Made by a program: the position numbers and the translations under genes. DNA of 64,000 bases. Source: Mytilus trossulus (lineage: Eukaryota). Numbering within the stretch: position 1 is the stretch's first letter; each line of letters opens with the position of its first letter. The stretch is from positions 71,486,001 to 71,550,000 of the forward strand of contig NC_086379.1 of the NCBI RefSeq assembly GCF_036588685.1. Reading direction: 5' to 3'. The notes under the pieces are model-generated. The model had not been told where the DNA came from. It did not search any database and was given only the letters and a program-made list of their open reading frames with translations. This document shows, piece after piece, positions 1 to 64,000 of this stretch.

Positions 1-595
1 ACTCATATGATTTTTTTTTAATAATTCCTTGAAGATCGTTAGACATTATCAAAGAAAAAACCAGTCTTAATCTGTGATTTAATTACAAGTTCACCCTGCT
101 TATGAGTATCTGTTTAAGGAATTGTTTTTGCAATAAATATTTTTTTCTCTCGTAAAAACAAATTGAAATATCGAATCCATAGTTGAAATTAATACAATAA
201 ATCCAATGTGGTTACTAGTTATTTGTGTATCTGCTGTACATGTGTTTGCATAGACCACTGAAGATTGATAAGATATAATGACACAGTTTTCATAAGATTT
301 CTTATTTTTCATTTTGTAAATTCTTTTTTACTTTTTAATAAATTTTTTTTTCGAAACAGAATAGATATATTGGTCTGACTGTGTTATCGAACATTTCTGA
401 ACTATTTCTGTCACACCTATCATCGTTCGTTAGTCCCGTGGTGGTGTTCTCTCTTTAAATGACGGAGGTTGTGTCCAGGCTCAAACAAAAAAGGTCGAAA
501 GATACCAAAAGGACATTTAAACTCATAGATCAAAAATAAACTCACCAAGCCATGGCTAAATAAGAAAAAACTAAAATTTTAAAATTGATTGATAC

Positions 596-790
596 TTACT
601 CTTGCTATCTCACCTTAGCGCATGACATTAAGGAGCGAAAGGAGCGAGAGCAAAATCATGTTAAAACGGTCCAAATAATGTGTCCGGGTATGGCTACATA
701 TCTTCTCCGGACTGTTTACCATGTTAATTAACTTGTTAAAAATCCAGTTCAGTGCTTAAGTCTAACACAAAGCTGGATTTCTATTCATAC
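596..790 (+). repeat. Degenerate SINE central domain (Meta-SINE-like)
   Basis: CATTAAGGAG...GAGCAAAA...ATAATGTGTCCG...GGACTG resembles a common mollusc SINE core as I recall it. Confidence 0.4.
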
Positions 791-1505
791 AAATTATCAT
801 GTTCCTGTCAATATTATGCATCAGTTTGAATTCAAATAATAGTTATGAATAAGTGTTTTGAACTTAAAAATATTTACATGTTAAACAGAGATATCTCAAG
901 TTTTTTTTAATACAAAAGAAACATATTCAATTTATAAAGAAACAAATTATATTTTACATAAAAGTAACACTCACAGAACTGAAAAAGTGAAGTACATCAT
1001 TTTAGAATAGAAAACTGTGTACTTACAATTTTGTCCTAGCTCAGGTGAAAACTGTGTACTTATAACTGTATCCTAACTCAGTAGATAATATCTGTGTCCT
1101 GCTTTAGGATGATTGTATTATCTATTCAGACTAATAACAATGATACCATTCTTAACTCTCACTAATCGATACTATTTTCCTTTAAACCATAAGCAAACTC
1201 ATAAACATAACACGGAAATTAAATTGAAACTTTGTCCTTTTTGTCTAATTGCAGTTATTTTATATAAAACAAAAGTTAAACTATAACCATAAAGGTCTTA
1301 TTCAGATGTGTTTATTTGTGTATTGATATTTTTTCACATGTATGCTCTTTGTTACAAAACTTTCAATTATTTGAAAACCTAAGGATTTTCTTATCCCATG
1401 AATAGATTATCTTAGCCGTATTTGGCACAACTTTTGGAATTTCGGGTCCTCAATGCTCTTTCAACTTTGTACTTGTTTGGCTTTATAACTATTTGGATCG
1501 GCTAA

Positions 1506-1549
1506 ACGTCACTGATGAGTCATTAGTAGACGAAACGCGCGTCTGGCGT
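1506..1549 (+). ncRNA. Minimal type I hammerhead ribozyme in a retrozyme-like repeat (~1335-1583)
   Basis: ACGTCA-CTGATGA-GTC(attagta)GAC-GAAA-CGCGCG-TC-TGGCGT. Core intact, stems I and II pair, stem III is palindromic. Confidence 0.85.
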
Positions 1550-1780
1550 ATTAAATTATAATCCTAGTACCTTTGATAACTATAAAGGTTTGAGTTGTAG
1601 CGACGTAAGTCATACTATCTTCATATAGATTTTTATTGTCGACGAATTGTGAGATAGTCAAAACGTTTCAGTTACTCAGTCAAAGTTTTTACTTTATAAA
1701 AGTATTTATCATACTCCATCTTACATTATTGCTTACTTTTATTCTTGACCGAAGTCATTGAATATGATGTTGCGATTGCA

Positions 1781-1854
1781 TGATGAGTGAGGCATTTAGA
1801 TTTGTTAACCTGGTAAATGATGAGTGAGGCATTTAGATTTGTTAACCTGGTAAA
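1781..1854. repeat. Exact 37-bp tandem duplication
   Basis: TGATGAGTGAGGCATTTAGATTTGTTAACCTGGTAAA occurs twice. Confidence 0.9.
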
Positions 1855-1995
1855 CACATTCTGACCTACTCTATTCATCAAATTATGACTGATATCAACG
1901 CTTTGTTTGTTTGTTGTTACAGAGAGCTTATATTATTTACTGTCACTATATTTTTGTGAACATTCTATGAATATGTGAATAAATAAAGGCAGAAA

Positions 1996-2146
1996 NNNNN
2001 NNNNNNNNNNNNNNNNNNNNNNNNNNNNNNNNNNNNNNNNNNNNNNNNNNNNNNNNNNNNNNNNNNNNNNNNNNNNNNNNNNNNNNNNNNNNNNNNNNNN
2101 NNNNNNNNNNNNNNNNNNNNNNNNNNNNNNNNNNNNNNNNNNNNNN
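1996..2146. other. Assembly gap (N run) next to an (AATAAACG/AATG)n microsatellite
   Basis: Run of N. Confidence 0.99.
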
Positions 2147-5100
2147 AACGAATAAACGAATAAACGAATAAATGGATAAATGAATAAATGCATAAATGAA
2201 TAATCTTTATTCATAAACATTAATTTAAGAAACACGCACTGTTTCTAAAATTCAACACAATGTTGGGTTGCATATACCTTTTAAATTAATGTCATGTACA
2301 TTTTTATACCAACATTTTTAAGAATTTGTTTATTTCATTTGTTGAAACAATGCATGTGAAAATATAATGATGATCCTAACCGATATCAGCTGAGTCTTAA
2401 AAATAAGACAATTAAACAACTGTGGTAATTCTTGCAACTCTCTAAATTTGACAAATGATTATTTTTGCATCAAATCTACATATGGTTATAAATTAATTAA
2501 ATGATAGCAATGATAAATAGTTCAAATCTAAAAAAAAATACTATATTTTTCTTCAAGTCGCCTTGATATCTTATTGCAGTTTTTTTTAGGGTTCGTGTTG
2601 CTTAGTCCTTAGTTTTCTATTTTGTGTCATGTGCACTATTATTCAAATGTTTGTCTGTCCCTCTGATATTTTTCGCCTCTTTTTTCCTTTCCTTTTTCTA
2701 CCGATTATTATGAGTAAAATAAATTTCTAGTATTGGAAAGCACATTTGTAACGCACGATTCCAAAGAATACAGAAATGACAGAAGTTATATCCAAAACTT
2801 ATTTCAATCACTTTTTTCGATGCCAAAGTTTAAAGTTTTTTTCAAATACACTACATAAAGAAAAAAACTAAGTAATTTGCAAGTTTTGTTTTATAAAATT
2901 CGAACTAATACTTGATTGGTTTCGTAGACGTTTTGTCGTAGCAAAATAATATTCCACTGTAATTATTAGTTCTAAGAATAAGAACTCATAAAATTAATGG
3001 ATGACACAAACGTTACAAATTAAAGCAAATTTTTCAAATCAGAATTTCACTAATCAAGAACTTTACTTTTTATTTGTTTTGTTTGATTGAAAAGAGTACG
3101 TTTCATTTATCCAGTAATTTTAAGACATTTTTTAGTTTACCTTATTTCATACTTTTTCTTAAATCTACGCCTATTTCAAGAATATTTAATTACTTATATT
3201 ACAAATTTTAAAATGAAAGATATAAATGCATTGTTTTCCATGTTTCCATTTAAATTTGACATTTAAAAGTCGTCTCTGAAATCTTTCAATAGGCTGTTAT
3301 TTATAAAAATCACATTTTCCCTTTACTTTTATAATTTCTCGTTGAAAAAAAAATGATTTAGTATTGTCCGTTCGAATTTTAATACTTTTTTAGTTCGACA
3401 GACCACAATGCCGAAACTAATTTTACAACACACTTGTCTAGACAATCTGTAAATTTCTTTGTGATTTTTTCATGCGCGATACATGAACATTTGCATGGAA
3501 TACTGTGGTTTAAAGAAATAGAAGTTAACAAAACAATTTTGGTTGAAAATAACTAAAAAATAAACACTATTTTTATGCGGTTGTTGCTGTGTAAACTTGT
3601 TACCTGACTCACAATTTTCCACACATGCAATACCTTCAGGTTATCAGTTTATTTGCCCAGTTTGTTTACATAACATACTTTGACAAACATGTATATGATT
3701 AAACAAGAGGTATTTAATATAGAACATGTCCACTTCAAAATCTGTATGCTTGAAGAAAAACATTGTATATGTTTAGCTTCCTTTTCTTGATTTCAAGTCA
3801 CATGAAAATTTCATAATAACTTTTGAAATGCCTGTTTATAATAAGCCGTTTTTTAAAACCAAAAACTAAAATGTTGCAAGTCTTTTTTTCTAATTAAGTT
3901 TCACGTCAATACTCTAACAAATTAAAAGCAAACATTTCAATTATTGTAAAATTTTTCATAACTTGACACGGAACTACATAAAAAATAATATTAACATCAT
4001 TTATTGCAGCTACTGCGTAGACCATTTTCGATAATGTTTTTTTTTCTTCTAAAACTTTGACTATCACAAATTTACCACTGTACTAGTTTGGTGGCGCCTA
4101 GTGTATAAAAGAATTACCAATTTTAATTCAAAACAAAAAGGTAGCTTATTCATTAATCCAATCGATAGTGTAAAATAACAAGTAAATCAGTTCGAGTATA
4201 ACAGTGTCAGAGTAGAACATGTTAAAAATAACTTGAATGAAAAACATATGAATTATCAAGGGCAAGAAACCGGAAAATTTGAAGAAAGAAAATCATATTG
4301 AAAGCTACTTAGCATTCTTAATACTAACATTGGGTTAACAAAAACTTATCAAAGGTACCAGACATATTATTAAGTTCGCCAGACGCGTTCTTTGTCTTCA
4401 CTATACTCGTTAGTAACGCTCGATTAAAACTGTTGGAAGGCAACATCAAATATGCGATTGTAGATCATGAAAGCATGTAAATAGTAAATTCACAAAAAAA
4501 TACTAAACCCGAAGGAAAATTCAAAACGAAAAGTCCAAATTCAATTGGCAAAATTAAATAATCAAGCACATCAAACGATTGGCTAATAACGGTCAGATTC
4601 CTGACTTGGTACAGACATTTTCTTATGTAGAAAATGGTGGATTGAACCTGGTTTCATAGCGCTGCACCTCTAGCTTGTATAACAGTCACATTAAATTTCA
4701 TTATATTGACAACGTTGTGTAAACAAAAAAAGTCAAAATAGGTACAAATTTCAAGTAATCAGATATTATATATAGATATATGAAGATGCGGTTTAGTGCC
4801 AACACTCTGCCCAAGTCATAATTTGTAAAGGTAAACAATAACAGGTCAAAGCATACTTTAAAAGATTAAAAATGCTCTAAATCTGACGTTTAAAGGATGA
4901 ACAAAGTAACCTAAACATTGATGCAATGGAATAAACTAATTGGCCTATTTCTACTCATATTTCATCATTTCAAAAATTGAAACAAAATTTCATACATTTC
5001 ATCAGTTATCGGAATGTTTTTTTTTCCTTCAATAGTTATCTTTGTCGTGGTGTCTGGTGGTATTAATATCTCTACTTAAACTTCATCATTCTTTAACTCC

Positions 5101-5340
5101 CACTCGTCAATTTAAAAACATATTTGTTTTTGTGTCCTTCGATAAAGAAAAACTCTAAAATGTAACGACAATAAAAGATCATTATATGCTTTTGGTATAT
5201 TTGTTATTAATATCTACCGTATAAAGCAATGAATGGATTGCTTAGTGACTACCTTAAGCGCATCTACCCACATTTAGATAGTTATTTTGAAATAAGTCAC
5301 GGATGCTTGATTCTTCCATCAAATATTTCCCTAAGCTTAA

Positions 5341-8300
5341 TAGTGCGGTGACAAAAGTGTAAAAAGTCGTCTAGATCGCGAGTTTAATCTCCCCAAATAA
5401 CACACGGCTAAAAATGGTCTTAAATTAAAGATAAATATGTCTTCTTAAAAGTTTTTGCCCTGTCGTCCGAATTTCGTACGGTCACATTTTTCTAAAAAGT
5501 CGTTTTAATGACTATTAGTATATTGGAGAGTTTCAACCCCCCTTTTTCAAAATGAAAAATTGTGTATGTTTGCTTATATTTAACTGAAATAGTTTTTCCT
5601 GAAGCTATGTTTATATGTCCAAATATTCTATTCAATATTTCATTTTCTTAAATTGTATAAAATTTGCAAAGTTTAGACTGTTTAAAATTGAGGTAATTTT
5701 AATTGCAAATTCAGACACAAACTTTAGTTTTTTTCTACATAGCAGTAATAAAAATGATCCCATAATATTCTAAGCATATAGTATTTCATAAAATTAATCA
5801 GTGATAAAAATTTCGGAACCAAAATATGAAAAAAACCTTAAGAAATGAATGGAAAAAGAATGGAATAAAAAACTTCAATTCCAACACGGAACTTAATCAC
5901 TTGCTTTCCGTCCCATTTTGTGTATTAGTCAATAATTTGCTCTCAACTGATATATGATATTACTTCCTTTTCGCTGTTATATACACATATTTTCAATTAA
6001 ATTGCACTGATATATGATACATACTTTATTCGTATGTGTTTATATTCTATGTTTTTTGTTATAAAACATCAAATATACTTTGTCAGAAAAGTCTTATTGT
6101 AAAATCAAAATAATTGACGGATAGGTTCAGTACATATTCCGTAATATGTCAAGTCCGTTGCAACTGGCTCCATTAAGTCCAAAGAAAAGACATAAGTTGT
6201 TTAATTTTTTTCAGTGCTTTTTTTTAAAATATGCCACGAAAAGAAAAAAAACTCGACGGAAATTTTGAGTCAATTCACCAGTATAGGGAAGTCGATTTTT
6301 GTATCTGCATTGAATAAAAGATTAGATGAGGTGAACATTAAGATATTTCATGCGATAGAAGTTAACTTGCAGAAGTCCGTGCAGGCAGTTTATCATCTTT
6401 CGTGCTACAAAAGTTATACAAGTAAACATATTTGTTCCCCCTTTTAGAACGAGGAAGCTTCCAATTTGATATTTAATGACGACATACAATTATCGGACTG
6501 TTGTCCCTCAGTTTCGGGTATGTGTACGCGTTCTAAAATGCAGTCGTTCAACTGAAGCGCTTGTATATTTTGTTGCAACAAAACATTTTTAGAAAGATCA
6601 AAAAATCCTCAAGTTTGATTCAGATGAGCGTAATATTAAAAATGTTTTAACCGTGTCAGATAAAGTTTAAGTTGAAATAGTTTCCCGTCCATCTTTTAAA
6701 CTTCAAGCACTCTGTCATTTTGTTTGCGATACAAATTATTTGCCAAAAACGAAAAAAAAAATCGTGGAAGCAGGTATCTTAGATCACGATACTGCTTTTA
6801 CTAATTTTATTTTGGCTATTGCCAACGATTTAATGGTCATTCCTCATGACACCGTTACTAGATAAATATAGATCTTTTCTTCCAGCTGATTCTAATTTAA
6901 AATATTCTACTCGTAAAATGCAGTCTAAATTCATTAATTTCTATAGAAATTAAGTTGTCAAACAACTTTAACAAGTTCAAGGCAAATATAACAGTATTTT
7001 GTAGCAAAATAACGTGTTTGATTTGTAGCAAAATAACTATTTGAGAAGCCATATCAGCTCCTAGTCAATTGAAAACTGGCCTCAAAATCTTAATGTTAAA
7101 TGTAATAGACACAAATAACGGACAGATATTTCATTCCGCTGCAAGTATACAATAGAAAAGACTTCTCTACAAACTCTACAGAAGTTTACCCAACTTCGGA
7201 AGAGTTGTCTCTTTCTTCTCCAATTCAGCCAATGCCTTCTTCTTTATTGTAATTCATTTTATGGTAACTCGATGAAACTGCATACAGCCAAGACTATTCT
7301 CAGGAAATGGCACCAGAGAAATTGCGTAAATGCTAAGCAATTGTTGAGTCAACCGTTTGTGTGGCCATTTTTTTTTTAACTCCTTTTCATTTAGAATTGG
7401 CTTTACAAATGTACCATGAGTTTGGTTCGAAACAAATTGTTGAAACATCGAATGCCAATGGATTTTATGTTTCTCAAAGTAAAGTGCAACGCTATCTAAT
7501 GTGTTGCAAACCATGACATTGAGCAAATTTAAGATAGTGTGTACGTCTCATGCATAATGTTTCCCCATCATCTTTGCAGACAAGCATATGGATGTCATCT
7601 TAACCCCATTTTAGATCTATGTTGAATCTTGGGTGAATTGAAAGGAATGGTTTGAAGCTGGTATTTGTTTTAGGAACAAATGTCTTCGGATTTCCTACGA
7701 TACCTTGTCTGTACTTGAAAAGACAAACTCATAATAACGTGTTTGATTTGAGCAGAACCTGTCATGTTCAGACCTGTTGCCATGAGTGAAATGTGTAGAA
7801 ATATTAAAACATGTCTTGTAACGGTTGATGAAAATGAAGATGATGGAGATAACGGTTGATTAGGTGCAAAGCTTGTTGCACTGATACACTCGGTCCCAGT
7901 CCCCGGGTAAGGGTAGTGATGGCGAGCCCTTAAAAAAGTTAAACCCCGCCACATTCTGTTTGTGTCTGTTTCAAGTCACGAGACGGTAATGCAGTGTTTG
8001 TCGTTTGTTTCTATATTTTATATTTGTTTGTTTCTTCATGATTTATTTTGTACCTTAATCAGGTTGATAGATTTTTTGTTTATTTTACATTATTCATTTC
8101 GGAAATTGAAGACTATGCAGTAAACATTTTACTCATTGTTGAACGGGACGTATTGGTAACTTATGCATCATTTGGAATCATATCACATCTTCTTTTTTAT
8201 ATGGAATACTTTTGAAGTTTGTGGTGTGTTGCAAGAAAAAAAGGGGGGATATAGGTACAAAACTTATAATATAATAGATATTAACCAGAGTAAAATACAC

Positions 8301-8922
8301 AACAACAGATAATACTATATGGAAGCAGTAATAATTGTGGAAAAAACAAAAGCAACGAGTAGTCTATAATAAAACCTGAAGTATCCGCAATTCAATTTGA
8401 GGTCATATTTGACCGTAGTGTTCTATTGCTTTGATTTGATACCTCACCCAATATGATAGTTTAAGAAATAATTTAAAAGTATTGTCTTGCATGACACTCG
8501 ATTTATACTTGAAATTGTAATTTTTCATAAGGTTAAGGTGCTCTAAACATTTTATAGGTCGAAAAGTTAATTTTTGAAGTTTTGTTTATAAAACGTCGTT
8601 TTAAGATATTTTTTATAAAATAAATCTTAATGATTAAGGTTTATGTATAATAACAAACATTAATAAAGCCAAAACAGTATCATTTGTATTTATGTAGAGT
8701 TACGAAATAGAAAAAAATGTCAAAATTGAAACCCTCCCAAATTTTTACAGATTTTTACATATGACCTTTGACCTCAATTTAGAAAAATTGTGACCATATT
8801 AAGTCTTGACGACAGGCATATTATTATAGTACACGATTTCCCCTTTCCAATGATATATTATATAGGTGTGTGTTCGGTGGGGAGATTAAATTCAAAAAAA
8901 ACTACCTTCAGTCACCGCACTA
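5341..8922 (+). mobile_element. Decayed, internally deleted Academ-like DNA transposon
   Basis: TIR TAGTGCGGTGAC/GTCACCGCACTA, subterminal TTTAATCTCCCC inverted pair, 3-bp TSD TAA (5338-5340, 8923-8925). Coding relics YHLSCYKSYT, FN*SACIFC, TPFHLELALQMYHEFGSKQIVE..NGF. Family assignment from recalled motifs. Confidence 0.72.
6214..7510 (+). pseudogene. Transposase-associated protein relic inside the Academ-like element
   Basis: Cys/His motifs and HEFGSK motif, broken by several stops and frameshifts. Confidence 0.6.
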
Positions 8923-9638
8923 TAACAGGCTTTAACATTTTATCAGATTGCTAATAATAAAAATAGAATTTAAGATGCAATGAATATAACCAACAACATC
9001 TGACCACATCAGCAGAATAAATACCTTTGTTTTGTATTACACTGACTAATTGCTGTAAAATAAAATAACACAAAATTTCTGAACTTCGAGAAAATTCAAC
9101 AGGAAATTCCCTAATCAAATGGTAAAATCAAAAGATATTTCAATTCAACCGAATGGATAACAACTGTCATATTTCTGACTTAGTAGAGGCATTGTTTTCT
9201 TATGAAGAAAAATGTGGATTTAACCTGGTTTTATAGCTAGATAAACCTCTCGTCGTCTGTATGACAGTAGCATAAAATTATATAATAATGACATCAATGT
9301 GTCAAAAAACTGTCTCAATACGGCTTTTAATACTGAATTCAAGATAAGAAATTACACTGCGATAACTTCTAGTTTTCTTCGACGTCTCGATGGGCTGACA
9401 GAATTTTATTTAATCACTTATAAACCTTAAATAAACTAGGCAAAAAATGTTACATGTTTGTGAATAAAAGCAACAGAAGTATACCGCTGTACGAAATGTA
9501 AGATCATTTATATTTTTATAACAACAAATTGATAATAAGTTTATGGCGTAGTTATCTAGTATCATTTTGAAGAGAACAATAACATGTTTTCTCTTATTGC
9601 AAACGAACCTGCACGTGGACACATTTCAAGCTATCATG

Positions 9639-10559
9639 TTAATACCATGTATAACCACCTCTTGCGTTTTTGACCGTCTGACACCTCCAACGCATTGAAT
9701 CCATTCGACGTTGGATAAAGTATTGTGGTCTGTTGTTTCATTCCATGAAAGTGATGTTCGGAGCATGGCGAGCGTTTCCTGTGGAGTTTGGCTATTTCTA
9801 TTATGTAGTCGAAGTTCGTCCAACATATTCTCGATTGACGACAAATCTGGAGACTTTGATGGCCAATGCAGCACAATATGGTGCAGCGTGACCACGGGAG
9901 TTTTCCTGCTGAAAAACGTGGTTAACATGATGTCTTCGAAGAAACCAGATAACAACTGGGGCAAGAATTTCGTCCCTTTATCTTGTTGCATTCAGTTTAC
10001 CATTACAATAATATTGAAATCGGTGCGTTCCTGGTAGAATATCCAGTTCCATGCCATATTTCTGCAACAACCAAACCGGTTTGCATGTACGCACGTTTTC
10101 GAAAACGTTTCTTGCGCCTCAGATAGACTCTGACTCTGTCGTTGCTAAAATGCAACTTGAATTTCGATTCATTTATAATAAAAACCTGTCCCTATGTTAG
10201 CCTATACCATCGAATCCGTACCCGAGTCCATAAAAGTCGCGCCGTCCTCTGACGCTGCATAAGGATTGGACCCTTCAGTGGTCTCGTAGACCAACTTGCT
10301 GCAATCTGTTACGAATTGTTTGTGCATATATTCTGTTGTTATTACTTCCGTGCTGTTTGTGACACATTTACAAACCGACTCCGGAGATGGCTGTCACTTC
10401 GGGACGATCCTTAGTAGTGTCAGAATATTTAAAATGAGCATGTAGCCTTGCAATATACATTCTAGAGACGTTTAAATGATTTGCAACCTGCATATGCGTC
10501 ATTTCTCCTGCAAACATTCAACAGCTTGTTCTCTCTCAAATTTGTCGTGGACGGGGCAT
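9639..10559 (-). pseudogene. Tc1/mariner (Tc1-like) transposase pseudogene
   Basis: N-terminal HTH (MPR...QVANHLNVSR...TTKDRP), FQQEN, WPSKSPDLSSIEN, and C-terminal RCQTVKNARGGYTWY*. Frameshifted. Confidence 0.88.
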
Positions 10560-10889
10560 TAAAAAAGAGGGACGTAAGATATCAGAGGGAGAGTCAAACT
10601 CATAGATTGAAAATAAATTGACAACTTCATAACTAAATATAAACAAACAAGCAAATAATAGTACAGAAGACACAACTAAAGTCTAAGCAACACGAACTAA
10701 AGACTGTGGCACCCGTCGTGTTGCTTATGTTAATACACATCCGGTAAATATTCTAGTTCGGTAGGTCACATTCATGAAAAGGGAAGTGTATTTTAGTCAA
10801 TACATGAGGAACATAAGGAGCATATCCGATGTCATCTGTAAAACGGTTATTCCGTAACGGTCAAATAACTCGTGATGGTGTCCGTTAAA

Positions 10890-11090
10890 AGGAAAACTAA
10901 GAATTGTCTTATCCCAGGAATATATTACCTTAGGCGTATTTGGCACAACTTTTTGGAGTTTTTGGTCCCCAATGCTTTCCAACTTTTTTACTTGTTTGGC
11001 TTTATATATATTATATTTTGATATGAGCGTCACTGCGACGAAACGCGCGTCTGGCGTATCAAATTATAATCCCGGTACTTTGATAACTAT
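10890..11090 (+). repeat. Retrozyme fragment with internally deleted hammerhead
   Basis: Homologous to 1380-1583. Reads GAGCGTCACTG-CGACGAAACGCGCGTCTGGCGT, with part of the core and stem II lost. Confidence 0.75.
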
Positions 11091-11639
11091 ATTCAACTTC
11101 ACCGTTTGGAACTATTGGTTTAATAGCTTTCTTGTGATCAGCCATCCTCTATCAAGGAAATCATAATGTAAAATACAAGCCCTGGAATATATTTTCGATT
11201 GGGGGGTATATACTCCGTATGCAAGCGTTGAATTACATGTATTGTTTTCAATTTTTTAATACGACCTTTAGTTAAAAATAGCGTTCGACACAATAAATGA
11301 CCAAAAAGACAAACCAATTCCATCTCTAAACAGGGTACCTTTTGAAAAAATGCGTATTTGTTTGAATTCAGGAAATGACGTTACGTAATTTCCTATGTCT
11401 TACGAATGAGTATATTTGATTGACAAATCATTCAGGTCAATTGTTTAAATCTAGAAATTATTTGAAATTATTATTTGTGATTTTGTCAAATTAAACACCG
11501 TTGTTACGTTTCTTTTTTGTCTAATATATAGTATGATACTATAAACAAACTTTGTCAAATATACTAATATAAGTATATCAAATATCAAATTTTTTCTTTC
11601 TATATATTTATCATTTAAAATCGGAAATGTATTTTATTA

Positions 11640-11880
11640 ATATGATTAAGAATTTAACTTACAAAATGATTCGACAACAAAACATACAAGAGATAATTCT
11701 TCATTTTGTAGAAACCAACATGATTGAGAATCTAATTTACGAAAAAACAGATTGGTCAACATCAATACAAGAGATAATTCACTCTTTCGTAGTAACCAAC
11801 ATAATTAAGAATTTAATTTACCAGAACAAAATGGTCAGCAAAAATACTAGAGATAATTCAATCATCTTATATTTTGTCGA
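11640..11880. repeat. Degenerate ~80-bp tandem repeat, three copies
   Basis: Recurrent ATGATT(A/G)AGAAT.TAA.TTAC...ATAC(A/T)AGAGATAATTC. Confidence 0.7.
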
Positions 11881-14089
11881 GTCTTGCTGCCAATATACAA
11901 TTACCCTAAAGAAAACTCATGCGGTTAACTACCTCAATAGTTGTTAAACTCCTAACTGATTAGTAATGATTACTTCCTTTGAGAAAATGTAATTATACTT
12001 GATTAAAAAGTTCACTGTAGTCTTAATGGTTCTCTCAAACTTTCATTCTTGCTTGTTTGTGCTTTTCCTGATGTCTAAAATAGGAAACGGTGTTTGGTAG
12101 GGTTTGTGTTGATCAGTCTTTGGTTTTCTATGTTGATATTATTTTAACTGCTCTTTATTACCATAACATTATATGTTTGTTTTCGACTCTGAGTGTTGTG
12201 CCAAAGCTATTTAACTTAATTTACGTTCGTGATGTTATTACGTTGTTTAATGCAAAAAGTTTGTGCAGTTCATTTTTATATTTCATAATTCCCGCAATAT
12301 TTTGGTAATGATTTTAGCGGGAGTTCGTAGCACATTTTAGGTTGTCATTTGCGACTCAGATGTTTTGCGGAATAATTTTCACAGGAACTGCATAACAAAC
12401 CGTTTTTTATATATGTTAAAGTTGTATTGAATTACCTTTCACACAAAGGCATTCATTTATAACTATAATATTTCATAATTGTAGCCTTTTGCTACACAGC
12501 GTTCATGTTTACATTGTAACCGTTAACCGGAAGTAGGGAATATCTATTTTTGTGTATTCACTTTTTAAACCAGGTCTCAAATGTGGATTGCCAACGCTCA
12601 GCTGCTTTTAGAAACGAACTTCAGATATATCTTCACAGATTAGTTATTTTATAGGTAATTGAATACGTAGAGAATATTTAAATACTATTTATTGTAAATT
12701 GCAATACATTTCACATTTATTTCTGTTATGATAAACGGAATATATTTTACACCAGTTTTTCATTCATTGCTTTGAAATTGGTAAACTTAATAAACGGTCG
12801 GCGCTTCACTGAGTTTAAATGTCGTTATAATATCTTTCTCCTTATACACATTACAAAATCAACTTATACTAAAGCAAACTGATACGAAATAAATAATTAT
12901 TTAATTCACAACCTTTGATGTTGGTCGTAATATATTAGTCTACCATACTTATTGTTAAATCAATTTTATTTTTGAGACGCAAATGAACAAATATGAAATA
13001 ACAATCAAGAAATGTTTTCAATTTTTATTTTGTTGATACACTCAGTTTTACGATGTCAATCTATAAGATATCCTTCACTTACTGTGTAGGCTTAGGGCGA
13101 ATGGCGTTCTCGGTGTCATTTAGGTACTGTTACATTTATAACTTATCATTTAAAGGAAATGATCAAATCTAGCAGATGATACAACTGTCAAGTGTTGATA
13201 CTTTATTTGTTCTGATATATATAAGGTTGTCAGAAACAATATACTGTTTAGCTAATCAATAGAATTTGTTTTCCCTTGAACAAGTCCATTTGTTGTAACT
13301 ATATCATTTAGTGATTGGTATTTTCTATAAACCTATTTTCGTGTTCTTATGTTCTAAATTATCTGACATTTTGTGATAAATTGCCTATATTTTCCGAGGT
13401 TTTCTCCCCACATTCTGGCTTCGGGTACTGTTAATTGTTTATAGTTGGTGGTGTTTATGAGTGATACATTTTCTTATTATGTTGGCTGAAAGTCAATTGG
13501 TACGATAACATTTACCTTATTTACACGAAAATTATGTTAATTTAGAGTATTTAGGTGCATTTTGACCTTTAAAAAATATATATCTTGCTTATATTTTAAC
13601 CTAACAATGACATAGTATGAATTACATATATAACTCTCTAAGTTTTAAATTATCATAGATTGCTAAATTTAGGTGAAGCGCTGTGTGACTTCATAAGACT
13701 TGGAATAATGATAAATTGTTGTACTAAATAGTTTTTCATAGGCTACTTTGTAAAGTCTATTTGTGTATTTGTTCAACCAATCCTAATGACAAAAATGCAC
13801 TCAACAAGACATATGCAAATTTAAGAAAGATATTTTTTAACCTTACAGAACTCATCAAAATAGAGGCAGACAATACCAAGGAGACAGTCACTATATAAAT
13901 TCGAAGTATAAGAATATATGAATGATAATCAGACTACATTATAGCAAATAAAAAGACAAACTGTCTGCAAAATATTTCATAGAAATTAAAACTTAGCAAT
14001 GTAAACGTGTTGGTCTCAAGGGTTCCAAAATAATATGCATATTCCGCTCTATGTACTAGTGGCATCCATCGTGTTGCAGGTACACAAAA

Positions 14090-15200
14090 ATGTATAATGA
14101 AAGAGATGACTTTTCATTTCCTATCGTTAATTATCTTTTTTTAGATGGTGACGTTCCCTTGTCACCATCTTATGGTGTTTATATATCTCAACTTGTACGA
14201 TTCGCTCGTATATGTAACAACGTATTATATTTTACCGAGAGAAATTTATGTATTATTGAAAAATTATTACACCAGGGTTTTCGGTATCACGAACTGGCCA
14301 AAACATTTACTAAATTTTATCATCGGTATAAGGACATCATTCGTAAATATAGCTCAACATGCAGACTTCTTATACGTTCAGGTATTTCACATCCAATTTT
14401 TTATGGAAATAGTCTTTAGAAAGCACAAAGGTGTCAGTATTCACCGCAGAAACTAACAAAACCTTTGAATAGACTTATTAAGAAGGGATATAGTTACGGT
14501 ACTGTTGTCAGATCATTAAAGATTGCATATTTTGGCGTTAATATTTATTCACTTATAGGGTCTTTGCATCGGAACTAAACACAGTTATATTTTTAAAAAA
14601 AACAGCTGTTGGCATGACACGGGTTATGTTCCTCTCATATATTTTATGATAGTATGACACTAGACCCCTAACGGGAGGGAGTGTGCCTGATAGTCATATA
14701 ATGAAGACATCATCTAATACGGTCTGGAGCTGGCATGTCAGTTAACTGCTAGTAGTCTCTTGTTATTTCTGTATTATTGTCATTTTATTTATTCTATTTT
14801 GTTACATCTTTTGACATCGGACTCAGACTTCTCTTGAACTGAATTTTAGTGTGCGTCTTGTTATGCGTTACTTTTCTACATTGGCTAGATGTTTAGGAGA
14901 AGGATTGAGATCTCATTAATATGTTTAACCCCGCTGCAATTTTGCGCCTGTCCCAAGTCATGAGCCTCTGGCCTTTGTTAGTATTGTATGATTTTTAATT
15001 TTAATTTCTTGTGTATAATTCGGAGGTTGGTATGACGTCCATAATCACTGTACTAGTATACATTTGTTTAGGTGCTAGCTGAAGGATTTCTACGGGTGCG
15101 GGAATTCTCGCTACATTGAAGACCCATTGGTAGCTTTCGGCTGTTATCTGCTCTATGGTCGGGTTGTTGTCGCTTTGACACATTCACCATTTCCTTTCTA
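14090..15200 (+). mobile_element. 5'-truncated Penelope-like element (RT C-terminus plus 3' region)
   Basis: YNERDDFSFPIVNYLFLDGDVPLSPSYGVYISQLVRFAR...QGFRY, homologous to 50840-51250. The 3' region recurs elsewhere in the window. Confidence 0.85.
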
Positions 15201-15352
15201 ATTTGTTTTTTGGATAATAATTCGCATTCAGTGATATCATAATCGAAGAAGCTGATGGGGATAAATCTACTGAAACTGGAAAAATTATCAGACCCCAAAC
15301 AAATATCACAATTAAAAAGTTGAAGGGAGCAGACAACACTATTGCAACATCA

Positions 15353-16070
15353 ATAGACAAACATGCAACACATGGGTAACACAAAGAGACAATCAGACAA
15401 CACAATGGCAACACATATAGACAGACAGACAATACAATAGCAACACAAAAAGACTAACAGACAACACAATGGCAACACAAATAGACAGACTGCCGACACA
15501 ATGGCAACACACATAGACAGACAGACGACACAATGGCAACACAAATAGACAGACAGACGACACAATGGCAACACAAATAGACAGACTGCCGAAACAATGG
15601 CAACACAAATAGACAGACTGCCGACACAATGGCAACATAAATAGACAGACTGCCGACACAATGGCAACACAAATAGACAGACTGCCGACACAATGGCAAC
15701 ATAAATTGACAAACAGACAACACAATGGTAACACAAATATACAAACAGACAACACAAGTCGACAAACAGACAACACAAGTCGACAAACAGACAACACAAT
15801 GGCAACACAAATAGACAGACAGACAACACAATGGCAACACAAAACGACAAACAGACAACACAATGGCAAAACAAATAGACAAATAGACAAAACAATGGCA
15901 ACACAAATAGACAAACAGACAACACAATGGCAACACAAATAGACAAACAGACAACACAATGGCAACACAAATAGACAAACAGACAACACAAATAGACAAA
16001 CAGACAACACAATGGCAACACAAATAGACAGACAGACAACACAATGGCAACGCAAATAGACAAACAGACG
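15353..16070. repeat. 32-bp minisatellite (ACAACACAATGGCAACACAAATAGACAGACAG variants) with 21-bp truncated units
   Basis: Direct tandem array of about 20 or more units, producing spurious Cys/Leu/Val-rich ORFs in all three minus frames. Confidence 0.93.
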
Positions 16071-19000
16071 AAATGGAGACGTTTAAGGATTATTGATCTT
16101 CCTTCTTTCACAAAACATTATGTCATGAATATTTGGATAAGAATACTGACTGTAATCGCCTCTAGTGTTTAGATGGCTAGCATGATCTAATTTAGGAGAG
16201 ATCTAAGATAAAGGAACATTTACCAAAACTCAAAGGATTGAAAGAATAAAACCCATTTCACGTTGATCAGTGAATAGATGACTTTATCCTGTAATTTAAA
16301 AGTTATTAACGATCTCTCAGTACCAGTTGTACTTAAATTGTAGAACTGATTAAATTTCCATATTTAAAACTAAAGTTACTTGCAGCATATAGGTTCCCAC
16401 CTGCGTGATAAAACCTCTTCAGTTGGAAAAATAATGGATTTTATTTGATTTTAATGTCGTTCCCAGAAGACAGTTACCATTAACCGGATTAATGCTTTTC
16501 CATTTAAGCTGAAAATACCTTATTATTAATTAGAAAACTTTTAAATGTCTGTTAATTGGAAAGACAATTGAGAGTTTAGACTATGCATATAAATACTAAA
16601 TTACTTCAAAAATAAATGTTTGGCTTGAAACCATACTTGTAGCTATTAGACATGTATGGGATATACATCAATTGTACGGAGGAGGACACATGTTTTGTTA
16701 CTTAAATCTTCTTTCAATTATTCAAAATTATCTACAAGCGGGAAAAAAGATAATGTTGCTTGGAATATTCCAATTATGAATGTCTAGAAATTAAAGATTA
16801 CTAAAATGTATGAATTATATATGCAAATGTTTCCTAGTTTATAAACATATATTGATAAATCAGTGTTCATATTAATAAATAATATCTTTAATGTAAAGAT
16901 AGAAATGCTTATATCAATATCAATACGTATTTTCAGGGGAGGATCCAGCCTTCGATGACAGGTATGACAGTTTCACCAAAGCATGAAGACAAAATGCAAC
17001 TATCTTAAAAGTCACTTCATTCCGAGTTGGTTGGGCGTCACTGGTAAGTCTTCTGTGGACAGCGCGTTTCTGGCATATTGAATTTTAAACCTGATGCCTA
17101 TTGTTATTCTTTTGTATTGTAGTCCTGTAATATTATGTTGTCATTTTAATGTTTTAGTTAACATTCCCATTAAAGTGCAAGGTTTGGCATTCCACAAAAT
17201 CAGGTCCAACCCACCATTTTTTTTCTTTAAAAATGTCCTGTACCAGTCTGGAATATTGCCATTGATGTATTAAAGTTCTTTTTTGTGTGTTACATTGTGT
17301 TTCCGTTGTGTCGTTTGTTTTCTCTTGTGTTTGAGTGTGATTTCACATTATTATAAGACGTGTCACGGTACTTTTCTATTCCAAATTTGGTATATTTGTT
17401 ATTCTCATCGGAATTTGTGTTATGCTTAGTCCGTTTCTGTGTGTGTTAAATTTTTATGTTGTGTCGTTGTTCTCTTCTTATTTTTAATGTGTTTCCCTCA
17501 GTATTAGTGTGTTACCCCAATTTTGTTTTGTCCATGGATTTACGAGTTTTGAACAGCGGTATACTACTGTGGCCTTTATGTGTTTAAGTGATTTTCCTGG
17601 TTACTTCCTACATATATCGGTTGGAAAGCTGCATTTTCTTCTGGGAAAAAGGAAGGAAAATAATCATACACAAATAAGATTAAAAAATGACTAACAAAGG
17701 CCGAAACGATAGTTTAAAAGTACTTTTAACTCTGTTGTCGGTGATCTTATCTCATAAACACATGCTCCCCAAACGTCTTTTCGGTTTTTCGATCTTACAA
17801 TTACGGTAAATACCAGTATAGAATTAAGAGTCTGAACGAAACAATTAAATTTTAAATCCCCTTTCAAAATGGCTTCCTTACACTTTTTGTACGTATATAA
17901 GAAATAAGAAGCTGTAATAGGATTGCCAATAATACAATTATCCACCAGAGACCAATTAATGACGTAGATTGAGAAAAAACAATAGGAAACAGAACTACCT
18001 TAAAAAATAAAAAAAAACATACCCTATGATATATAAAATGTTTACATATTTTTTAAAGCATTTCACGTTTTCCTCAAAGTAAATTTGTAATGTAATATAT
18101 TTGTCTTTATGAAATTGACATAGTCTAACACCGATCATTAATTAAGTGTGATAGTTTGCAAAGTTTAAACTGCAATTGGTTGGCAGACTTTCTTCATACC
18201 TGTTTTACTAGCGCTTCATTGGGAATTATGTATAAAAAGCCAAAAATAAGTCATGAACCTACTTAGGTATTTAGACCAATAAATAAAACAATATGAAATT
18301 AGTTCGTGCGGGAAATCTATACTTTAATAACTATTAGTATTAATGTAGAAATCTCTGTGTTCAAACACAATACAGCACTGTCTAACATAGCATTATTTTC
18401 AAATAACTTCAGTTATAAAAACGATTGGCACTGAAAAAATACCGGGCTGGGAGATGAACACGAATAATTAAACACATTTAAAATCAAAGAGACAAGAAGT
18501 GTTTTTAACAACTTGGGTAATTCTCTAGAGTAGAAGTTGTATTGGTTTGTGTTGTCAAAATGATGTCGTATAATCTTACCGTATGGTTTCAGATATGGAT
18601 TCTCATAGCATTATTTTATGGTACATTTTATATTGCATATTGCTTTTTAAAAAAGCTATGATACAATATAACATACTTTAGAATTCGGGGTTCGTGTTGT
18701 TTATTCTTTAGTTTTCTATGTTTTGTCATGTGTACTATTGTTTTTCTGTTTGTCTTTTTCATTTTTAGCCATTGCGTTTTCAGTTTGTTTTAGATTTACG
18801 AGTTTGACTGTCCCTTTGGTATCTTTCGTCCCTCTTTTAGAATAGTGTTTTGACCAAAATGCATTTAAATCTTCTGGAAAGACAAATCATGGATTGAAAT
18901 TATATAAATTGCAAATATGAACAATGTTAAAGTTTTCATTTCGTTCATTGTATTGTACATACATCAGGCCGTAAGTTTTCTCGTTATAATTATTATAAAT

Positions 19001-19329
19001 TTTCATATTAGGCATTTTATAATTGACTGTCTAGTTTAAGTATACATATTGTTGAAACCGGCACGATGACCAATAGTTCTTATTTAAGGTGTTGGCTGGT
19101 TGTGCGTTTTCCAACTATAAAACAAGGTTCAATTCACCATTTTATGCATAAGGAAATGCCTGTTCCAAGTCAGGAATATGACAGTTGTTATCCATTCGTT
19201 TGATGTATTTGAGCCTTTAATTTTGACATTTGACTAGGGACTTTCCGTTTTGAATTTTCCTCGGAGTTCAGTATTGTTGTGATTTTACTTTTGCCTATAC
19301 AACATTGATTATATTATATGATACTTATA

Positions 19330-19983
19330 AAATAAAATTGAGAATGGAAATGGGGAATGTGTCAAAGATACAAAAACCCAACCATAGAACAGACAACAGC
19401 AGAAGGTCACAAACAGGTCTTCAATGCAGCGAGAAATTCTCGCACCCGAAGGCGTCATTCAGCTGGCCTCTAAATAGTTCACTTGTTCAGTGATAATGAA
19501 CGCCATACTAAACTCCAAATTGTACACAAGAATTATTTTTTTAAAAAGAATACAAGACTTACAAAGGGTAGAGGCTCTTGACTTCGGACAGGCCCAAAAA
19601 CGCGGCGGGGTTAAACATGTCTATGAGATCTCAAATCTCACCCTATACCTCTAGCCAATGTAGAAAAGTAAACGCATAACAATACGCACATTACCATTCA
19701 GTTCAAGAGAAGTCCGAGTCTGATGACAGAAGATGTAACAAAAAAAAAAGCAAAATGAATGACTATAATACATAAATAACAACAGACTACTGGCAGTTAA
19801 CTGACATACCAGCTCCAGACTTCAGTTACACTGATTGAAAGATTATGTCTTCATCATAAGTATATCAGGCACAATCCTTCCCGTTTGGGGTTTAGTATCT
19901 TGCCATCATAACATATATGAGAAGAACATCACCCGTTTCATGCCAACAACAGGGTTTTTTAAATAAATGTGTTTAGTTCCGAT
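19330..19983 (-). repeat. Inverted copy of the Penelope-like 3' region seen at 14565-15200
   Basis: Clear reverse-complement similarity along its length. Shorter + strand copies at ~20629-20788 and ~62455-62795. Confidence 0.8.
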
Positions 19984-22900
19984 ATAGTTATATATATATA
20001 TATATATATCTTTAAAAAAAACACCTATTATAGCTTTAATGTTACATGTACGAGTAACTGTAACTTGTAAAGTCGTTTCTGCATTAAGTTCTCTTACCAG
20101 AAAACAATAAACAAAAATATGCTTTTGTCGTTTTTCAATTCTTATTAGAAATCTGCATCAGATGACAGCCATTTTATATCTCAAGAAAATTTAATCAAAC
20201 ATACATAAATAAGATAAAGAGACCTAAATGCGTGACTTCGAATCCCAATCAGAACACATAAACGTGCAAATCAAATCATGTTTGCATTTACTGATTGAAA
20301 AATAATAAAACTATGAAACGAACGAACGACATGTTCCTAACCTTTACACCTCAATTTTCATTTTATTTCATTAAATATGTGACTAAAATGAAATCCTAAA
20401 CTTGTATCTTTTATTTTAAGTGCCATTTAGTGTACCATAGATCAGTATGCATACACATATACTATGCACAAGCGATTGAAAAAAGGTAAAATATCTGCGG
20501 TACTCTTGATATTTTACTTAGAGTATTTCTTGTCCAAAATAATTATCTCTTTTACAAAAATTAATGTCGAATATTCGTTAATAAGACGACTATCCAACGG
20601 CATAGAAAAACCAGAAAAAAAATCATTATCACTGTACTAGTATACATATTTTTAAGGAGTCAGCTGAAGGACGCCTACGGATGCGGGAGTTTCTCGTTAC
20701 ATATAAGACCCATTGGTGGCATTCGGCTGTTGTCTGCTCTGGGTTGTTGTCGCTTTGACACATTCCCCATTTCCTTTCTCAATTTTATCAATTAATCAGG
20801 AGTAATCAACAACAATGTTGTTGTACAATATGTACAGCTATAAGCAGGGCTTTTTTTTTACACAAAACTAGTTGCAAATAAATTACCTAAGATCTGACAT
20901 GACCATAAGACTATATTATAGACAGAGATAATAGGATACAAAATTCAACACATATAAAGGTTTTTATCCTATAACAAGACCTGAGTCCAAGGAAACTAGT
21001 GCGCCTTGTGTATCAAATCCTCTATATCTCGATCAGTAATATGTCAAACGGTACAATGATGACCATACGATCAAAACTAGTTCAATGAAACCACTTAACT
21101 CTGTAATATCTGTTTTTAGTTTGTTCCTTTAAAAGCGTGTATTCTGATCATATATCACATCGAATAATTAGATAGACAATGGCCCACGGAGAAAGAAAGA
21201 AATATCAATTTCCAACTATTAACACGGAAAACATCAACTAATGTAGCAATTTAGACAACATTAAGAAATAAAGTCCAATTATAAATGATTAAGTCTCATT
21301 TGAGCAGTTTGTTATTTTAGTAAACATACAAGAAACTAAAAACACGCAATATCAATTATGTTAAAAATCCCTCAAATAGGTAGATCGAATACTAAAAACA
21401 CTTATGGCAACAATCTTACTGCACCAGTTCAGTATTTCAGCAATTTATTTCTCTACAGTAATGCTGGTGGTCAAATGTTTGACATTTAAAATTTAAACCA
21501 AAGGTCGTAGAGCTGTCACGACTGAGGACGAACAATGGAAAAGTTAACGTCAGCGTTATTATGTCTCTGGTGAGGATTATCGTAATGCCAATTATTCCTC
21601 ATCTTATGTTTAAAAAGCAGTGCAAAAAACCAGAGCTATGCATGAGGGAGACACATTCTTGGATTTAAAAATATATCCGTGTTGATAAAATATTTTGATT
21701 TGGGCATTACTGTAGCAATATATGGCATCTAATATCCAACAACTTCGAAATTGGAGATATAGTTTTTTTTAAAAGCGGTTGAAAAATCTGAGTTGCAATT
21801 ATCATAATCTTCTTTCTGGTACAAACAAATAAAACAATGTAGTTAGATTATGCAAAACCACTAAAAGCTTATTAAATGTTTGTATTTATTTCAAATGCTT
21901 TTAAATGATTGTTGAGCATAGATTGTTCCTTTTATATGCATCTGCTATAGCTTCTGAATAAGATTATGTTACTAAAAAGTAATAAAATAATGTAGAACTA
22001 AAGTTGGCCATCATATTTTATTCATGTACATAACTGATTAATATTCTAAAAATAACTCTGTACCATTAACAACAAATAAAAAACAATGTGATAATTTTAA
22101 GTACTCTAGTATTAGAAATAAACAAACAATATTATTCATCTTTTGAACATAAAAGAAAACCGTGAAAAACTCCGACGGTTTATACGAATATGACATATTT
22201 ATCACCTTCACTGAAAATTTGAAGTCCTACGAATCTTTAAAATAGCTAACGCGCATCTGCATACAACACACCAAAGTAGACATTACAATAAACAATCTAT
22301 CATTGTAAGCATAGAAACCACATTTTGATTGCAAAACTGCAAGTAGGTATTAAGAAATTTAGAAACGAGACATACATGTATATGGGTCATAAAGAACAGT
22401 ATTGAATGAACTTTCCAAATAACAAAATGAACATGTATCCTAGGACTTTTTGTTTCTCAATAAAGAAGTTCCATGTAATATGTCTACCATCAATAACAAA
22501 ACTTTGATGGTTTGACTCCGTAAGGAAAGCTATCTAGTGACACAAGTAGCGTATCATGACGGTTGTTATTTAGCAATAGATGTTATTTTTGTTACAGTTA
22601 GTTGTCCACTTAATAAACAAGTTTTCCCAATCGGACTTTAAAGCTGTGGTTACACAAAGGGTATTTATAAGCTATGGAAGCTGAGTCTGGCTTAAGGATA
22701 CAATTGCTTTATAATGGGGGCAATACCAGTTGTACAACAATAGTTGGTTAACATACGCGGGGAGTTAGTGTTAATATGTTATATTTGTCTGATCACACTT
22801 CACCAAGGTTTGTTCCATAGAGCAGTACATATATATTGCAAAGTGGTGCAACAACCCATAACCAGATGTAGGCAGAAAATCGTATTCTATCCTATATGTT

Positions 22901-24496
22901 ATTTTCTTTTACAATGCTTGAAAACATCATTGCAGTAAATTATTAAACTCCTACACATAAAGATCTACAACGGAAAGCGATTAGTCTTGTCTCTTGTCGC
23001 TTAAAAGGTTGATTTAAGACTTGCACATCGTGTTCTGTGTTGTCTGTTTGTAATCCAAAAAAAGCATAAAGAGTTTGTGAAGTCTACGAATAATATTTTT
23101 TTAATTTAAGAAATCAAAAGCAAAAATGTAGTTAACAATTCACACATCTATCAAATGATATATCGTGAATCGTGATTTTATAAATAATACAAATGTCTAA
23201 TGTCACTTATTCTTTAAAGCAAAGTTATGCATTTTACATCAGTGTAGGCAGACTATCATATAGTGGGAAATGTTTATACTTTCAAAAAAAGAAACAAGCA
23301 AATAACTTCTTGTAAATAGGCGAAATGTTTTCACATTATATCCGAAAAATTTCAATTATCGCGGAATTAAAGTATTTTTCAAGGAAAAGATTCCATTGCC
23401 ATAGAAAGTGGTATAACAGAACAACGTTTCAAATAATCAATAAAAATCAGTTTCAATGGTGCGAAAAAACGTAACAAAACATTCAAAGAAATGCCATTGT
23501 CACAAACTTAGGAAGATGTGGTACAAATGTCAATGCGACAACTCTGTATCAGAGACCAAATTAAGTGGAAGTTAATAGCTGCATACATTCTTCAACAATA
23601 AGTAAAACCAATCCTACGCAAGTTATGAATATCATCGAACTGACAAATGGTACACTTAGTTACAGGACTTTGATTAATAATTCGGATGGTTGTTTTAATT
23701 TTGAAACTGTTTTGTTGCAGTAACATTTCTTTAAACTGAAATGAAGAAAATAACAAGTATGACGTCCGCCTTTCTTTCTGCAATTAGTCTTTCTGTCTGA
23801 ATGTCTTTCAAGTTGCGCATGCGCAGGTTACTCCATGGTGATATTAAGTTAATAACCGTTCATCCTTTGTAAATGCGACTAGAAAATACCATGAGTGAAT
23901 ATACTTGTTATGAAAAACAGAGGTTATGAACTCCAGAAATTAGAACTGCAAATCCCCAAATAGGAAATTGAAAATTTGAGAAATAGGGGATTTACATATA
24001 TGGGTCATAGGGGACGGTATTATATTAACCAATTCGGTTCTTTTTATTTCTTTGTTAGAGTAATTTGTCCAGAACAAGACAAATTACAGATCGAACGTGT
24101 ATCCAAGAACTGTCTGTTTCCCAATTTATAGATCCGTTTCATATTTCCACCATACACAACAAAACTGTTATAGGTTTGAGTTCATGGGGATGTCCATTCG
24201 GTGAGACATACTGAAGGGAAGTATTATGACTGTTCAACAATGGAGATGTTATTATTATTTCAGTTAATTGCCTGCAAAATAAACCAGTTTTATCAATCGT
24301 ATTTTATAGCCATAGTCACGCATATAATATCAATGAGCTTACGAACCAGCATGTTGATAAACATTGGGTTAAGGATAGTATTGCTTTAAATTAGTGGAAA
24401 TACATGTTCCTCTTATATTTGATGACATTTTCCTCTTATATGTGTGTTCCTCAGTTTTAATTTGTAACCCGGATTTGTTTTCCCTCAATCGATTTA

Positions 24497-26566
24497 GGTA
24501 GCAATACACAGTTAGGAGTTTAGTTTCGCATTATGGCCCCTGTGGATTTTTCAAATAGGAAAGTTATTGTGTAATAAAATTAATTTTTAGACAGATGAGT
24601 GCTTATTTAGCCTTCAAAGATGGTTAATAAGAGCATCAAGATTATTTTTTACATGTTTTATGGGCTGTTTTCTGTTTGACAGTCCGTATTTTCATAGCTA
24701 GACCGGCCATCGGGCCAGAAATTAATGTACTGTTTACAAACACTCTTTTTCTACATGAAGTTTTTGACGCAATTTTACAAAAAAATGAGATGAAAGACAT
24801 ATGATTTTCATTGGATTTGCTGAATGATATATGTACACAGTTTCAGAAAAGGTATTTCTTCAAGCGATTGAAATTCTACTTTTAGCCAAATTTTTGGGAA
24901 ATATGAGACATCTTTCCCCCCCTTTTTGCAATATTTTATAACAAATTAATGTAGATTGTTGCCATGGATATACCAAAAAGAAATTATATTTTACCATTTT
25001 ATATACTGAAAATAAAATCTATGGAAGATTCTGATTACATACATATGCCCATATATGACACAAACAGTAAGCTTGATATTGCAAGAAAGCAATGAAAAGG
25101 GAATGGTAAAATTCATGAGGGCAAATTTTAGTATTTTTTCCTAACTGTTTATTGCTACCTTATGGCATACTTACCAAGCTCAGAATTGTATAATTTAAGA
25201 CTTTTCATGCCACAAATCTATTGATATTAGATTCAAAATCAACTTCTTAGTAAATTAAGTGTTTAACAATGACAATATGTGTCAATTTTATTGTTTATAG
25301 TCCTTAGCAACCAAAATAAGACATTTTGAAACTAGGCTTATATTTGTACTCTATCGGCTTAACGCTTGCTTCTGATGGATTGGGCTGCATGTAGTAGCCC
25401 AAATATTGAACGCGTTGGTTTTTTTCTTGCGAATATATCAAATTATTGTTTTTTATCAAGATTTCATGTTACATTTTGGCATATAGTAAATGTATAGTTA
25501 AATCAGATGTGAGAAATTGATTCCCTATCACCAAGTTTTTGAATCAAGTCTTTGGTATGCAATAAGCATGAAGATTAACATTTTTATGCTTTAAATTGCT
25601 AAATTTTGTACAATGGTGCATCATCAGAGATCTTATTATGATATTCAACATTAAAAAACTGACAAAAGAGGTACAGTTTTTAAGATTTGGCTAAAAATTG
25701 AGGTAGAGACAAGATTTTATACTTTGACTTGGCACCTTTCTTAAAATCAGTTTTTGTCGCGTTTCAGTGTCAACTGCTAACCTTCATAAAATATTCATTA
25801 CTCAACCAATTTTCAAAAACAAAAGGCCATTTTACTCGGTTTAGCTAGCAGAACTCAGAAAATAAGTTAAAAGGGAGAATTTGAAAAAAATATTTACTAT
25901 TAAGGTAGCAATACACAGTTAGGAGTTTAGTTTCGCATTATGGCCCCTGTGGATTTTTCAAATAGGAAAGTTATTGTGTAATAAAATTAATTTTTAGACA
26001 GATGAGTGCTTATTTAGCCTTCAAAGATGGTTAATAAGAGCATCAAGATTATTTTTTACATGTTTTATGGACTGTTTTCTGTTTGACAGTCCGTATTTTC
26101 ATAGCTAGACCGGCCATCGGGCCAGAAATTAATGTACTGTTTACAAACACTCTTTTTCTACATGAAGTTTTTGACGCAATTTTACAAAAAAATGAGATGA
26201 AAGACATATGATTTTCATTGGATTTGCTGAATGATATATGTACACAGTTTCAGAAAAGGTATTTCTTCAAGCGATTGAAATTCTACTTTTAGCCAAATTT
26301 TTGGGAAATATGAGACATCTTTCCCCCCCTTTTTGCAATATTTTATAACAAATTAATGTAGATTGTTGCCATGGATATACCAAAAAGAAATTATATTTTA
26401 CCATTTTATATACTGAAAATAAAATCTATGGAAGATTCTGATTACATACATATGCCCATATATGACACAAACAGTAAGCTTGATATTGCAAGAAAGCAAT
26501 GAAAAGGGAATGGTAAAATTCATGAGGGCAAATTTTAGTATTTTTTCCTAACTGTTTATTGCTACC
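24497..26566. mobile_element. Non-autonomous composite-type DNA transposon (KolobokP-like): two 663-bp direct repeats flanking a 744-bp non-coding interior
   Basis: 24497-25159 and 25904-26566 are near identical (one mismatch seen). Each has TIRs GGTAGCAATA...TATTGCTACC. Flanks are TTA/TTAA-like. The whole unit interrupts another repeat (GATTTA^TGAC). Confidence 0.8.
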
Positions 26567-27206
26567 TTATGACTTTCAAAAAGCGGTATACTACTTTTGC
26601 CATTATCTATAACCATATTTGTTTGATATTCTCATAGATTTAGTGTTCGAATGATATATTTTGTCACAATTAACCAAGGTATCAAAAAGTAAAATCACCA
26701 AATAAAACTGAACTCCAAGGTAAGTTCATAAGAGAAAGTCCGTAATCAAAGGCAAAATCAAAAGCTAAAACACGTCAAACCGATGGACAACAACTGTCAT
26801 ATCCTGAGGCATTTTCTGATGTCGAATATGATGGATTGCACCTCGTTTTATAGCTAACTAAACCTCTGTGATTTTTTGAATAGTTGAAGTCTCAAAATAA
26901 TATTTCTTTAATTTAAGAAATCCAAAGAACACATTTAGTTAACATTTTACACCTTTATCAATTAATATATCGTGAATCGTAATTTTATAAATAGGACAAA
27001 TGTCTAATGTCACTTCGTCTTGAAAACAACGCGACGCATTTGTCATCAGCATGATTAGTGTGGGCAGACTATCATATATTGGAAAATATTCATACGTAGC
27101 ATAAATAAAACACAGTAGAATGTTCACACACCCTTTACCACTAGATAGAAAAGCAATTGAACAACATATTAAATGTAGCAAACAAACAAAAAACGGTAAA
27201 CAGCAA

Positions 27207-27608
27207 AACAAAAAAATAAGTAATGGCTGCTTTCTTCGAACATTCACATTTTCAGTGTGGTTGGGTTTAACTTGTTAGCTGGTATCCAAGCCTGCCCATA
27301 ATATGAGACAGTGGAGTAACACCACAACATAACAACGAACATAACTTCCGTTCACATCCTGTACAAGCACCGTGTCAAATTTAAAAAGACTTTCAACTTA
27401 TACTGTAACAAAAAATAAATTATGGCTGCTTTCTTCGAACATTCACATTTTCAGTGTGGTTGGGTTTAACTTGTTAGCGGGTATCCAAGCCTGCCCATAA
27501 TATGAGACAGTTGAGTAACACCACAACATAACAACGAAAATAACTTCCGTTCACATCCTGTACAAGCACCGTGTCAAATTTGAAAAGACTTTCAACTTAT
27601 ACTGTAAC
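27207..27608. repeat. Recent ~199-bp tandem duplication
   Basis: ATGGCTGCTTTCTTCGAACATTC...CAACTTATACTGTAAC occurs twice with only a few substitutions. Confidence 0.9.
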
Positions 27609-29576
27609 TTTTTTTGGCCATGACTATTCAATGTAATGTTTCCTGTTTCGATCTGTTATTTATTGACAAAAAGTAAAATCACAAAAGTACTGAACTCAAT
27701 TCAAAACGGAAAGTCCCTAAACAAATGTCAAAATCAAAAGTACAAAAACATCAAACGAATGAAAAGCAACTGTCATATTCCTGACCTGTTACAGGCATTT
27801 TCTTATGAAGAAAATGTTGGATTAAACTTGGTTTTATAGTGCTAAACCGCTTAGTTGCACGACAGTCGCATCAAATTCCCTAATATTGAAAACGAAACCC
27901 ATATTATTTTTTTTCCAATGAGACAGCAAAATGTTCTTTACGAAAGAAAAAAAGGAAATCACAATCACTAAGTGGATGAAACCCATAATTCTATTATGTT
28001 GGCTTATGACCATAAGTGAAGACAAAACTGCACGGACAGTTTAGTACATATAAATGCGCATAGAAATATTAAATCTTTTCAATAATTTTAAAATAAGGAA
28101 GTGAGGTATGATTGTCAGGCAATAATTTTCCAACAGAGAACAAATAACATATATGCTAGCAAGTATATATAGTAACCATGTGACATGAAACAATTCGAAA
28201 ATGCATAGGCCTGACTCATTCTCCCCATTCAGGAGAAAACAATAGTACATAAAGTTAAAATTGTAAAAAAATATAATCAAAAGGCTAGACTCATCTGATA
28301 AAGTACTCATTTCGTACATTATAAAAATACTGATTGGCTCCTTACTTTCCTGTAACGAGTTTATGTTTAATAATCTACCCTCTTTTCATATCGTTGACCA
28401 TAAATAAATCTGTATAACTTTTATAGATAATGATTCGGTATTCTAAGTTTATGACTAAGCGTGATAATTGCAAAGGAAGTCACATTTGTTGTACTTTTTT
28501 GTAATTTCCTATTATTACTTTAAAGTCCAATAAATGTTCGTGCTATACATATGATATGTGTACTTTGAAATTCGTGTAAACAGTGTCCCTTGACTGATTT
28601 TGTTTATGCTATTTACCTATAAGAAACAATATGAGGGATGGTCAGAAGTTTTATTTTTTATTCGGTTTTATTCTTATTTTCCATCTTAATATTTCCATAA
28701 TAATAGCATTCAGTGAGTTACATTGTAATACTTAATCTAATTATAAGTACTTCAAGTCATTTATCATAATAGCTAAATGTAATTCGAAATTATCAATGCT
28801 TGCATCAATTAAGTTGTCATTCAAAATTATGTCCATTAAAGAAAACTAAAAACAACTTAAGAACGTTTGTTTTTTTACTGAAATTCAATACACCATTTTT
28901 TTTTTCATTTTTAACCTCTTTTTATTCAGGAAAAATGGGCATTTTAAACGGTGAAGTTTGACTGACAGCAACTGTGCAATAGCTTCGGCGCCGCTCAAAT
29001 AAATTAAATGCTTTTCAAATTGAAAGATTTAAAAATCGCGATGAATTTGAATTCATGTTTTAAGACTTTTCCCGTTCACGAGTTACGCTTTTGATAGATT
29101 AAAAACGACAATCATATTATTTCTGTGGACAACATATGGATGTTTCAGCTGTTCGTTCGGCCAATGTTTTTTAAACATTTTATGTTGTAACTGGTGACAA
29201 AATGGATGTTAGATATTTGCTAGTTTTACCATTACCGTGTCGGACCTATATTGATAGACTGTAAAATAGGCAAAGAACGTGACAGACATGAACGCACCAT
29301 ACATTTATATGATACAGCAATGTCATTCCCATTTATCTATCTTCTTTGAAAGACCACTAATTATTAATTTCAAAACACAGAAAACCCGATTTGGTGTCAA
29401 TTTTATATCAAGACTTAACAATTTATATGGATTGAAAGCTCACGGCTTAACGGCTATTTAAGTTCATGAATGTATCTCTGTATTTAAAGCTAGTTTTTTT
29501 AAACAAAATCGATGAATACAAAGTTTCCAATATGAAGCTTTCAATAAGTTTGAAATCATATTTAAAAATGTGTATT

Positions 29577-29940
29577 AATAAAATTAACGGTACCAATTTT
29601 CTTGCACCAGATGCGCATTTCGACAATACATGTCTCGTCAGTGATGCTCGTGGCCAAAAAAAATGAAATCCAAAGCTTATTTAAAAGATGAAGAGCTATA
29701 TTCCAAAAGGTCCAAAAGTATAGCCAAATCCGTGAAAGGAATCAGAGCTTTGCATGAGGGAGATACATTCCTTAATTTATAATAATTTATAATATTTTGT
29801 AACAGCAAATTTTAATAACACAAAAAAATTGTATTTTCATGCCAGTACCGAAGTACTAGCTACTGGGCTGGTGATACCCTCGGGGACTTATAGTCCACCA
29901 GCAGAGGCATCAACGCAGTGGTAGGAATAAAATTAACGGT
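29577..29940 (-). mobile_element. Complete retrozyme-like monomer (~349-nt unit plus 15-nt terminal redundancy)
   Basis: AATAAAATTAACGGT repeated at 29577 and 29926. Contains the hammerhead. Flanked by AAAAATGTGTATT and AAAAATCCGTATT (11/13 match). Absent from the paralogous sequence near 35780. Confidence 0.8.
29604..29647 (-). ncRNA. Minimal type I hammerhead ribozyme (second subfamily)
   Basis: Minus strand GCATCA-CTGACGA-GACA(tgtat)TGTC-GAAA-TGCGCA-TC-TGGTGC. Confidence 0.87.
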
Positions 29941-31329
29941 AAAAATCCGTATTGTTGAAATAAGTATTTATTATAAAAACATTTAAATGAGCATACTAAT
30001 AGGTTTTACTTTTTACTGTTTTTGTAAGTGATAGTTTTTACCCAAAGAGATTCAACGACTAATATATACCAATAATAATCTAGTTGAAAAAAGAAATAAT
30101 ACATTTAGTCAGATAGGTTCAATTCTGAAACCAAAGTTTATTATTTTTATACTTATATTACTTGATGAATTGAGACAATCATGTCAGACAATTGATCTTT
30201 TTCAACTTGTTCTTATTATGATGAGTTGTATTATATAGTTATCTTGGTTCCATTTATAGCAATTGAAGGCCTAAACAGCACAACCGTTTTATTGACGCCT
30301 ACGCAGTTTTTCACATCAATAGTTTTCCTACAGAATGAGCAAGTAATAGTTATCAAAGGTACCAGGATTATAATTTAGTATAAATAACAAGTAATCTTGT
30401 CGCAAGAAGTGTATTATTTTTCTTTTTACGTTTTTGTTTAAAATTGATAATACCTCATTAATAAATATATTATCATTTGTACGTCTACTTTTAATTGATG
30501 CTAACGATATTTGTATCGTCGTTAAATATCACAAACAAAGAAATGAAAATGACTCAGTTAATCAAATTAAAAGATCGAAACACCGAGAAAACCCAAAGAA
30601 CAGATTAGTTTCTCGACTTGTAATGAAAAATTATTAAAAGTTTAAGTATGAATAGTGACACTTTAAAAAACAATATGTATTCCATCTTAGTTATATTTCC
30701 AAATTATTGTAATAATTAAGTCCTATTGTCCGGTTCGTCCTCCTTTTTAAAATCATTTTTTATAAACACAATTTTCATTATTATAAATTAAAGCAAACAG
30801 CTATTCAAATATGTGTCACCTAGGCCACCGGTTTGGAAACATTCAAGTAACGATTGAATTTTTAATAATAGGGAAGACAAACTGTAACGATACTAATCGT
30901 AAAGGTTTAAACTGTTGTATGAGAAAAAAAATATAAGCACGTGCAATACACACAAAACTACTTGTATACGACAATTGAGAAATATGCCATAACAAAATAT
31001 GAGAAAGAGGTTACTAAAACATTATGGTTTGGTTGATGTTTTAGAGGTCTCTCTTCAATACCACTTTTGATCCATATAGAATTCTAACGGTATAATCTAT
31101 AAAAAGGACTTTGATTAATCATTACACTTCGGATGGTTGTTTTAAATGAAACTATTTTGATTGAGTAGCATTCATTTAAAATGAAATAAAGAAAAAACAA
31201 GCATGACATTCGAGCTCTTTTATACATAGATTTACCTTAGCTGTATTTGGCTACACTTTTAGGAATTTTGGTTCTTAATGCTCTTCAACATCGTACTTTA
31301 TTTGGCCTTTTTAACTTTTTAGGATTCGA

Positions 31330-31371
31330 GCGTCACTGATGAGTCTTTTGTAGACGAAACGCGTCTGGCGT
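31330..31371 (+). ncRNA. Hammerhead ribozyme with shortened stem III (retrozyme fragment ~31225-31410)
   Basis: GCGTCA-CTGATGA-GTCT(tttgt)AGAC-GAAA-CGCG-TC-TGGCGT. Confidence 0.75.
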
Positions 31372-31479
31372 ATATACTAAATTTAGTCCTGGTATCTATG
31401 ATGAGTTAATTTATACAACAATCACTCATTTCTGCCTTTTAAGCAGATTGCGCGGGTTACTCTATGGTAATATTATAAG

Positions 31480-31821
31480 TTATATGGTTCGCCACTGACC
31501 CCATACGGATCCATAGAGGGTTAGTAAAATCCATAGGGGGTGAGGCCGGAAACCGAGTCTCTTATGAATTTTATTCACCCTCTATGGATCCGTAAGGGGT
31601 CAGTAGTTAACTGAATAACGAATTTATCGGACGCTGGACTTTTTCTGCGGCGTTTTGTTGAAAAATAAACAATGAAACACCACAAAATTAATAGATGACG
31701 TCGCCATTAACGCGTCACAAACTCCATATGAAACTTACTAACCCCATACGGTCTCATAGGGGTCACCACGTGACGGCGTTTAACCAATCACAACGTGATA
31801 ATTCATCTGTGGTCCGATAAA
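31480..31821. mobile_element. Bipartite palindromic non-autonomous element (possibly Crypton-type)
   Basis: Long hairpin 31494-31604 followed by a second inverted pair TTTATCGGAC/GTCCGATAAA (31623, 31812). Interrupts sequence paralogous to ~23840. Confidence 0.55.
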
Positions 31822-34800
31822 ATAAAATAACCTGTCGAAGAACTATTACAGCAAAATTGGAAGCAATAGGTTACACATGGAGCCAAGCCTTGTTCATGGC
31901 TAATGACTGAGAGAAGTGGAAGCAGTTTGGTGTGGCTGATTTTTTATGTCGCTTTTTAGTAATTTATATGCATTAATTGGTTTAGTCCAAAGAGTTAAGG
32001 AAGCATTGCTTTATATTCAGGGAAATGCCTGTTATAAAACCATATATGGTGAACATTTGTGGGGATTTAGTGTTTGTATGTTTATTCCTGTCAAATTCAT
32101 GAATTGGCACAATATATATATTGCAAAGTGGTACAACAACCCATAAGATAAGCAGATTTAGGCAGAAAATCTGAACTATGCTATTTTGAAATATGTTTGG
32201 AATTTTGGATAAATACCTGCATCTATTTAGTGTTTGTATGTTATTTCTTATAACAATTAACCCAGGTTTGTTTCACAGTTGAAAAAGTAAAATAACAAAA
32301 ATACTGAACTACGAGAAAAATTCAAAACGGAAAGTCCCTAATCAAATGGTAAAATCAAAGGATAAAACACATCAAAGAAATGTACAACAACTGTCAAATA
32401 ACTGACTTGGTACAGGTATTTTCTTATGTAGAAAATGGTGAATTTAATCTGGTTTTAATAATTTTAAACCTCTCAATTGTATGACAGTCGCACCACTCCA
32501 TTATATTGACAACAAATCCCATGTTGTTGTTTTTTCAATGAGACAGCAACATTTTCTAAACGAAAGAAAAAAAAGCATTCACTAATTGTAACCATCATAA
32601 GCCCACATAATTGAACTATACGTAAATTTTGGATGAAACATAATTCAGTTACATTGGCCTATATTAAACATAAACGAAGACCAAACTGCACGGACATGTT
32701 AGTATATGTAAATACAAAAATATGTTTGAGACGCATAGAAATTTTAAATCTTTTCAATGAGGTCAATATAAGGACAAGTGGTATGATAGTCAATGCGATA
32801 AGTTTCCACAAGATAAAAAAATCACATTCATGCTAGCAAATATATATAGTTACAGTGTGGTATGAATCAATTCAAACGAGAAATTAAAAGGCCTGCCTGA
32901 TTCACAGGCACTTATCTTTGATTATGTTTCTATACAACTGAAACTAACACTATTGAGGTATATAAGGGGACGATCAGAGACAACCGCATATGTGGATTAA
33001 TTATAAAACAATTGACATTTAGATGCTGACGATTTCTGATTTACAGGCACCAACAAAAAGGGGCGTGGCTAAACATGTAGGTGATGGCTCATTCCTCTCC
33101 GGAGACAACAGTAGTACATAAAGTTCAAACTGTAAAAACAGTAATCAAAAAGCTAGACTCATCTTATAAAGTACTCGTTTCGTACATTTTAAAAAAAGAC
33201 TGATTTGCTTCTTTCTTTCCTGTAAAGTGTTTATGTTTGTTTATCTACCTTCTTTTCATAGCATTGACCATAAACAAATCTGTATAACTGTTATAGATAA
33301 TTATACAGTATTCTAGGTTTATGATCAAGCGTGATAATTGCAAATGAAGTCATATTTATTGTACTTATTTAATCCTAATTATCAATGCTTAAATGATTTA
33401 AGTTGTCAGTCAAAATGATTTCCATTTAACAAACACTCAAAACAACTAAAGAACGCAATTGTTTTGCTGAAAGTCAATACACCATTATTTTTTTCATTAT
33501 TATTAACATGTTGTTCTGCAGGAAAAATGAGATTTTTTAATGGTGAAGTTTGAGTGACAGCAACTGTGCAATAACTTCAGCCACGCTTAAATAAATCAAA
33601 TGCTTTTCAAATTTAAAGAAGTGAAAATCGCGATGAAGTTTGAATACATGATTTTTACACTTTTGCTGTTCAAGAGTTATGTTTTTGATAGCTAGATTAA
33701 ACACGGCAATTAATATTGTTTCTGTGAACAACCTATGAACTGTTCAGTCAATGCTTTTTAAATCTTTCTATGTTGTAACTGTTGACAAGATTCACGTCAA
33801 ATATTTGCTAGTTTTACATTAACCGTTTCAAACATATCAAATAGACACAGGACGTGGCAGACATAACGGCGACATATATTATGCTACAGAAATGTCATTC
33901 CTACTAGCTGTCTTCTTCAAAAATTCGTCAAGGGTTTATACCTTCAACCCGGTTTGCTGTCAGTTTGACAGCTCATTCCTTGTCTTCTATGGAATATTTT
34001 CCAAAGAGTAAATTTTATATTAAAACTAGTGAAATTAATATGGTTTCGTAATTCACGTGTTCCGGCTAATTCAGATCAAGAATGCTTCTCTGCAAAAAAA
34101 AAAAGAAATAAATACAAAATGTTTAACATTTACTTTCTGTTAAATTTAAAATGATCACATATAAATCTGAAATAATTTTTCATCTAAAAAATAATAATGA
34201 CAGAAGCAGATGTTTTACTTTAAATCGTGTAGGTATGTATTTGACATTTATTACCAACAGAGATTTTATCACAAAGTAATATCCATTATAATTACATTGT
34301 AAAATACAAATAATGCATCCCATCAAATAAGTATAATTCTAAAATCATAATTTTATTCGTTGTTTCTTTATAAAATCAAATACCAGATTTTATATTTTTA
34401 TATTTCATAGTGATAAATAGTAAACTGAGACATTCATGTCAGTTAATCAACCTTTTTCAACTAGTATTATTATAGTTAGTTGTTTTTTATATTTATCTTG
34501 GTTCCAGTTGTTGTCAGTGGACACGACATCCACGTAACCGTTATTATTTACTCCTACGCATTGTCATACCGATGGTTTTCCTACAGAATGACTTAAACGT
34601 AATCAAAAGGTAATTTTGTCGCAAGAAGTGTATAATTTTTATGTTTAAGTTTAGAAGTTACAATACCACATAAATCGATATATTGTTGAAGATCTGACAA
34701 AACAACAGACGACAGAAAATAAAAGTGTAACGTCTGCGTCATTATGTCTCTAGGAAGGCTTATCGTATTGCCAATTATGCCTCTTCTTGTGTTTAAAATA

Positions 34801-36926
34801 ACGAGCAAGGAACCAGAGATCATTCTATAATTTAAAACTTAATATGTGTAAATACAATATTTTGATTTTGGCATTCCTGTAGAAATGGTATGGTGTCTAG
34901 TTTCGATTAACTTCGGAATCGAAGTTTGTGTAAAAAGCAGTTAAAAAATCTGAGTTCTAGAATCAGAATATTCTTACTGGTTCAAAGAGTAGTATAAGTA
35001 TTCTATAAACTTAAGTTTGCCGCCATATATTTTTTAATGTAAGTGACATGAAGTTGAAGTATCCATGATGTTCTAGTACTGTAATTACCCTTTACCATTA
35101 ATAACCAATAAAAAATAATATGTGATAATTTCAAGCATACAAAATCCAAAAAAAATAATAAACTAACACACAGTTTGAACATAAAAAACCCAATCAGACG
35201 GTTTAAATAAAATGGAAGATTTATCGCCTTCAAACTGACAAAACTTGGAATCAAACGAATCTGAAGAATAACTAACAGGCACCTGTCTATAACTTTAATT
35301 GATTAAATTTTGATACAGTACCATTCATTTAAATTGATGCGAAGAAGAATGGTAAGCTAACAGGGTCGAATATCTGTTTTATAATCATATTTAGTGAACA
35401 TACTCGGGGATTAAGCGTTGAAAGGTTATCTCTTATCACAGTTGACCAAGGATTAGCCCACAGAGCAAAGTAGTACAACAACTCAAAATCATATTTAGGC
35501 AGAAAATCTTTACTACAGTGTGTTATTTTTTTTCAAATTCTTGAAAAATACAACTGCCCTTAATTATAAAATGCCTACTCATGAATACATCATATACACA
35601 GGCAAAATTTTTTCAGTTTAGCATATTGTTAGAGATAACATTAGGCACACACTGTCTCTGTTATATTCACTGTAATGCCTCATCTTAAGTAGTGATATGT
35701 TTAGTTTTTAACTTTTTTTAAACAAAAAAGAATAATACAAAATATCCAATATAAAGCTTTCAATACATTTGAAATCACATGTAAAAATATATATTATAAA
35801 TTGTTGAAATAGTTATTTATCATAAGAATATAAAGGACAGAAGTAATTTTTTTGCTTTGTATTGTGTATGTAAGGATAGAGATTTAACAACAAAGTAATA
35901 TATACATATCTCTAATTCAATTGAAAATAAAAAATATTGCATCCCATCAAATAAGTTCAATTCTAAAACCATAAGTTTATTCTTTGTAAATATATCATAT
36001 ACTAGACCGAATAATCTGGTTCTTCGTGTTTATTTTTATTATTTTATATTTCCTATTTATCATTTGGATTTTTTTTTAACCGTGTCAAAAAAAAATATCA
36101 AAGGTCAAAATTAGTAAAATAAGATATAGGAAGGGTGAAATATGGACACAGGCGACAGAAAATTTGGTCTGATCATATATAATATGGTATCATTATATTG
36201 TCTCTTTGACACATTCATCATTTCCATTTTGCCGTAGACTCTAAACATATTGATTTAAAATCTACTATTTTTTTTAGCCCGTTATCTATTGGGTATACAA
36301 ACTTGAATATCTTAATTTGGATAGTTAGCAGATTAGTTGTTCACTGTTTGGTATTTAACATTTGTGTTGGTTATTTTGATCGGAACCTTGCTTTGGTCGT
36401 TTTGAAATACGACATTGAGGTTGCAGACGACAAAAAATAAACGAGAAATGAATCTTCGTAACAGCTATACATCCAATAAAAATGTGTGATTCAATTTTCT
36501 TGAAATTTTAAATTTTGGTCAACAGGTCAAAGTAATTACTTTATAAAAATATGTTAAAAATTAAACGAGCCAAATGAATTATTGCTGAATTGTGGGATAC
36601 TTCCCTAAGTAGGATTGTCAGTTTTCCTGCCGAGGGTGTGTGAGCCTCTTCAGGCTTCCATCATCGTTAACAATGGACAGCCTCGATGTATCCATTAGAA
36701 CGGAAAGAGCAAGCAGGCGTTAATCATCGACAATCAATTAGCCAATCAATTAACTACTCATACCTTTATCCGTAAAATTAAAATTGTTTATCCTTAAGTT
36801 GCTTTATAACTATAATCAAATAAATACAATTGAAAATGGAAATGGGGAATGTCTCAACGACCCGACCAACAAGAGCAGTAAAAAGTCCTATGTTCATAGC
36901 TTGGCAAGGGGATCAAAATTATTTTA

Positions 36927-37643
36927 ATGGTCGAACAATATAAATCTGACATGGCTGTCATTGCCGATGATATAACTTCATTGCATGTTGTTAACAGGAG
37001 TATGGTTGATCAGCTTGAACAACTACAATGTGAAAACTTGAGGGACAATTTGATGTTTTTTGGTATCGAGGAGAAGGAGGGCGAAGACTGTATTGATAGC
37101 ATTAGAAACATATGTGCTTTATCTCTGGAAATTCGAGAACCAATCGAAATAGCATCTGCCTTTAGGATGGGAAAGAAATTCATGAGCAAGTCGACTCGGA
37201 ATGTGCGTAAGCCGCGCCCCATAATTGTCAAATTTATAAAACGTCAACAAAGGGACACTGTACGTCAAAACTCTCGCAAATTAAAAGAGTCAACCATTTC
37301 AATTTCTGAACAATTTCCGAAAGCTATACATGAAAAACGCAAACTATTATTTCCTGTGTATAAAAAAGCAAAGGAGGCAGGTAAACGAGTTTCGTTTAAT
37401 AAAGATAAACTTTTTATTGATGGTGAGCAGACTGTTGTTAAATCTAACGAGCTAGTCAAAATTGCACGTCGTGATCAGTCAGGTGATAGAATGTCGGATA
37501 CAGCGTCGGGTCCAGGGTTTTCAGTGGCCGAAAAAACACCGAGCGTCTCAAGTATAAAACCTAGTAAATCTTCAGTGAGTAATGGCTCGTCTAGTGGATC
37601 TCGCTTTGAAGTGTTAGCAGATATGCACACAGGTACAGACTAG
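36927..37643 (+). CDS. LINE ORF1 (coiled coil plus RRM-like, Transposase_22-type)
   Basis: Motifs LRDNLMFFGIEE, AFRMGK, PRPIIVKF, ISISEQFP, RVSFNKDKLFIDG. Confidence 0.85.
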   Translation: MVEQYKSDMAVIADDITSLHVVNRSMVDQLEQLQCENLRDNLMFFGIEEKEGEDCIDSIRNICALSLEIREPIEIASAFRMGKKFMSKSTRNVRKPRPIIVKFIKRQQRDTVRQNSRKLKESTISISEQFPKAIHEKRKLLFPVYKKAKEAGKRVSFNKDKLFIDGEQTVVKSNELVKIARRDQSGDRMSDTASGPGFSVAEKTPSVSSIKPSKSSVSNGSSSGSRFEVLADMHTGTD

Positions 37644-37676
37644 GACACATCGAGAAGCATCTCCTTTATTAACTTT

Positions 37677-40600
37677 TTGTATTGGAACATTAATGGTGGT
37701 TTACATGATAAACTTAATGAGCCAAATTTTTTATCTTACATTAAAACATATGATATTGTTATTTTGTCTGAGTGTTGGATTGATAAGTCATTTGATGATA
37801 TTGTAGATGGTTATATTTGTAAGCCAGTCCCATTACTAAAAAGTAAATATAAACAAGGTGGTGGACTATATTTGTTAATAAAAAAATGTTTTGCAAAGTA
37901 TGTTGAAGTAGTTGATATTCAGAATGATACAATTATATGGCTCAAGGTTTCAAAGAATATATCAACTTGTGGGTTTGATTATTTTATTGGATGTGTGTAT
38001 TTGCCTCCTGCCTATTCAAATTATTATAAGATGTATAATTGTGATTTATTCTATGATTTGTTAAATTCTGTTGAAAAATATTCATCAGAAACGTCAAGAG
38101 TATTTTTACTAGGTGATATGAATGCAAGAACTGCTATAGTTAATGATTTTATAATAAATGACAATGTATGTGGCCCAATTTTTGATAGTTTCAACCATAT
38201 TTTTGGGTATTTAAGTGACACAAATCTACCAGTAAGAAGAAATCCAGATCAAAGTACTAATGAGTTTGGATTAAAATTGTTAAATCTGTGTAGAAGCACT
38301 GGTCTACGTATTTTGAACGGTCGGCATAAGGATGGCTTAGCTAATGACTATACATTTTGTGGTTCCCGGGGAATGAGTGTTGTAGACTACTTATTGGCTC
38401 CATATGACTTTTTACACATTATAGACCAGTTTATTGTTTGTAACTTCACTTCTTTTAGTGACCATGCGCCTTTACATGTTCGCTTGCGGTGCATATTGAA
38501 CGATTCACAAGAGCCTAAGCGTAACAGTGGTACGTCAAACAACTCATATGATAGTTACCGATGGAAGGAAGAGCTAAAAGATCAGTGTTATGAGTCTTTA
38601 ACTTTAAACAGTGGTTCACTTAGCCAGATAGTATTTTCTGATATTGAAAAATCCCAAGATGGTATTGACAATTACGTTGAATCGTTTACTTCTAATTTGA
38701 TGAACATTATTTCACCATTCTTTTGTAATTCACATAGTTCAAATAATATTTGTGACCGTACCCGTAGTAAAACGACCCGATATAAAGATGACAAACCATG
38801 GTTTAACTACGAGTGCAAAAGACTTCGATCTATCTATACTAGTTCTTTGTATACATTTAATAGAGACAAAAATGTTGAAAATCATCAAATATTAATTATG
38901 TCTAAAAGACAATACAAGCGTTTAGAAAATAAACTAAAACGAAAATATAAGCGTCAAGAGGGTGATATGATAGCTACATTGCGTAAAATCGACCCAAAGA
39001 AATATTATAAACTTTTTCAAAAGAAGAGAGCCAAAAATTCTGATGTGTCACTTTCTGAATTCTTCGAACATTTTAGAAATTTGGTCACAAATGATGGTAT
39101 TAATGTGACAGTCGAAACTCCAGAGACCGTTTCCGACACAACATATGATGAACTTGATCAAATTATTACACAAGATGAAATTTTGAAGTGTATTTCAAAC
39201 CTAAAACGTGGCAAAAGTCATGGTATTGATGGTACATTTAACGAGTTATTCATTGAATTTAAGGATATTCTGCTACCGTTCCTAGAGGAAATATTCAACA
39301 AGATATTAGCATCAGGACATTTTCCGAAATCTTGGGCACTCGCAGTGTTAATTCCTGTTTTTAAAAAAGGCGACTCGTCCGATCCATCGAACTATCGTGG
39401 AATCAGTTTAGTCAGTAATTTAGCGAAACTATTTACATCTATTATAAATTCAAGACTAATTAAATGGTCTGAGAATAATGATATTATTACAGATGCGCAA
39501 TTTGGATTTCGCCCGGGTAGCAGCACTGTTGATGCAATTTATTCTTTGTTGACACTCGTTCAGAAAGCACTTTTCAAGAAAAAACGTTTATATTGCTGTT
39601 TCGTTGACTACAAACAGGCATTTGACTCTGTAACCAGACTTAACTTATGGTTATAACTATCAAGAGTTGGTATAACAGGCAAATTACTTTCTGTTTTAAA
39701 ATCAATGTATTCTACAGTAAAAGTATGTGTGAAAGTTGATGGTTTTTATTCTGAGCAGTTTACAAGTTCAGTTGGTCTTATGCAAGGGGAAGTTCTTTCT
39801 CCTATACTTTTTTCGTTATATGTAAATGACTTTGAAATGGAATTTCTACGTAATAGTAATATACCATATGAAGTGCAAGACTTGTCATTATTTTTACTTA
39901 TGTATGCTGATGATATGATTTTATTTTCTGATTCAGTTATTGGCTTGCAAGATATGTTAGACACATTATTATTATATACTTGTAAATGGGGTTTGACTGT
40001 AAACATTGCCAAAACAAAAATTATGGTATTTAGAAACGGAGGTTTTGTAAAAGACGAAGAAATTTGGTATTATGATGGCAATGCTATTGACATAGTGGAT
40101 GAATTTTGTTACCTTGGTGTACTGTTAAATTTTAACGGTAAATTTGTTAAAGCTCAAAAACATTTAGCTGAGCAAAGTAGAAAAGCTGTTTTTGGTTTGA
40201 AGTCGAAGGTTTCGTCATTGTATTTGAATGTTTTTACATATTTGAATTTATTTGATACTTACATTAGCAGTATTTTATGTTATGGTTGTGAAATATGGGG
40301 CTTCCATAAAGCTCCAAATATTGAAAAAATACAACTTGATTGTTGCAAAAACATATTAGGTGTCAAACAATGTACAACAAATGTTATGGTTTATTTTGAA
40401 TTGGGTAGATATCCTTTGATATATTTTAGAATGTACAACATAGTGAAGTACTGGTTCAAATTATTATCCACAAGCAATTGTATTCTTAAAAACTGCTACA
40501 GGGAACAACTGTATAATTTCTGTAATATTAGAAGCAGTTGGATTTATCAACTACAACAATTATTATTTAACTTGGGTTTAAATGAGATCTGGTATAACCA

Positions 40601-41096
40601 AGACAATTTGATTATTGATACAAATTTATTATTATTTGTAAAAACAAGGATATATGATCAAGCAAAACAGACTTTGAATGATCAACTGAACGTTTCATCT
40701 AAGTGTTATTTATATAAATATATTGTCAATAATGTATGTTTACAGAATTATCTAACTAAACATATGAATTTTAGAGTGTATTTAACTCGCCTTAGATTGT
40801 CATCTCATAATTTGTTTGTTGAAGTAGGCCGTTATCATGGAGTAAATAGGTTTGATAGAAAATGTACTCTTTGTAATTTGAATATCACTGAAGATGAATT
40901 CCATTTTGTTTTACAATGTGAAAGCTATAGAGACTTAAGGAGACAGTTTATTAAACCTTATTATTATAGACGTCCATCGTCGTTCAAATTAGTGCAACTT
41001 CTCAGCACTGAAAATGTAAAAGATTTGCGTAATTTGTGTAAATTCTTGTTTAATGCACATAATCATAGGACCAAACTGTTATTGGTCAATACTTGA
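37677..41096 (+). pseudogene. LINE ORF2 (AP endonuclease plus RT) with one in-frame nonsense codon at 39654-39656
   Basis: EN motifs WNING, LSECW, GDMNAR, SVVDY, SDHAP. RT motifs YRGISL, QFGFR, FVDYKQAFD, GLMQGEVLSP, YADD. C-terminal CTLC...EDEFHFVLQC. The two track ORFs are in the same frame (LWL*LSRVG). Confidence 0.92.
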
Positions 41097-42477
41097 TATT
41101 TATTTGCTTCTCTGATGTATTATGTTATGTTGTGTTATAGAAATGTATTTGTATTTATTGCACTGATAAGCATAATGTGCTTAAAGTAATAAAGAATTGA
41201 ATTGAATTGAATATTTGAATGCGTTTAAAGAATTCGCTTTGCCGAATACTCCTGTGTGAAAACGACCAAGCAGAGGCATTGACAAATGTCTACCGCCACG
41301 AAGAAACAGTCAGTATTCCTCGAAAATCTCTAATTTAGGAAAAAAGAACAGTAGTAAGTATCAACTATAAAATACTTTGCCAAAGAAATCTTTCATCTTC
41401 TAACAGCGGAAATCATGAATAAAAAGGTATAACGAACGATAAAACAATAGTTGATACCAAGTGGGCAATCAAATTGCACAAGTAGAAAAAAAGAGAGAAC
41501 AGACAATATAATGGCCGAACCAAAAACCAGCAAAAAGAAAAAAAGCAATAACAAAACTCTTCACAGTAAACAAAAAATAATAACTAAAAAACAAACCCAA
41601 CAAAATCATTCGGATTCCAGAAATTGATAAACAAATAATCGCATCGATCATACAATAGTTTCCGTTTTCAAATTAGTAGTTAGATATTTTAATTACAAAA
41701 TGTATTGTGAAAATGTTAGAGCAATGACCGAATACGTTTGTTTACATCACTTGTGGACATTTTAATGAGATGGAAAGGTCTTTGTTTTTTTTGTTTTGTT
41801 TTGATGACTTTAATCGACCTTCGATATTTTCTATTTTTTATCTAGATAATGAATGAATAGTTGATTTGGTTTTTTTTTCCATTAAACTGAGGCCTGACGA
41901 TATTTCTTTTATTATCCTCCTTTTGACAGATATGATATTATGTTTATTGATTTCATATCATACCACATATGACATCGTTCATCAGCTGCATACTAATATA
42001 AACTTGTGGATTCAAGACATGATTCTCGGAGTAATCTCAAGATATGTTTTAAGCCAGTGAAGTCACTTCTAATCACACATAATCATGTAAAATATCACTG
42101 CGGTTGATTGATTTCATGAAGTGATATATAAATATTCCATGATTATTATAACAATAATTCAGGGCAAAGAACCGAAAGTGTATAAATAGGTCAATAAAGG
42201 TCCTATTCTACTTGATAGTACTCTCAGATATATTATTACTATTTACAAACGCTAAGGTATTGCTAATATAATTCGTAAATACTATTTTGGACAACGCAGA
42301 GCAAAGAAATTACAATATTTTTTGAAATACTAAGGAAGAGACGCTTGTATGCGTGACTTTTGGGAGTCAGCTAATATTTAAGGTCATCCATGTATCAAGC
42401 ATGTGAAAAAAAAAGTCTATTATAGTTGGTAAAAATCCTTCTAAAGTGGAAAAAAATACTTATTGTTTTTTCATTTA

Positions 42478-42822
42478 TATAGTAATCTAAGGTAACAGGA
42501 TGATAATTTTGTACGCCAGACGCGCGTTTCGTCCACATAAGACTAATCAGTGACGCTCATATCAAAATATTTATAAAGCCAAACAAGTACGAAATTGAAG
42601 AGCATAAAAAGTGTTTCCAAATACGGCAAAGGAAATATGTTCCTCTGATGAATAAATCCTTAGTTCTTTGAAAATTCGAAGTTTTGTAAACAGGAAATTT
42701 ACAAAAATGACCACATAATTGATATTCATGTCAACACCGAAGTGCTGACTTCTGGGCTGGTGCTACCCTCGGGGACTAAACGTCCAACAGCAGTGGCATC
42801 GACCCAGTGGTGTCAATAGTTA
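42478..42822 (-). mobile_element. Retrozyme-like monomer with core-mutated hammerhead (42513-42556)
   Basis: Homologous to 29577-29940 and 1335-1583. The core reads CTGATTA instead of CTGATGA. Confidence 0.75.
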
Positions 42823-44153
42823 GGCTGTAATTTAGCTATTATCTCGATATCTGGCATTTTTGTGGACAGAACATGGAAAAGAAAATCATTTTAATTCAGA
42901 ATGGATTAGTCAATGAGATTTGTATATGATTATCACCAAGGAAGTTATAATGAACCACTTAACCAATCATGAAGATCAATTGAAGTAGTACACCAGTGGT
43001 TTATAAAATAACTTGATAACACAAGGTTGCAGTACTGATTGCAATAAATGTTTGAGTAGCTTAAACCGTTTCCAATACAACCACTGAACTGCTAATGATA
43101 AAGAATTGTTTGCTAACTTAGTTGTATATAGTCTCGTTCGGAAACACTTCACGTGTCATAAAATTGCCTTGTTTTGGTATATTTAACCCAATTATCACTC
43201 ATTTGCTGGAAAGGAACATAATTTTTGGCCATTTAAGCACGTAAAAGTGAATTATAAAAATTACTTATTTTCCCCAATTGCAATATTGACTGTTATAGAA
43301 TCATTACATTAAAGATAAAAGTAAACATTATTACAACGTAGTAGTGGTATGCCGTAAGTACTTCACGGACGTTCTTAAGAATGAAATTTTAAATTCATCT
43401 ACATTCAAGTCCATGCGCTCCAAAGAGAGTTATATAGTAAACAAACATATCATTATCACATCAAAGCTTGAGACTTCTTCTGAACATTTGAAGGTCCCTT
43501 CTATATATTGGTAACCTACACTACACAAAAAAACATTTTAATTCCGATTCATCTCGGCCTCTAGTAAGTATTCTTCAATTAAAATTTTAGTGCTTTTAAC
43601 AAGTTCCTTAACTACTATTATAGAGCTTATCATAAACTATTGTAATAAAATATATGAACATAGTGCAAAAATTACAAAAATCGGAAATAAGTATAATTTT
43701 TGGGGTCATTAATGCAGATGCATCCTATACCCAAATTTTAGATACGGTGCTTATAATCACGAAATGGGTTATCTGGAAAACTAGAAATATCGCAAAATAT
43801 CAAAAGAAAGGGATAAGTAAAGCGATGATTTTAAATATGATAAAACATGAAATGCAGTTATTGCAAAAATATCTTAAAACGAATACGAAGATAGAAGCCT
43901 TTTCCACTATGTGTGACATTTTTTGTATATAAATATATATTTTGCGTGGTCAGGTCAGTGCAATCACCTCTTTGATACTGATTGAACAATAATATGTACA
44001 CTGCTCTCAACTCCCTACATGTAATTATTTCTGTTGTGTATGTATTCATGTATATCATCTAATTGTAACAAGACATGATGTATCATATTATAAACAAATA
44101 TTTACTCACCATATCTTTGAAATTAATCCTTATTGGGAATCAAAATCATTAAT

Positions 44154-44328
44154 TATTCAAATTTTAAAGTAAATTTGGATTTTATTAGATAAATACTTAC
44201 CATCATAAATTCTGAGTGTAACCCCAATTGCGTCATAGGTCAGATGGAAAATCCCAACTAAAAATTAACGTATTCTCACTGGTCCGGACATATACCCCTG
44301 TTTGCCCATATTCTTCCATTCAATTTCC
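44154..44328. repeat. DIRS 3' inverted terminal repeat with unique 3' extension (44154-44196)
   Basis: Reverse complement of 49567-49698 over 44197-44328. The extension is complementary to the first half of the ICR. Confidence 0.93.
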
Positions 44329-44381
44329 TCAAGACAGAAAACATAAGGAAAGGGGATGAAGGGGAGGTGGGTGGGACCTAT

Positions 44382-44479
44382 AATTTATGATGGTAAGTAT
44401 TTATCTAATAAAATCCAAATTTACTTTAAAATTTGAATATTTTATAGCTATAAATACGTTACCATTATAAATTCTGAGT
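44382..44479. repeat. DIRS internal complementary region (ICR)
   Basis: The + strand reads ...CTTTAAAATTTGAATA|TTTTATAGCTATAAATACG..., the element's 3' end joined to its 5' end. Confidence 0.92.
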
Positions 44480-44487
44480 AACAGAAT

Positions 44488-47415
44488 CTAACGTAAAGCT
44501 GAATCCCCTGTAACAGAAGAAACAGGAGGAAAGTTCAATCTTTGTGCTGAAACTATAGGTCCAAGAGAGTATAAACTCTCGGAAAAAGTAGCCATATATT
44601 GGAGGTAGTGAGATATAAAAGAGTTCTCATTTCTCCAGAAACCTGCAGACAGTACCTCTTCTAAAGATGCACTGTTAAACAGAGCCCAGGATGTAGAGAT
44701 ACCCCTAACATCATGAGCTTTAACATTAAAACTATTTAAAAGTTCTGCCTTAGAAGAACCATAAGCTAAAGATATGCATTTGCATATCCAAGTAGAAATA
44801 GTTTTAACAGAAAGATCTGAGATTCCTTTTTTAATAGGAATAAAGAGTCTTGAGTTAGAAACAGAACGAAAACTACACGTTCTTTCCAGATAAATAGAAA
44901 GGATTCTTACTGGACATAAAAGTACAGAAATAGAATCGCTAGGGAGTGCAGGAATCACAACTGGTTCTGCACCCTTATCTGGAATCTGATTCTTTGCCAA
45001 AAAAGCAGGATCCGTTAAAAGAGTAACAGAAGATTTATCCCTGTTAAATCGAAGGCAAGCATCAGAAATAGAGAAGGCATGGATTTCACTCCTTCTCCGT
45101 CCAGAAGCCAAAGCTAAAAGAAAACAGCATTTATAGGAAAGAAACCTTAAATCTATTGTTTCTGCTGGTTCAAAAGGAGGAAGTTTTAAAAAGGATAAAA
45201 CTAGTCCAAGGTCCCACTTAGGAACTAAAGTTTTTTGTCTTGGTCTTTCAAGACTAAAACTACGAACCAAAAGAGAAATATGTTCATTGATTCCAAAATC
45301 TGGGCCACCAGAAATATGAATAGTTCTTGAGATAGCTGATCTGTATCCCTTAATAGTAGAGGGACATAATCCTTTGGATTCAAAAAGAAAAACTAGAAAG
45401 TCTGCTAATTGTTGTACAGTGACTTGGAAAGGATCAATTTCCCGCTCACTACACCAATCTGAGAAGATTGACCATTTTGCATCGTAGACAATGCTAGTGG
45501 AGTCTCTGACAGACTTTGTGAGATGCTTGGTTGCTCCTTCAGAAAAACCTCTCTTTCTGAGGCTAACCCTGAGAGAAGCCAGGCGTGTAGATGAAGTTTT
45601 TCTGGATTTTGATAAAGAACCTTGCCCTTGATTTGAGACAGAAGGTCTGGTCTCAGAGGTAGAACTAGAGGACAAGCACATGATAGGCGCAGAAGGTCTG
45701 GAAACCAAGACTGTTTTGGCCATGCTGGAGCAATAACTATGATCTTGCAATTTTCCCCTGCTATTTTCTGAAGTACTGGGGAGAGAAACCTGAAAGGAGG
45801 GAAGGCGTACCCGAACATTCCTTTCCAAGATAGGCTCATTGCGTCTACTGCAAAAGATTTTGGATCTGGAACCGGAGACACAAATGTTAGAAATTTGTGA
45901 TTGAGTCTGGTCGCAAACAGATCTATCTGAGGTGACCCCCAATGAAGAGTCACAGCTTTGAAAACTACTTGAAGTAGTTCCCACTCCGTGTTTACTGGAG
46001 CAAGAGATCTGGATAGAGTGTCGGCTAGAATATTGAGGTGCCCCGCAATATGTCTCACCACTAGATGAACCTGGAGTTGAAAACACAGAAGGAGAATGTC
46101 TCTGGCTATCTGATAAAGAGAAGGTGAATGAGTTCCTCCCTGATTCTTGAGATAAGCTACAACTGTTGTGTTGTCCGTGGCCAGAATGACAGACTGATTC
46201 TTTAGAGACATTTGGAAATGATTCAGTGCAAACAGAACTGCTTTCATTTCCAATACATTGATATGCTCCTCCAAAAGATCTGGACTCCAGACTCCCGAGA
46301 TTGTAAGCCCCTCCAGATATGCTCCCCAACCGAGGGTGGAGGCATCTGTGAATAATGTTAGACTGGGAACTTGAGGGGACAGACATAGGCCCCTCATTAC
46401 ATTTTCCCGTACTAACCACCATTGAAGGTGTGGAAATAAAGGCTGAGTGATTGGAATCAATGCTTCCCATTCTTGTGAAGCTGCAATCCATAACTTGTGC
46501 AGATAAAACTGAAGCGGACGAATGTGAAGTCGTCCCAATGGAATTACATCTGCCAGAGAGTTCAATAGACCCAGAAGTTGCAAGAATTGACGTGCTGTGA
46601 CTGATTGAACCGTCAGGAATAAATGTATTTTCTGACATAGTTTTGTAAATTTCTCCTCTGGTGGGAGGACTAGGCCTACACTGGTTAGGAAATGTTCTCC
46701 CAGGAAAACAAAGTCTTGAGACGGAATTATCTCTGACTTTTTCCAAGAGATAAGGAAGCCTAGGGACAGAAAACAATTGATGACCAAATCTGTCTGAACC
46801 CTCAATTTGATTGGGCAAAATTCCTTGAGAAGGGAATCGTCCAGATAGGAATGAATCTGAATAGACAGGGAATGTAGGTGAGCTATAGTTGCCTGCATGA
46901 TTTTGGTAAAAGCCAAAGGGGCTGTAGACAGGCCAAAAGGGAGAGCCTTGAACTGGAAAACTTTGTTGTTCCAAACGAAGCGAAGGTATTTCCTGTAAGT
47001 TTGGGAAATGGGAATGTGGAAATAGGCGTCTGAAAGATCCAGAGAAGTAGTCCACATTCCTATAAGGATTGAAGCCCTGATGGATCTGTTTGTTTCCATT
47101 TTGAAGTAGGGAACAATAAGAAATTTGTTCAGAATAGATAGGTCTATGACTGGCCTCATTCCTCCAGTCTTCTTTGGAACCAGAAAAAGACGGGAATAAA
47201 ATCCCGGAGACAGAGTTAAGATGGACACCTCCTCTATTGCAGCTTTTTGTAACATAGTGTCCACTTCTACTGATAGAAGTTGACACTTGACTGGGTCTTG
47301 TGTATGAGACAAACTTATTGGAACTGCAGAAAGAGGAGGTGGGTTCTTGAACTGAAGTGTTAATCCCCCTCGAATTATTGACAGCACATAACAGTCTGAG
47401 GTAATTTTCTTCCAC
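44488..47415 (-). CDS. DIRS tyrosine recombinase ORF (long N-terminal part overlaps pol in another frame)
   Basis: Core-binding region (STIKGYRSAIS) followed by R-H-R-(W)-Y catalytic residues in LALASGRRRSEI, KAHDVRGISTSWA and GFWRNENSFISHY. The recognisable YR is the last ~370 aa. Confidence 0.93.
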   Translation of the reverse strand: MEENYLRLLCAVNNSRGINTSVQEPTSSFCSSNKFVSYTRPSQVSTSISRSGHYVTKSCNRGGVHLNSVSGILFPSFSGSKEDWRNEASHRPIYSEQISYCSLLQNGNKQIHQGFNPYRNVDYFSGSFRRLFPHSHFPNLQEIPSLRLEQQSFPVQGSPFWPVYSPFGFYQNHAGNYSSPTFPVYSDSFLSGRFPSQGILPNQIEGSDRFGHQLFSVPRLPYLLEKVRDNSVSRLCFPGRTFPNQCRPSPPTRGEIYKTMSENTFIPDGSISHSTSILATSGSIELSGRCNSIGTTSHSSASVLSAQVMDCSFTRMGSIDSNHSAFISTPSMVVSTGKCNEGPMSVPSSSQSNIIHRCLHPRLGSISGGAYNLGSLESRSFGGAYQCIGNESSSVCTESFPNVSKESVCHSGHGQHNSCSLSQESGRNSFTFSLSDSQRHSPSVFSTPGSSSGETYCGAPQYSSRHSIQISCSSKHGVGTTSSSFQSCDSSLGVTSDRSVCDQTQSQISNICVSGSRSKIFCSRRNEPILERNVRVRLPSFQVSLPSTSENSRGKLQDHSYCSSMAKTVLVSRPSAPIMCLSSSSTSETRPSVSNQGQGSLSKSRKTSSTRLASLRVSLRKRGFSEGATKHLTKSVRDSTSIVYDAKWSIFSDWCSEREIDPFQVTVQQLADFLVFLFESKGLCPSTIKGYRSAISRTIHISGGPDFGINEHISLLVRSFSLERPRQKTLVPKWDLGLVLSFLKLPPFEPAETIDLRFLSYKCCFLLALASGRRRSEIHAFSISDACLRFNRDKSSVTLLTDPAFLAKNQIPDKGAEPVVIPALPSDSISVLLCPVRILSIYLERTCSFRSVSNSRLFIPIKKGISDLSVKTISTWICKCISLAYGSSKAELLNSFNVKAHDVRGISTSWALFNSASLEEVLSAGFWRNENSFISHYLQYMATFSESLYSLGPIVSAQRLNFPPVSSVTGDSALR

Positions 47416-47792
47416 TGATTTAGGAAAAAACTTAACCTCCCCCCTACTGGTATTGATTTTTGAGGAACTTGTTGTAAATTTTCCCCTGGGGAAGCTGTCA
47501 ATAACGTACGAGGGGGCAAGAACTTAGGTACTAGACCCAGGTTTCTTGGAACCCTTAAAACCACCAGAAGGCTTACCTGAGCTTTTTCCTGAGTTATTGG
47601 GTTTGTTCTGCGGTTTGCCGTAGTTATTCTTCCTTTTCTTAGCAGAAGAAGGAGGACCACCTGAAGCAGAAGTACTATTAGAACTAGATGTAGTATTAAC
47701 CGACCTCTTGCCATTAGTAACTTGTACACTAACTTTGACTGGAGGAGGGTTTTTGCTGAGTTCCTCTTGAACCCGCTGTAAGGGTAAACCAA
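45405..47792 (-). CDS. DIRS pol: reverse transcriptase, RNase H and C-terminal N6-adenine-methyltransferase-like domain
   Basis: RT motifs FYSRLFLVPKKTGGMRPVIDL, DLSDAYFHIPI, LPFGLSTAP, YLDD. RNase H motifs FTDASTLGWGA, HINVLEMKAV, TDNTT, NILADTLSR. MT-like motifs IDLFAT...YAFPPF...APAWPKQSWF. True start codon uncertain. Confidence 0.95.
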   Translation of the reverse strand: MVYPYSGFKRNSAKTLLQSKLVYKLLMARGRLILHLVLIVLLLQVVLLLLLRKGRITTANRRTNPITQEKAQVSLLVVLRVPRNLGLVPKFLPPRTLLTASPGENLQQVPQKSIPVGGRLSFFLNQWKKITSDCYVLSIIRGGLTLQFKNPPPLSAVPISLSHTQDPVKCQLLSVEVDTMLQKAAIEEVSILTLSPGFYSRLFLVPKKTGGMRPVIDLSILNKFLIVPYFKMETNRSIRASILIGMWTTSLDLSDAYFHIPISQTYRKYLRFVWNNKVFQFKALPFGLSTAPLAFTKIMQATIAHLHSLSIQIHSYLDDSLLKEFCPIKLRVQTDLVINCFLSLGFLISWKKSEIIPSQDFVFLGEHFLTSVGLVLPPEEKFTKLCQKIHLFLTVQSVTARQFLQLLGLLNSLADVIPLGRLHIRPLQFYLHKLWIAASQEWEALIPITQPLFPHLQWWLVRENVMRGLCLSPQVPSLTLFTDASTLGWGAYLEGLTISGVWSPDLLEEHINVLEMKAVLFALNHFQMSLKNQSVILATDNTTVVAYLKNQGGTHSPSLYQIARDILLLCFQLQVHLVVRHIAGHLNILADTLSRSLAPVNTEWELLQVVFKAVTLHWGSPQIDLFATRLNHKFLTFVSPVPDPKSFAVDAMSLSWKGMFGYAFPPFRFLSPVLQKIAGENCKIIVIAPAWPKQSWFPDLLRLSCACPLVLPLRPDLLSQIKGKVLYQNPEKLHLHAWLLSGLASEREVFLKEQPSISQSLSETPLALSTMQNGQSSQIGVVSGKLILSKSLYNN

Positions 47793-49290
47793 ACATCTTG
47801 TCAGAGAGTGGAGATTTCAGTAAAGAATCTTTCAAAGGCTCAGCGATAGAAATGTTTTCAAGAAACTCTGCTCTTTTAGATAGGGTGCAATTAGCAATAG
47901 AACCCATTAAAAGCAACTGAGATGAACCTAAAGCTTTATCCAGTTGAAGTAAGAAGGATCGTACTTCTGCTGGAACAACCGAATCTTCGCTGTTCAGCAA
48001 ATGTCCGGTTGCAGCTAGAAAATGTTCGGCTGTGCCAAGAACTTGAAAAGCACTACGAAGGAGATTCTCAGTCTTTGACCAAACAGGTTGAGTGAGACGA
48101 AGACCATCTACTGGCTTTTTTCCCAATAAAGATAACATAGATTTGTCACAACTGGGAACAAGTCTACCCAGTGAAGAATCAAAGATATCAAAATCCTTGT
48201 ACTTAACCTGATCAGAAAAGGATGACATTCCAAATCCTGAGATATTGTTATTAGCAACCTTTTCACTAGCAGAATTAGCGATACCTTCATTAATAAATTG
48301 TAAAGCAAAAGCCGTATGGCCAGATTCAGGAAAAGAATTGTGAGAAGTCACAGTATCCTGAGAAATACCACAGGAAACTTCAAAAGTTGAAGAAGGTTTC
48401 TTCGGCTTGGAAGAAGAGGCAAAAGGGATATGTGCTTCATCCCTCATCAAGGTATACACCTTATCCCTAAGATCCTTCAAGGAAGGAGGATCCTCAGTCT
48501 CCTTGGTAGGAGGTTGTTGAGCTGACTTAGAAGAAGGCTCAGGGGCCGTCTTCGATACCTTGGGAGAAGAAGAACTTTCAACATCCTCATCAGTGAGGAA
48601 AGCCCTTTCATGATTCCCAGGGGAAACAGAAAGCTCGTCATCCTCCCTCTCATCACATTCTACAGACTTAGCTGGAGAAGGTTGATGAGAAGAAACTCTA
48701 TTTTCCAGTAGAGTCATACGACTGGATAGAGTATGGAATTCTGCCTTGAAAGACTCACCAAAGTCTAAAAGTAACTTCTGTAAACCATCCAAAGGTGATG
48801 CATGATCAGAAACCTGAGTACCGTGTGAAGAACTAGAAGCTTTAGAGTCAGGTACGGTGGTAGAAGGAGCTACTGCAGAAGTAAAAGATACTGCTACGGG
48901 TAGAGCAGGAGCTAAAGGTGGTGCAGTAGCTACCCAAGAAGGGGGACCATAGAAATTGTCCCTATAAGGCCAAAAACCAGGTTGGTTTGGCATAAACCCA
49001 CCATAAGGGTAAGACTGTGGCCAAGGTGGCTGAGACCATGAGGGTAAAGGTTGTGTGCCCGTGTTGGGAAGCATATACCCACAATAGGATAATGGGGGTC
49101 TAGAACCTGGCAAGTTCAAGCCCATAGCTGTACCTGGGACAGAACTAATAGTACCCGCTGAATTAACAGACCTAGATAAAGTATGAGTCACCGAAGTTGA
49201 CGTAGGTACCCCCCCAAAATGCATGGCCGAACCTTGTGAAAGGGTCGGATAGGTAGCATTACCAGACACCGTTGTCGAAACTCCGGTCAA
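47524..49290 (-). CDS. DIRS gag-like ORF1 (S/P/T-rich N-terminus, coiled-coil, basic C-terminus)
   Basis: 588-codon ORF, first in the element and overlapping pol. The called start is TTG. An upstream ATG at 49388 would be in frame with one extra base in the G6 run at 49305-49310. Confidence 0.8.
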   Translation of the reverse strand: MTGVSTTVSGNATYPTLSQGSAMHFGGVPTSTSVTHTLSRSVNSAGTISSVPGTAMGLNLPGSRPPLSYCGYMLPNTGTQPLPSWSQPPWPQSYPYGGFMPNQPGFWPYRDNFYGPPSWVATAPPLAPALPVAVSFTSAVAPSTTVPDSKASSSSHGTQVSDHASPLDGLQKLLLDFGESFKAEFHTLSSRMTLLENRVSSHQPSPAKSVECDEREDDELSVSPGNHERAFLTDEDVESSSSPKVSKTAPEPSSKSAQQPPTKETEDPPSLKDLRDKVYTLMRDEAHIPFASSSKPKKPSSTFEVSCGISQDTVTSHNSFPESGHTAFALQFINEGIANSASEKVANNNISGFGMSSFSDQVKYKDFDIFDSSLGRLVPSCDKSMLSLLGKKPVDGLRLTQPVWSKTENLLRSAFQVLGTAEHFLAATGHLLNSEDSVVPAEVRSFLLQLDKALGSSQLLLMGSIANCTLSKRAEFLENISIAEPLKDSLLKSPLSDKMFGLPLQRVQEELSKNPPPVKVSVQVTNGKRSVNTTSSSNSTSASGGPPSSAKKRKNNYGKPQNKPNNSGKSSGKPSGGFKGSKKPGSST

Positions 49291-49566
49291 TGTACTGGTA
49301 GTTTGGGGGGACTTAAAGGTAGTGACCCATCTAAGAGATAGTCCGAACCAGGAATACTTACATACGGACTATTCAAATTAAAGTCCATAATAAATTTTAC
49401 TTTAGTCAAAAAAACACAAATAATTTGTTTAGAAATTTAAACAAAACAAGGGAATATATTTCCAATAAAATACACAATATATATGAAAAGCAATTAAGCT
49501 ATTCAAAAAACTAAACACTTCTCTGTTGAATCTGTTTGATGTGCACGTGTGACCGATGTCGCAGAT

Positions 49567-49717
49567 GGAAATTGAATGGAAGAATATGGGCAAACAGGGG
49601 TATATGTCCGGACCAGTGAGAATACGTTTATTTTTAGTTGGGATTTTCCATCTGACCTATGACGCAATTGGGGTTACACTCAGAATTTATGATGGTAACG
49701 TATTTATAGCTATAAAA
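49567..49717. repeat. DIRS 5' inverted terminal repeat
   Basis: Core is the reverse complement of 44197-44328. The terminal ~40 nt are complementary to 44440-44479. Confidence 0.93.
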
Positions 49718-50149
49718 CCATTTTATTTATGAATGAACTACACATGTATCCCTTTAACAAATCGCACGTGGTAAATGATCACTCGACCAGAAATTTAATG
49801 TAATTGAAATTAACATAACAAAAGACGCGATGTACGATAAAATTGAAACTGCTTAATAAATACAGGTAGCCTTTGTGAGAAATAAATAATGATAATAACA
49901 TACGTTATTCAAATAATTATATATGGTGAGAGGTATAGATATATAGATCGATAAGGACTACATGTACAGGTACATTTGTACAAGGATAGATAATACTTAT
50001 AAAGGTGAATGTTAATAATTTATAGTGGGAGTTTTTTTTCTCATTTGCTTTTTCCCCGACAAATGAGTCTGTAAAAATGGGGCCCCCTTAGTTGTTCCCT
50101 GGGTAACTGAGGGTTGATGTAACAGGTGATTATTAATAAAATATGTTAA

Positions 50150-50186
<37 letters not shown>

Positions 50187-53100
50187 ATAGTGCAATTAAC
50201 TATTTCTGGGTTGTAAAACATTCTTTTGATGTTTTAGATAAATAACGTTCTTGTGATGGTCCTTTTGATTCTGTTGACATTTTTGATTTGTCTACTCTTT
50301 ACACTACACTTCCACACTATTTTATCAAACAAAAGTTTTCTTATCTAATTAAATGTTCGTTTGGTAAATCTGAATGCAAATATATTAGCTGCAACTCATT
50401 TAAAGCCTTCTTCTCTCATGAGACAGGTAAGTATGCTAGATATACTTACTGGAGGTGTGATGAGATGATTAATGCTGTTAGTTTTCTATTAAATAATATT
50501 TATGTACGTTTCGGAAACAAAGTTTATCGAGGTTGCAGGTATCACTATAGGCCTTAATTGTGCCCCTTTAATAACAGACTTGTTTTTATACTGTTATGAA
50601 TCTGTTATGGCTAAACTCAGGAAAGACCCGTCGAAATTACATTTAATTTATAAATTCAACAACACTTACCGTTATCTTGAAGATATGTTTTCGTTAAATA
50701 ATCAATAATTGTCTCAATATACTGCTTAAATTTACCCCAAGGAACTAACTTTAAATTAATCAAATTTAACCAATAATAAGTGTCCCGTCTTAGATTTCGA
50801 TATTTCGGTTTTAAATTGGAAACTCCACACTAAAGTTTACGACAAAAGGGACGATTTTTCGTTCCTGATTGTTAATTTTCCATTTTTAGATGGTTATGTC
50901 CCTTTGGCATCATCTAACGGTTTTAAATTTCACAGCTCGTTAGCTATGCCCGTGTCTGTGGGACGTTGTTAATTTTACACACGTAATCTATGTATCACTG
51001 TAAGTTTATAGGCCAGGGATCTCGTTACCAGAGATTACTTAAAACCTTTACTAATTTTTTCCATAGATATAAAGATTTGGTTTTGAAGTTTGGTTGTACC
51101 TGTATCAAACTTATTTCAAATGGGATAGCACATCCTCATTTTTACGGAAATGTTGTTCACCTTCCCAAAAAATTTAGAACTGATCCTGGTAAGCTTATTG
51201 CTCCTTTCAATAAACTTATTCTAAAATGTTACCAGTTCAACACTGTTAAAAATATCATTGAATATTGTTTTTATTGGTATTAATGTTGATTTTGTAATCA
51301 GTAAAATAAAAGGCAACTAAATATTTCTAGCAAAAATACACATACACATTAATGGATCTACAATCTGTCGATACCTGTATCTTGGCATTGCACATGTTTT
51401 TCTCTGACTGTTTATGACGTCTTTACACTAAATACATTAGATGTTGGATGTGTACGGATTGATAATTTAGTCTTAGATGCATGATTTTTTATTACTTTTT
51501 AGTAGCTTTGAACTAGCTGTCAGTACACTACGAGTACTCTCAGATCTGTAGCTATTGTCTTTTTGTTGTTTTGTTGTACCCGGCCACGTCCACTCGTTTT
51601 TTTGTCCATGTGATGATTTTTATAGTTCGTTCTTATGTTGTACAGTTATACCACTGTCCCAGGTTAGGGAAGGGTTGGAATCCCGCTAACATGGTTAACT
51701 CTACCATGGTATGTATGTATATGCCTGTCCCAAGTCAGGAACCTGTAATTCAGTTGTTGTAGTTTGTTTATATGTTTCCTTTATGTTTGTTTTTTTGTTT
51801 CTTTTCTTTACTTGAATAAGGCCGTTAGTTTTCTCGTTTGAATTGTTTTACATTGTCATATCGAGGCTTTTTATAGCTGACTATATGTTATGGGGTTGCT
51901 CATTGTTGAAGGCCGGACAGTGACCTATAGTTGTTAATTTGTGTGTGATGTTGGGCTCTTGTGGAGAGTTGTCTCATTAGCAATCAAACCACAACTTCTT
52001 TTTTCATATATAATTTAACAAATATTGTGGAATGTTACCTTTAAAACTGTAGTTCTTAAATGAGAAGTGAATCCGAATTCATTAATACCAAGCAACGACA
52101 GTGTTGAAATTCAAGTAACTACAATGTGAAGCAGGTAATTTGACAAAAGTGACGACAATAAAAAGCAGGTAAAAAACTATGTGAATTAAGTTTTTTTATC
52201 CTACATTGAACTTTTGATGTCGTCCCTTACAATGAAATTATTTGGCAGAAATGACTTACTTTGGAAACAGGTGATTTGAGATAAGTGGCATAAATGTAAA
52301 TCAGGTGATTTGACACAAGTAAAGCAGTTGACGATAATGTAAAGCAGTTGACGATAATGTAAAGCAGTTGACTTAAAATTGACAACAGTAACGACTATGA
52401 AAGGCAAATCATTCGAAACTGCACGAAATAAATGTCATGAGAATTCTACTGAAAAATTCCAGAACCTTTTTGATAAAAAAAAATAAGAAAGATAGCAGGG
52501 GGCTTTCAAGATTCACAAGACAAAACGATAAAGGCAACAGCATGTTAAAATACGAAATCAACGAAAAGACAAACAAGTCCATAAAATACTACATACACAA
52601 CAAAAGATTGAACAATACGAACCAAACCAACAACTTTTGATGATCTCAGTTGCTCCTGAAGGGTATGTTGCAGGATCTGCTTACCTTTCCGGAGCACCTG
52701 AGATCACCCCTAGTTCTTGGTGGGGTTCGTGTTGTTTATTCTTTAGTTTTCTTTGTTGTGTCATCTGTACTATTGTTTGTCTGTTTGTCTTCTTCATTTC
52801 AGCTATGGCGTTGTCAGTTTATTTTCGACTTTTTAAGTTTGTGTTCCTCTGGTATCTTTCGTCCCTCTTTTATTATTGAGACGATATCATAATTCAACTT
52901 TTTCAGGTGTCTCATTGTAGCGTACTCCCACCCATTGTGTGTGAGGAATCTACAGTTGTATCCAGTGCTAGATAAAAAAAAATATTAAAATGTTTGATTC
53001 ACCACCGTCAATCACCCAACAAGAAACCAGTCGACTGAATGATAAGAATAGTACGATGATGAATCTCACTGTAGACTGATACCTAGTGAGCTATCTCAAT

Positions 53101-53851
53101 AAAATTCGGCGTGATCTAGTATGAAATAGGGATTATATGAGGCTTGTGTTGCCTATGAAAGAGGAATACTTTAGTAACACATTTTGAATTGTATACAATT
53201 GCCCTATTTTTTTGTGTTGGCAATCAGAACTATGATATGTCTTTTGGTCGTTTTCATTTTTTCCATGGCATTGTCAGTTTGTTTACCACTTGTGAGTTTG
53301 ATTATCACTTTAGTAGCTTGCACCTCTCTTTTATTTCAGAAACTTTCAAATAGATATAGGACGATGTGGTGTAAGTGTCAATGAGACGACTCTCCATCCA
53401 AAAAACAATTTTTAAAAAGTAAACCATTATAGGTCAATGTACGGACTTCAACACGGAGCATTGGCTCACACCGAACAACAAGCTATAAAGGGCTCCAACT
53501 TTTAACTGCCTACTTTTGGTATAGCCGGCTAGCTGCTTAAAGGAAAAGTGGGCTACCCCAGTAAAATATAGGGATTTCTGCACAATAGCAAAAAAGAGAA
53601 AATAAATCGTGAACGATTTTGAAATCCCACATTTGTTTTTTATTCTTCTCTGTTATACGCTAAGCAACATCAATCTTTGTAACAGTATAGATATTGCAGT
53701 ACCATGCAAGTTCATATATATATATATATATATACATATTAAAAATTAAATACACAAAAAGAGTTTTAAAAGCAGCATTGTCTAATTTTTAATATATAAT
53801 TCTGTACATCGCTTGAAAAGAAACTTTTTTTGTATATATACATATATATAT

Positions 53852-53992
53852 AACTCGTCTAAACATCAACCCAACAATGTTAGATCTGTAAATTTGCTTT
53901 CGCAAATTTTTGGTTCTTCCCTCGCCGGGATTCGAACCCATGCTACTGTGATATTGTGACACCAAATCGCCTGCACTGCAGCCGTCCCGCTA
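53852..53992 (-). mobile_element. tRNA-derived SINE, 5'-truncated, embedded in (TA)n
   Basis: B-box GGTTCGAATCCC on the minus strand, followed by a non-tRNA body, flanked by TA repeats. Confidence 0.65.
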
Positions 53993-55563
53993 TATATATT
54001 TAGTAGGAGCCGAAAGATCACGAACAAAGTATCATAAGATCAATTAAAAATGGCATTGTCATTTGATGTTTTATTGTTAACGATGAAGCTTATAGACAAT
54101 CTTTTAAAGATGCTTGACGATTGAAAGAGCGAAATATTTAAATGATGTTTTTACTATTTTGGAATCATTTGTGATCTGAAGATGTTTTAAATTATTGCTT
54201 GAACATGACTGACACAATCTTTGTTTCTTCATTCAAAGTAAAGAAATTGTGGCACATATTGAAATATTGTTTATATGAAGTATATAATGCCATTGGTGAT
54301 GAATTGAATAGTCCTCTTTCTGAGTCAAACAGATTTTGTTTTAATCCAATACTGGCTATTTTAGGTACATCGATCAAACCTTGTCACCAAAATAAAACTT
54401 TATATTACCCTTACTGACAAAATACAGTTACTTGAATAGTATTCAAAGAAAGACAACAACAAAATGGATAGCAATAAAGAGGTAGGGACAATTGGTCGGC
54501 AATTTGTTTCATTCGATAAGATAGGTAAATCATGTTTTAAATAGCCAGATAGATGCTATTTATAGTACATAAAAATACGTCACATCATTTATTTTCATAC
54601 CTTGAACAGGTATTCCTTCAAAAACAAGGCCATGACTATTGATTTTTTAATATTGATTTTATTTTATTATTAACATCCTTTATGCAAGGTGCCATACCAT
54701 GTAACTTCTCAAGGAGCCAAATAATCGAACTAATTCAAATCGTGATTTTCTCATTCTGAATATGTATATCTGTTACACAGTATTTGTCCTGGTCTTGTGA
54801 TGTTTTATCGTCTATAAGATTAGACAAGAAAATACATGTACATGTATATATTTTAACCGGAGAACAGTTGGTCATAGATCACCCTGTGTTACTACTTCAT
54901 GTTGTATTGCCTTTTCTGTAATTTTAACAAATCGGCCCTTCGTTGTGATACAGATGCAATAGCTTCTTGATGTTTTACCTACAATCACGATTTGAAGTGT
55001 AATTGATTTGTTCTGTTATGTTGTTTTATTGTTCTGATGAGTTATGTACCCGTGTATAGACGATGGAAAAAATTTCAGTACTAGTATCTTTACAGTTTGT
55101 GATTTGGCGACAAAATTGTTGTTGACTGCATTTGTTACATATAATACCATGTTCAAAAAAGGTTTCGACGAAATGTGTTTTGTTGTTATGAAAATTGTAT
55201 ACAATGGCCTTGTTTTAAGTTATGTGTATATTACACCCGCAACATGTAGGCTTAATTTATATAGAAATAATTCTCGTTTTATTGGTTATGTACAGGCACC
55301 TACATCAGTTTGACGGCAGTTGTCCCTTGGATATATGTAATAACGTAAACACATGAATAAAAAGTAATTCAAGAGTATGGACAGTCATAGGATTGCACAC
55401 AATAAGCGATACATTGTTTTTTCTTTGATACACGTAAAATTATTTACTAGTACACTAAATGAATAGTCAAAATGAACCAAAATGACTCTATGAATCAAGC
55501 AAACAACCGAAAAAATATGATAGAAACTTTAAAATTTAATATAACAACACAAAAAAATGCAAA

Positions 55564-55639
55564 AGTTCTGAGGGAGGTTCGAACCCTTTCTTCAAAACCG
55601 TCATTTATTAGTAGTACTGTGCTCTACTGGTGGAGTTAC
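55564..55639 (-). repeat. Degenerate tRNA-like SINE head
   Basis: A-box-like TAACTCCACCAGTAGAGCA and B-box GGTTCGAACC at tRNA-like spacing. No valid cloverleaf. Confidence 0.4.
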
Positions 55640-57096
55640 GGCGAATCTTATCATTATGACTCTTATTTAGAAGCTATATATATTGGTACAATTTATCGAT
55701 GTTACAATTTTTTCTTTAAAAAGTTGTTTTTTTATGTAATAAGGACACACTAAACCAATTTCATTTTTGAAGTAAAAAGTAGTATGAATAACAACAGTCA
55801 TAAAAAGCATAACTTTTCTTTGGTTTGAAATGTCCTTCTTGGGGGATTCCATGTTTTTTCCACATAAAAACACCCGAAAATCCGGATATTGGACTTTCAT
55901 CCTTTTTTAGGGTTAAATTAACTATTGATCACACATACCATACTATATGTAAATCGAGATATTGATCAAAAAGCATTTTTATTTTTGGTTTTTATAGGAA
56001 ATTTTACTCTGTTGGCACTTTTTGAAATTGGCCCTTCTGTGAAAAAAATCCTCGGCATATTTGTCCTACCCCTTTCTTAAGGTCATATCAATATTATTAT
56101 TTGTTGTCTATTATCTTTTCAGTATAGGGGCGTTTTTCAATAAAAACGTAATTTCTTGTCCCAGTCACTTTAAAAAAAATTGTGTTTGATCTTTGCAGGT
56201 AATTTTTTGTGCAGTCATTACATCGAATTAGATTTAAAATTTTTAAGCAAAATAAAAACAGTTTATTTTTAGAGGGATTGACTCTTGAATGGTCCAAAAC
56301 AACCAAAATGGCATGTCCCTAGACCGCCTGTTCAACATTCATACTCTAAAATATTGTAAAAAAATGAAGAAATAAATGTTTTTTTTACTTTACATAAGTT
56401 CTTTAATAATTCAAAAGTATGTTCAGAGCCAACATTTTTTAATAAACAGCTTTCAATATAGGTTTTTTAATTTCAGAAGGTTTGTCCCTCGCAAAATGTC
56501 CACTACGAAACGAAGTCATTAAAATTTGCCAATAAACAGTTTTATAAAAGTCAATATCCTTTTTGTTTGCAAGAGATATAAACTTTAGGGTCTTACAAAA
56601 GAAGTGATGCTTTTATAACGGCAATTAAATTGTTGATAAGAAAATTGAGCACATTAAATGGCCTAGAGTGATACCGTATTTTTGATAATGTCCACTACGA
56701 AACGGGTCAAATCTCCTTCAGTATCTGGTTTTAAAATTATGAAAAAAATATCAGTGTACAGCTTGATAAATGCTTTGATGAATACAATCAGTCTTGTTAC
56801 TATTGCAATATAGGGATTGTGGGGAAAAAATAAAACATGCAAATACGGCCCTTACGAAACGGTCCCCTACGAAACAAGTATGGGAGAAAAACGTTTCGTA
56901 GTGGACACTACCACTACCATGCAGTCTTTTTTTAATATTTTTTTAATTATATTCGTGCAAAACAAATAACAAGGATTAGTTTCATGTAATTTTTATTATG
57001 TTTTTATTTACATATGATAGGGTTGATGTCAACTACGAAACTTTTTGTCCACTACGAAACGGTTTTGTCCACTACGAAACGCATCAAAATGTCCAA

Positions 57097-59300
57097 TAGA
57101 GGTTTCCAGATTTGCTACGTATCAGATACGGTTGGTACGTAACACAACCGTTGGTGCTGTTTGGGAGGTTTCATTTAATGCATGAGATTATTGTATGTAT
57201 CATGATAAAAATAGAGAAACAAAATTGCATATCAGTGCTAAAAACCGTTATCTTTTATTTTATTACGATTTCACTGCTTCAAGAAAACCTTGCACGTGAT
57301 ATTATACGATAAAATTTATTTTGTGCACAAGAGAATGAATCAAACAGTCCTTACTGGAACTGAGTTGCCTCGACCTTTATATTCTAAATATAGATTTGCG
57401 TTTCTGTATGGCTATATTTCTGTTTTTTGTATATCAAGAAAAGGATTAGAATAAAGAATGTTTTCTAATACTTGAATATAAATTGGAATAATTAGAAATT
57501 ACTTATTAATACTTGTACCTTACTGGTGTCGTTAATGACTACATAGACGGATCCAGGGGAAGGGGGGCTTGGGGACCCCCCCCCCTTTTCGTTGCAAACA
57601 TTTGGTTGATTATATAGTGAATCACTGAAGCATGGATGGAGCGCCCTCCCCCCCCCCCCCTTTATGAAAAGTTCTGGATGCGTCACTGAACTAGTACACG
57701 TGCTAATGGCAAAAATGAGTTCAAAATTGTATTGATTTCTCATTAAATAAATTTTTATTAATTAAGCTATATTTTCGATCATTTGAGCAACATTTTTCAT
57801 CGTGTTAGCTTATTATTGTTATGTCACTAGATATTGTTATTACATTAATATTTGTAAATATTGTCGCGAGTAAAATTGCACATGCCTGCGAGTAGTATAA
57901 TATAATCTACGAGGGGTAATATTAAACCAATATCCATCCATTAATCCTTTTGTCGTACAGCATTGCCAGAAAAACTTCATACAACACAGCGTATTTTGTC
58001 CACTGATAACGGCAATGATTTGACGCTATATTTACACTTAGTCTAATGCAATATGAATATGTCTTCCAGTCTATCTCTTCGTAATGTTCTACGGAAAATA
58101 CTGTGTTGATATATAATGTCTTTTGCACCATTTACAACTGATTTAGATTAAAAATTAAGGATCATTTTCATCGGTTGGTAAATGTTTCTTTGTAATTTGG
58201 TTCAGGTTTATATGTACTAGTATCATGAAAACGATATTACTTAAAATAGTTTAACTCCAGTTTTTCTGAGTTTTCTCTCTCGGCTTACTGCGAAAAAGAT
58301 ATTAAAAAAGGGCATGTTTCTAAAATTTATAGAACATATTGATTTTATGAGGGTTTTTTTATAAAGAAAAACTTTAAGCCCGACGGTAAAGATAATTGTC
58401 CAAAAAGGGAGGATGCTAAGTAAATACGATATCAGCCATATCTCTATGCATAATTGTTCAAATTGAAGATGTAAACGACCTTGTATTTTTTATAACTTCA
58501 TTCCGGATGTCTGATTTTTTTTTTTATCTTTATTCAATTCTTCAACATATATATACAACAGATATATTACATATTACACAAAATTATCACAAGGTAATGT
58601 TATTAAGTAAAATGACATTCATAATCAATACAGTAATCAGAAATCACGCGTTTTGACACCTTCGGTTTCTTGTAACATGTAACAGCTAGAGTATTAATTT
58701 TAAAAAGTATGTCTGATCATGTCTCCCTGGACTTTTTTTTATTTTGATTCTATATTTATTGACAGGTATATAGACCTCTCCCGCACTGACTGATTGCAGA
58801 TTTGGTTTAATATTAATTTTGCCATTTTTCTTTTGTTATTAAGGTCAATTTATTTTGTTCAAATACATATACATTTTATTTTATCATGTTTTCTAAAAAC
58901 TTACCAAAATAATACAAAACTTTAACATTTTATTATGATATATAAAGTTATTACAAACAAAATTTATAAAGTTTTAAATTTGTTTTGTAATTTAGCTTCT
59001 TTGTATCTATGTAGTTTCACGGGGAAATAACTCTTAACTATAAACCTTTCGTACCGACGGTTACTTGCAACGGTTGCTTGAAAGCATAATCGAGTGCACA
59101 CACTATTGTTTCCTGCGAATACAAGAAGAAACCACATGAAATTAGTCCCAAACTACAGCTAAAAATTCTCTAAACAGTTATGCATATGATTCCTAAAACA
59201 TTTGTTGATATAAAGTGTATACATCAATAATTTTCAAAAGTTAAATGACGGCTCCCACTTCGTTCTACGGTTGGTACGGTAGCAAATCTGGAAACCTCTA
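57097..59300. mobile_element. Nested non-autonomous TIR element
   Basis: Perfect 22-bp TIR TAGAGGTTTCCAGATTTGCTAC. Splits a GTCCA^CTACG motif of the outer element. TSD ambiguous. Confidence 0.75.
57542..57688. mobile_element. Small GC-rich MITE (hAT-like termini)
   Basis: Imperfect inverted ends CATAGACGGATCCAG and CTGGATGCGTCACTG. No clean 8-bp TSD. Confidence 0.45.
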
Positions 59301-59987
59301 CTACGTAACATGAGTTGAACCTTCATATTATGTGAAGTACTGTCTAATCTTTATCAATAAAAATGGTTTTCCAATTCAGAAAAAAATGATATTTTTCTAG
59401 TTTTTAAAGTAAAAAAACTGGAATGTCTATAGGAAACATTTAATATTGCAAAAAATATATGTGTTTAGAAGAAGTTTCGTAGGGGACAAAAGTCCCCTAC
59501 GAAACAGTACACAAATTATGAAAATAATATCATTTGTTTAAAGAATATTTAAGATTGCAATTTTTGTTTACAAACAGGTCTATTATAGAGGTATTCAAAA
59601 TAACTCTTGAAATTAAATTTTAGACAAGTTGATTTTCCATTTTTTTTAGGTCTGAAAAGTACGCTTTTAGTGAAAAACACCCATAGATGGTGTAATATAA
59701 TTATGAATACAGTAATGATTTAATTTTGAGATTTTGTAACTCATACAAGAACTGAAAATTATAACATATCAAGGTAACTACTCCTTTATTCAATTGTAGG
59801 ACTATCATCTAAAATAGATGTGTGCATTTAGTATTGAAGAAACCAAGACCATATCTTGTTTATGAGGAACAAGGTGAGTTTATTCTATATAATGTCTTCC
59901 GACAATGACGTTGCTGTTTCATTATGTTTAAATACCTTTATGGAAAAATACTTAAAATCTTGAGATATCCATTGAAAAATGGACATA

Positions 59988-60545
59988 TCTTAGATGCAAG
60001 ATTTTTTTATTACTTGTTAGTGGCTTTGAACTAGCTGTCAGATAACTGCGAGTACTCTCAGATCTATTCATTGTGTCTTTTTGTGTCGGGATGTATAAGT
60101 ACCCGGCCACGTTCACTTGTATTTTTGTCCATCTGATGAGTTAAGCCTTTTTCAACTGATTTTTATAGTTCGTTCTTATGTTGTACTGTTATACCACTGT
60201 CCCAGGTTAGGGGGAAGGTTGGGATCCCGCTTACATGTTTAACCCCGCCACAATTTATGTATGTGCCAGTACCAAGTCAGGAGCCTGTAAATTTGGTGGT
60301 TGTCGTTTGTTTATGTGTTACATATTTGTTTTCCGTTCATTTTTTTACGTAAATAAGGCCGTTAGTTTTCTCGTTTTAATTGTTATACATTGTCTGATCG
60401 GGGCCTTTTATAGCTGACTATGCGGTATGGGCTTTGCTCATTGTTGAAGGCCGTACAGTGACCTATAGTTGTTAATGTTTGTGTCATTTTGGTCTTTTGT
60501 GGATAGTTGTCTCATTGGCAATCATACCACATCTTCTTTTTTATA
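59988..60545 (+). repeat. Penelope-like 3' region, same family as 51470-52010
   Basis: Shared blocks TTTGAACTAGCTGTCAG, CCCGGCCACG, TTGAAGGCCG.ACAGTGACCTATAG, CCACATCTT. Confidence 0.75.
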
Positions 60546-60589
60546 ATATCTAGGGTTAAAGCAAGTTAACATTCTGGGAAGTTTAAAGA

Positions 60590-61230
60590 AATCTGTTAGA
60601 CTATTTCCTTTCAACATTTGTATAAACTTCAAGATTATAAAAAACCGGTTTTTTTCTAAAGTGAACATTGATTGGTTAAATATTTCTCAGTGTGTTTGAA
60701 TTTGTCTGATAGCCTTTTGGTCATGACTGTTTGTCTCTAATATTTAATTAACTGTGCATTTGTATTCAGATATCGCAGATCAAATTTATTCGTTCTTTGT
60801 GTAATCATACGTTTTTTGATTGAGTTAAGTCTGCTAATTGATATTTTATCGTATGTTTTTATATGTTGTGATGTTATGCTATTGTTTCAGAAAAAGGGAG
60901 AAGGTTTGGGCCTATTAAAACGTTTAATCCCGCTGCAAATGTTTGCACCTGTCCTAAGTCAGGAATCTGATGTACAGTAGTTGTCGTTTGTTTATGTAAT
61001 ATTTACGTGTTTCTCGTTTCTCGTTTTGTTTATATAGATTAGACCGTTGGTTTTCCCGTTTGAATGGTTTTACACTAGTAATTTTGGGGCCCTTTATAGC
61101 TTGTTGTTCGGTGTGAGCCAAGGCTCCGTGTTGAAGGCCGTACTTTAACCTATAATGGTTTAATTTTTAAATTGTTATTTGGATGGAGAGTTGTCTCATT
61201 GGCACTCACACCACATCTTCCTATATCTAT
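60590..61230 (+). repeat. Related Penelope-like 3' region subfamily (inverted partial copy at ~53350-53490)
   Basis: Ends GTTGAAGGCCGTAC...GAGAGTTGTCTCATTGGCACTCACACCACATC, like the adjacent repeat. Confidence 0.6.
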
Positions 61231-61924
61231 TTCCATATGGTTAAGCACACGAAATTATATTCTTATTCTAGTCCCGACAGCATGCCCACACGCTTGTCAA
61301 ACATTCTCCGACCGTTCTTGGTGCAACCTGGTCAATTTATAAATACTACGATAGTATTCCTGCTAATTTTGTATCAAAGTGTAATTTCCTGCATTTTTGT
61401 TTCAATAAGTAATATTTATTGGACAAGTCGATAGTGTAATTAACGGTCTGGAGACCTTAAAGACAAAAATAGTACAAATGAAGAGAAAAGCGAAAAATAC
61501 CGGATAACATTCGTTAGGCAAAAACAAAATTACAGACGAACTACGAAGTTTAAAAGGTTGATGTACTGTGCTAGACATTACACCCTCAAAGATATGGCAT
61601 GAGGGAATTTTCTAATACAACTAAATTAGATACATCAGTATACCTCTGTTACAGTTTATATCAAGTGTTATCAATAATTACTAGTTCGGTATTTGTTTAA
61701 ACACATAGGTTCATTTAGATAAGTAAGCCGTTAGTATCGTAAATATTTTAGTAGCAGTGTCGTTTCTAGGTACATGGGATTAATAGTATACCTTCAAATC
61801 GCTTTCAAGATAACGAACCTGTATACATCTATTACTTGCAATTTGCCTTGCTTGTTATTGTTTTTACAAATATTTCAATTTCGAGTAAGTAAGGAATTTA
61901 CAAAAACTTTACCATAATATATTA

Positions 61925-62290
61925 GTTTCTTTTGATAGTTTAGTTTGATAGTTTATTAGAGAAAACTCAGCCGCAGAAGACTGCGTAACAGGAGCATATG
62001 TATATACACAATATTAATTACAACATAGTTCATAATACAAACAGAATACATTTTTAAATTATACATCTTCAAAAATAAGTTTGTGTTTATTACAGTTTTA
62101 AATTAGACAAGCATCTTTTCTACCTTTTGAATAAAAATTGACAGCTTAGACAGCACATTACTATTACTATATTTAAGCATGCCAAGTACTTTTTTTTCAT
62201 TTGGATATTTTGAATAATATGGAGGTATGAACTTCCCCCTTAAATCCTTAACTTCACAGTTGGTACATTTACATACACTACCTGACAACT
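61925..62290 (-). mobile_element. 3' fragment of a LINE related to the 36.9-41.2 kb element
   Basis: C..KDLRGKFIPPYYSKYP...LSKLSIFI* aligns by eye with C.SYRDLRRQFIKPYYYRRP...LRNLCKFL. Followed by AATAAA and a short (AAACTATC)-like tail. Confidence 0.65.
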
Positions 62291-63542
62291 ACAAACATTT
62301 ATCGAAACGATCGTTCGACAACTAAAAGGCGGTTCAGTTTATATCCTATTTCTGAATAAGGGCATATAAAGCATATGGCAGGTGTTTCTTGGCTGAATAC
62401 ACAACAGGGAACATGTAAACGAGCTTTACTGAGCATACTGCTGTGTCTTTCACTTTCAATCTACATTGGCTAGAGGTAAAGGGGATGTTTGAGATCTCAC
62501 AAAACATGTTTAATCCCGGCGCATTTTCTCCCGTCCCACATCAGGAGCTTCCGGCCTTTGTTACAGTAGTCTTGTATGTTTTCTAAATTTTAGTTCATTT
62601 ATATGTTTTGGAGTTTAGTATGACGTCCATTTTCACTCAACTAGCACACATTTGTGTTAAGGGACCAGCAGAAGCCCGCCTCGGGGTGCGGGATATTTTC
62701 GATGTGTTGAAGACCCATATGTAGCCCTCTTCTGTTGTCTGCTCTTTGGTCGAATTGTTTTCTCTTTGATACATTCCCCTTTTTCATCCTCAATTTTGTG
62801 TTTCCATTAGAATATTTGGGCAATTTGTATTTACTTCACTTTTCTTATCATTCTTATATAATCATTTATGATTTTAAACTACATTTACATGGCATCTTAT
62901 TTTGGTCCTCTTTATCGACCATATTTAACATTAGTACTTCACTTCCCTTGAAGTACTTGACTCCTGGTTTTTTTTTTCTCTCTCTGTTATGCTTGTATCG
63001 ACTATATATCGCTTTTCTCTATACTGTTATTTATTATAACCATATAGCTATAACTTGTAATTGGCATTGCATAGGGGACCTTTATGAAAACGTGCCTATG
63101 AATAAATATCTGCAAGGCTGTATTTTGACATTCTTTTTTAATAAACATAAATAAATAAATAAATAATTATTAAAAAAAAAAAAAAAAAAACAAAAACAAA
63201 GGGTCATATGTGAAGTTGAAGTATCATATTCGGCCCTTTTTAGAATTTATACATAGAAGGTAATTTCAAAATCATCTGTTTTTAGCAATATATACATTAA
63301 TACTAGGCATATCTCATTGCACCAACTCTCCAAAATATTTGTGTAAAATGTAAGTTATAACGCAAAAGACAAAAGATTAAGATTTTTCTATTTGGGTTAT
63401 GAAATTTATGGATACAGTTAAACATATACCATTGAAGTTAATACTTGAGTTCCTTTTTTTTTCTTTTTCTGAGGAATACACATCAATATTTTGAACACGA
63501 CTTTGACGTTTCATTCATTTTCATTCTTTAATTAAGAAGTAC

Positions 63543-63691
63543 TTCATGGAAGCCATAACTTTTTGCAAATTTACCCATGGTCTGGGCCGTGATATTGGAA
63601 TTTTTATCCTGAGTCTTAGCGAAGGATAAGATTAACGAATATCACGGCCCAGGCCATATGTAAATTTCCAATAATATATGGCTTCAATGAA
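63543..63691. repeat. Imperfect ~150-bp hairpin, probably part of a similar palindromic element
   Basis: TGGTCTGGGCCGTGATATT vs AATATCACGGCCCAGGCCA, and outer TTCATGGAAGCCATA vs TATGGCTTCAATGAA. Confidence 0.6.
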
Positions 63692-64000
63692 TTATTTCGA
63701 TTCTAATAGGACAAATACGATCATTAAAATACTGAAGCGAGGGTTGTTTTGGTGTGGCTAATCTTTTTTACTCCCTGTGAGATAAAGCTCAAATATCTTA
63801 ATAAAACCGTAGCTTGCATGGGTTATTTCGTGAATAACCGCTAGAAAAAAAAACTGTTTCATTTTTCTAATTCTCAAACCCAACATTTGCCATTTTTAAT
63901 TTATAAGTTTTTCCCGTAAGCTTCGGTAAAATCCAAAGTTGACATTTCGTAACTAAGGAGGGGTCATGTTGACTTGCTGAAATTAATAAATATGCAAATA

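Follow-up and report, generated by a model that had tools for sequence, protein, structure and literature searches.

The closest described systems are the non-LTR retrozymes of Mytilus galloprovincialis, in which about 5000 type I hammerhead motifs, grouped into two similar families, are carried by repeats of 350–390 bp (PMC7229834, Cervera and de la Pena 2020; cited here, like PMC4209133, PMC6765202 and PMC4792442, from the part of each text that was available). A cloned genomic mussel repeat cleaves co-transcriptionally at ~0.1 per min, and circular RNAs of the mussel retrozymes are abundant (PMC7229834); the published circRNA sequences are GenBank MN642551–MN642576. Most type I motifs of invertebrates cleave as monomers, and no conserved motif of animal retrozymes reveals the retrotransposon that mobilises them (PMC7761336).

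Here we analysed 64,000 nucleotides of Mytilus trossulus DNA (the window), for which an earlier note had proposed a scattered family of hammerhead ribozymes in two subfamilies, A and B. That description is right. We conclude, with a probability of roughly 0.87, that the motifs are the 3′-end type I hammerheads of a dispersed, mostly 5′-truncated and transcribed repeat of 350–355 nt, likely the published mussel non-LTR retrozyme.

Hammerhead motifs in the window

All eight positions named beforehand carry a motif, with small corrections: 1506, 11027, 17035 and 31330 on the forward strand, and 4375, 21420, 29604 and 42513 on the reverse strand. A profile built from four copies finds those four again, together with 11027 (E = 2.6e-8), 4375 (2.7e-5), 17035 (3.4e-5) and 21420 (0.48), while the best hit of the same profile in the reversed window has E = 3.1. 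The weakest of these, 21420, has separate support from a 126-nt match of 67% to the B copy (E = 2.2e-10), and a further B-like stretch lies beside it at 21614–21670.

The type I core (CUGANGA, GAAA and an NUH cut triplet, with three helices and helix I open) is present at 1506, 29604 and 31330. The motif at 42513 departs from it at G8, where the change to U described beforehand was confirmed at position 42545. The other four are broken: 11027 is indeed a deletion derivative, and the copies near 4375, 17035 and 21420, described as decayed, have disrupted or lost cores. Only 1506 exceeds the gathering score (34 bits) of Rfam RF00163 (Hammerhead_1). The 42513 motif stays below it at 26.2 bits, 31330 is reported under RF00008 (24.9 bits), and 29604 gives no RF00163 listing at E up to 10. 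Core and helix layout are the same in RF00163, newt satellite 2 and axolotl retrozyme hammerheads.

The helices measure 6, 4 and 2 bp and are accompanied by a 4-nt palindromic loop, which is the canonical metazoan type I form of PMC4209133 and not the ‘minimal’ one of the earlier note; the minimal form is without helix III (PMC4209133). Helix II of subfamily A, given as GUC/GAC, has 4 bp, GUCU/AGAC; in 1506 it is closed by an A-A mismatch. Helix III of 31330 had been given as ACGCGCGU and is in fact ACGCGU, two bases shorter. This is a private deletion: 31330 belongs to a third sub-lineage, A2, whose distinctive flanks are common to L001 and L002, and both of these retain the 8-nt palindrome.

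A ninth piece, overlooked in the first reading, holds the tail without a hammerhead (Table 1). The copy density, which had been called notable, is not exceptional, as four other repeats in the window are present in 6, 8, 8 and 10 pieces against eight here. Near-intact motifs number three in 64 kb, compared with 0.2 expected from the published count, a mismatch that counts against the reading favoured here.

Table 1 Copies of the hammerhead repeat and its 5′ domain in the 64-kb window
Feature	Position	Strand	Hammerhead; predicted cut	Remarks
5′-truncated A1 copy	1352..1584	+	1506–1549, near-intact; after 1543	RF00163 35.3 bits; alignments
Decayed A-type copy	4341..4472	-		Core disrupted
5′-truncated A1 copy	10893..11092	+	11027	Lacks 13 nt of core and helix II
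Decayed, strongly truncated A-type copy	17030..17110	+		Core disrupted
Old B-type remnant	21390..21514	-		Core, helices II and III lost
Full-length subfamily B unit	29575..29946	-	29647–29604, intact; between 29610 and 29609	349-nt period plus terminal redundancy
Tail-only A1 fragment	30346..30380	-		94% identity to 1549–1583 over 35 nt
5′-truncated A2 copy	31226..31409	+	31330–31371, core intact	87% identical to L001 across 172 columns; helix III 2 nt shorter
Full-length subfamily A1 unit	42478..42822	-	42556–42513; between 42519 and 42518	337 nt here; 7 nt terminal redundancy
G+C-rich (59%) conserved 5′ domain	42730..42814	-		Long stem with inner hairpin, then UUCG hairpin

Compensatory change and the palindromic helix III

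Between A and B, 12 of 12 pairs are kept although 9 of 24 paired positions differ, as the proposal of compensatory changes had it. Both partners change in four of the 12 pairs, spread over all three helices, and the core is invariant except at N7. When the changes were placed at random, every pair survived in 232 to 1866 of 2,000,000 trials, a figure that describes one A/B comparison and not a covariation test across many lineages. In a seven-row alignment that excludes 31330, whose length differs, and the four copies with a broken motif, 69 of 72 cells are paired, against 17–43% in slid controls; all four two-sided changes derive from its single B row. Subfamily B has one intact copy in the window. 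The minimum-energy fold of the isolated motifs is not the hammerhead, which is a further point against the favoured reading.

The palindromic character claimed for helix III is upheld: the 8-nt palindromes are perfect and survive a two-sided change. The suggestion that the motifs cleave as dimers fares less evenly: such palindromes make dimer cleavage possible, but a requirement for it is unsupported, because the cloned mussel repeat cleaved without a tandem partner (PMC7229834). In its one-pair helix III and palindromic tetraloop, 31330 resembles the amphibian motif that depends on dimers (PMC7229834). Unlike that motif, the family as a rule has a helix III of two pairs, the form reported as monomer-cleaving in invertebrates.

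These features bear on a reading that we consider very improbable, namely that the repeat is a retrozyme-like family different from the published two, or one whose main mode of cleavage is as dimers within tandem transcripts, A and B being unable to cross-react. Besides the surviving palindromes, it draws on predicted helix III duplexes of -13.3 (A/A) and -10.5 (B/B) versus -5.7 kcal/mol (A/B), on a predicted weakening of helix I in A/B crosses from about -5.9 to between -0.2 and -2.5, and on the presence of A2. A monomer, however, needs the outer two pairs of the palindrome anyway, no tandem partner is described for the cloned genomic repeat that cleaved, and the published description is matched in genus, size, type and two-family structure (PMC7229834, as far as the available text goes).

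Anatomy of the repeat unit

Non-coding repeats of ~350–355 nt carry the motifs as their 3′ ends, and the window holds two full-length copies of this unit. The unit spans ~355 nt in A and 349 nt in B, with 36–38% G+C; the A1 value is reached once an 18-nt deletion, a gap relative to L003, is filled from other copies. The two full-length units share 66% identity over 338 columns. There is one type I hammerhead per unit, and size (~170–400 nt), G+C (<45%) and non-coding character fit those by which metazoan non-LTR retrozymes are recognised. No ORF of at least 100 aa lies over any copy, no ORF was found beside any copy in the window, and a search for a tRNA-derived head on the unit returned 0 genes.

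The copies are all solitary and mostly 5′-truncated, and no 350-nt period that would indicate tandem arrangement occurs in the window. Among A-type copies the 3′ ends fall close together, at around +36 to +47 relative to the cut (~40 nt), and the 5′ ends lie anywhere between -44 and about -300. Two copies, 29604 and 42513, exceed one unit; the former repeats its own tail (29572–29597 against 29921–29946, 22 of 26 positions) and is missing from a paralogous site near 35800, which thus represents an empty site. Near 34170, another candidate empty site gave a poor alignment and was not counted. The duplicated 21–36 kb blocks yielded no conserved frame for host exons. An 8-nt direct repeat (31219 and 31410; chance ~6%) flanks the 31330 copy, and a 10-nt repeat with one mismatch, of a kind that random pairs give in ~6–8% of cases, flanks the 30346 fragment; no such repeat, as a candidate target-site duplication, was found at four other copies.

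At the other end of the unit lies the G+C-rich 5′ domain, with its B equivalent at 29925–29841. A and B agree here in 30–34 of 40 columns, as against 28 of 40 in the hammerhead and 19–27 elsewhere. Its 8-bp UUCG hairpin (A, 42749–42730; B, 29860–29841) keeps 8 of 8 pairs between the subfamilies through two two-sided and two one-sided changes. No Rfam family matched the domain, and folding of the whole unit is weak (z = -1.8 for B, -1.2 for A). Within the A domain, a stretch resembling GACGAAAC in antisense was rejected as a second hammerhead, having no canonical core and being absent in B.

Pattern scans of metagenome contigs returned four loci, each matching the window repeat beyond the motif and probably representing mussel DNA in those assemblies. 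Scans of prokaryotic genomes with the A and B patterns gave none, and the single match among viral contigs is an unrelated phage hammerhead (58% G+C, no match to the window). Separately, a remnant at 14060 has no relatives in viral contigs and no Pfam match; an atlas search gave a weak helix-turn-helix lead.

Transcription of the family

Reads on the unit were present in all three RNA runs (5275 of 8,710,588, 2674 of 12,728,340 and 5852 of 8,252,136), that is 0.02–0.07%, counted family-wide at 80% likeness and not per genomic copy. Two of the runs show strand bias, and in them first mates fall on the forward strand at ~2:1 over the hammerhead and at 5–6:1 in the 5′ domain. By the usual library convention, the family RNA is then mostly hammerhead-sense. 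Read depth drops to zero beyond 42470–42829. The head-to-tail joint from 42821 to 42485 was crossed by 301, 56 and 363 reads in the three runs, and 213 reads of run X21 pass from the 5′ end into a B-type tail. Among the matches listed, up to 658 of the ~769 X21 reads at the 5′ point enter the element's own tail, with no ORF. No pile-up of read ends was seen at the cut site, and the joint also occurs in two contigs of run X16 that are probably genomic; circles can therefore not be told apart from uncleaved tandem transcripts by these reads.

In X21, 2490 of 2605 reads carry G8; the hammerhead core that 42513 has lost is therefore retained in the family. We find it scarcely credible that the repeat is an inert satellite or SINE-like element whose hammerhead is a decayed relic or chance fold. 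The broken core in five of eight window motifs and the lack of visible cleavage ends in the RNA reads would suit such an element; against it stand the nine paired positions that changed with every pair kept, the A/B core conserved outside N7, G8 in the family reads and the missing tRNA-derived head.

Comparison with Penelope-like elements

The repeat might instead be part of an autonomous Penelope-like element, namely its pseudo-LTR or 3′ end, the copies being 5′-truncated insertions of that element and dimer cleavage taking place in tandem Penelope transcripts. We regard this as unlikely, though it has several points in its favour. Polarity anchored at the 3′ end with 5′ truncation, and a palindromic helix III, suit Penelope hammerheads (PMC4209133, PMC6765202), which share with the present motifs the type I topology, the palindromic helix III region and the occurrence as single dispersed motifs in 3′-anchored truncated copies (PMC4209133). 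Penelope-like elements are also very abundant in M. galloprovincialis (PMC4792442).

Penelope minimal motifs differ in being without helix III and in having a helix II of 7–8 bp, a helix I of 4–5 bp and an extra base after A9 (PMC4209133), none of which occurs here: the helices are canonical, and G10.1 directly follows A9. They sit in the repeats that border a reverse transcriptase-endonuclease ORF (PMC4209133), whereas the window copies flank none. Two independent copies from different subfamilies share a common 5′ start point, and the X21 reads at that point return to the tail, not to an ORF. The window does contain decayed reverse transcriptase remnants, which we take to be Penelope-like, but no copy adjoins one. 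Separately, the retroelement reverse transcriptase at 45408–47816 finds its best NCBI-named matches among Mytilus proteins (M. edulis, M. galloprovincialis; identity up to 93–100%), in line with the window being Mytilus DNA.

Discussion

The repeat is likely the published mussel retrozyme family, matched by description and not by sequence; a search of full-text literature for a 15-nt motif gave no match. Both share the genus, type I hammerheads, two families, a unit of ~350 nt, low G+C, non-coding character and transcription, as well as head-to-tail joints and the more-than-unit copies that the model of PMC7229834 predicts. The hammerhead copies in mussel are thus likely for the most part already known, having been published in 2020 with two families, cleavage and circular RNAs. 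The window copies differ in being solitary and mostly 5′-truncated, while retrozymes are defined as tandem repeats, and in including a third sub-lineage, A2; the common 3′ end and conserved 5′ domain are not mentioned for the mussel retrozymes in the available text of PMC7229834.

In the cycle that we propose for this retrozyme, head-to-tail copies would be transcribed, and the hammerhead would cut after GUC (A) or AUC (B), releasing unit-length RNA that a host ligase may close into a circle. The reverse transcriptase of an autonomous element would then prime at an A/T-rich site ~35–45 nt past the cut and read back across the re-joined hammerhead. Premature termination would leave 5′-truncated copies, a full lap would give copies slightly over one unit (29604, 42513), and solitary copies would decay afterwards. 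Anatomy, polarity, transcription, head-to-tail joints and the filled and empty site were seen here, cleavage and circles come from PMC7229834, and the priming site, template form and mobilising enzyme are those that we infer.

More tentatively, and with more doubt than belief, we suggest that copying from the circle may start at one fixed priming site ~40 nt past the cut, that the conserved G+C-rich domain immediately beyond the head-to-tail joint, with its covarying UUCG hairpin, may recruit a Penelope-type (Naiad-like) reverse transcriptase, and that A and B may have diverged too far to complement each other as dimers.

The window also hints that the published copy number, which rests on a fragmented assembly, is too low. 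Mechanistic handles on the mobilising retrotransposon are offered by the shared 3′ end, by the insertion longer than one unit with its empty paralogous site, and by the conserved 5′ domain. If fixed priming and a recruiting domain hold true, the missing recognition element would be named, and the mobilising partner of animal retrozymes would be pointed to.

Hammerhead motifs and compensatory change

All eight hammerhead motifs claimed by the earlier note were found at their positions, four on each strand. A profile made from four of them and searched for the remaining four matched those at 11027 (E 2.6e-8), 4375 (E 2.7e-5) and 17035 (E 3.4e-5), and weakly that at 21420 (E 0.48), which was confirmed by 67% identity to the B copy over 126 columns. 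The reversed window, used as a control, gave no match below E 3.1, and the Rfam type I hammerhead model placed one of the eight motifs above threshold. The full core is kept at 1506, 29604 and 31330; the last of these had been described as intact or near-intact, but its helix III lacks two bases. The G8-to-U mutant in motif 42513 (at 42545), the deletion derivative at 11027 (13 nt deleted) and the decayed state of the copies near 4375, 17035 and 21420 were likewise confirmed. Subfamily A helix II, earlier given as GUC/GAC, comprises four pairs, and subfamily B has only one intact member within the window. The motifs had also been termed minimal; judged by PMC4209133, where the canonical layout is 6/4/1-2 bp and the minimal form is without helix III, they are canonical.

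The proposed compensatory change between subfamilies was upheld. With A represented by L004, an outside locus, and B by 29604, 9 of 24 paired positions differ while 12 of 12 pairs are kept, and the sole core difference is at N7. Randomly placed changes kept all pairs in 232 to 1866 of 2,000,000 trials. In an alignment of seven motifs (six distinct; 31330 and four broken copies excluded), pairing is present in 69 of 72 cells, against 17-43% for slid-partner controls, and two-sided changes occur at 4 of 12 pairs, spread over all three helices. All four come from the single B row, and thus represent one branch rather than a phylogeny-wide test.

Separately, a viral contig (IMG/VR; L005, 990-1050) carries a type I hammerhead of phage origin that is unrelated to the mussel family; its helix III is long and stable, and it lies a short way upstream of a gene start.

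The repeat unit and its transcripts

Each motif sits close to the end of a longer repeat. The two full-length units share a common start point and 66% identity over 338 columns. RNA reads mapped over 42380-42900 fall to zero depth beyond 42470-42829, and a head-to-tail joint (42821 to 42485) appears in 301, 56 and 363 reads of three RNA runs, as well as in 2 contigs of run X16, whose type is not on record. Restoring an 18-nt deletion in the A1 copy brings the A unit to ~355 nt, and subfamily B has a period of 349 nt. Unit G+C is 36-38%, and no ORF of at least 100 aa overlaps any repeat copy in the window.

Features in and around the hammerhead repeats (window coordinates).
Feature	Position	Strand	Remarks
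Full-length unit, A1	42478-42822	-	hammerhead at 3' end
Full-length unit, B	29575-29946	-	hammerhead at 3' end
Ninth piece	30346-30380		tail only
Near-intact retroelement	44148-49717	-	three overlapping ORFs, split terminal repeats
LINE-type element	36900-41096	+	ORF1-like frame, then endonuclease + reverse transcriptase frame
Weak Rfam SECIS_1 match	51406-51472	+	E 0.85, below threshold
Weak Rfam SECIS_1 match	19855-19919	-	E 1.1, below threshold
Homologous to SECIS-like matches	14620-14695	+	
Inverted-repeat elements, 110-230 nt	31494-31604, 52561-52788, 63536-63698		
T-rich 3' ends, Penelope-like repeats	15210, 19329, 20788, 60542, 52874		

A-type 3' ends, four outside loci included, cluster ~36-47 nt beyond the cut site (a few A/T-rich alignments reach 54-66, and 21420 drew no partner in this comparison); A-type 5' ends spread from -44 to about -300 relative to the cut. 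The B copy carries its tail sequence at either end (22/26 matching), and a paralogous site near 35800 is without it. A B-type tail follows the unit 5' end in 213 reads of RNA run X21, so the redundancy is the element's own and the B copy is longer than one unit. Flanks are common to 31330 and outside loci L001 and L002, and distinct from 1506, L003 and L004; the first three form a third sub-lineage, also found among loose read ends.

The unit's first 85 nt have a G+C of 57-59%. Comparing two sequences, A and B, identity per 40 columns is 30-34 in this 5' domain, 28 in the hammerhead and 19-27 in the middle, and an 8-bp UUCG hairpin in the domain shows two two-sided and two one-sided changes. 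The domain matched neither an Rfam family nor anything in a tRNA search.

At 80% likeness, the share of reads lying on the unit is 0.061% in X21, 0.021% in X24 and 0.071% in X22; these reads come from the whole family, almost none matching the A1 copy at 99%. First mates are biased to the plus strand in X21 and X22, indicating hammerhead-sense RNA under the usual library convention, and are without bias in X24. In X21, 2490 of 2605 reads carry G8. Ends of the mapped RNA reads pile up at no listed position, so cleavage is not seen in them, and reads cannot separate circles from uncleaved multimers.

Copy density and neighbouring elements

The hammerhead density, earlier called notable, proved ordinary for an abundant mussel repeat: its end is present in 8 pieces, and four other repeat families in the window show 6, 8, 8 and 10. 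From the published count, 0.2 intact motifs would be expected per 64 kb, and three near-intact ones have a Poisson P of 0.001, a value qualified by the fragmented assembly behind that count and by the choice of this window for its hammerheads.

The near-intact retroelement, which we take to be DIRS-like from its ORFs and terminal repeats, has a reverse transcriptase-RNase H ORF with 93-100% identity to several Mytilus proteins; for the reverse transcriptase at 45408-47816 the best named matches belong to two species, Mytilus edulis and M. galloprovincialis, and several of them reach 93-100%. The endonuclease/reverse transcriptase of the LINE-type element lies in one frame, broken by single stops. 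Old segmental duplication blocks occupy 21390-36000 in three to four copies (62-86% identity), each carrying different repeat insertions, and no conserved reading frame was found in them. The segments 24492-25164 and 25899-26571 are 99.7% identical, reflecting either recent duplication or an assembly artefact. The three inverted-repeat elements are probably MITEs or inverted repeat pairs, and account for weak Rfam miRNA matches.

The SECIS-like matches show an AUGA...AAA...UGAU pattern and follow closely, on the downstream side, decayed reverse transcriptase remnants that are Penelope/Naiad-like and belong to two distinct families. SECIS-bearing Naiads are described in clams and spiders in PMC8557442, and mussel Naiads might also encode selenoproteins.

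Proposed mobility and relation to published retrozymes

We infer that the repeat is best read as a non-autonomous retroelement. The hammerhead would cut tandem transcripts, a host ligase would circularise the cut RNA, and the reverse transcriptase of another element would copy it back. From genomic copies that cross the cut site and stop ~40 nt past it, it can be deduced that the template is not the cleaved linear monomer but either a circle or a multimer left uncut, with priming at a favoured A/T-rich position. Several Penelope-like repeat families and the retrozyme subfamilies have T-rich 3' ends finishing TAT or TTTAT, a weak hint at shared target priming.

Cleavage as dimers through the palindromic stem III, as previously suggested, is favoured by predicted 8-bp helix III homo-duplexes of -13.3 and -10.5 kcal/mol (A/B duplex weaker, -5.7; helix I also predicted weaker across subfamilies). 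However, PMC7761336 describes monomer cleavage for invertebrate hammerheads whose helix III has two pairs, and the closest intact motifs, 29604 and 31330, lie on opposite strands.

According to PMC7229834, M. galloprovincialis has ~5000 type I hammerheads, which fall into two similar families and lie in 350-390-bp repeats. Circles were abundant there, a genomic repeat that had been cloned was cleaved at ~0.1 per min, and Penelope-like elements were put forward as candidate mobilisers. All features measured in the window fit these retrozymes (small ribozyme-bearing mobile repeats giving circular RNA), a likeness by description; a motif search of paper full texts gave no match. PMC8557442, PMC6765202, PMC4792442 and preprint 10.1101/721605 give further context. 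The mussel and bivalve retrozyme text available makes no mention of a common 3' end or 5' domain, which supplements or figures may show.

The hammerhead family is thus real, functional-looking as a family and, identified by description, very probably already published. What it would add to mussel retrozymes is a candidate priming site and a candidate recognition domain.

What the first reader, a model, noticed from the sequence alone, without database searches (positions are those of the whole stretch)
29564..29953. Complete hammerhead-bearing retrozyme monomer with terminal redundancy, TSD and an empty paralogous site
Seen: a non-coding 364-bp insert made of one 349-nt unit plus 15 nt repeated from its start, carrying an intact minimal type I hammerhead on the minus strand. 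It is flanked by an 11/13 target duplication and is missing from the duplicated region near 35780. Known: non-LTR retrozymes are non-autonomous retroelements that make small circular RNAs by hammerhead cleavage, and they have been reported in mussels. Inference: slightly more than one unit, starting away from the cleavage site, is what reverse transcription around a circular RNA would leave. Penelope-like elements, abundant here, are candidate mobilisers.
Basis: partly seen in the sequence, partly recalled or inferred. Interest (0 to 1): 0.75.

Follow-up and report, generated by a model that had tools for sequence, protein, structure and literature searches.

The report
Mussel retrozyme carrying Naiad start signal
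This is one stranded copy of a small ribozyme-bearing mobile RNA, likely the kind already described in mussels, and it carries a folded sequence also found at the start of Naiad jumping genes right beside the point where the related copies examined begin, which likely identifies the enzyme that spreads it and suggests that it is copied from an RNA circle.

Summary
The insert is real: a 349-nt unit (29577-29925) plus 15-16 nt repeated from its start, with an intact type I hammerhead on the minus strand. It fits the published mussel non-LTR retrozyme, so the element itself is known. Three details need correcting. The hammerhead has canonical (6/4/2 bp), not 'minimal', architecture. The right-hand 'TSD' 13-mer matches an internal element sequence 13/13 but the left flank only 11/13, so it may be element-derived. 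The paralogous site has 7 extra bases. The start point is not arbitrary: 13 of 15 copies scanned begin at the same place, 33-49 nt 3' of the cleavage site, while the other end varies. New: in RNA sense, the 66 nt directly after that start match the conserved 5' end of Naiad Penelope-like elements (an 11-mer found 11 times in a published consensus file, each time at a Naiad 5' end; controls 0-1). Naiad remnants lie in the window. Best model (0.62): Naiad RT/endonuclease binds this motif and primes just upstream; a cleaved linear monomer offers only 33 nt of template, so a circle (or uncleaved multimer) is needed. Cleavage, circles and binding are untested.

The parts
29577..29925 (-). One retrozyme unit, 349 nt, GC 37%; RNA sense is the minus strand
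   Evidence: 331 of 349 bases match the first unit of L005; 26,990 contigs of run X1 lay on the 1.5-kb stretch, with summed depth above 1 million over the unit against mostly 30-125 on the flanks (not a copy number)
29926..29941 (-). Exact 16-nt repeat of the unit start (second pass round the unit)
   Evidence: offset 349; D1
29604..29647 (-). Type I hammerhead, canonical architecture, predicted cleavage between 29610 and 29609
   Evidence: sequence, motif scan, covariation over 11 homologues; no Rfam hit; cleavage untested
29577..29609 (-). 33 nt between the cleavage site and the fixed copy start (the only template a cleaved linear monomer would offer)
29860..29925 (-). Naiad-like 5' structured motif; begins exactly at the unit boundary
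   Evidence: (supplement of PMC8557442), controls, chance in window, fold z -3.09 for 29836-29930; no Rfam family
29841..29860 (-). 8-bp hairpin with UUCG loop, kept with compensatory changes in the family-2 copy at 42.7 kb
   Evidence: folds of three sequences, pairs read by eye
29564..29576 (+). Left 13-mer: target DNA, predicted primer end for reverse transcription
   Evidence: matches the paralogue 35783-35795 at 11 of 13 (read)
29941..29953 (+). Right 13-mer: decayed TSD or element-derived patch; equals the family's internal sequence 13/13
29823..29835 (+). Internal site homologous to both 13-mers; this copy has three private changes at 29828-29830
   Evidence: I8
35783..35802 (+). Paralogous site without the insert: one 13-mer plus 7 extra bases
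42479..42818 (-). Full-length family-2 copy (65% identical over 324 columns), same start point, same Naiad-like motif, hammerhead core G8 changed to U

Best explanation
This is a solo, about 5%-decayed copy of a hammerhead retrozyme that was likely written into AT-rich DNA by the reverse transcriptase-endonuclease of a Naiad Penelope-like element, which is predicted to bind the structured motif that the retrozyme shares with Naiad 5' ends, to start copying just 5' of it, and to have used a circular RNA as its likely template. Steps: (1) [published for the mussel family, not tested here] tandem source copies are transcribed, cut by the hammerhead and ligated into ~350-nt circles. (2) [inferred] Naiad protein recognises the 66-nt motif on the circle. 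(3) [shown: fixed copy start; inferred: priming] it nicks the target and primes at the base just 5' of the motif, 33 nt 3' of the cleavage/ligation site. (4) [inferred] RT crosses that site and runs on for a variable length: 36 to 473 nt in the 10 copies with both ends. Here it ran one unit plus 16 nt. (5) [inferred, about 0.6] the cDNA end was joined to the target through an internal 13-mer that resembled the target at 11 of 13 bases; a plain TSD with two later substitutions is the alternative (about 0.35). With one cleavage site this copy is a dead end; copies longer than about 420 nt (L005, 473 nt, two hammerheads) would be able to found new circles. Component odds: retrozyme family 0.92, target-primed RT by a PLE 0.85, Naiad specifically 0.75, circle rather than uncleaved multimer 0.7.
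For: Fixed start, variable other end: 13 of 15 copies scanned (6 of 8 in the window, 7 of 7 fetched loci) begin at the homologous point, 33 nt (family 1), 39-40 nt (family 2) or 42-49 nt (family 3) from the cleavage site. In public runs 124 contigs of X2 stop matching at 29576 with unlike AT-rich flanks (agreement 0.39), and 350+597, 212+363 and 234+331 contigs of X1, X2, X3 do so at 30344/30345 for family 2; 32 and 27 contigs at 29572 continue into the unit's end, i.e. head-to-tail junctions (only the best-supported rows are listed, 1475 not shown). TSDs of 8-9 bp in 3 of 10 copies with both ends, against 2 of 90 mismatched pairs (right ends set by eye). Naiad motif: the 11-mer CTGCTGGTGGA occurs 11 times in the 584,217-character supplement of PMC8557442, all at the 5' start of a Naiad consensus (one directly after its pLTR), from bivalves, hemichordates and a fish; CCCCGAG follows it in all 10 hits that fall in the Naiad file, one of them Naiad_Olur-position text where the 11-mer is split by a line break. 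Five other 11-mers of the unit gave 1, 0, 1, 0, 0 and the reverse complement 0. The two-part motif occurs once in the window, in this insert; 0 of 100 shuffles. By-eye ungapped comparison of L005 with Naiad-1_Pfla: 50 of 66 identical, 46 of 66 for this copy, with two compensatory pairs in the outer stem and most differences in a hairpin loop. The motif has the same orientation as the hammerhead and the Naiad ORF, and in Naiad_Pmar and the oyster consensus with a pLTR it begins a few bases after the element's 3' end, the same geometry as here. Three Naiad-type RT remnants lie in the window (14084-14575, 43335-43667, 50186-51317); all 8 homologues of 500 aa or more carry DKA and lack a C-terminal GIY-YIG-like motif by a regex test, the Naiad marks in PMC8557442. 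Precedent: a Poseidon PLE protein initiates RT internally at fixed sites in vitro and nicks AT-rich DNA (PMC11167929). In mussel, circles are the main RNA form and the monomer self-cleaves at about 0.1/min (PMC7229834).
Against: Nothing here shows binding, cleavage or circles. RNA run X23 holds contigs of the family and none of the unique flanks, which cannot show strand, circle or this locus. The Naiad comparison is by exact-word look-up and by eye, not a computed alignment; the exact 11-mer is in 11 of about 53 Naiad consensi, so it is not clade-wide. No Naiad 5' end was found in the window or loci or in viral contigs. In the Poseidon assay uncleaved RNA was the main template and hammerhead mutants still inserted, which favours a linear multimer. 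Identity with the deposited Mytilus galloprovincialis circles could not be checked (supplement unreadable). 7 of 10 copies show no clear TSD. The whole-circle fold is not much more stable than shuffles (z -1.64; L005 -2.08), and the isolated hammerhead fold (-3.7) is not the minimum-energy one (-10.0).
Confidence: 0.62

Rival explanations
1. Same Naiad machinery and fixed start, but the template is an uncleaved linear multimer transcribed from a tandem array; circles are a by-product.
For: Head-to-tail junctions exist in DNA (29572 rows; L005). In vitro the Poseidon protein used unprocessed RNA and did not need hammerhead cleavage (PMC11167929). The DNA product is the same as from a circle.
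Against: In mussel tissues linear forms were under 5% (up to 10-25% in other extracts) of retrozyme RNA and the monomer cleaves co-transcriptionally (PMC7229834). Hammerhead helices are kept by compensatory change across subfamilies.
Confidence: 0.22
2. The Naiad-like segment is a relic of origin or an internal promoter, and mobilisation is by another RT (a hammerhead-bearing Poseidon/Neptune PLE or a LINE); the insert may be a gutted PLE end.
For: The motif sits in the 5' UTR of Naiads, where PLE internal promoters lie (PMC8557442). Xenopus retrozymes resemble pLTRs of PLEs (preprint 10.64898/2026.07.22.740005). A near-intact APE-type LINE is in the window.
Against: The motif is kept in two subfamilies only 65% alike, with stems intact, and lies flush with the fixed copy start. 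No poly(A) or LINE-like 3' end is seen. Naiads lack canonical hammerheads, so the unit is not a simple deletion product of one.
Confidence: 0.11
3. A DNA-level repeat (satellite excision and reinsertion, rolling-circle or MITE-type) with an incidental hammerhead.
For: Tandem arrays exist; the 2026 preprint invokes unequal crossing-over for local array growth.
Against: One fixed end with truncation at the other in a consistent polarity, 8-9-bp TSDs in 3 of 10 copies, no terminal inverted repeat among the 12 pairs found, conserved RNA folds on one strand.
Confidence: 0.05

Closest known systems
Non-LTR retrozymes of Mytilus galloprovincialis (Cervera & de la Pena 2020, PMC7229834; read: parts 1-4 of 6 of the main text, supplement not readable)
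   Same: Type I hammerhead in a ~350-nt low-GC unit; more than one related hammerhead subfamily; PLEs proposed as mobilisers.
   Different: The text read describes neither copy boundaries, a fixed start, nor a Naiad-derived motif; this is a solo copy with one cleavage site. Sequence identity with their clones was not testable.
Naiad Penelope-like elements (Craig et al. 2021, PMC8557442; read: abstract, sections 6, 7, 15, 20, passages, supplement parts 1 and 22 and word look-ups)
   Same: Shared 5'-terminal motif in the same orientation; fixed 3' end with 5' truncation; partial tandems.
   Different: No ORF; carries a canonical hammerhead, which Naiads lack. The sections and passages read do not mention the conserved 5' motif, though it is in their consensus file.
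Retrozymes as non-autonomous PLE derivatives (Li, Clavereau, Pollet 2026, 10.64898/2026.07.22.740005; read: parts 1-3 of 5, supplements closed)
   Same: General claim that retrozymes derive from and use PLEs; solo monomers as dead offspring.
   Different: Homology shown for Xenopus pLTRs; no molluscs (0 occurrences of Mytilus, mussel, bivalv-, mollus-), Naiad seen only in a coral, no cis signal or start site identified.
Poseidon PAc internal initiation (Frangieh et al. 2024, PMC11167929; read: parts 1-2 of 4)
   Same: RT starts at fixed internal RNA sites near a hammerhead; AT-rich targets.
   Different: Autonomous element of another PLE clade; start sites lie in an AC-rich stem-loop inside the ORF; two starts give a 30-40-bp tail.

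Membership tests
Non-LTR retrozyme | Canonical type I hammerhead in each unit | tested here: met
   definition
Non-LTR retrozyme | Unit of 150-450 bp, GC under 50%, no coding capacity | tested here: met
   349 nt, GC 0.372; ATG ORFs of 66 and 39 aa only
Non-LTR retrozyme | High-copy family with head-to-tail repeats | tested here: met
   (depth, 29572 rows, go-back joints), L005 1.35-mer; this copy itself is solo
Non-LTR retrozyme | TSD longer than 4 bp when present | tested here: inconclusive
   ambiguous here; 8-9 bp in 3 of 10 related copies
Non-LTR retrozyme | Self-cleavage and accumulation as circular RNA | not testable with these tools
   only contigs were available; X23 shows presence of the family
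Mytilus galloprovincialis retrozyme (published clones) | Sequence identity with the deposited circRNAs | not testable with these tools
   supplement too large; host inferred from mollusc-labelled holders, unit size, and recall that the repeat resembles Mytilus DNA
PLE minimal hammerhead (min-HHR) | Long helix II (7-8 bp), short helix I, helix III reduced to the core | tested here: not met
   helices 6/4/2 bp
Naiad (autonomous) | ORF with N-terminal GIY-YIG and C-terminal RT; no canonical hammerhead | tested here: not met
   so not a Naiad itself
Non-autonomous partner of Naiad | Shares terminal cis sequence with Naiad | tested here: met
   comparison by word look-up and by eye
Non-autonomous partner of Naiad | Fixed 3' end with 5' truncation | tested here: met
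Non-autonomous partner of Naiad | Naiad elements in the same genome | tested here: met
   three RT remnants; an intact copy was not seen
Non-autonomous partner of Naiad | 30-40-bp tail, inverted 5' copy, (TA)n target bias | tested here: inconclusive
   none at this copy; Mytilus Naiads have no listed target bias; a 36-38-nt stub at 30345 is tail-sized
Non-autonomous partner of Naiad | Mobilised by Naiad protein | not testable with these tools
   needs in vitro TPRT
MITE / TIR element | Terminal inverted repeats | tested here: not met
   no pair joins the two ends of the insert; ends are direct repeats

The most novel reading that the evidence does not exclude
Mussel retrozymes are minimal circular parasites of Naiad elements, built from a Naiad 5' RNA module plus a separately acquired hammerhead. 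The module, conserved from bivalves to hemichordates and fish, is the Naiad RT's binding and start-positioning element: it sits downstream of the start site and sets the template boundary, as telomerase RNA does for the related TERT (analogy from my own knowledge). A unit-length RNA can then be copied only after circularisation, which explains why the ribozyme is kept, and would give a ~70-nt tag that makes any RNA circle a substrate for genomic insertion.
Probability: 0.4. Interest if true: 0.8.

Novelty: new variant of a known kind. Interest (0 to 1): 0.58.

Why it matters
The mobiliser of animal retrozymes and the RNA signals used by Penelope-like RTs are open questions in the papers read (PMC7229834 names PLEs only as candidates; PMC8557442 calls for an in vitro system). 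This insert supplies a named partner clade, a 66-nt candidate signal, a predicted start base, and a geometric reason why a circle is needed. All are testable with one protein and a 350-nt RNA. It also points to a conserved RNA structure at Naiad 5' ends that Rfam lacks. I did not find the link in print in searches (open-access library only; supplements of PMC7229834 and of the 2026 preprint could not be seen and may bear on this). The element as such is a known kind, which caps the score.

Tried and rejected
Whole genome: none held, so no genome-wide map of ends. Rfam: no hit for this hammerhead or for the motif. Pattern scans of viral and prokaryotic collections for the element or the Naiad-like 3' end: none. 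Four viral loci with the two-part motif are chance matches in GC-rich phage coding DNA with no similarity to the unit: rejected. No Naiad locus in viral contigs. A second link, TGGTAYC lying 12-15 nt before the fixed end in retrozymes and in a Naiad-like 3'-end repeat (7 of 12 window hits), stays a weak lead: the exact end is not in the published consensi, and its assignment to Naiad is by eye from oyster consensus ends. Pfam and the protein atlas did not recognise the 14060 fragment; the assignment rests; one search compared non-overlapping RT parts and is uninformative. The first pair count misplaced the fourth pair of helix II and was redone. No twister hit by Rfam in the Naiad 3' UTR at 14560-15260. 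Look-ups of earlier findings by sequence and place gave nothing. Crossover of a DNA circle at the 13-mer was considered and rejected: it would permute the unit to begin near position 260, and it begins at position 1. A computed alignment with published Naiad consensi was left out, so identity figures are by eye.
Full report
Observation. The insert is as described in outline. An exact 16-nt direct repeat lies at 29577-29592 and 29926-29941, 349 nt apart. A region near 35.7 kb aligns with both flanks and lacks the part between. On the minus strand 29604-29647 reads as a type I hammerhead with complete core, helix I of 6 bp (one G-U), helix II of 4 bp and helix III of 2 bp capped by GCGC; cleavage is predicted between 29610 and 29609. 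Rfam misses it but finds a relative at 1506-1549. Over 11 homologues from the window and from seven metagenome contigs, 96.9% of cells pair and 4 of 12 pairs change on both sides; these changes mostly mark one subfamily split. By the definition in PMC4209133 (passages) this is the canonical, not the minimal, form. The junctions are not assembly artefacts: a contig of run X1 crosses the right one without a difference, and a contig of run X3, under another organism label, crosses the left one.

Family. Unit size, GC of 37%, several related hammerhead subfamilies and mollusc-labelled holders fit the mussel non-LTR retrozyme of PMC7229834, whose ~350-390-bp repeats give abundant circles. I could not compare sequences with their clones. 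The copy is 331 of 349 identical to the first unit of L005. A profile finds eight copies in the window, in three subfamilies about 60-88% alike, plus a stub at 30345.

The start is fixed. Thirteen of 15 copies scanned begin at the homologous point, 33, 39-40 or 42-49 nt on the 3' side of the cleavage site in RNA sense; two decayed window copies were not recognised and the one at 21.4 kb was not scanned. Flanks were judged non-element by eye. The other end varies: 36, 91, 140, 154, 193, 199, 233, 348, 365 and 473 nt. Public contigs agree: 124 in X2 lose their match at 29576 with unlike flanks, and hundreds in each of three DNA runs do so at 30344/30345 for family 2 (part of these continue into a preceding unit), while 32 and 27 contigs at 29572 run on into the unit's end (lists are cut to the best-supported rows). 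Three of 10 copies have 8-9-bp repeats across their junctions, against 2 of 90 mismatched pairs. This is the polarity of target-primed reverse transcription: the left end here is where cDNA starts. A cleaved linear monomer has only 33 nt between that point and its 5' end, so every longer copy was read across the cleavage site, from a circle or from an uncleaved multimer. This argument is inference, but it is stronger than the 15-nt redundancy.

A Naiad motif beside the start. In RNA sense the unit boundary is followed at once by 66 nt (29925 down to 29860) in a stretch that folds well (z -3.09, 2 of 200 shuffles) and is kept in family 2. While checking another lead in the supplement of PMC8557442 I saw that Naiad_Mgal begins with a similar stretch. 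The 11-mer CTGCTGGTGGA occurs 11 times in that file, each at the 5' start of a Naiad consensus (CGi, Sglo, Tgra, Pmar after its pLTR, Mcor, Mgal, Bpla, 1_Skow, 1_Pfla, 2_Pfla, Cmel), none in Chlamys or Hydra. All 10 CCCCGAG hits in the Naiad file follow the motif; the other 8 are scattered in GC-rich Chlamys. Naiad_Mphi has a one-base variant. Five control 11-mers gave 0-1 hits and the reverse complement none; the two-part motif is found once in the window and in 0 of 100 shuffles. By eye, L005 and the hemichordate Naiad-1_Pfla agree at 50 of 66 ungapped positions (this copy 46), with two compensatory pairs in the outer stem and four differences in a five-base loop. About 53 Naiad families are listed, so the exact word marks a subset. 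Where a consensus includes a pLTR, the motif starts a few bases after the 3' end of the upstream unit, the same geometry as in the retrozyme. Naiad-type RT remnants occur at 14084-14575, 43335-43667 and 50186-51317; their long homologues carry DKA (8 of 8) and, in two, the CxC motif. Naiads lack canonical hammerheads, so the retrozyme looks like a hybrid, not a trimmed pLTR.

Mechanism. Most likely (0.62 overall): arrays give circles; Naiad protein binds the motif, nicks AT-rich DNA, primes at the boundary and runs round the circle until it stops. Internal initiation at fixed sites is shown in vitro for a Poseidon element (PMC11167929), but in that work uncleaved RNA was the main template, which keeps the linear-multimer rival at about 0.22. 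This copy has one cleavage site and cannot release a monomer; L005 has two, 350 nt apart.

The right junction. The right 13-mer is 11/13 like the left flank but 13/13 like the element's internal position 248-260 in L005 and in the family majority. The paralogue sides with the left version at one of the two differing positions. For a plain TSD, both later substitutions would have to reproduce the element's bases: about 2-4 in 10,000, against 0.5-0.7 that a patch copied from the element is still exact (the prior for such a jump is my guess). I put a homology-guided jump or a later internal deletion at about 0.6, a plain TSD at 0.35, unrelated filler at 0.05. In either leading case the target was a single 13-mer: the paralogue near 34150 has that spacing in one alignment, the one at 35.8 kb has 7 bases more, which could be a local duplication. 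Unexplained: this copy's three private bases at 29828-29830 create an 11-nt inverted match to 29594-29604, next to the jump point.

What is known. The element class and its occurrence in mussels are published; a 2026 preprint argues from Xenopus that retrozymes derive from PLE terminal repeats, without molluscs or a cis signal. I did not find the Naiad motif, the fixed start or their link in searches; unseen supplements may hold boundary information. Verdict: observation partly confirmed, known family, with a new and testable mobiliser signal; interest 0.58.

Noticed in passing
window 30345-30381: 36-38-nt stub of the family-2 start with an 8-bp repeat across its ends; it stops about 4 nt short of the cleavage site, as run-off from a cleaved linear monomer would (single case).
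   Followed up: partly
window 1351-1583 (element - ), 10892-11090, 31222-31414, 42479-42818, 4342-4468, 17033-17101, 21390-21670: Further retrozyme copies of families 2 and 3; 1506-1549 is an Rfam Hammerhead_1 hit; the 42.5-kb copy has core G8 changed to U; the 11-kb copy has lost most of helix II; the 31-kb copy has a helix III shorter by one pair.
   Followed up: yes
window 487-569, 2578-2690, 10563-10697, 18687-18839, 52700-52872: 5'-truncated repeat with a fixed T-rich 3' end, by eye like oyster Naiad 3' ends; shares TGGTAYC 15 nt before its end with retrozyme ends.
   Followed up: partly
window 14084-15210, 43335-43667, 50186-51317: Naiad-type RT remnants; the first runs into a 3' UTR repeated at 19329-19983, 20624-20786 and 62460-62797. 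Earlier notes report twister-like folds in Naiad 3' ends; Rfam gave no twister hit here.
   Followed up: partly
window 36900-41096 +: Near-intact LINE with ORF1 and an endonuclease-RT ORF2 that is interrupted by one in-frame stop.
   Followed up: no
window 44488-49368 -: Element with overlapping gag-like, RT/RNase H and long third ORFs and split terminal repeats (44148-44479, 49567-49717), DIRS-like by recall.
   Followed up: no
window 26638-30471 vs 32225-34684 and 35380-35988: Old non-coding tandem duplication (69-86% identity) that supplies the paralogous sites; no ORF in its best-conserved block.
   Followed up: partly
window 24492-25164 vs 25899-26571; 27211-27608; 15330-16069: A 673-bp near-identical direct repeat (99.7%), a 199-bp dimer and a 32-bp minisatellite.
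   Followed up: no
L005:320-793 (oriented): 1.35-unit family-1 copy with two hammerheads 350 nt apart, i.e. a potential source of circles; begins at the same fixed point.
   Followed up: yes
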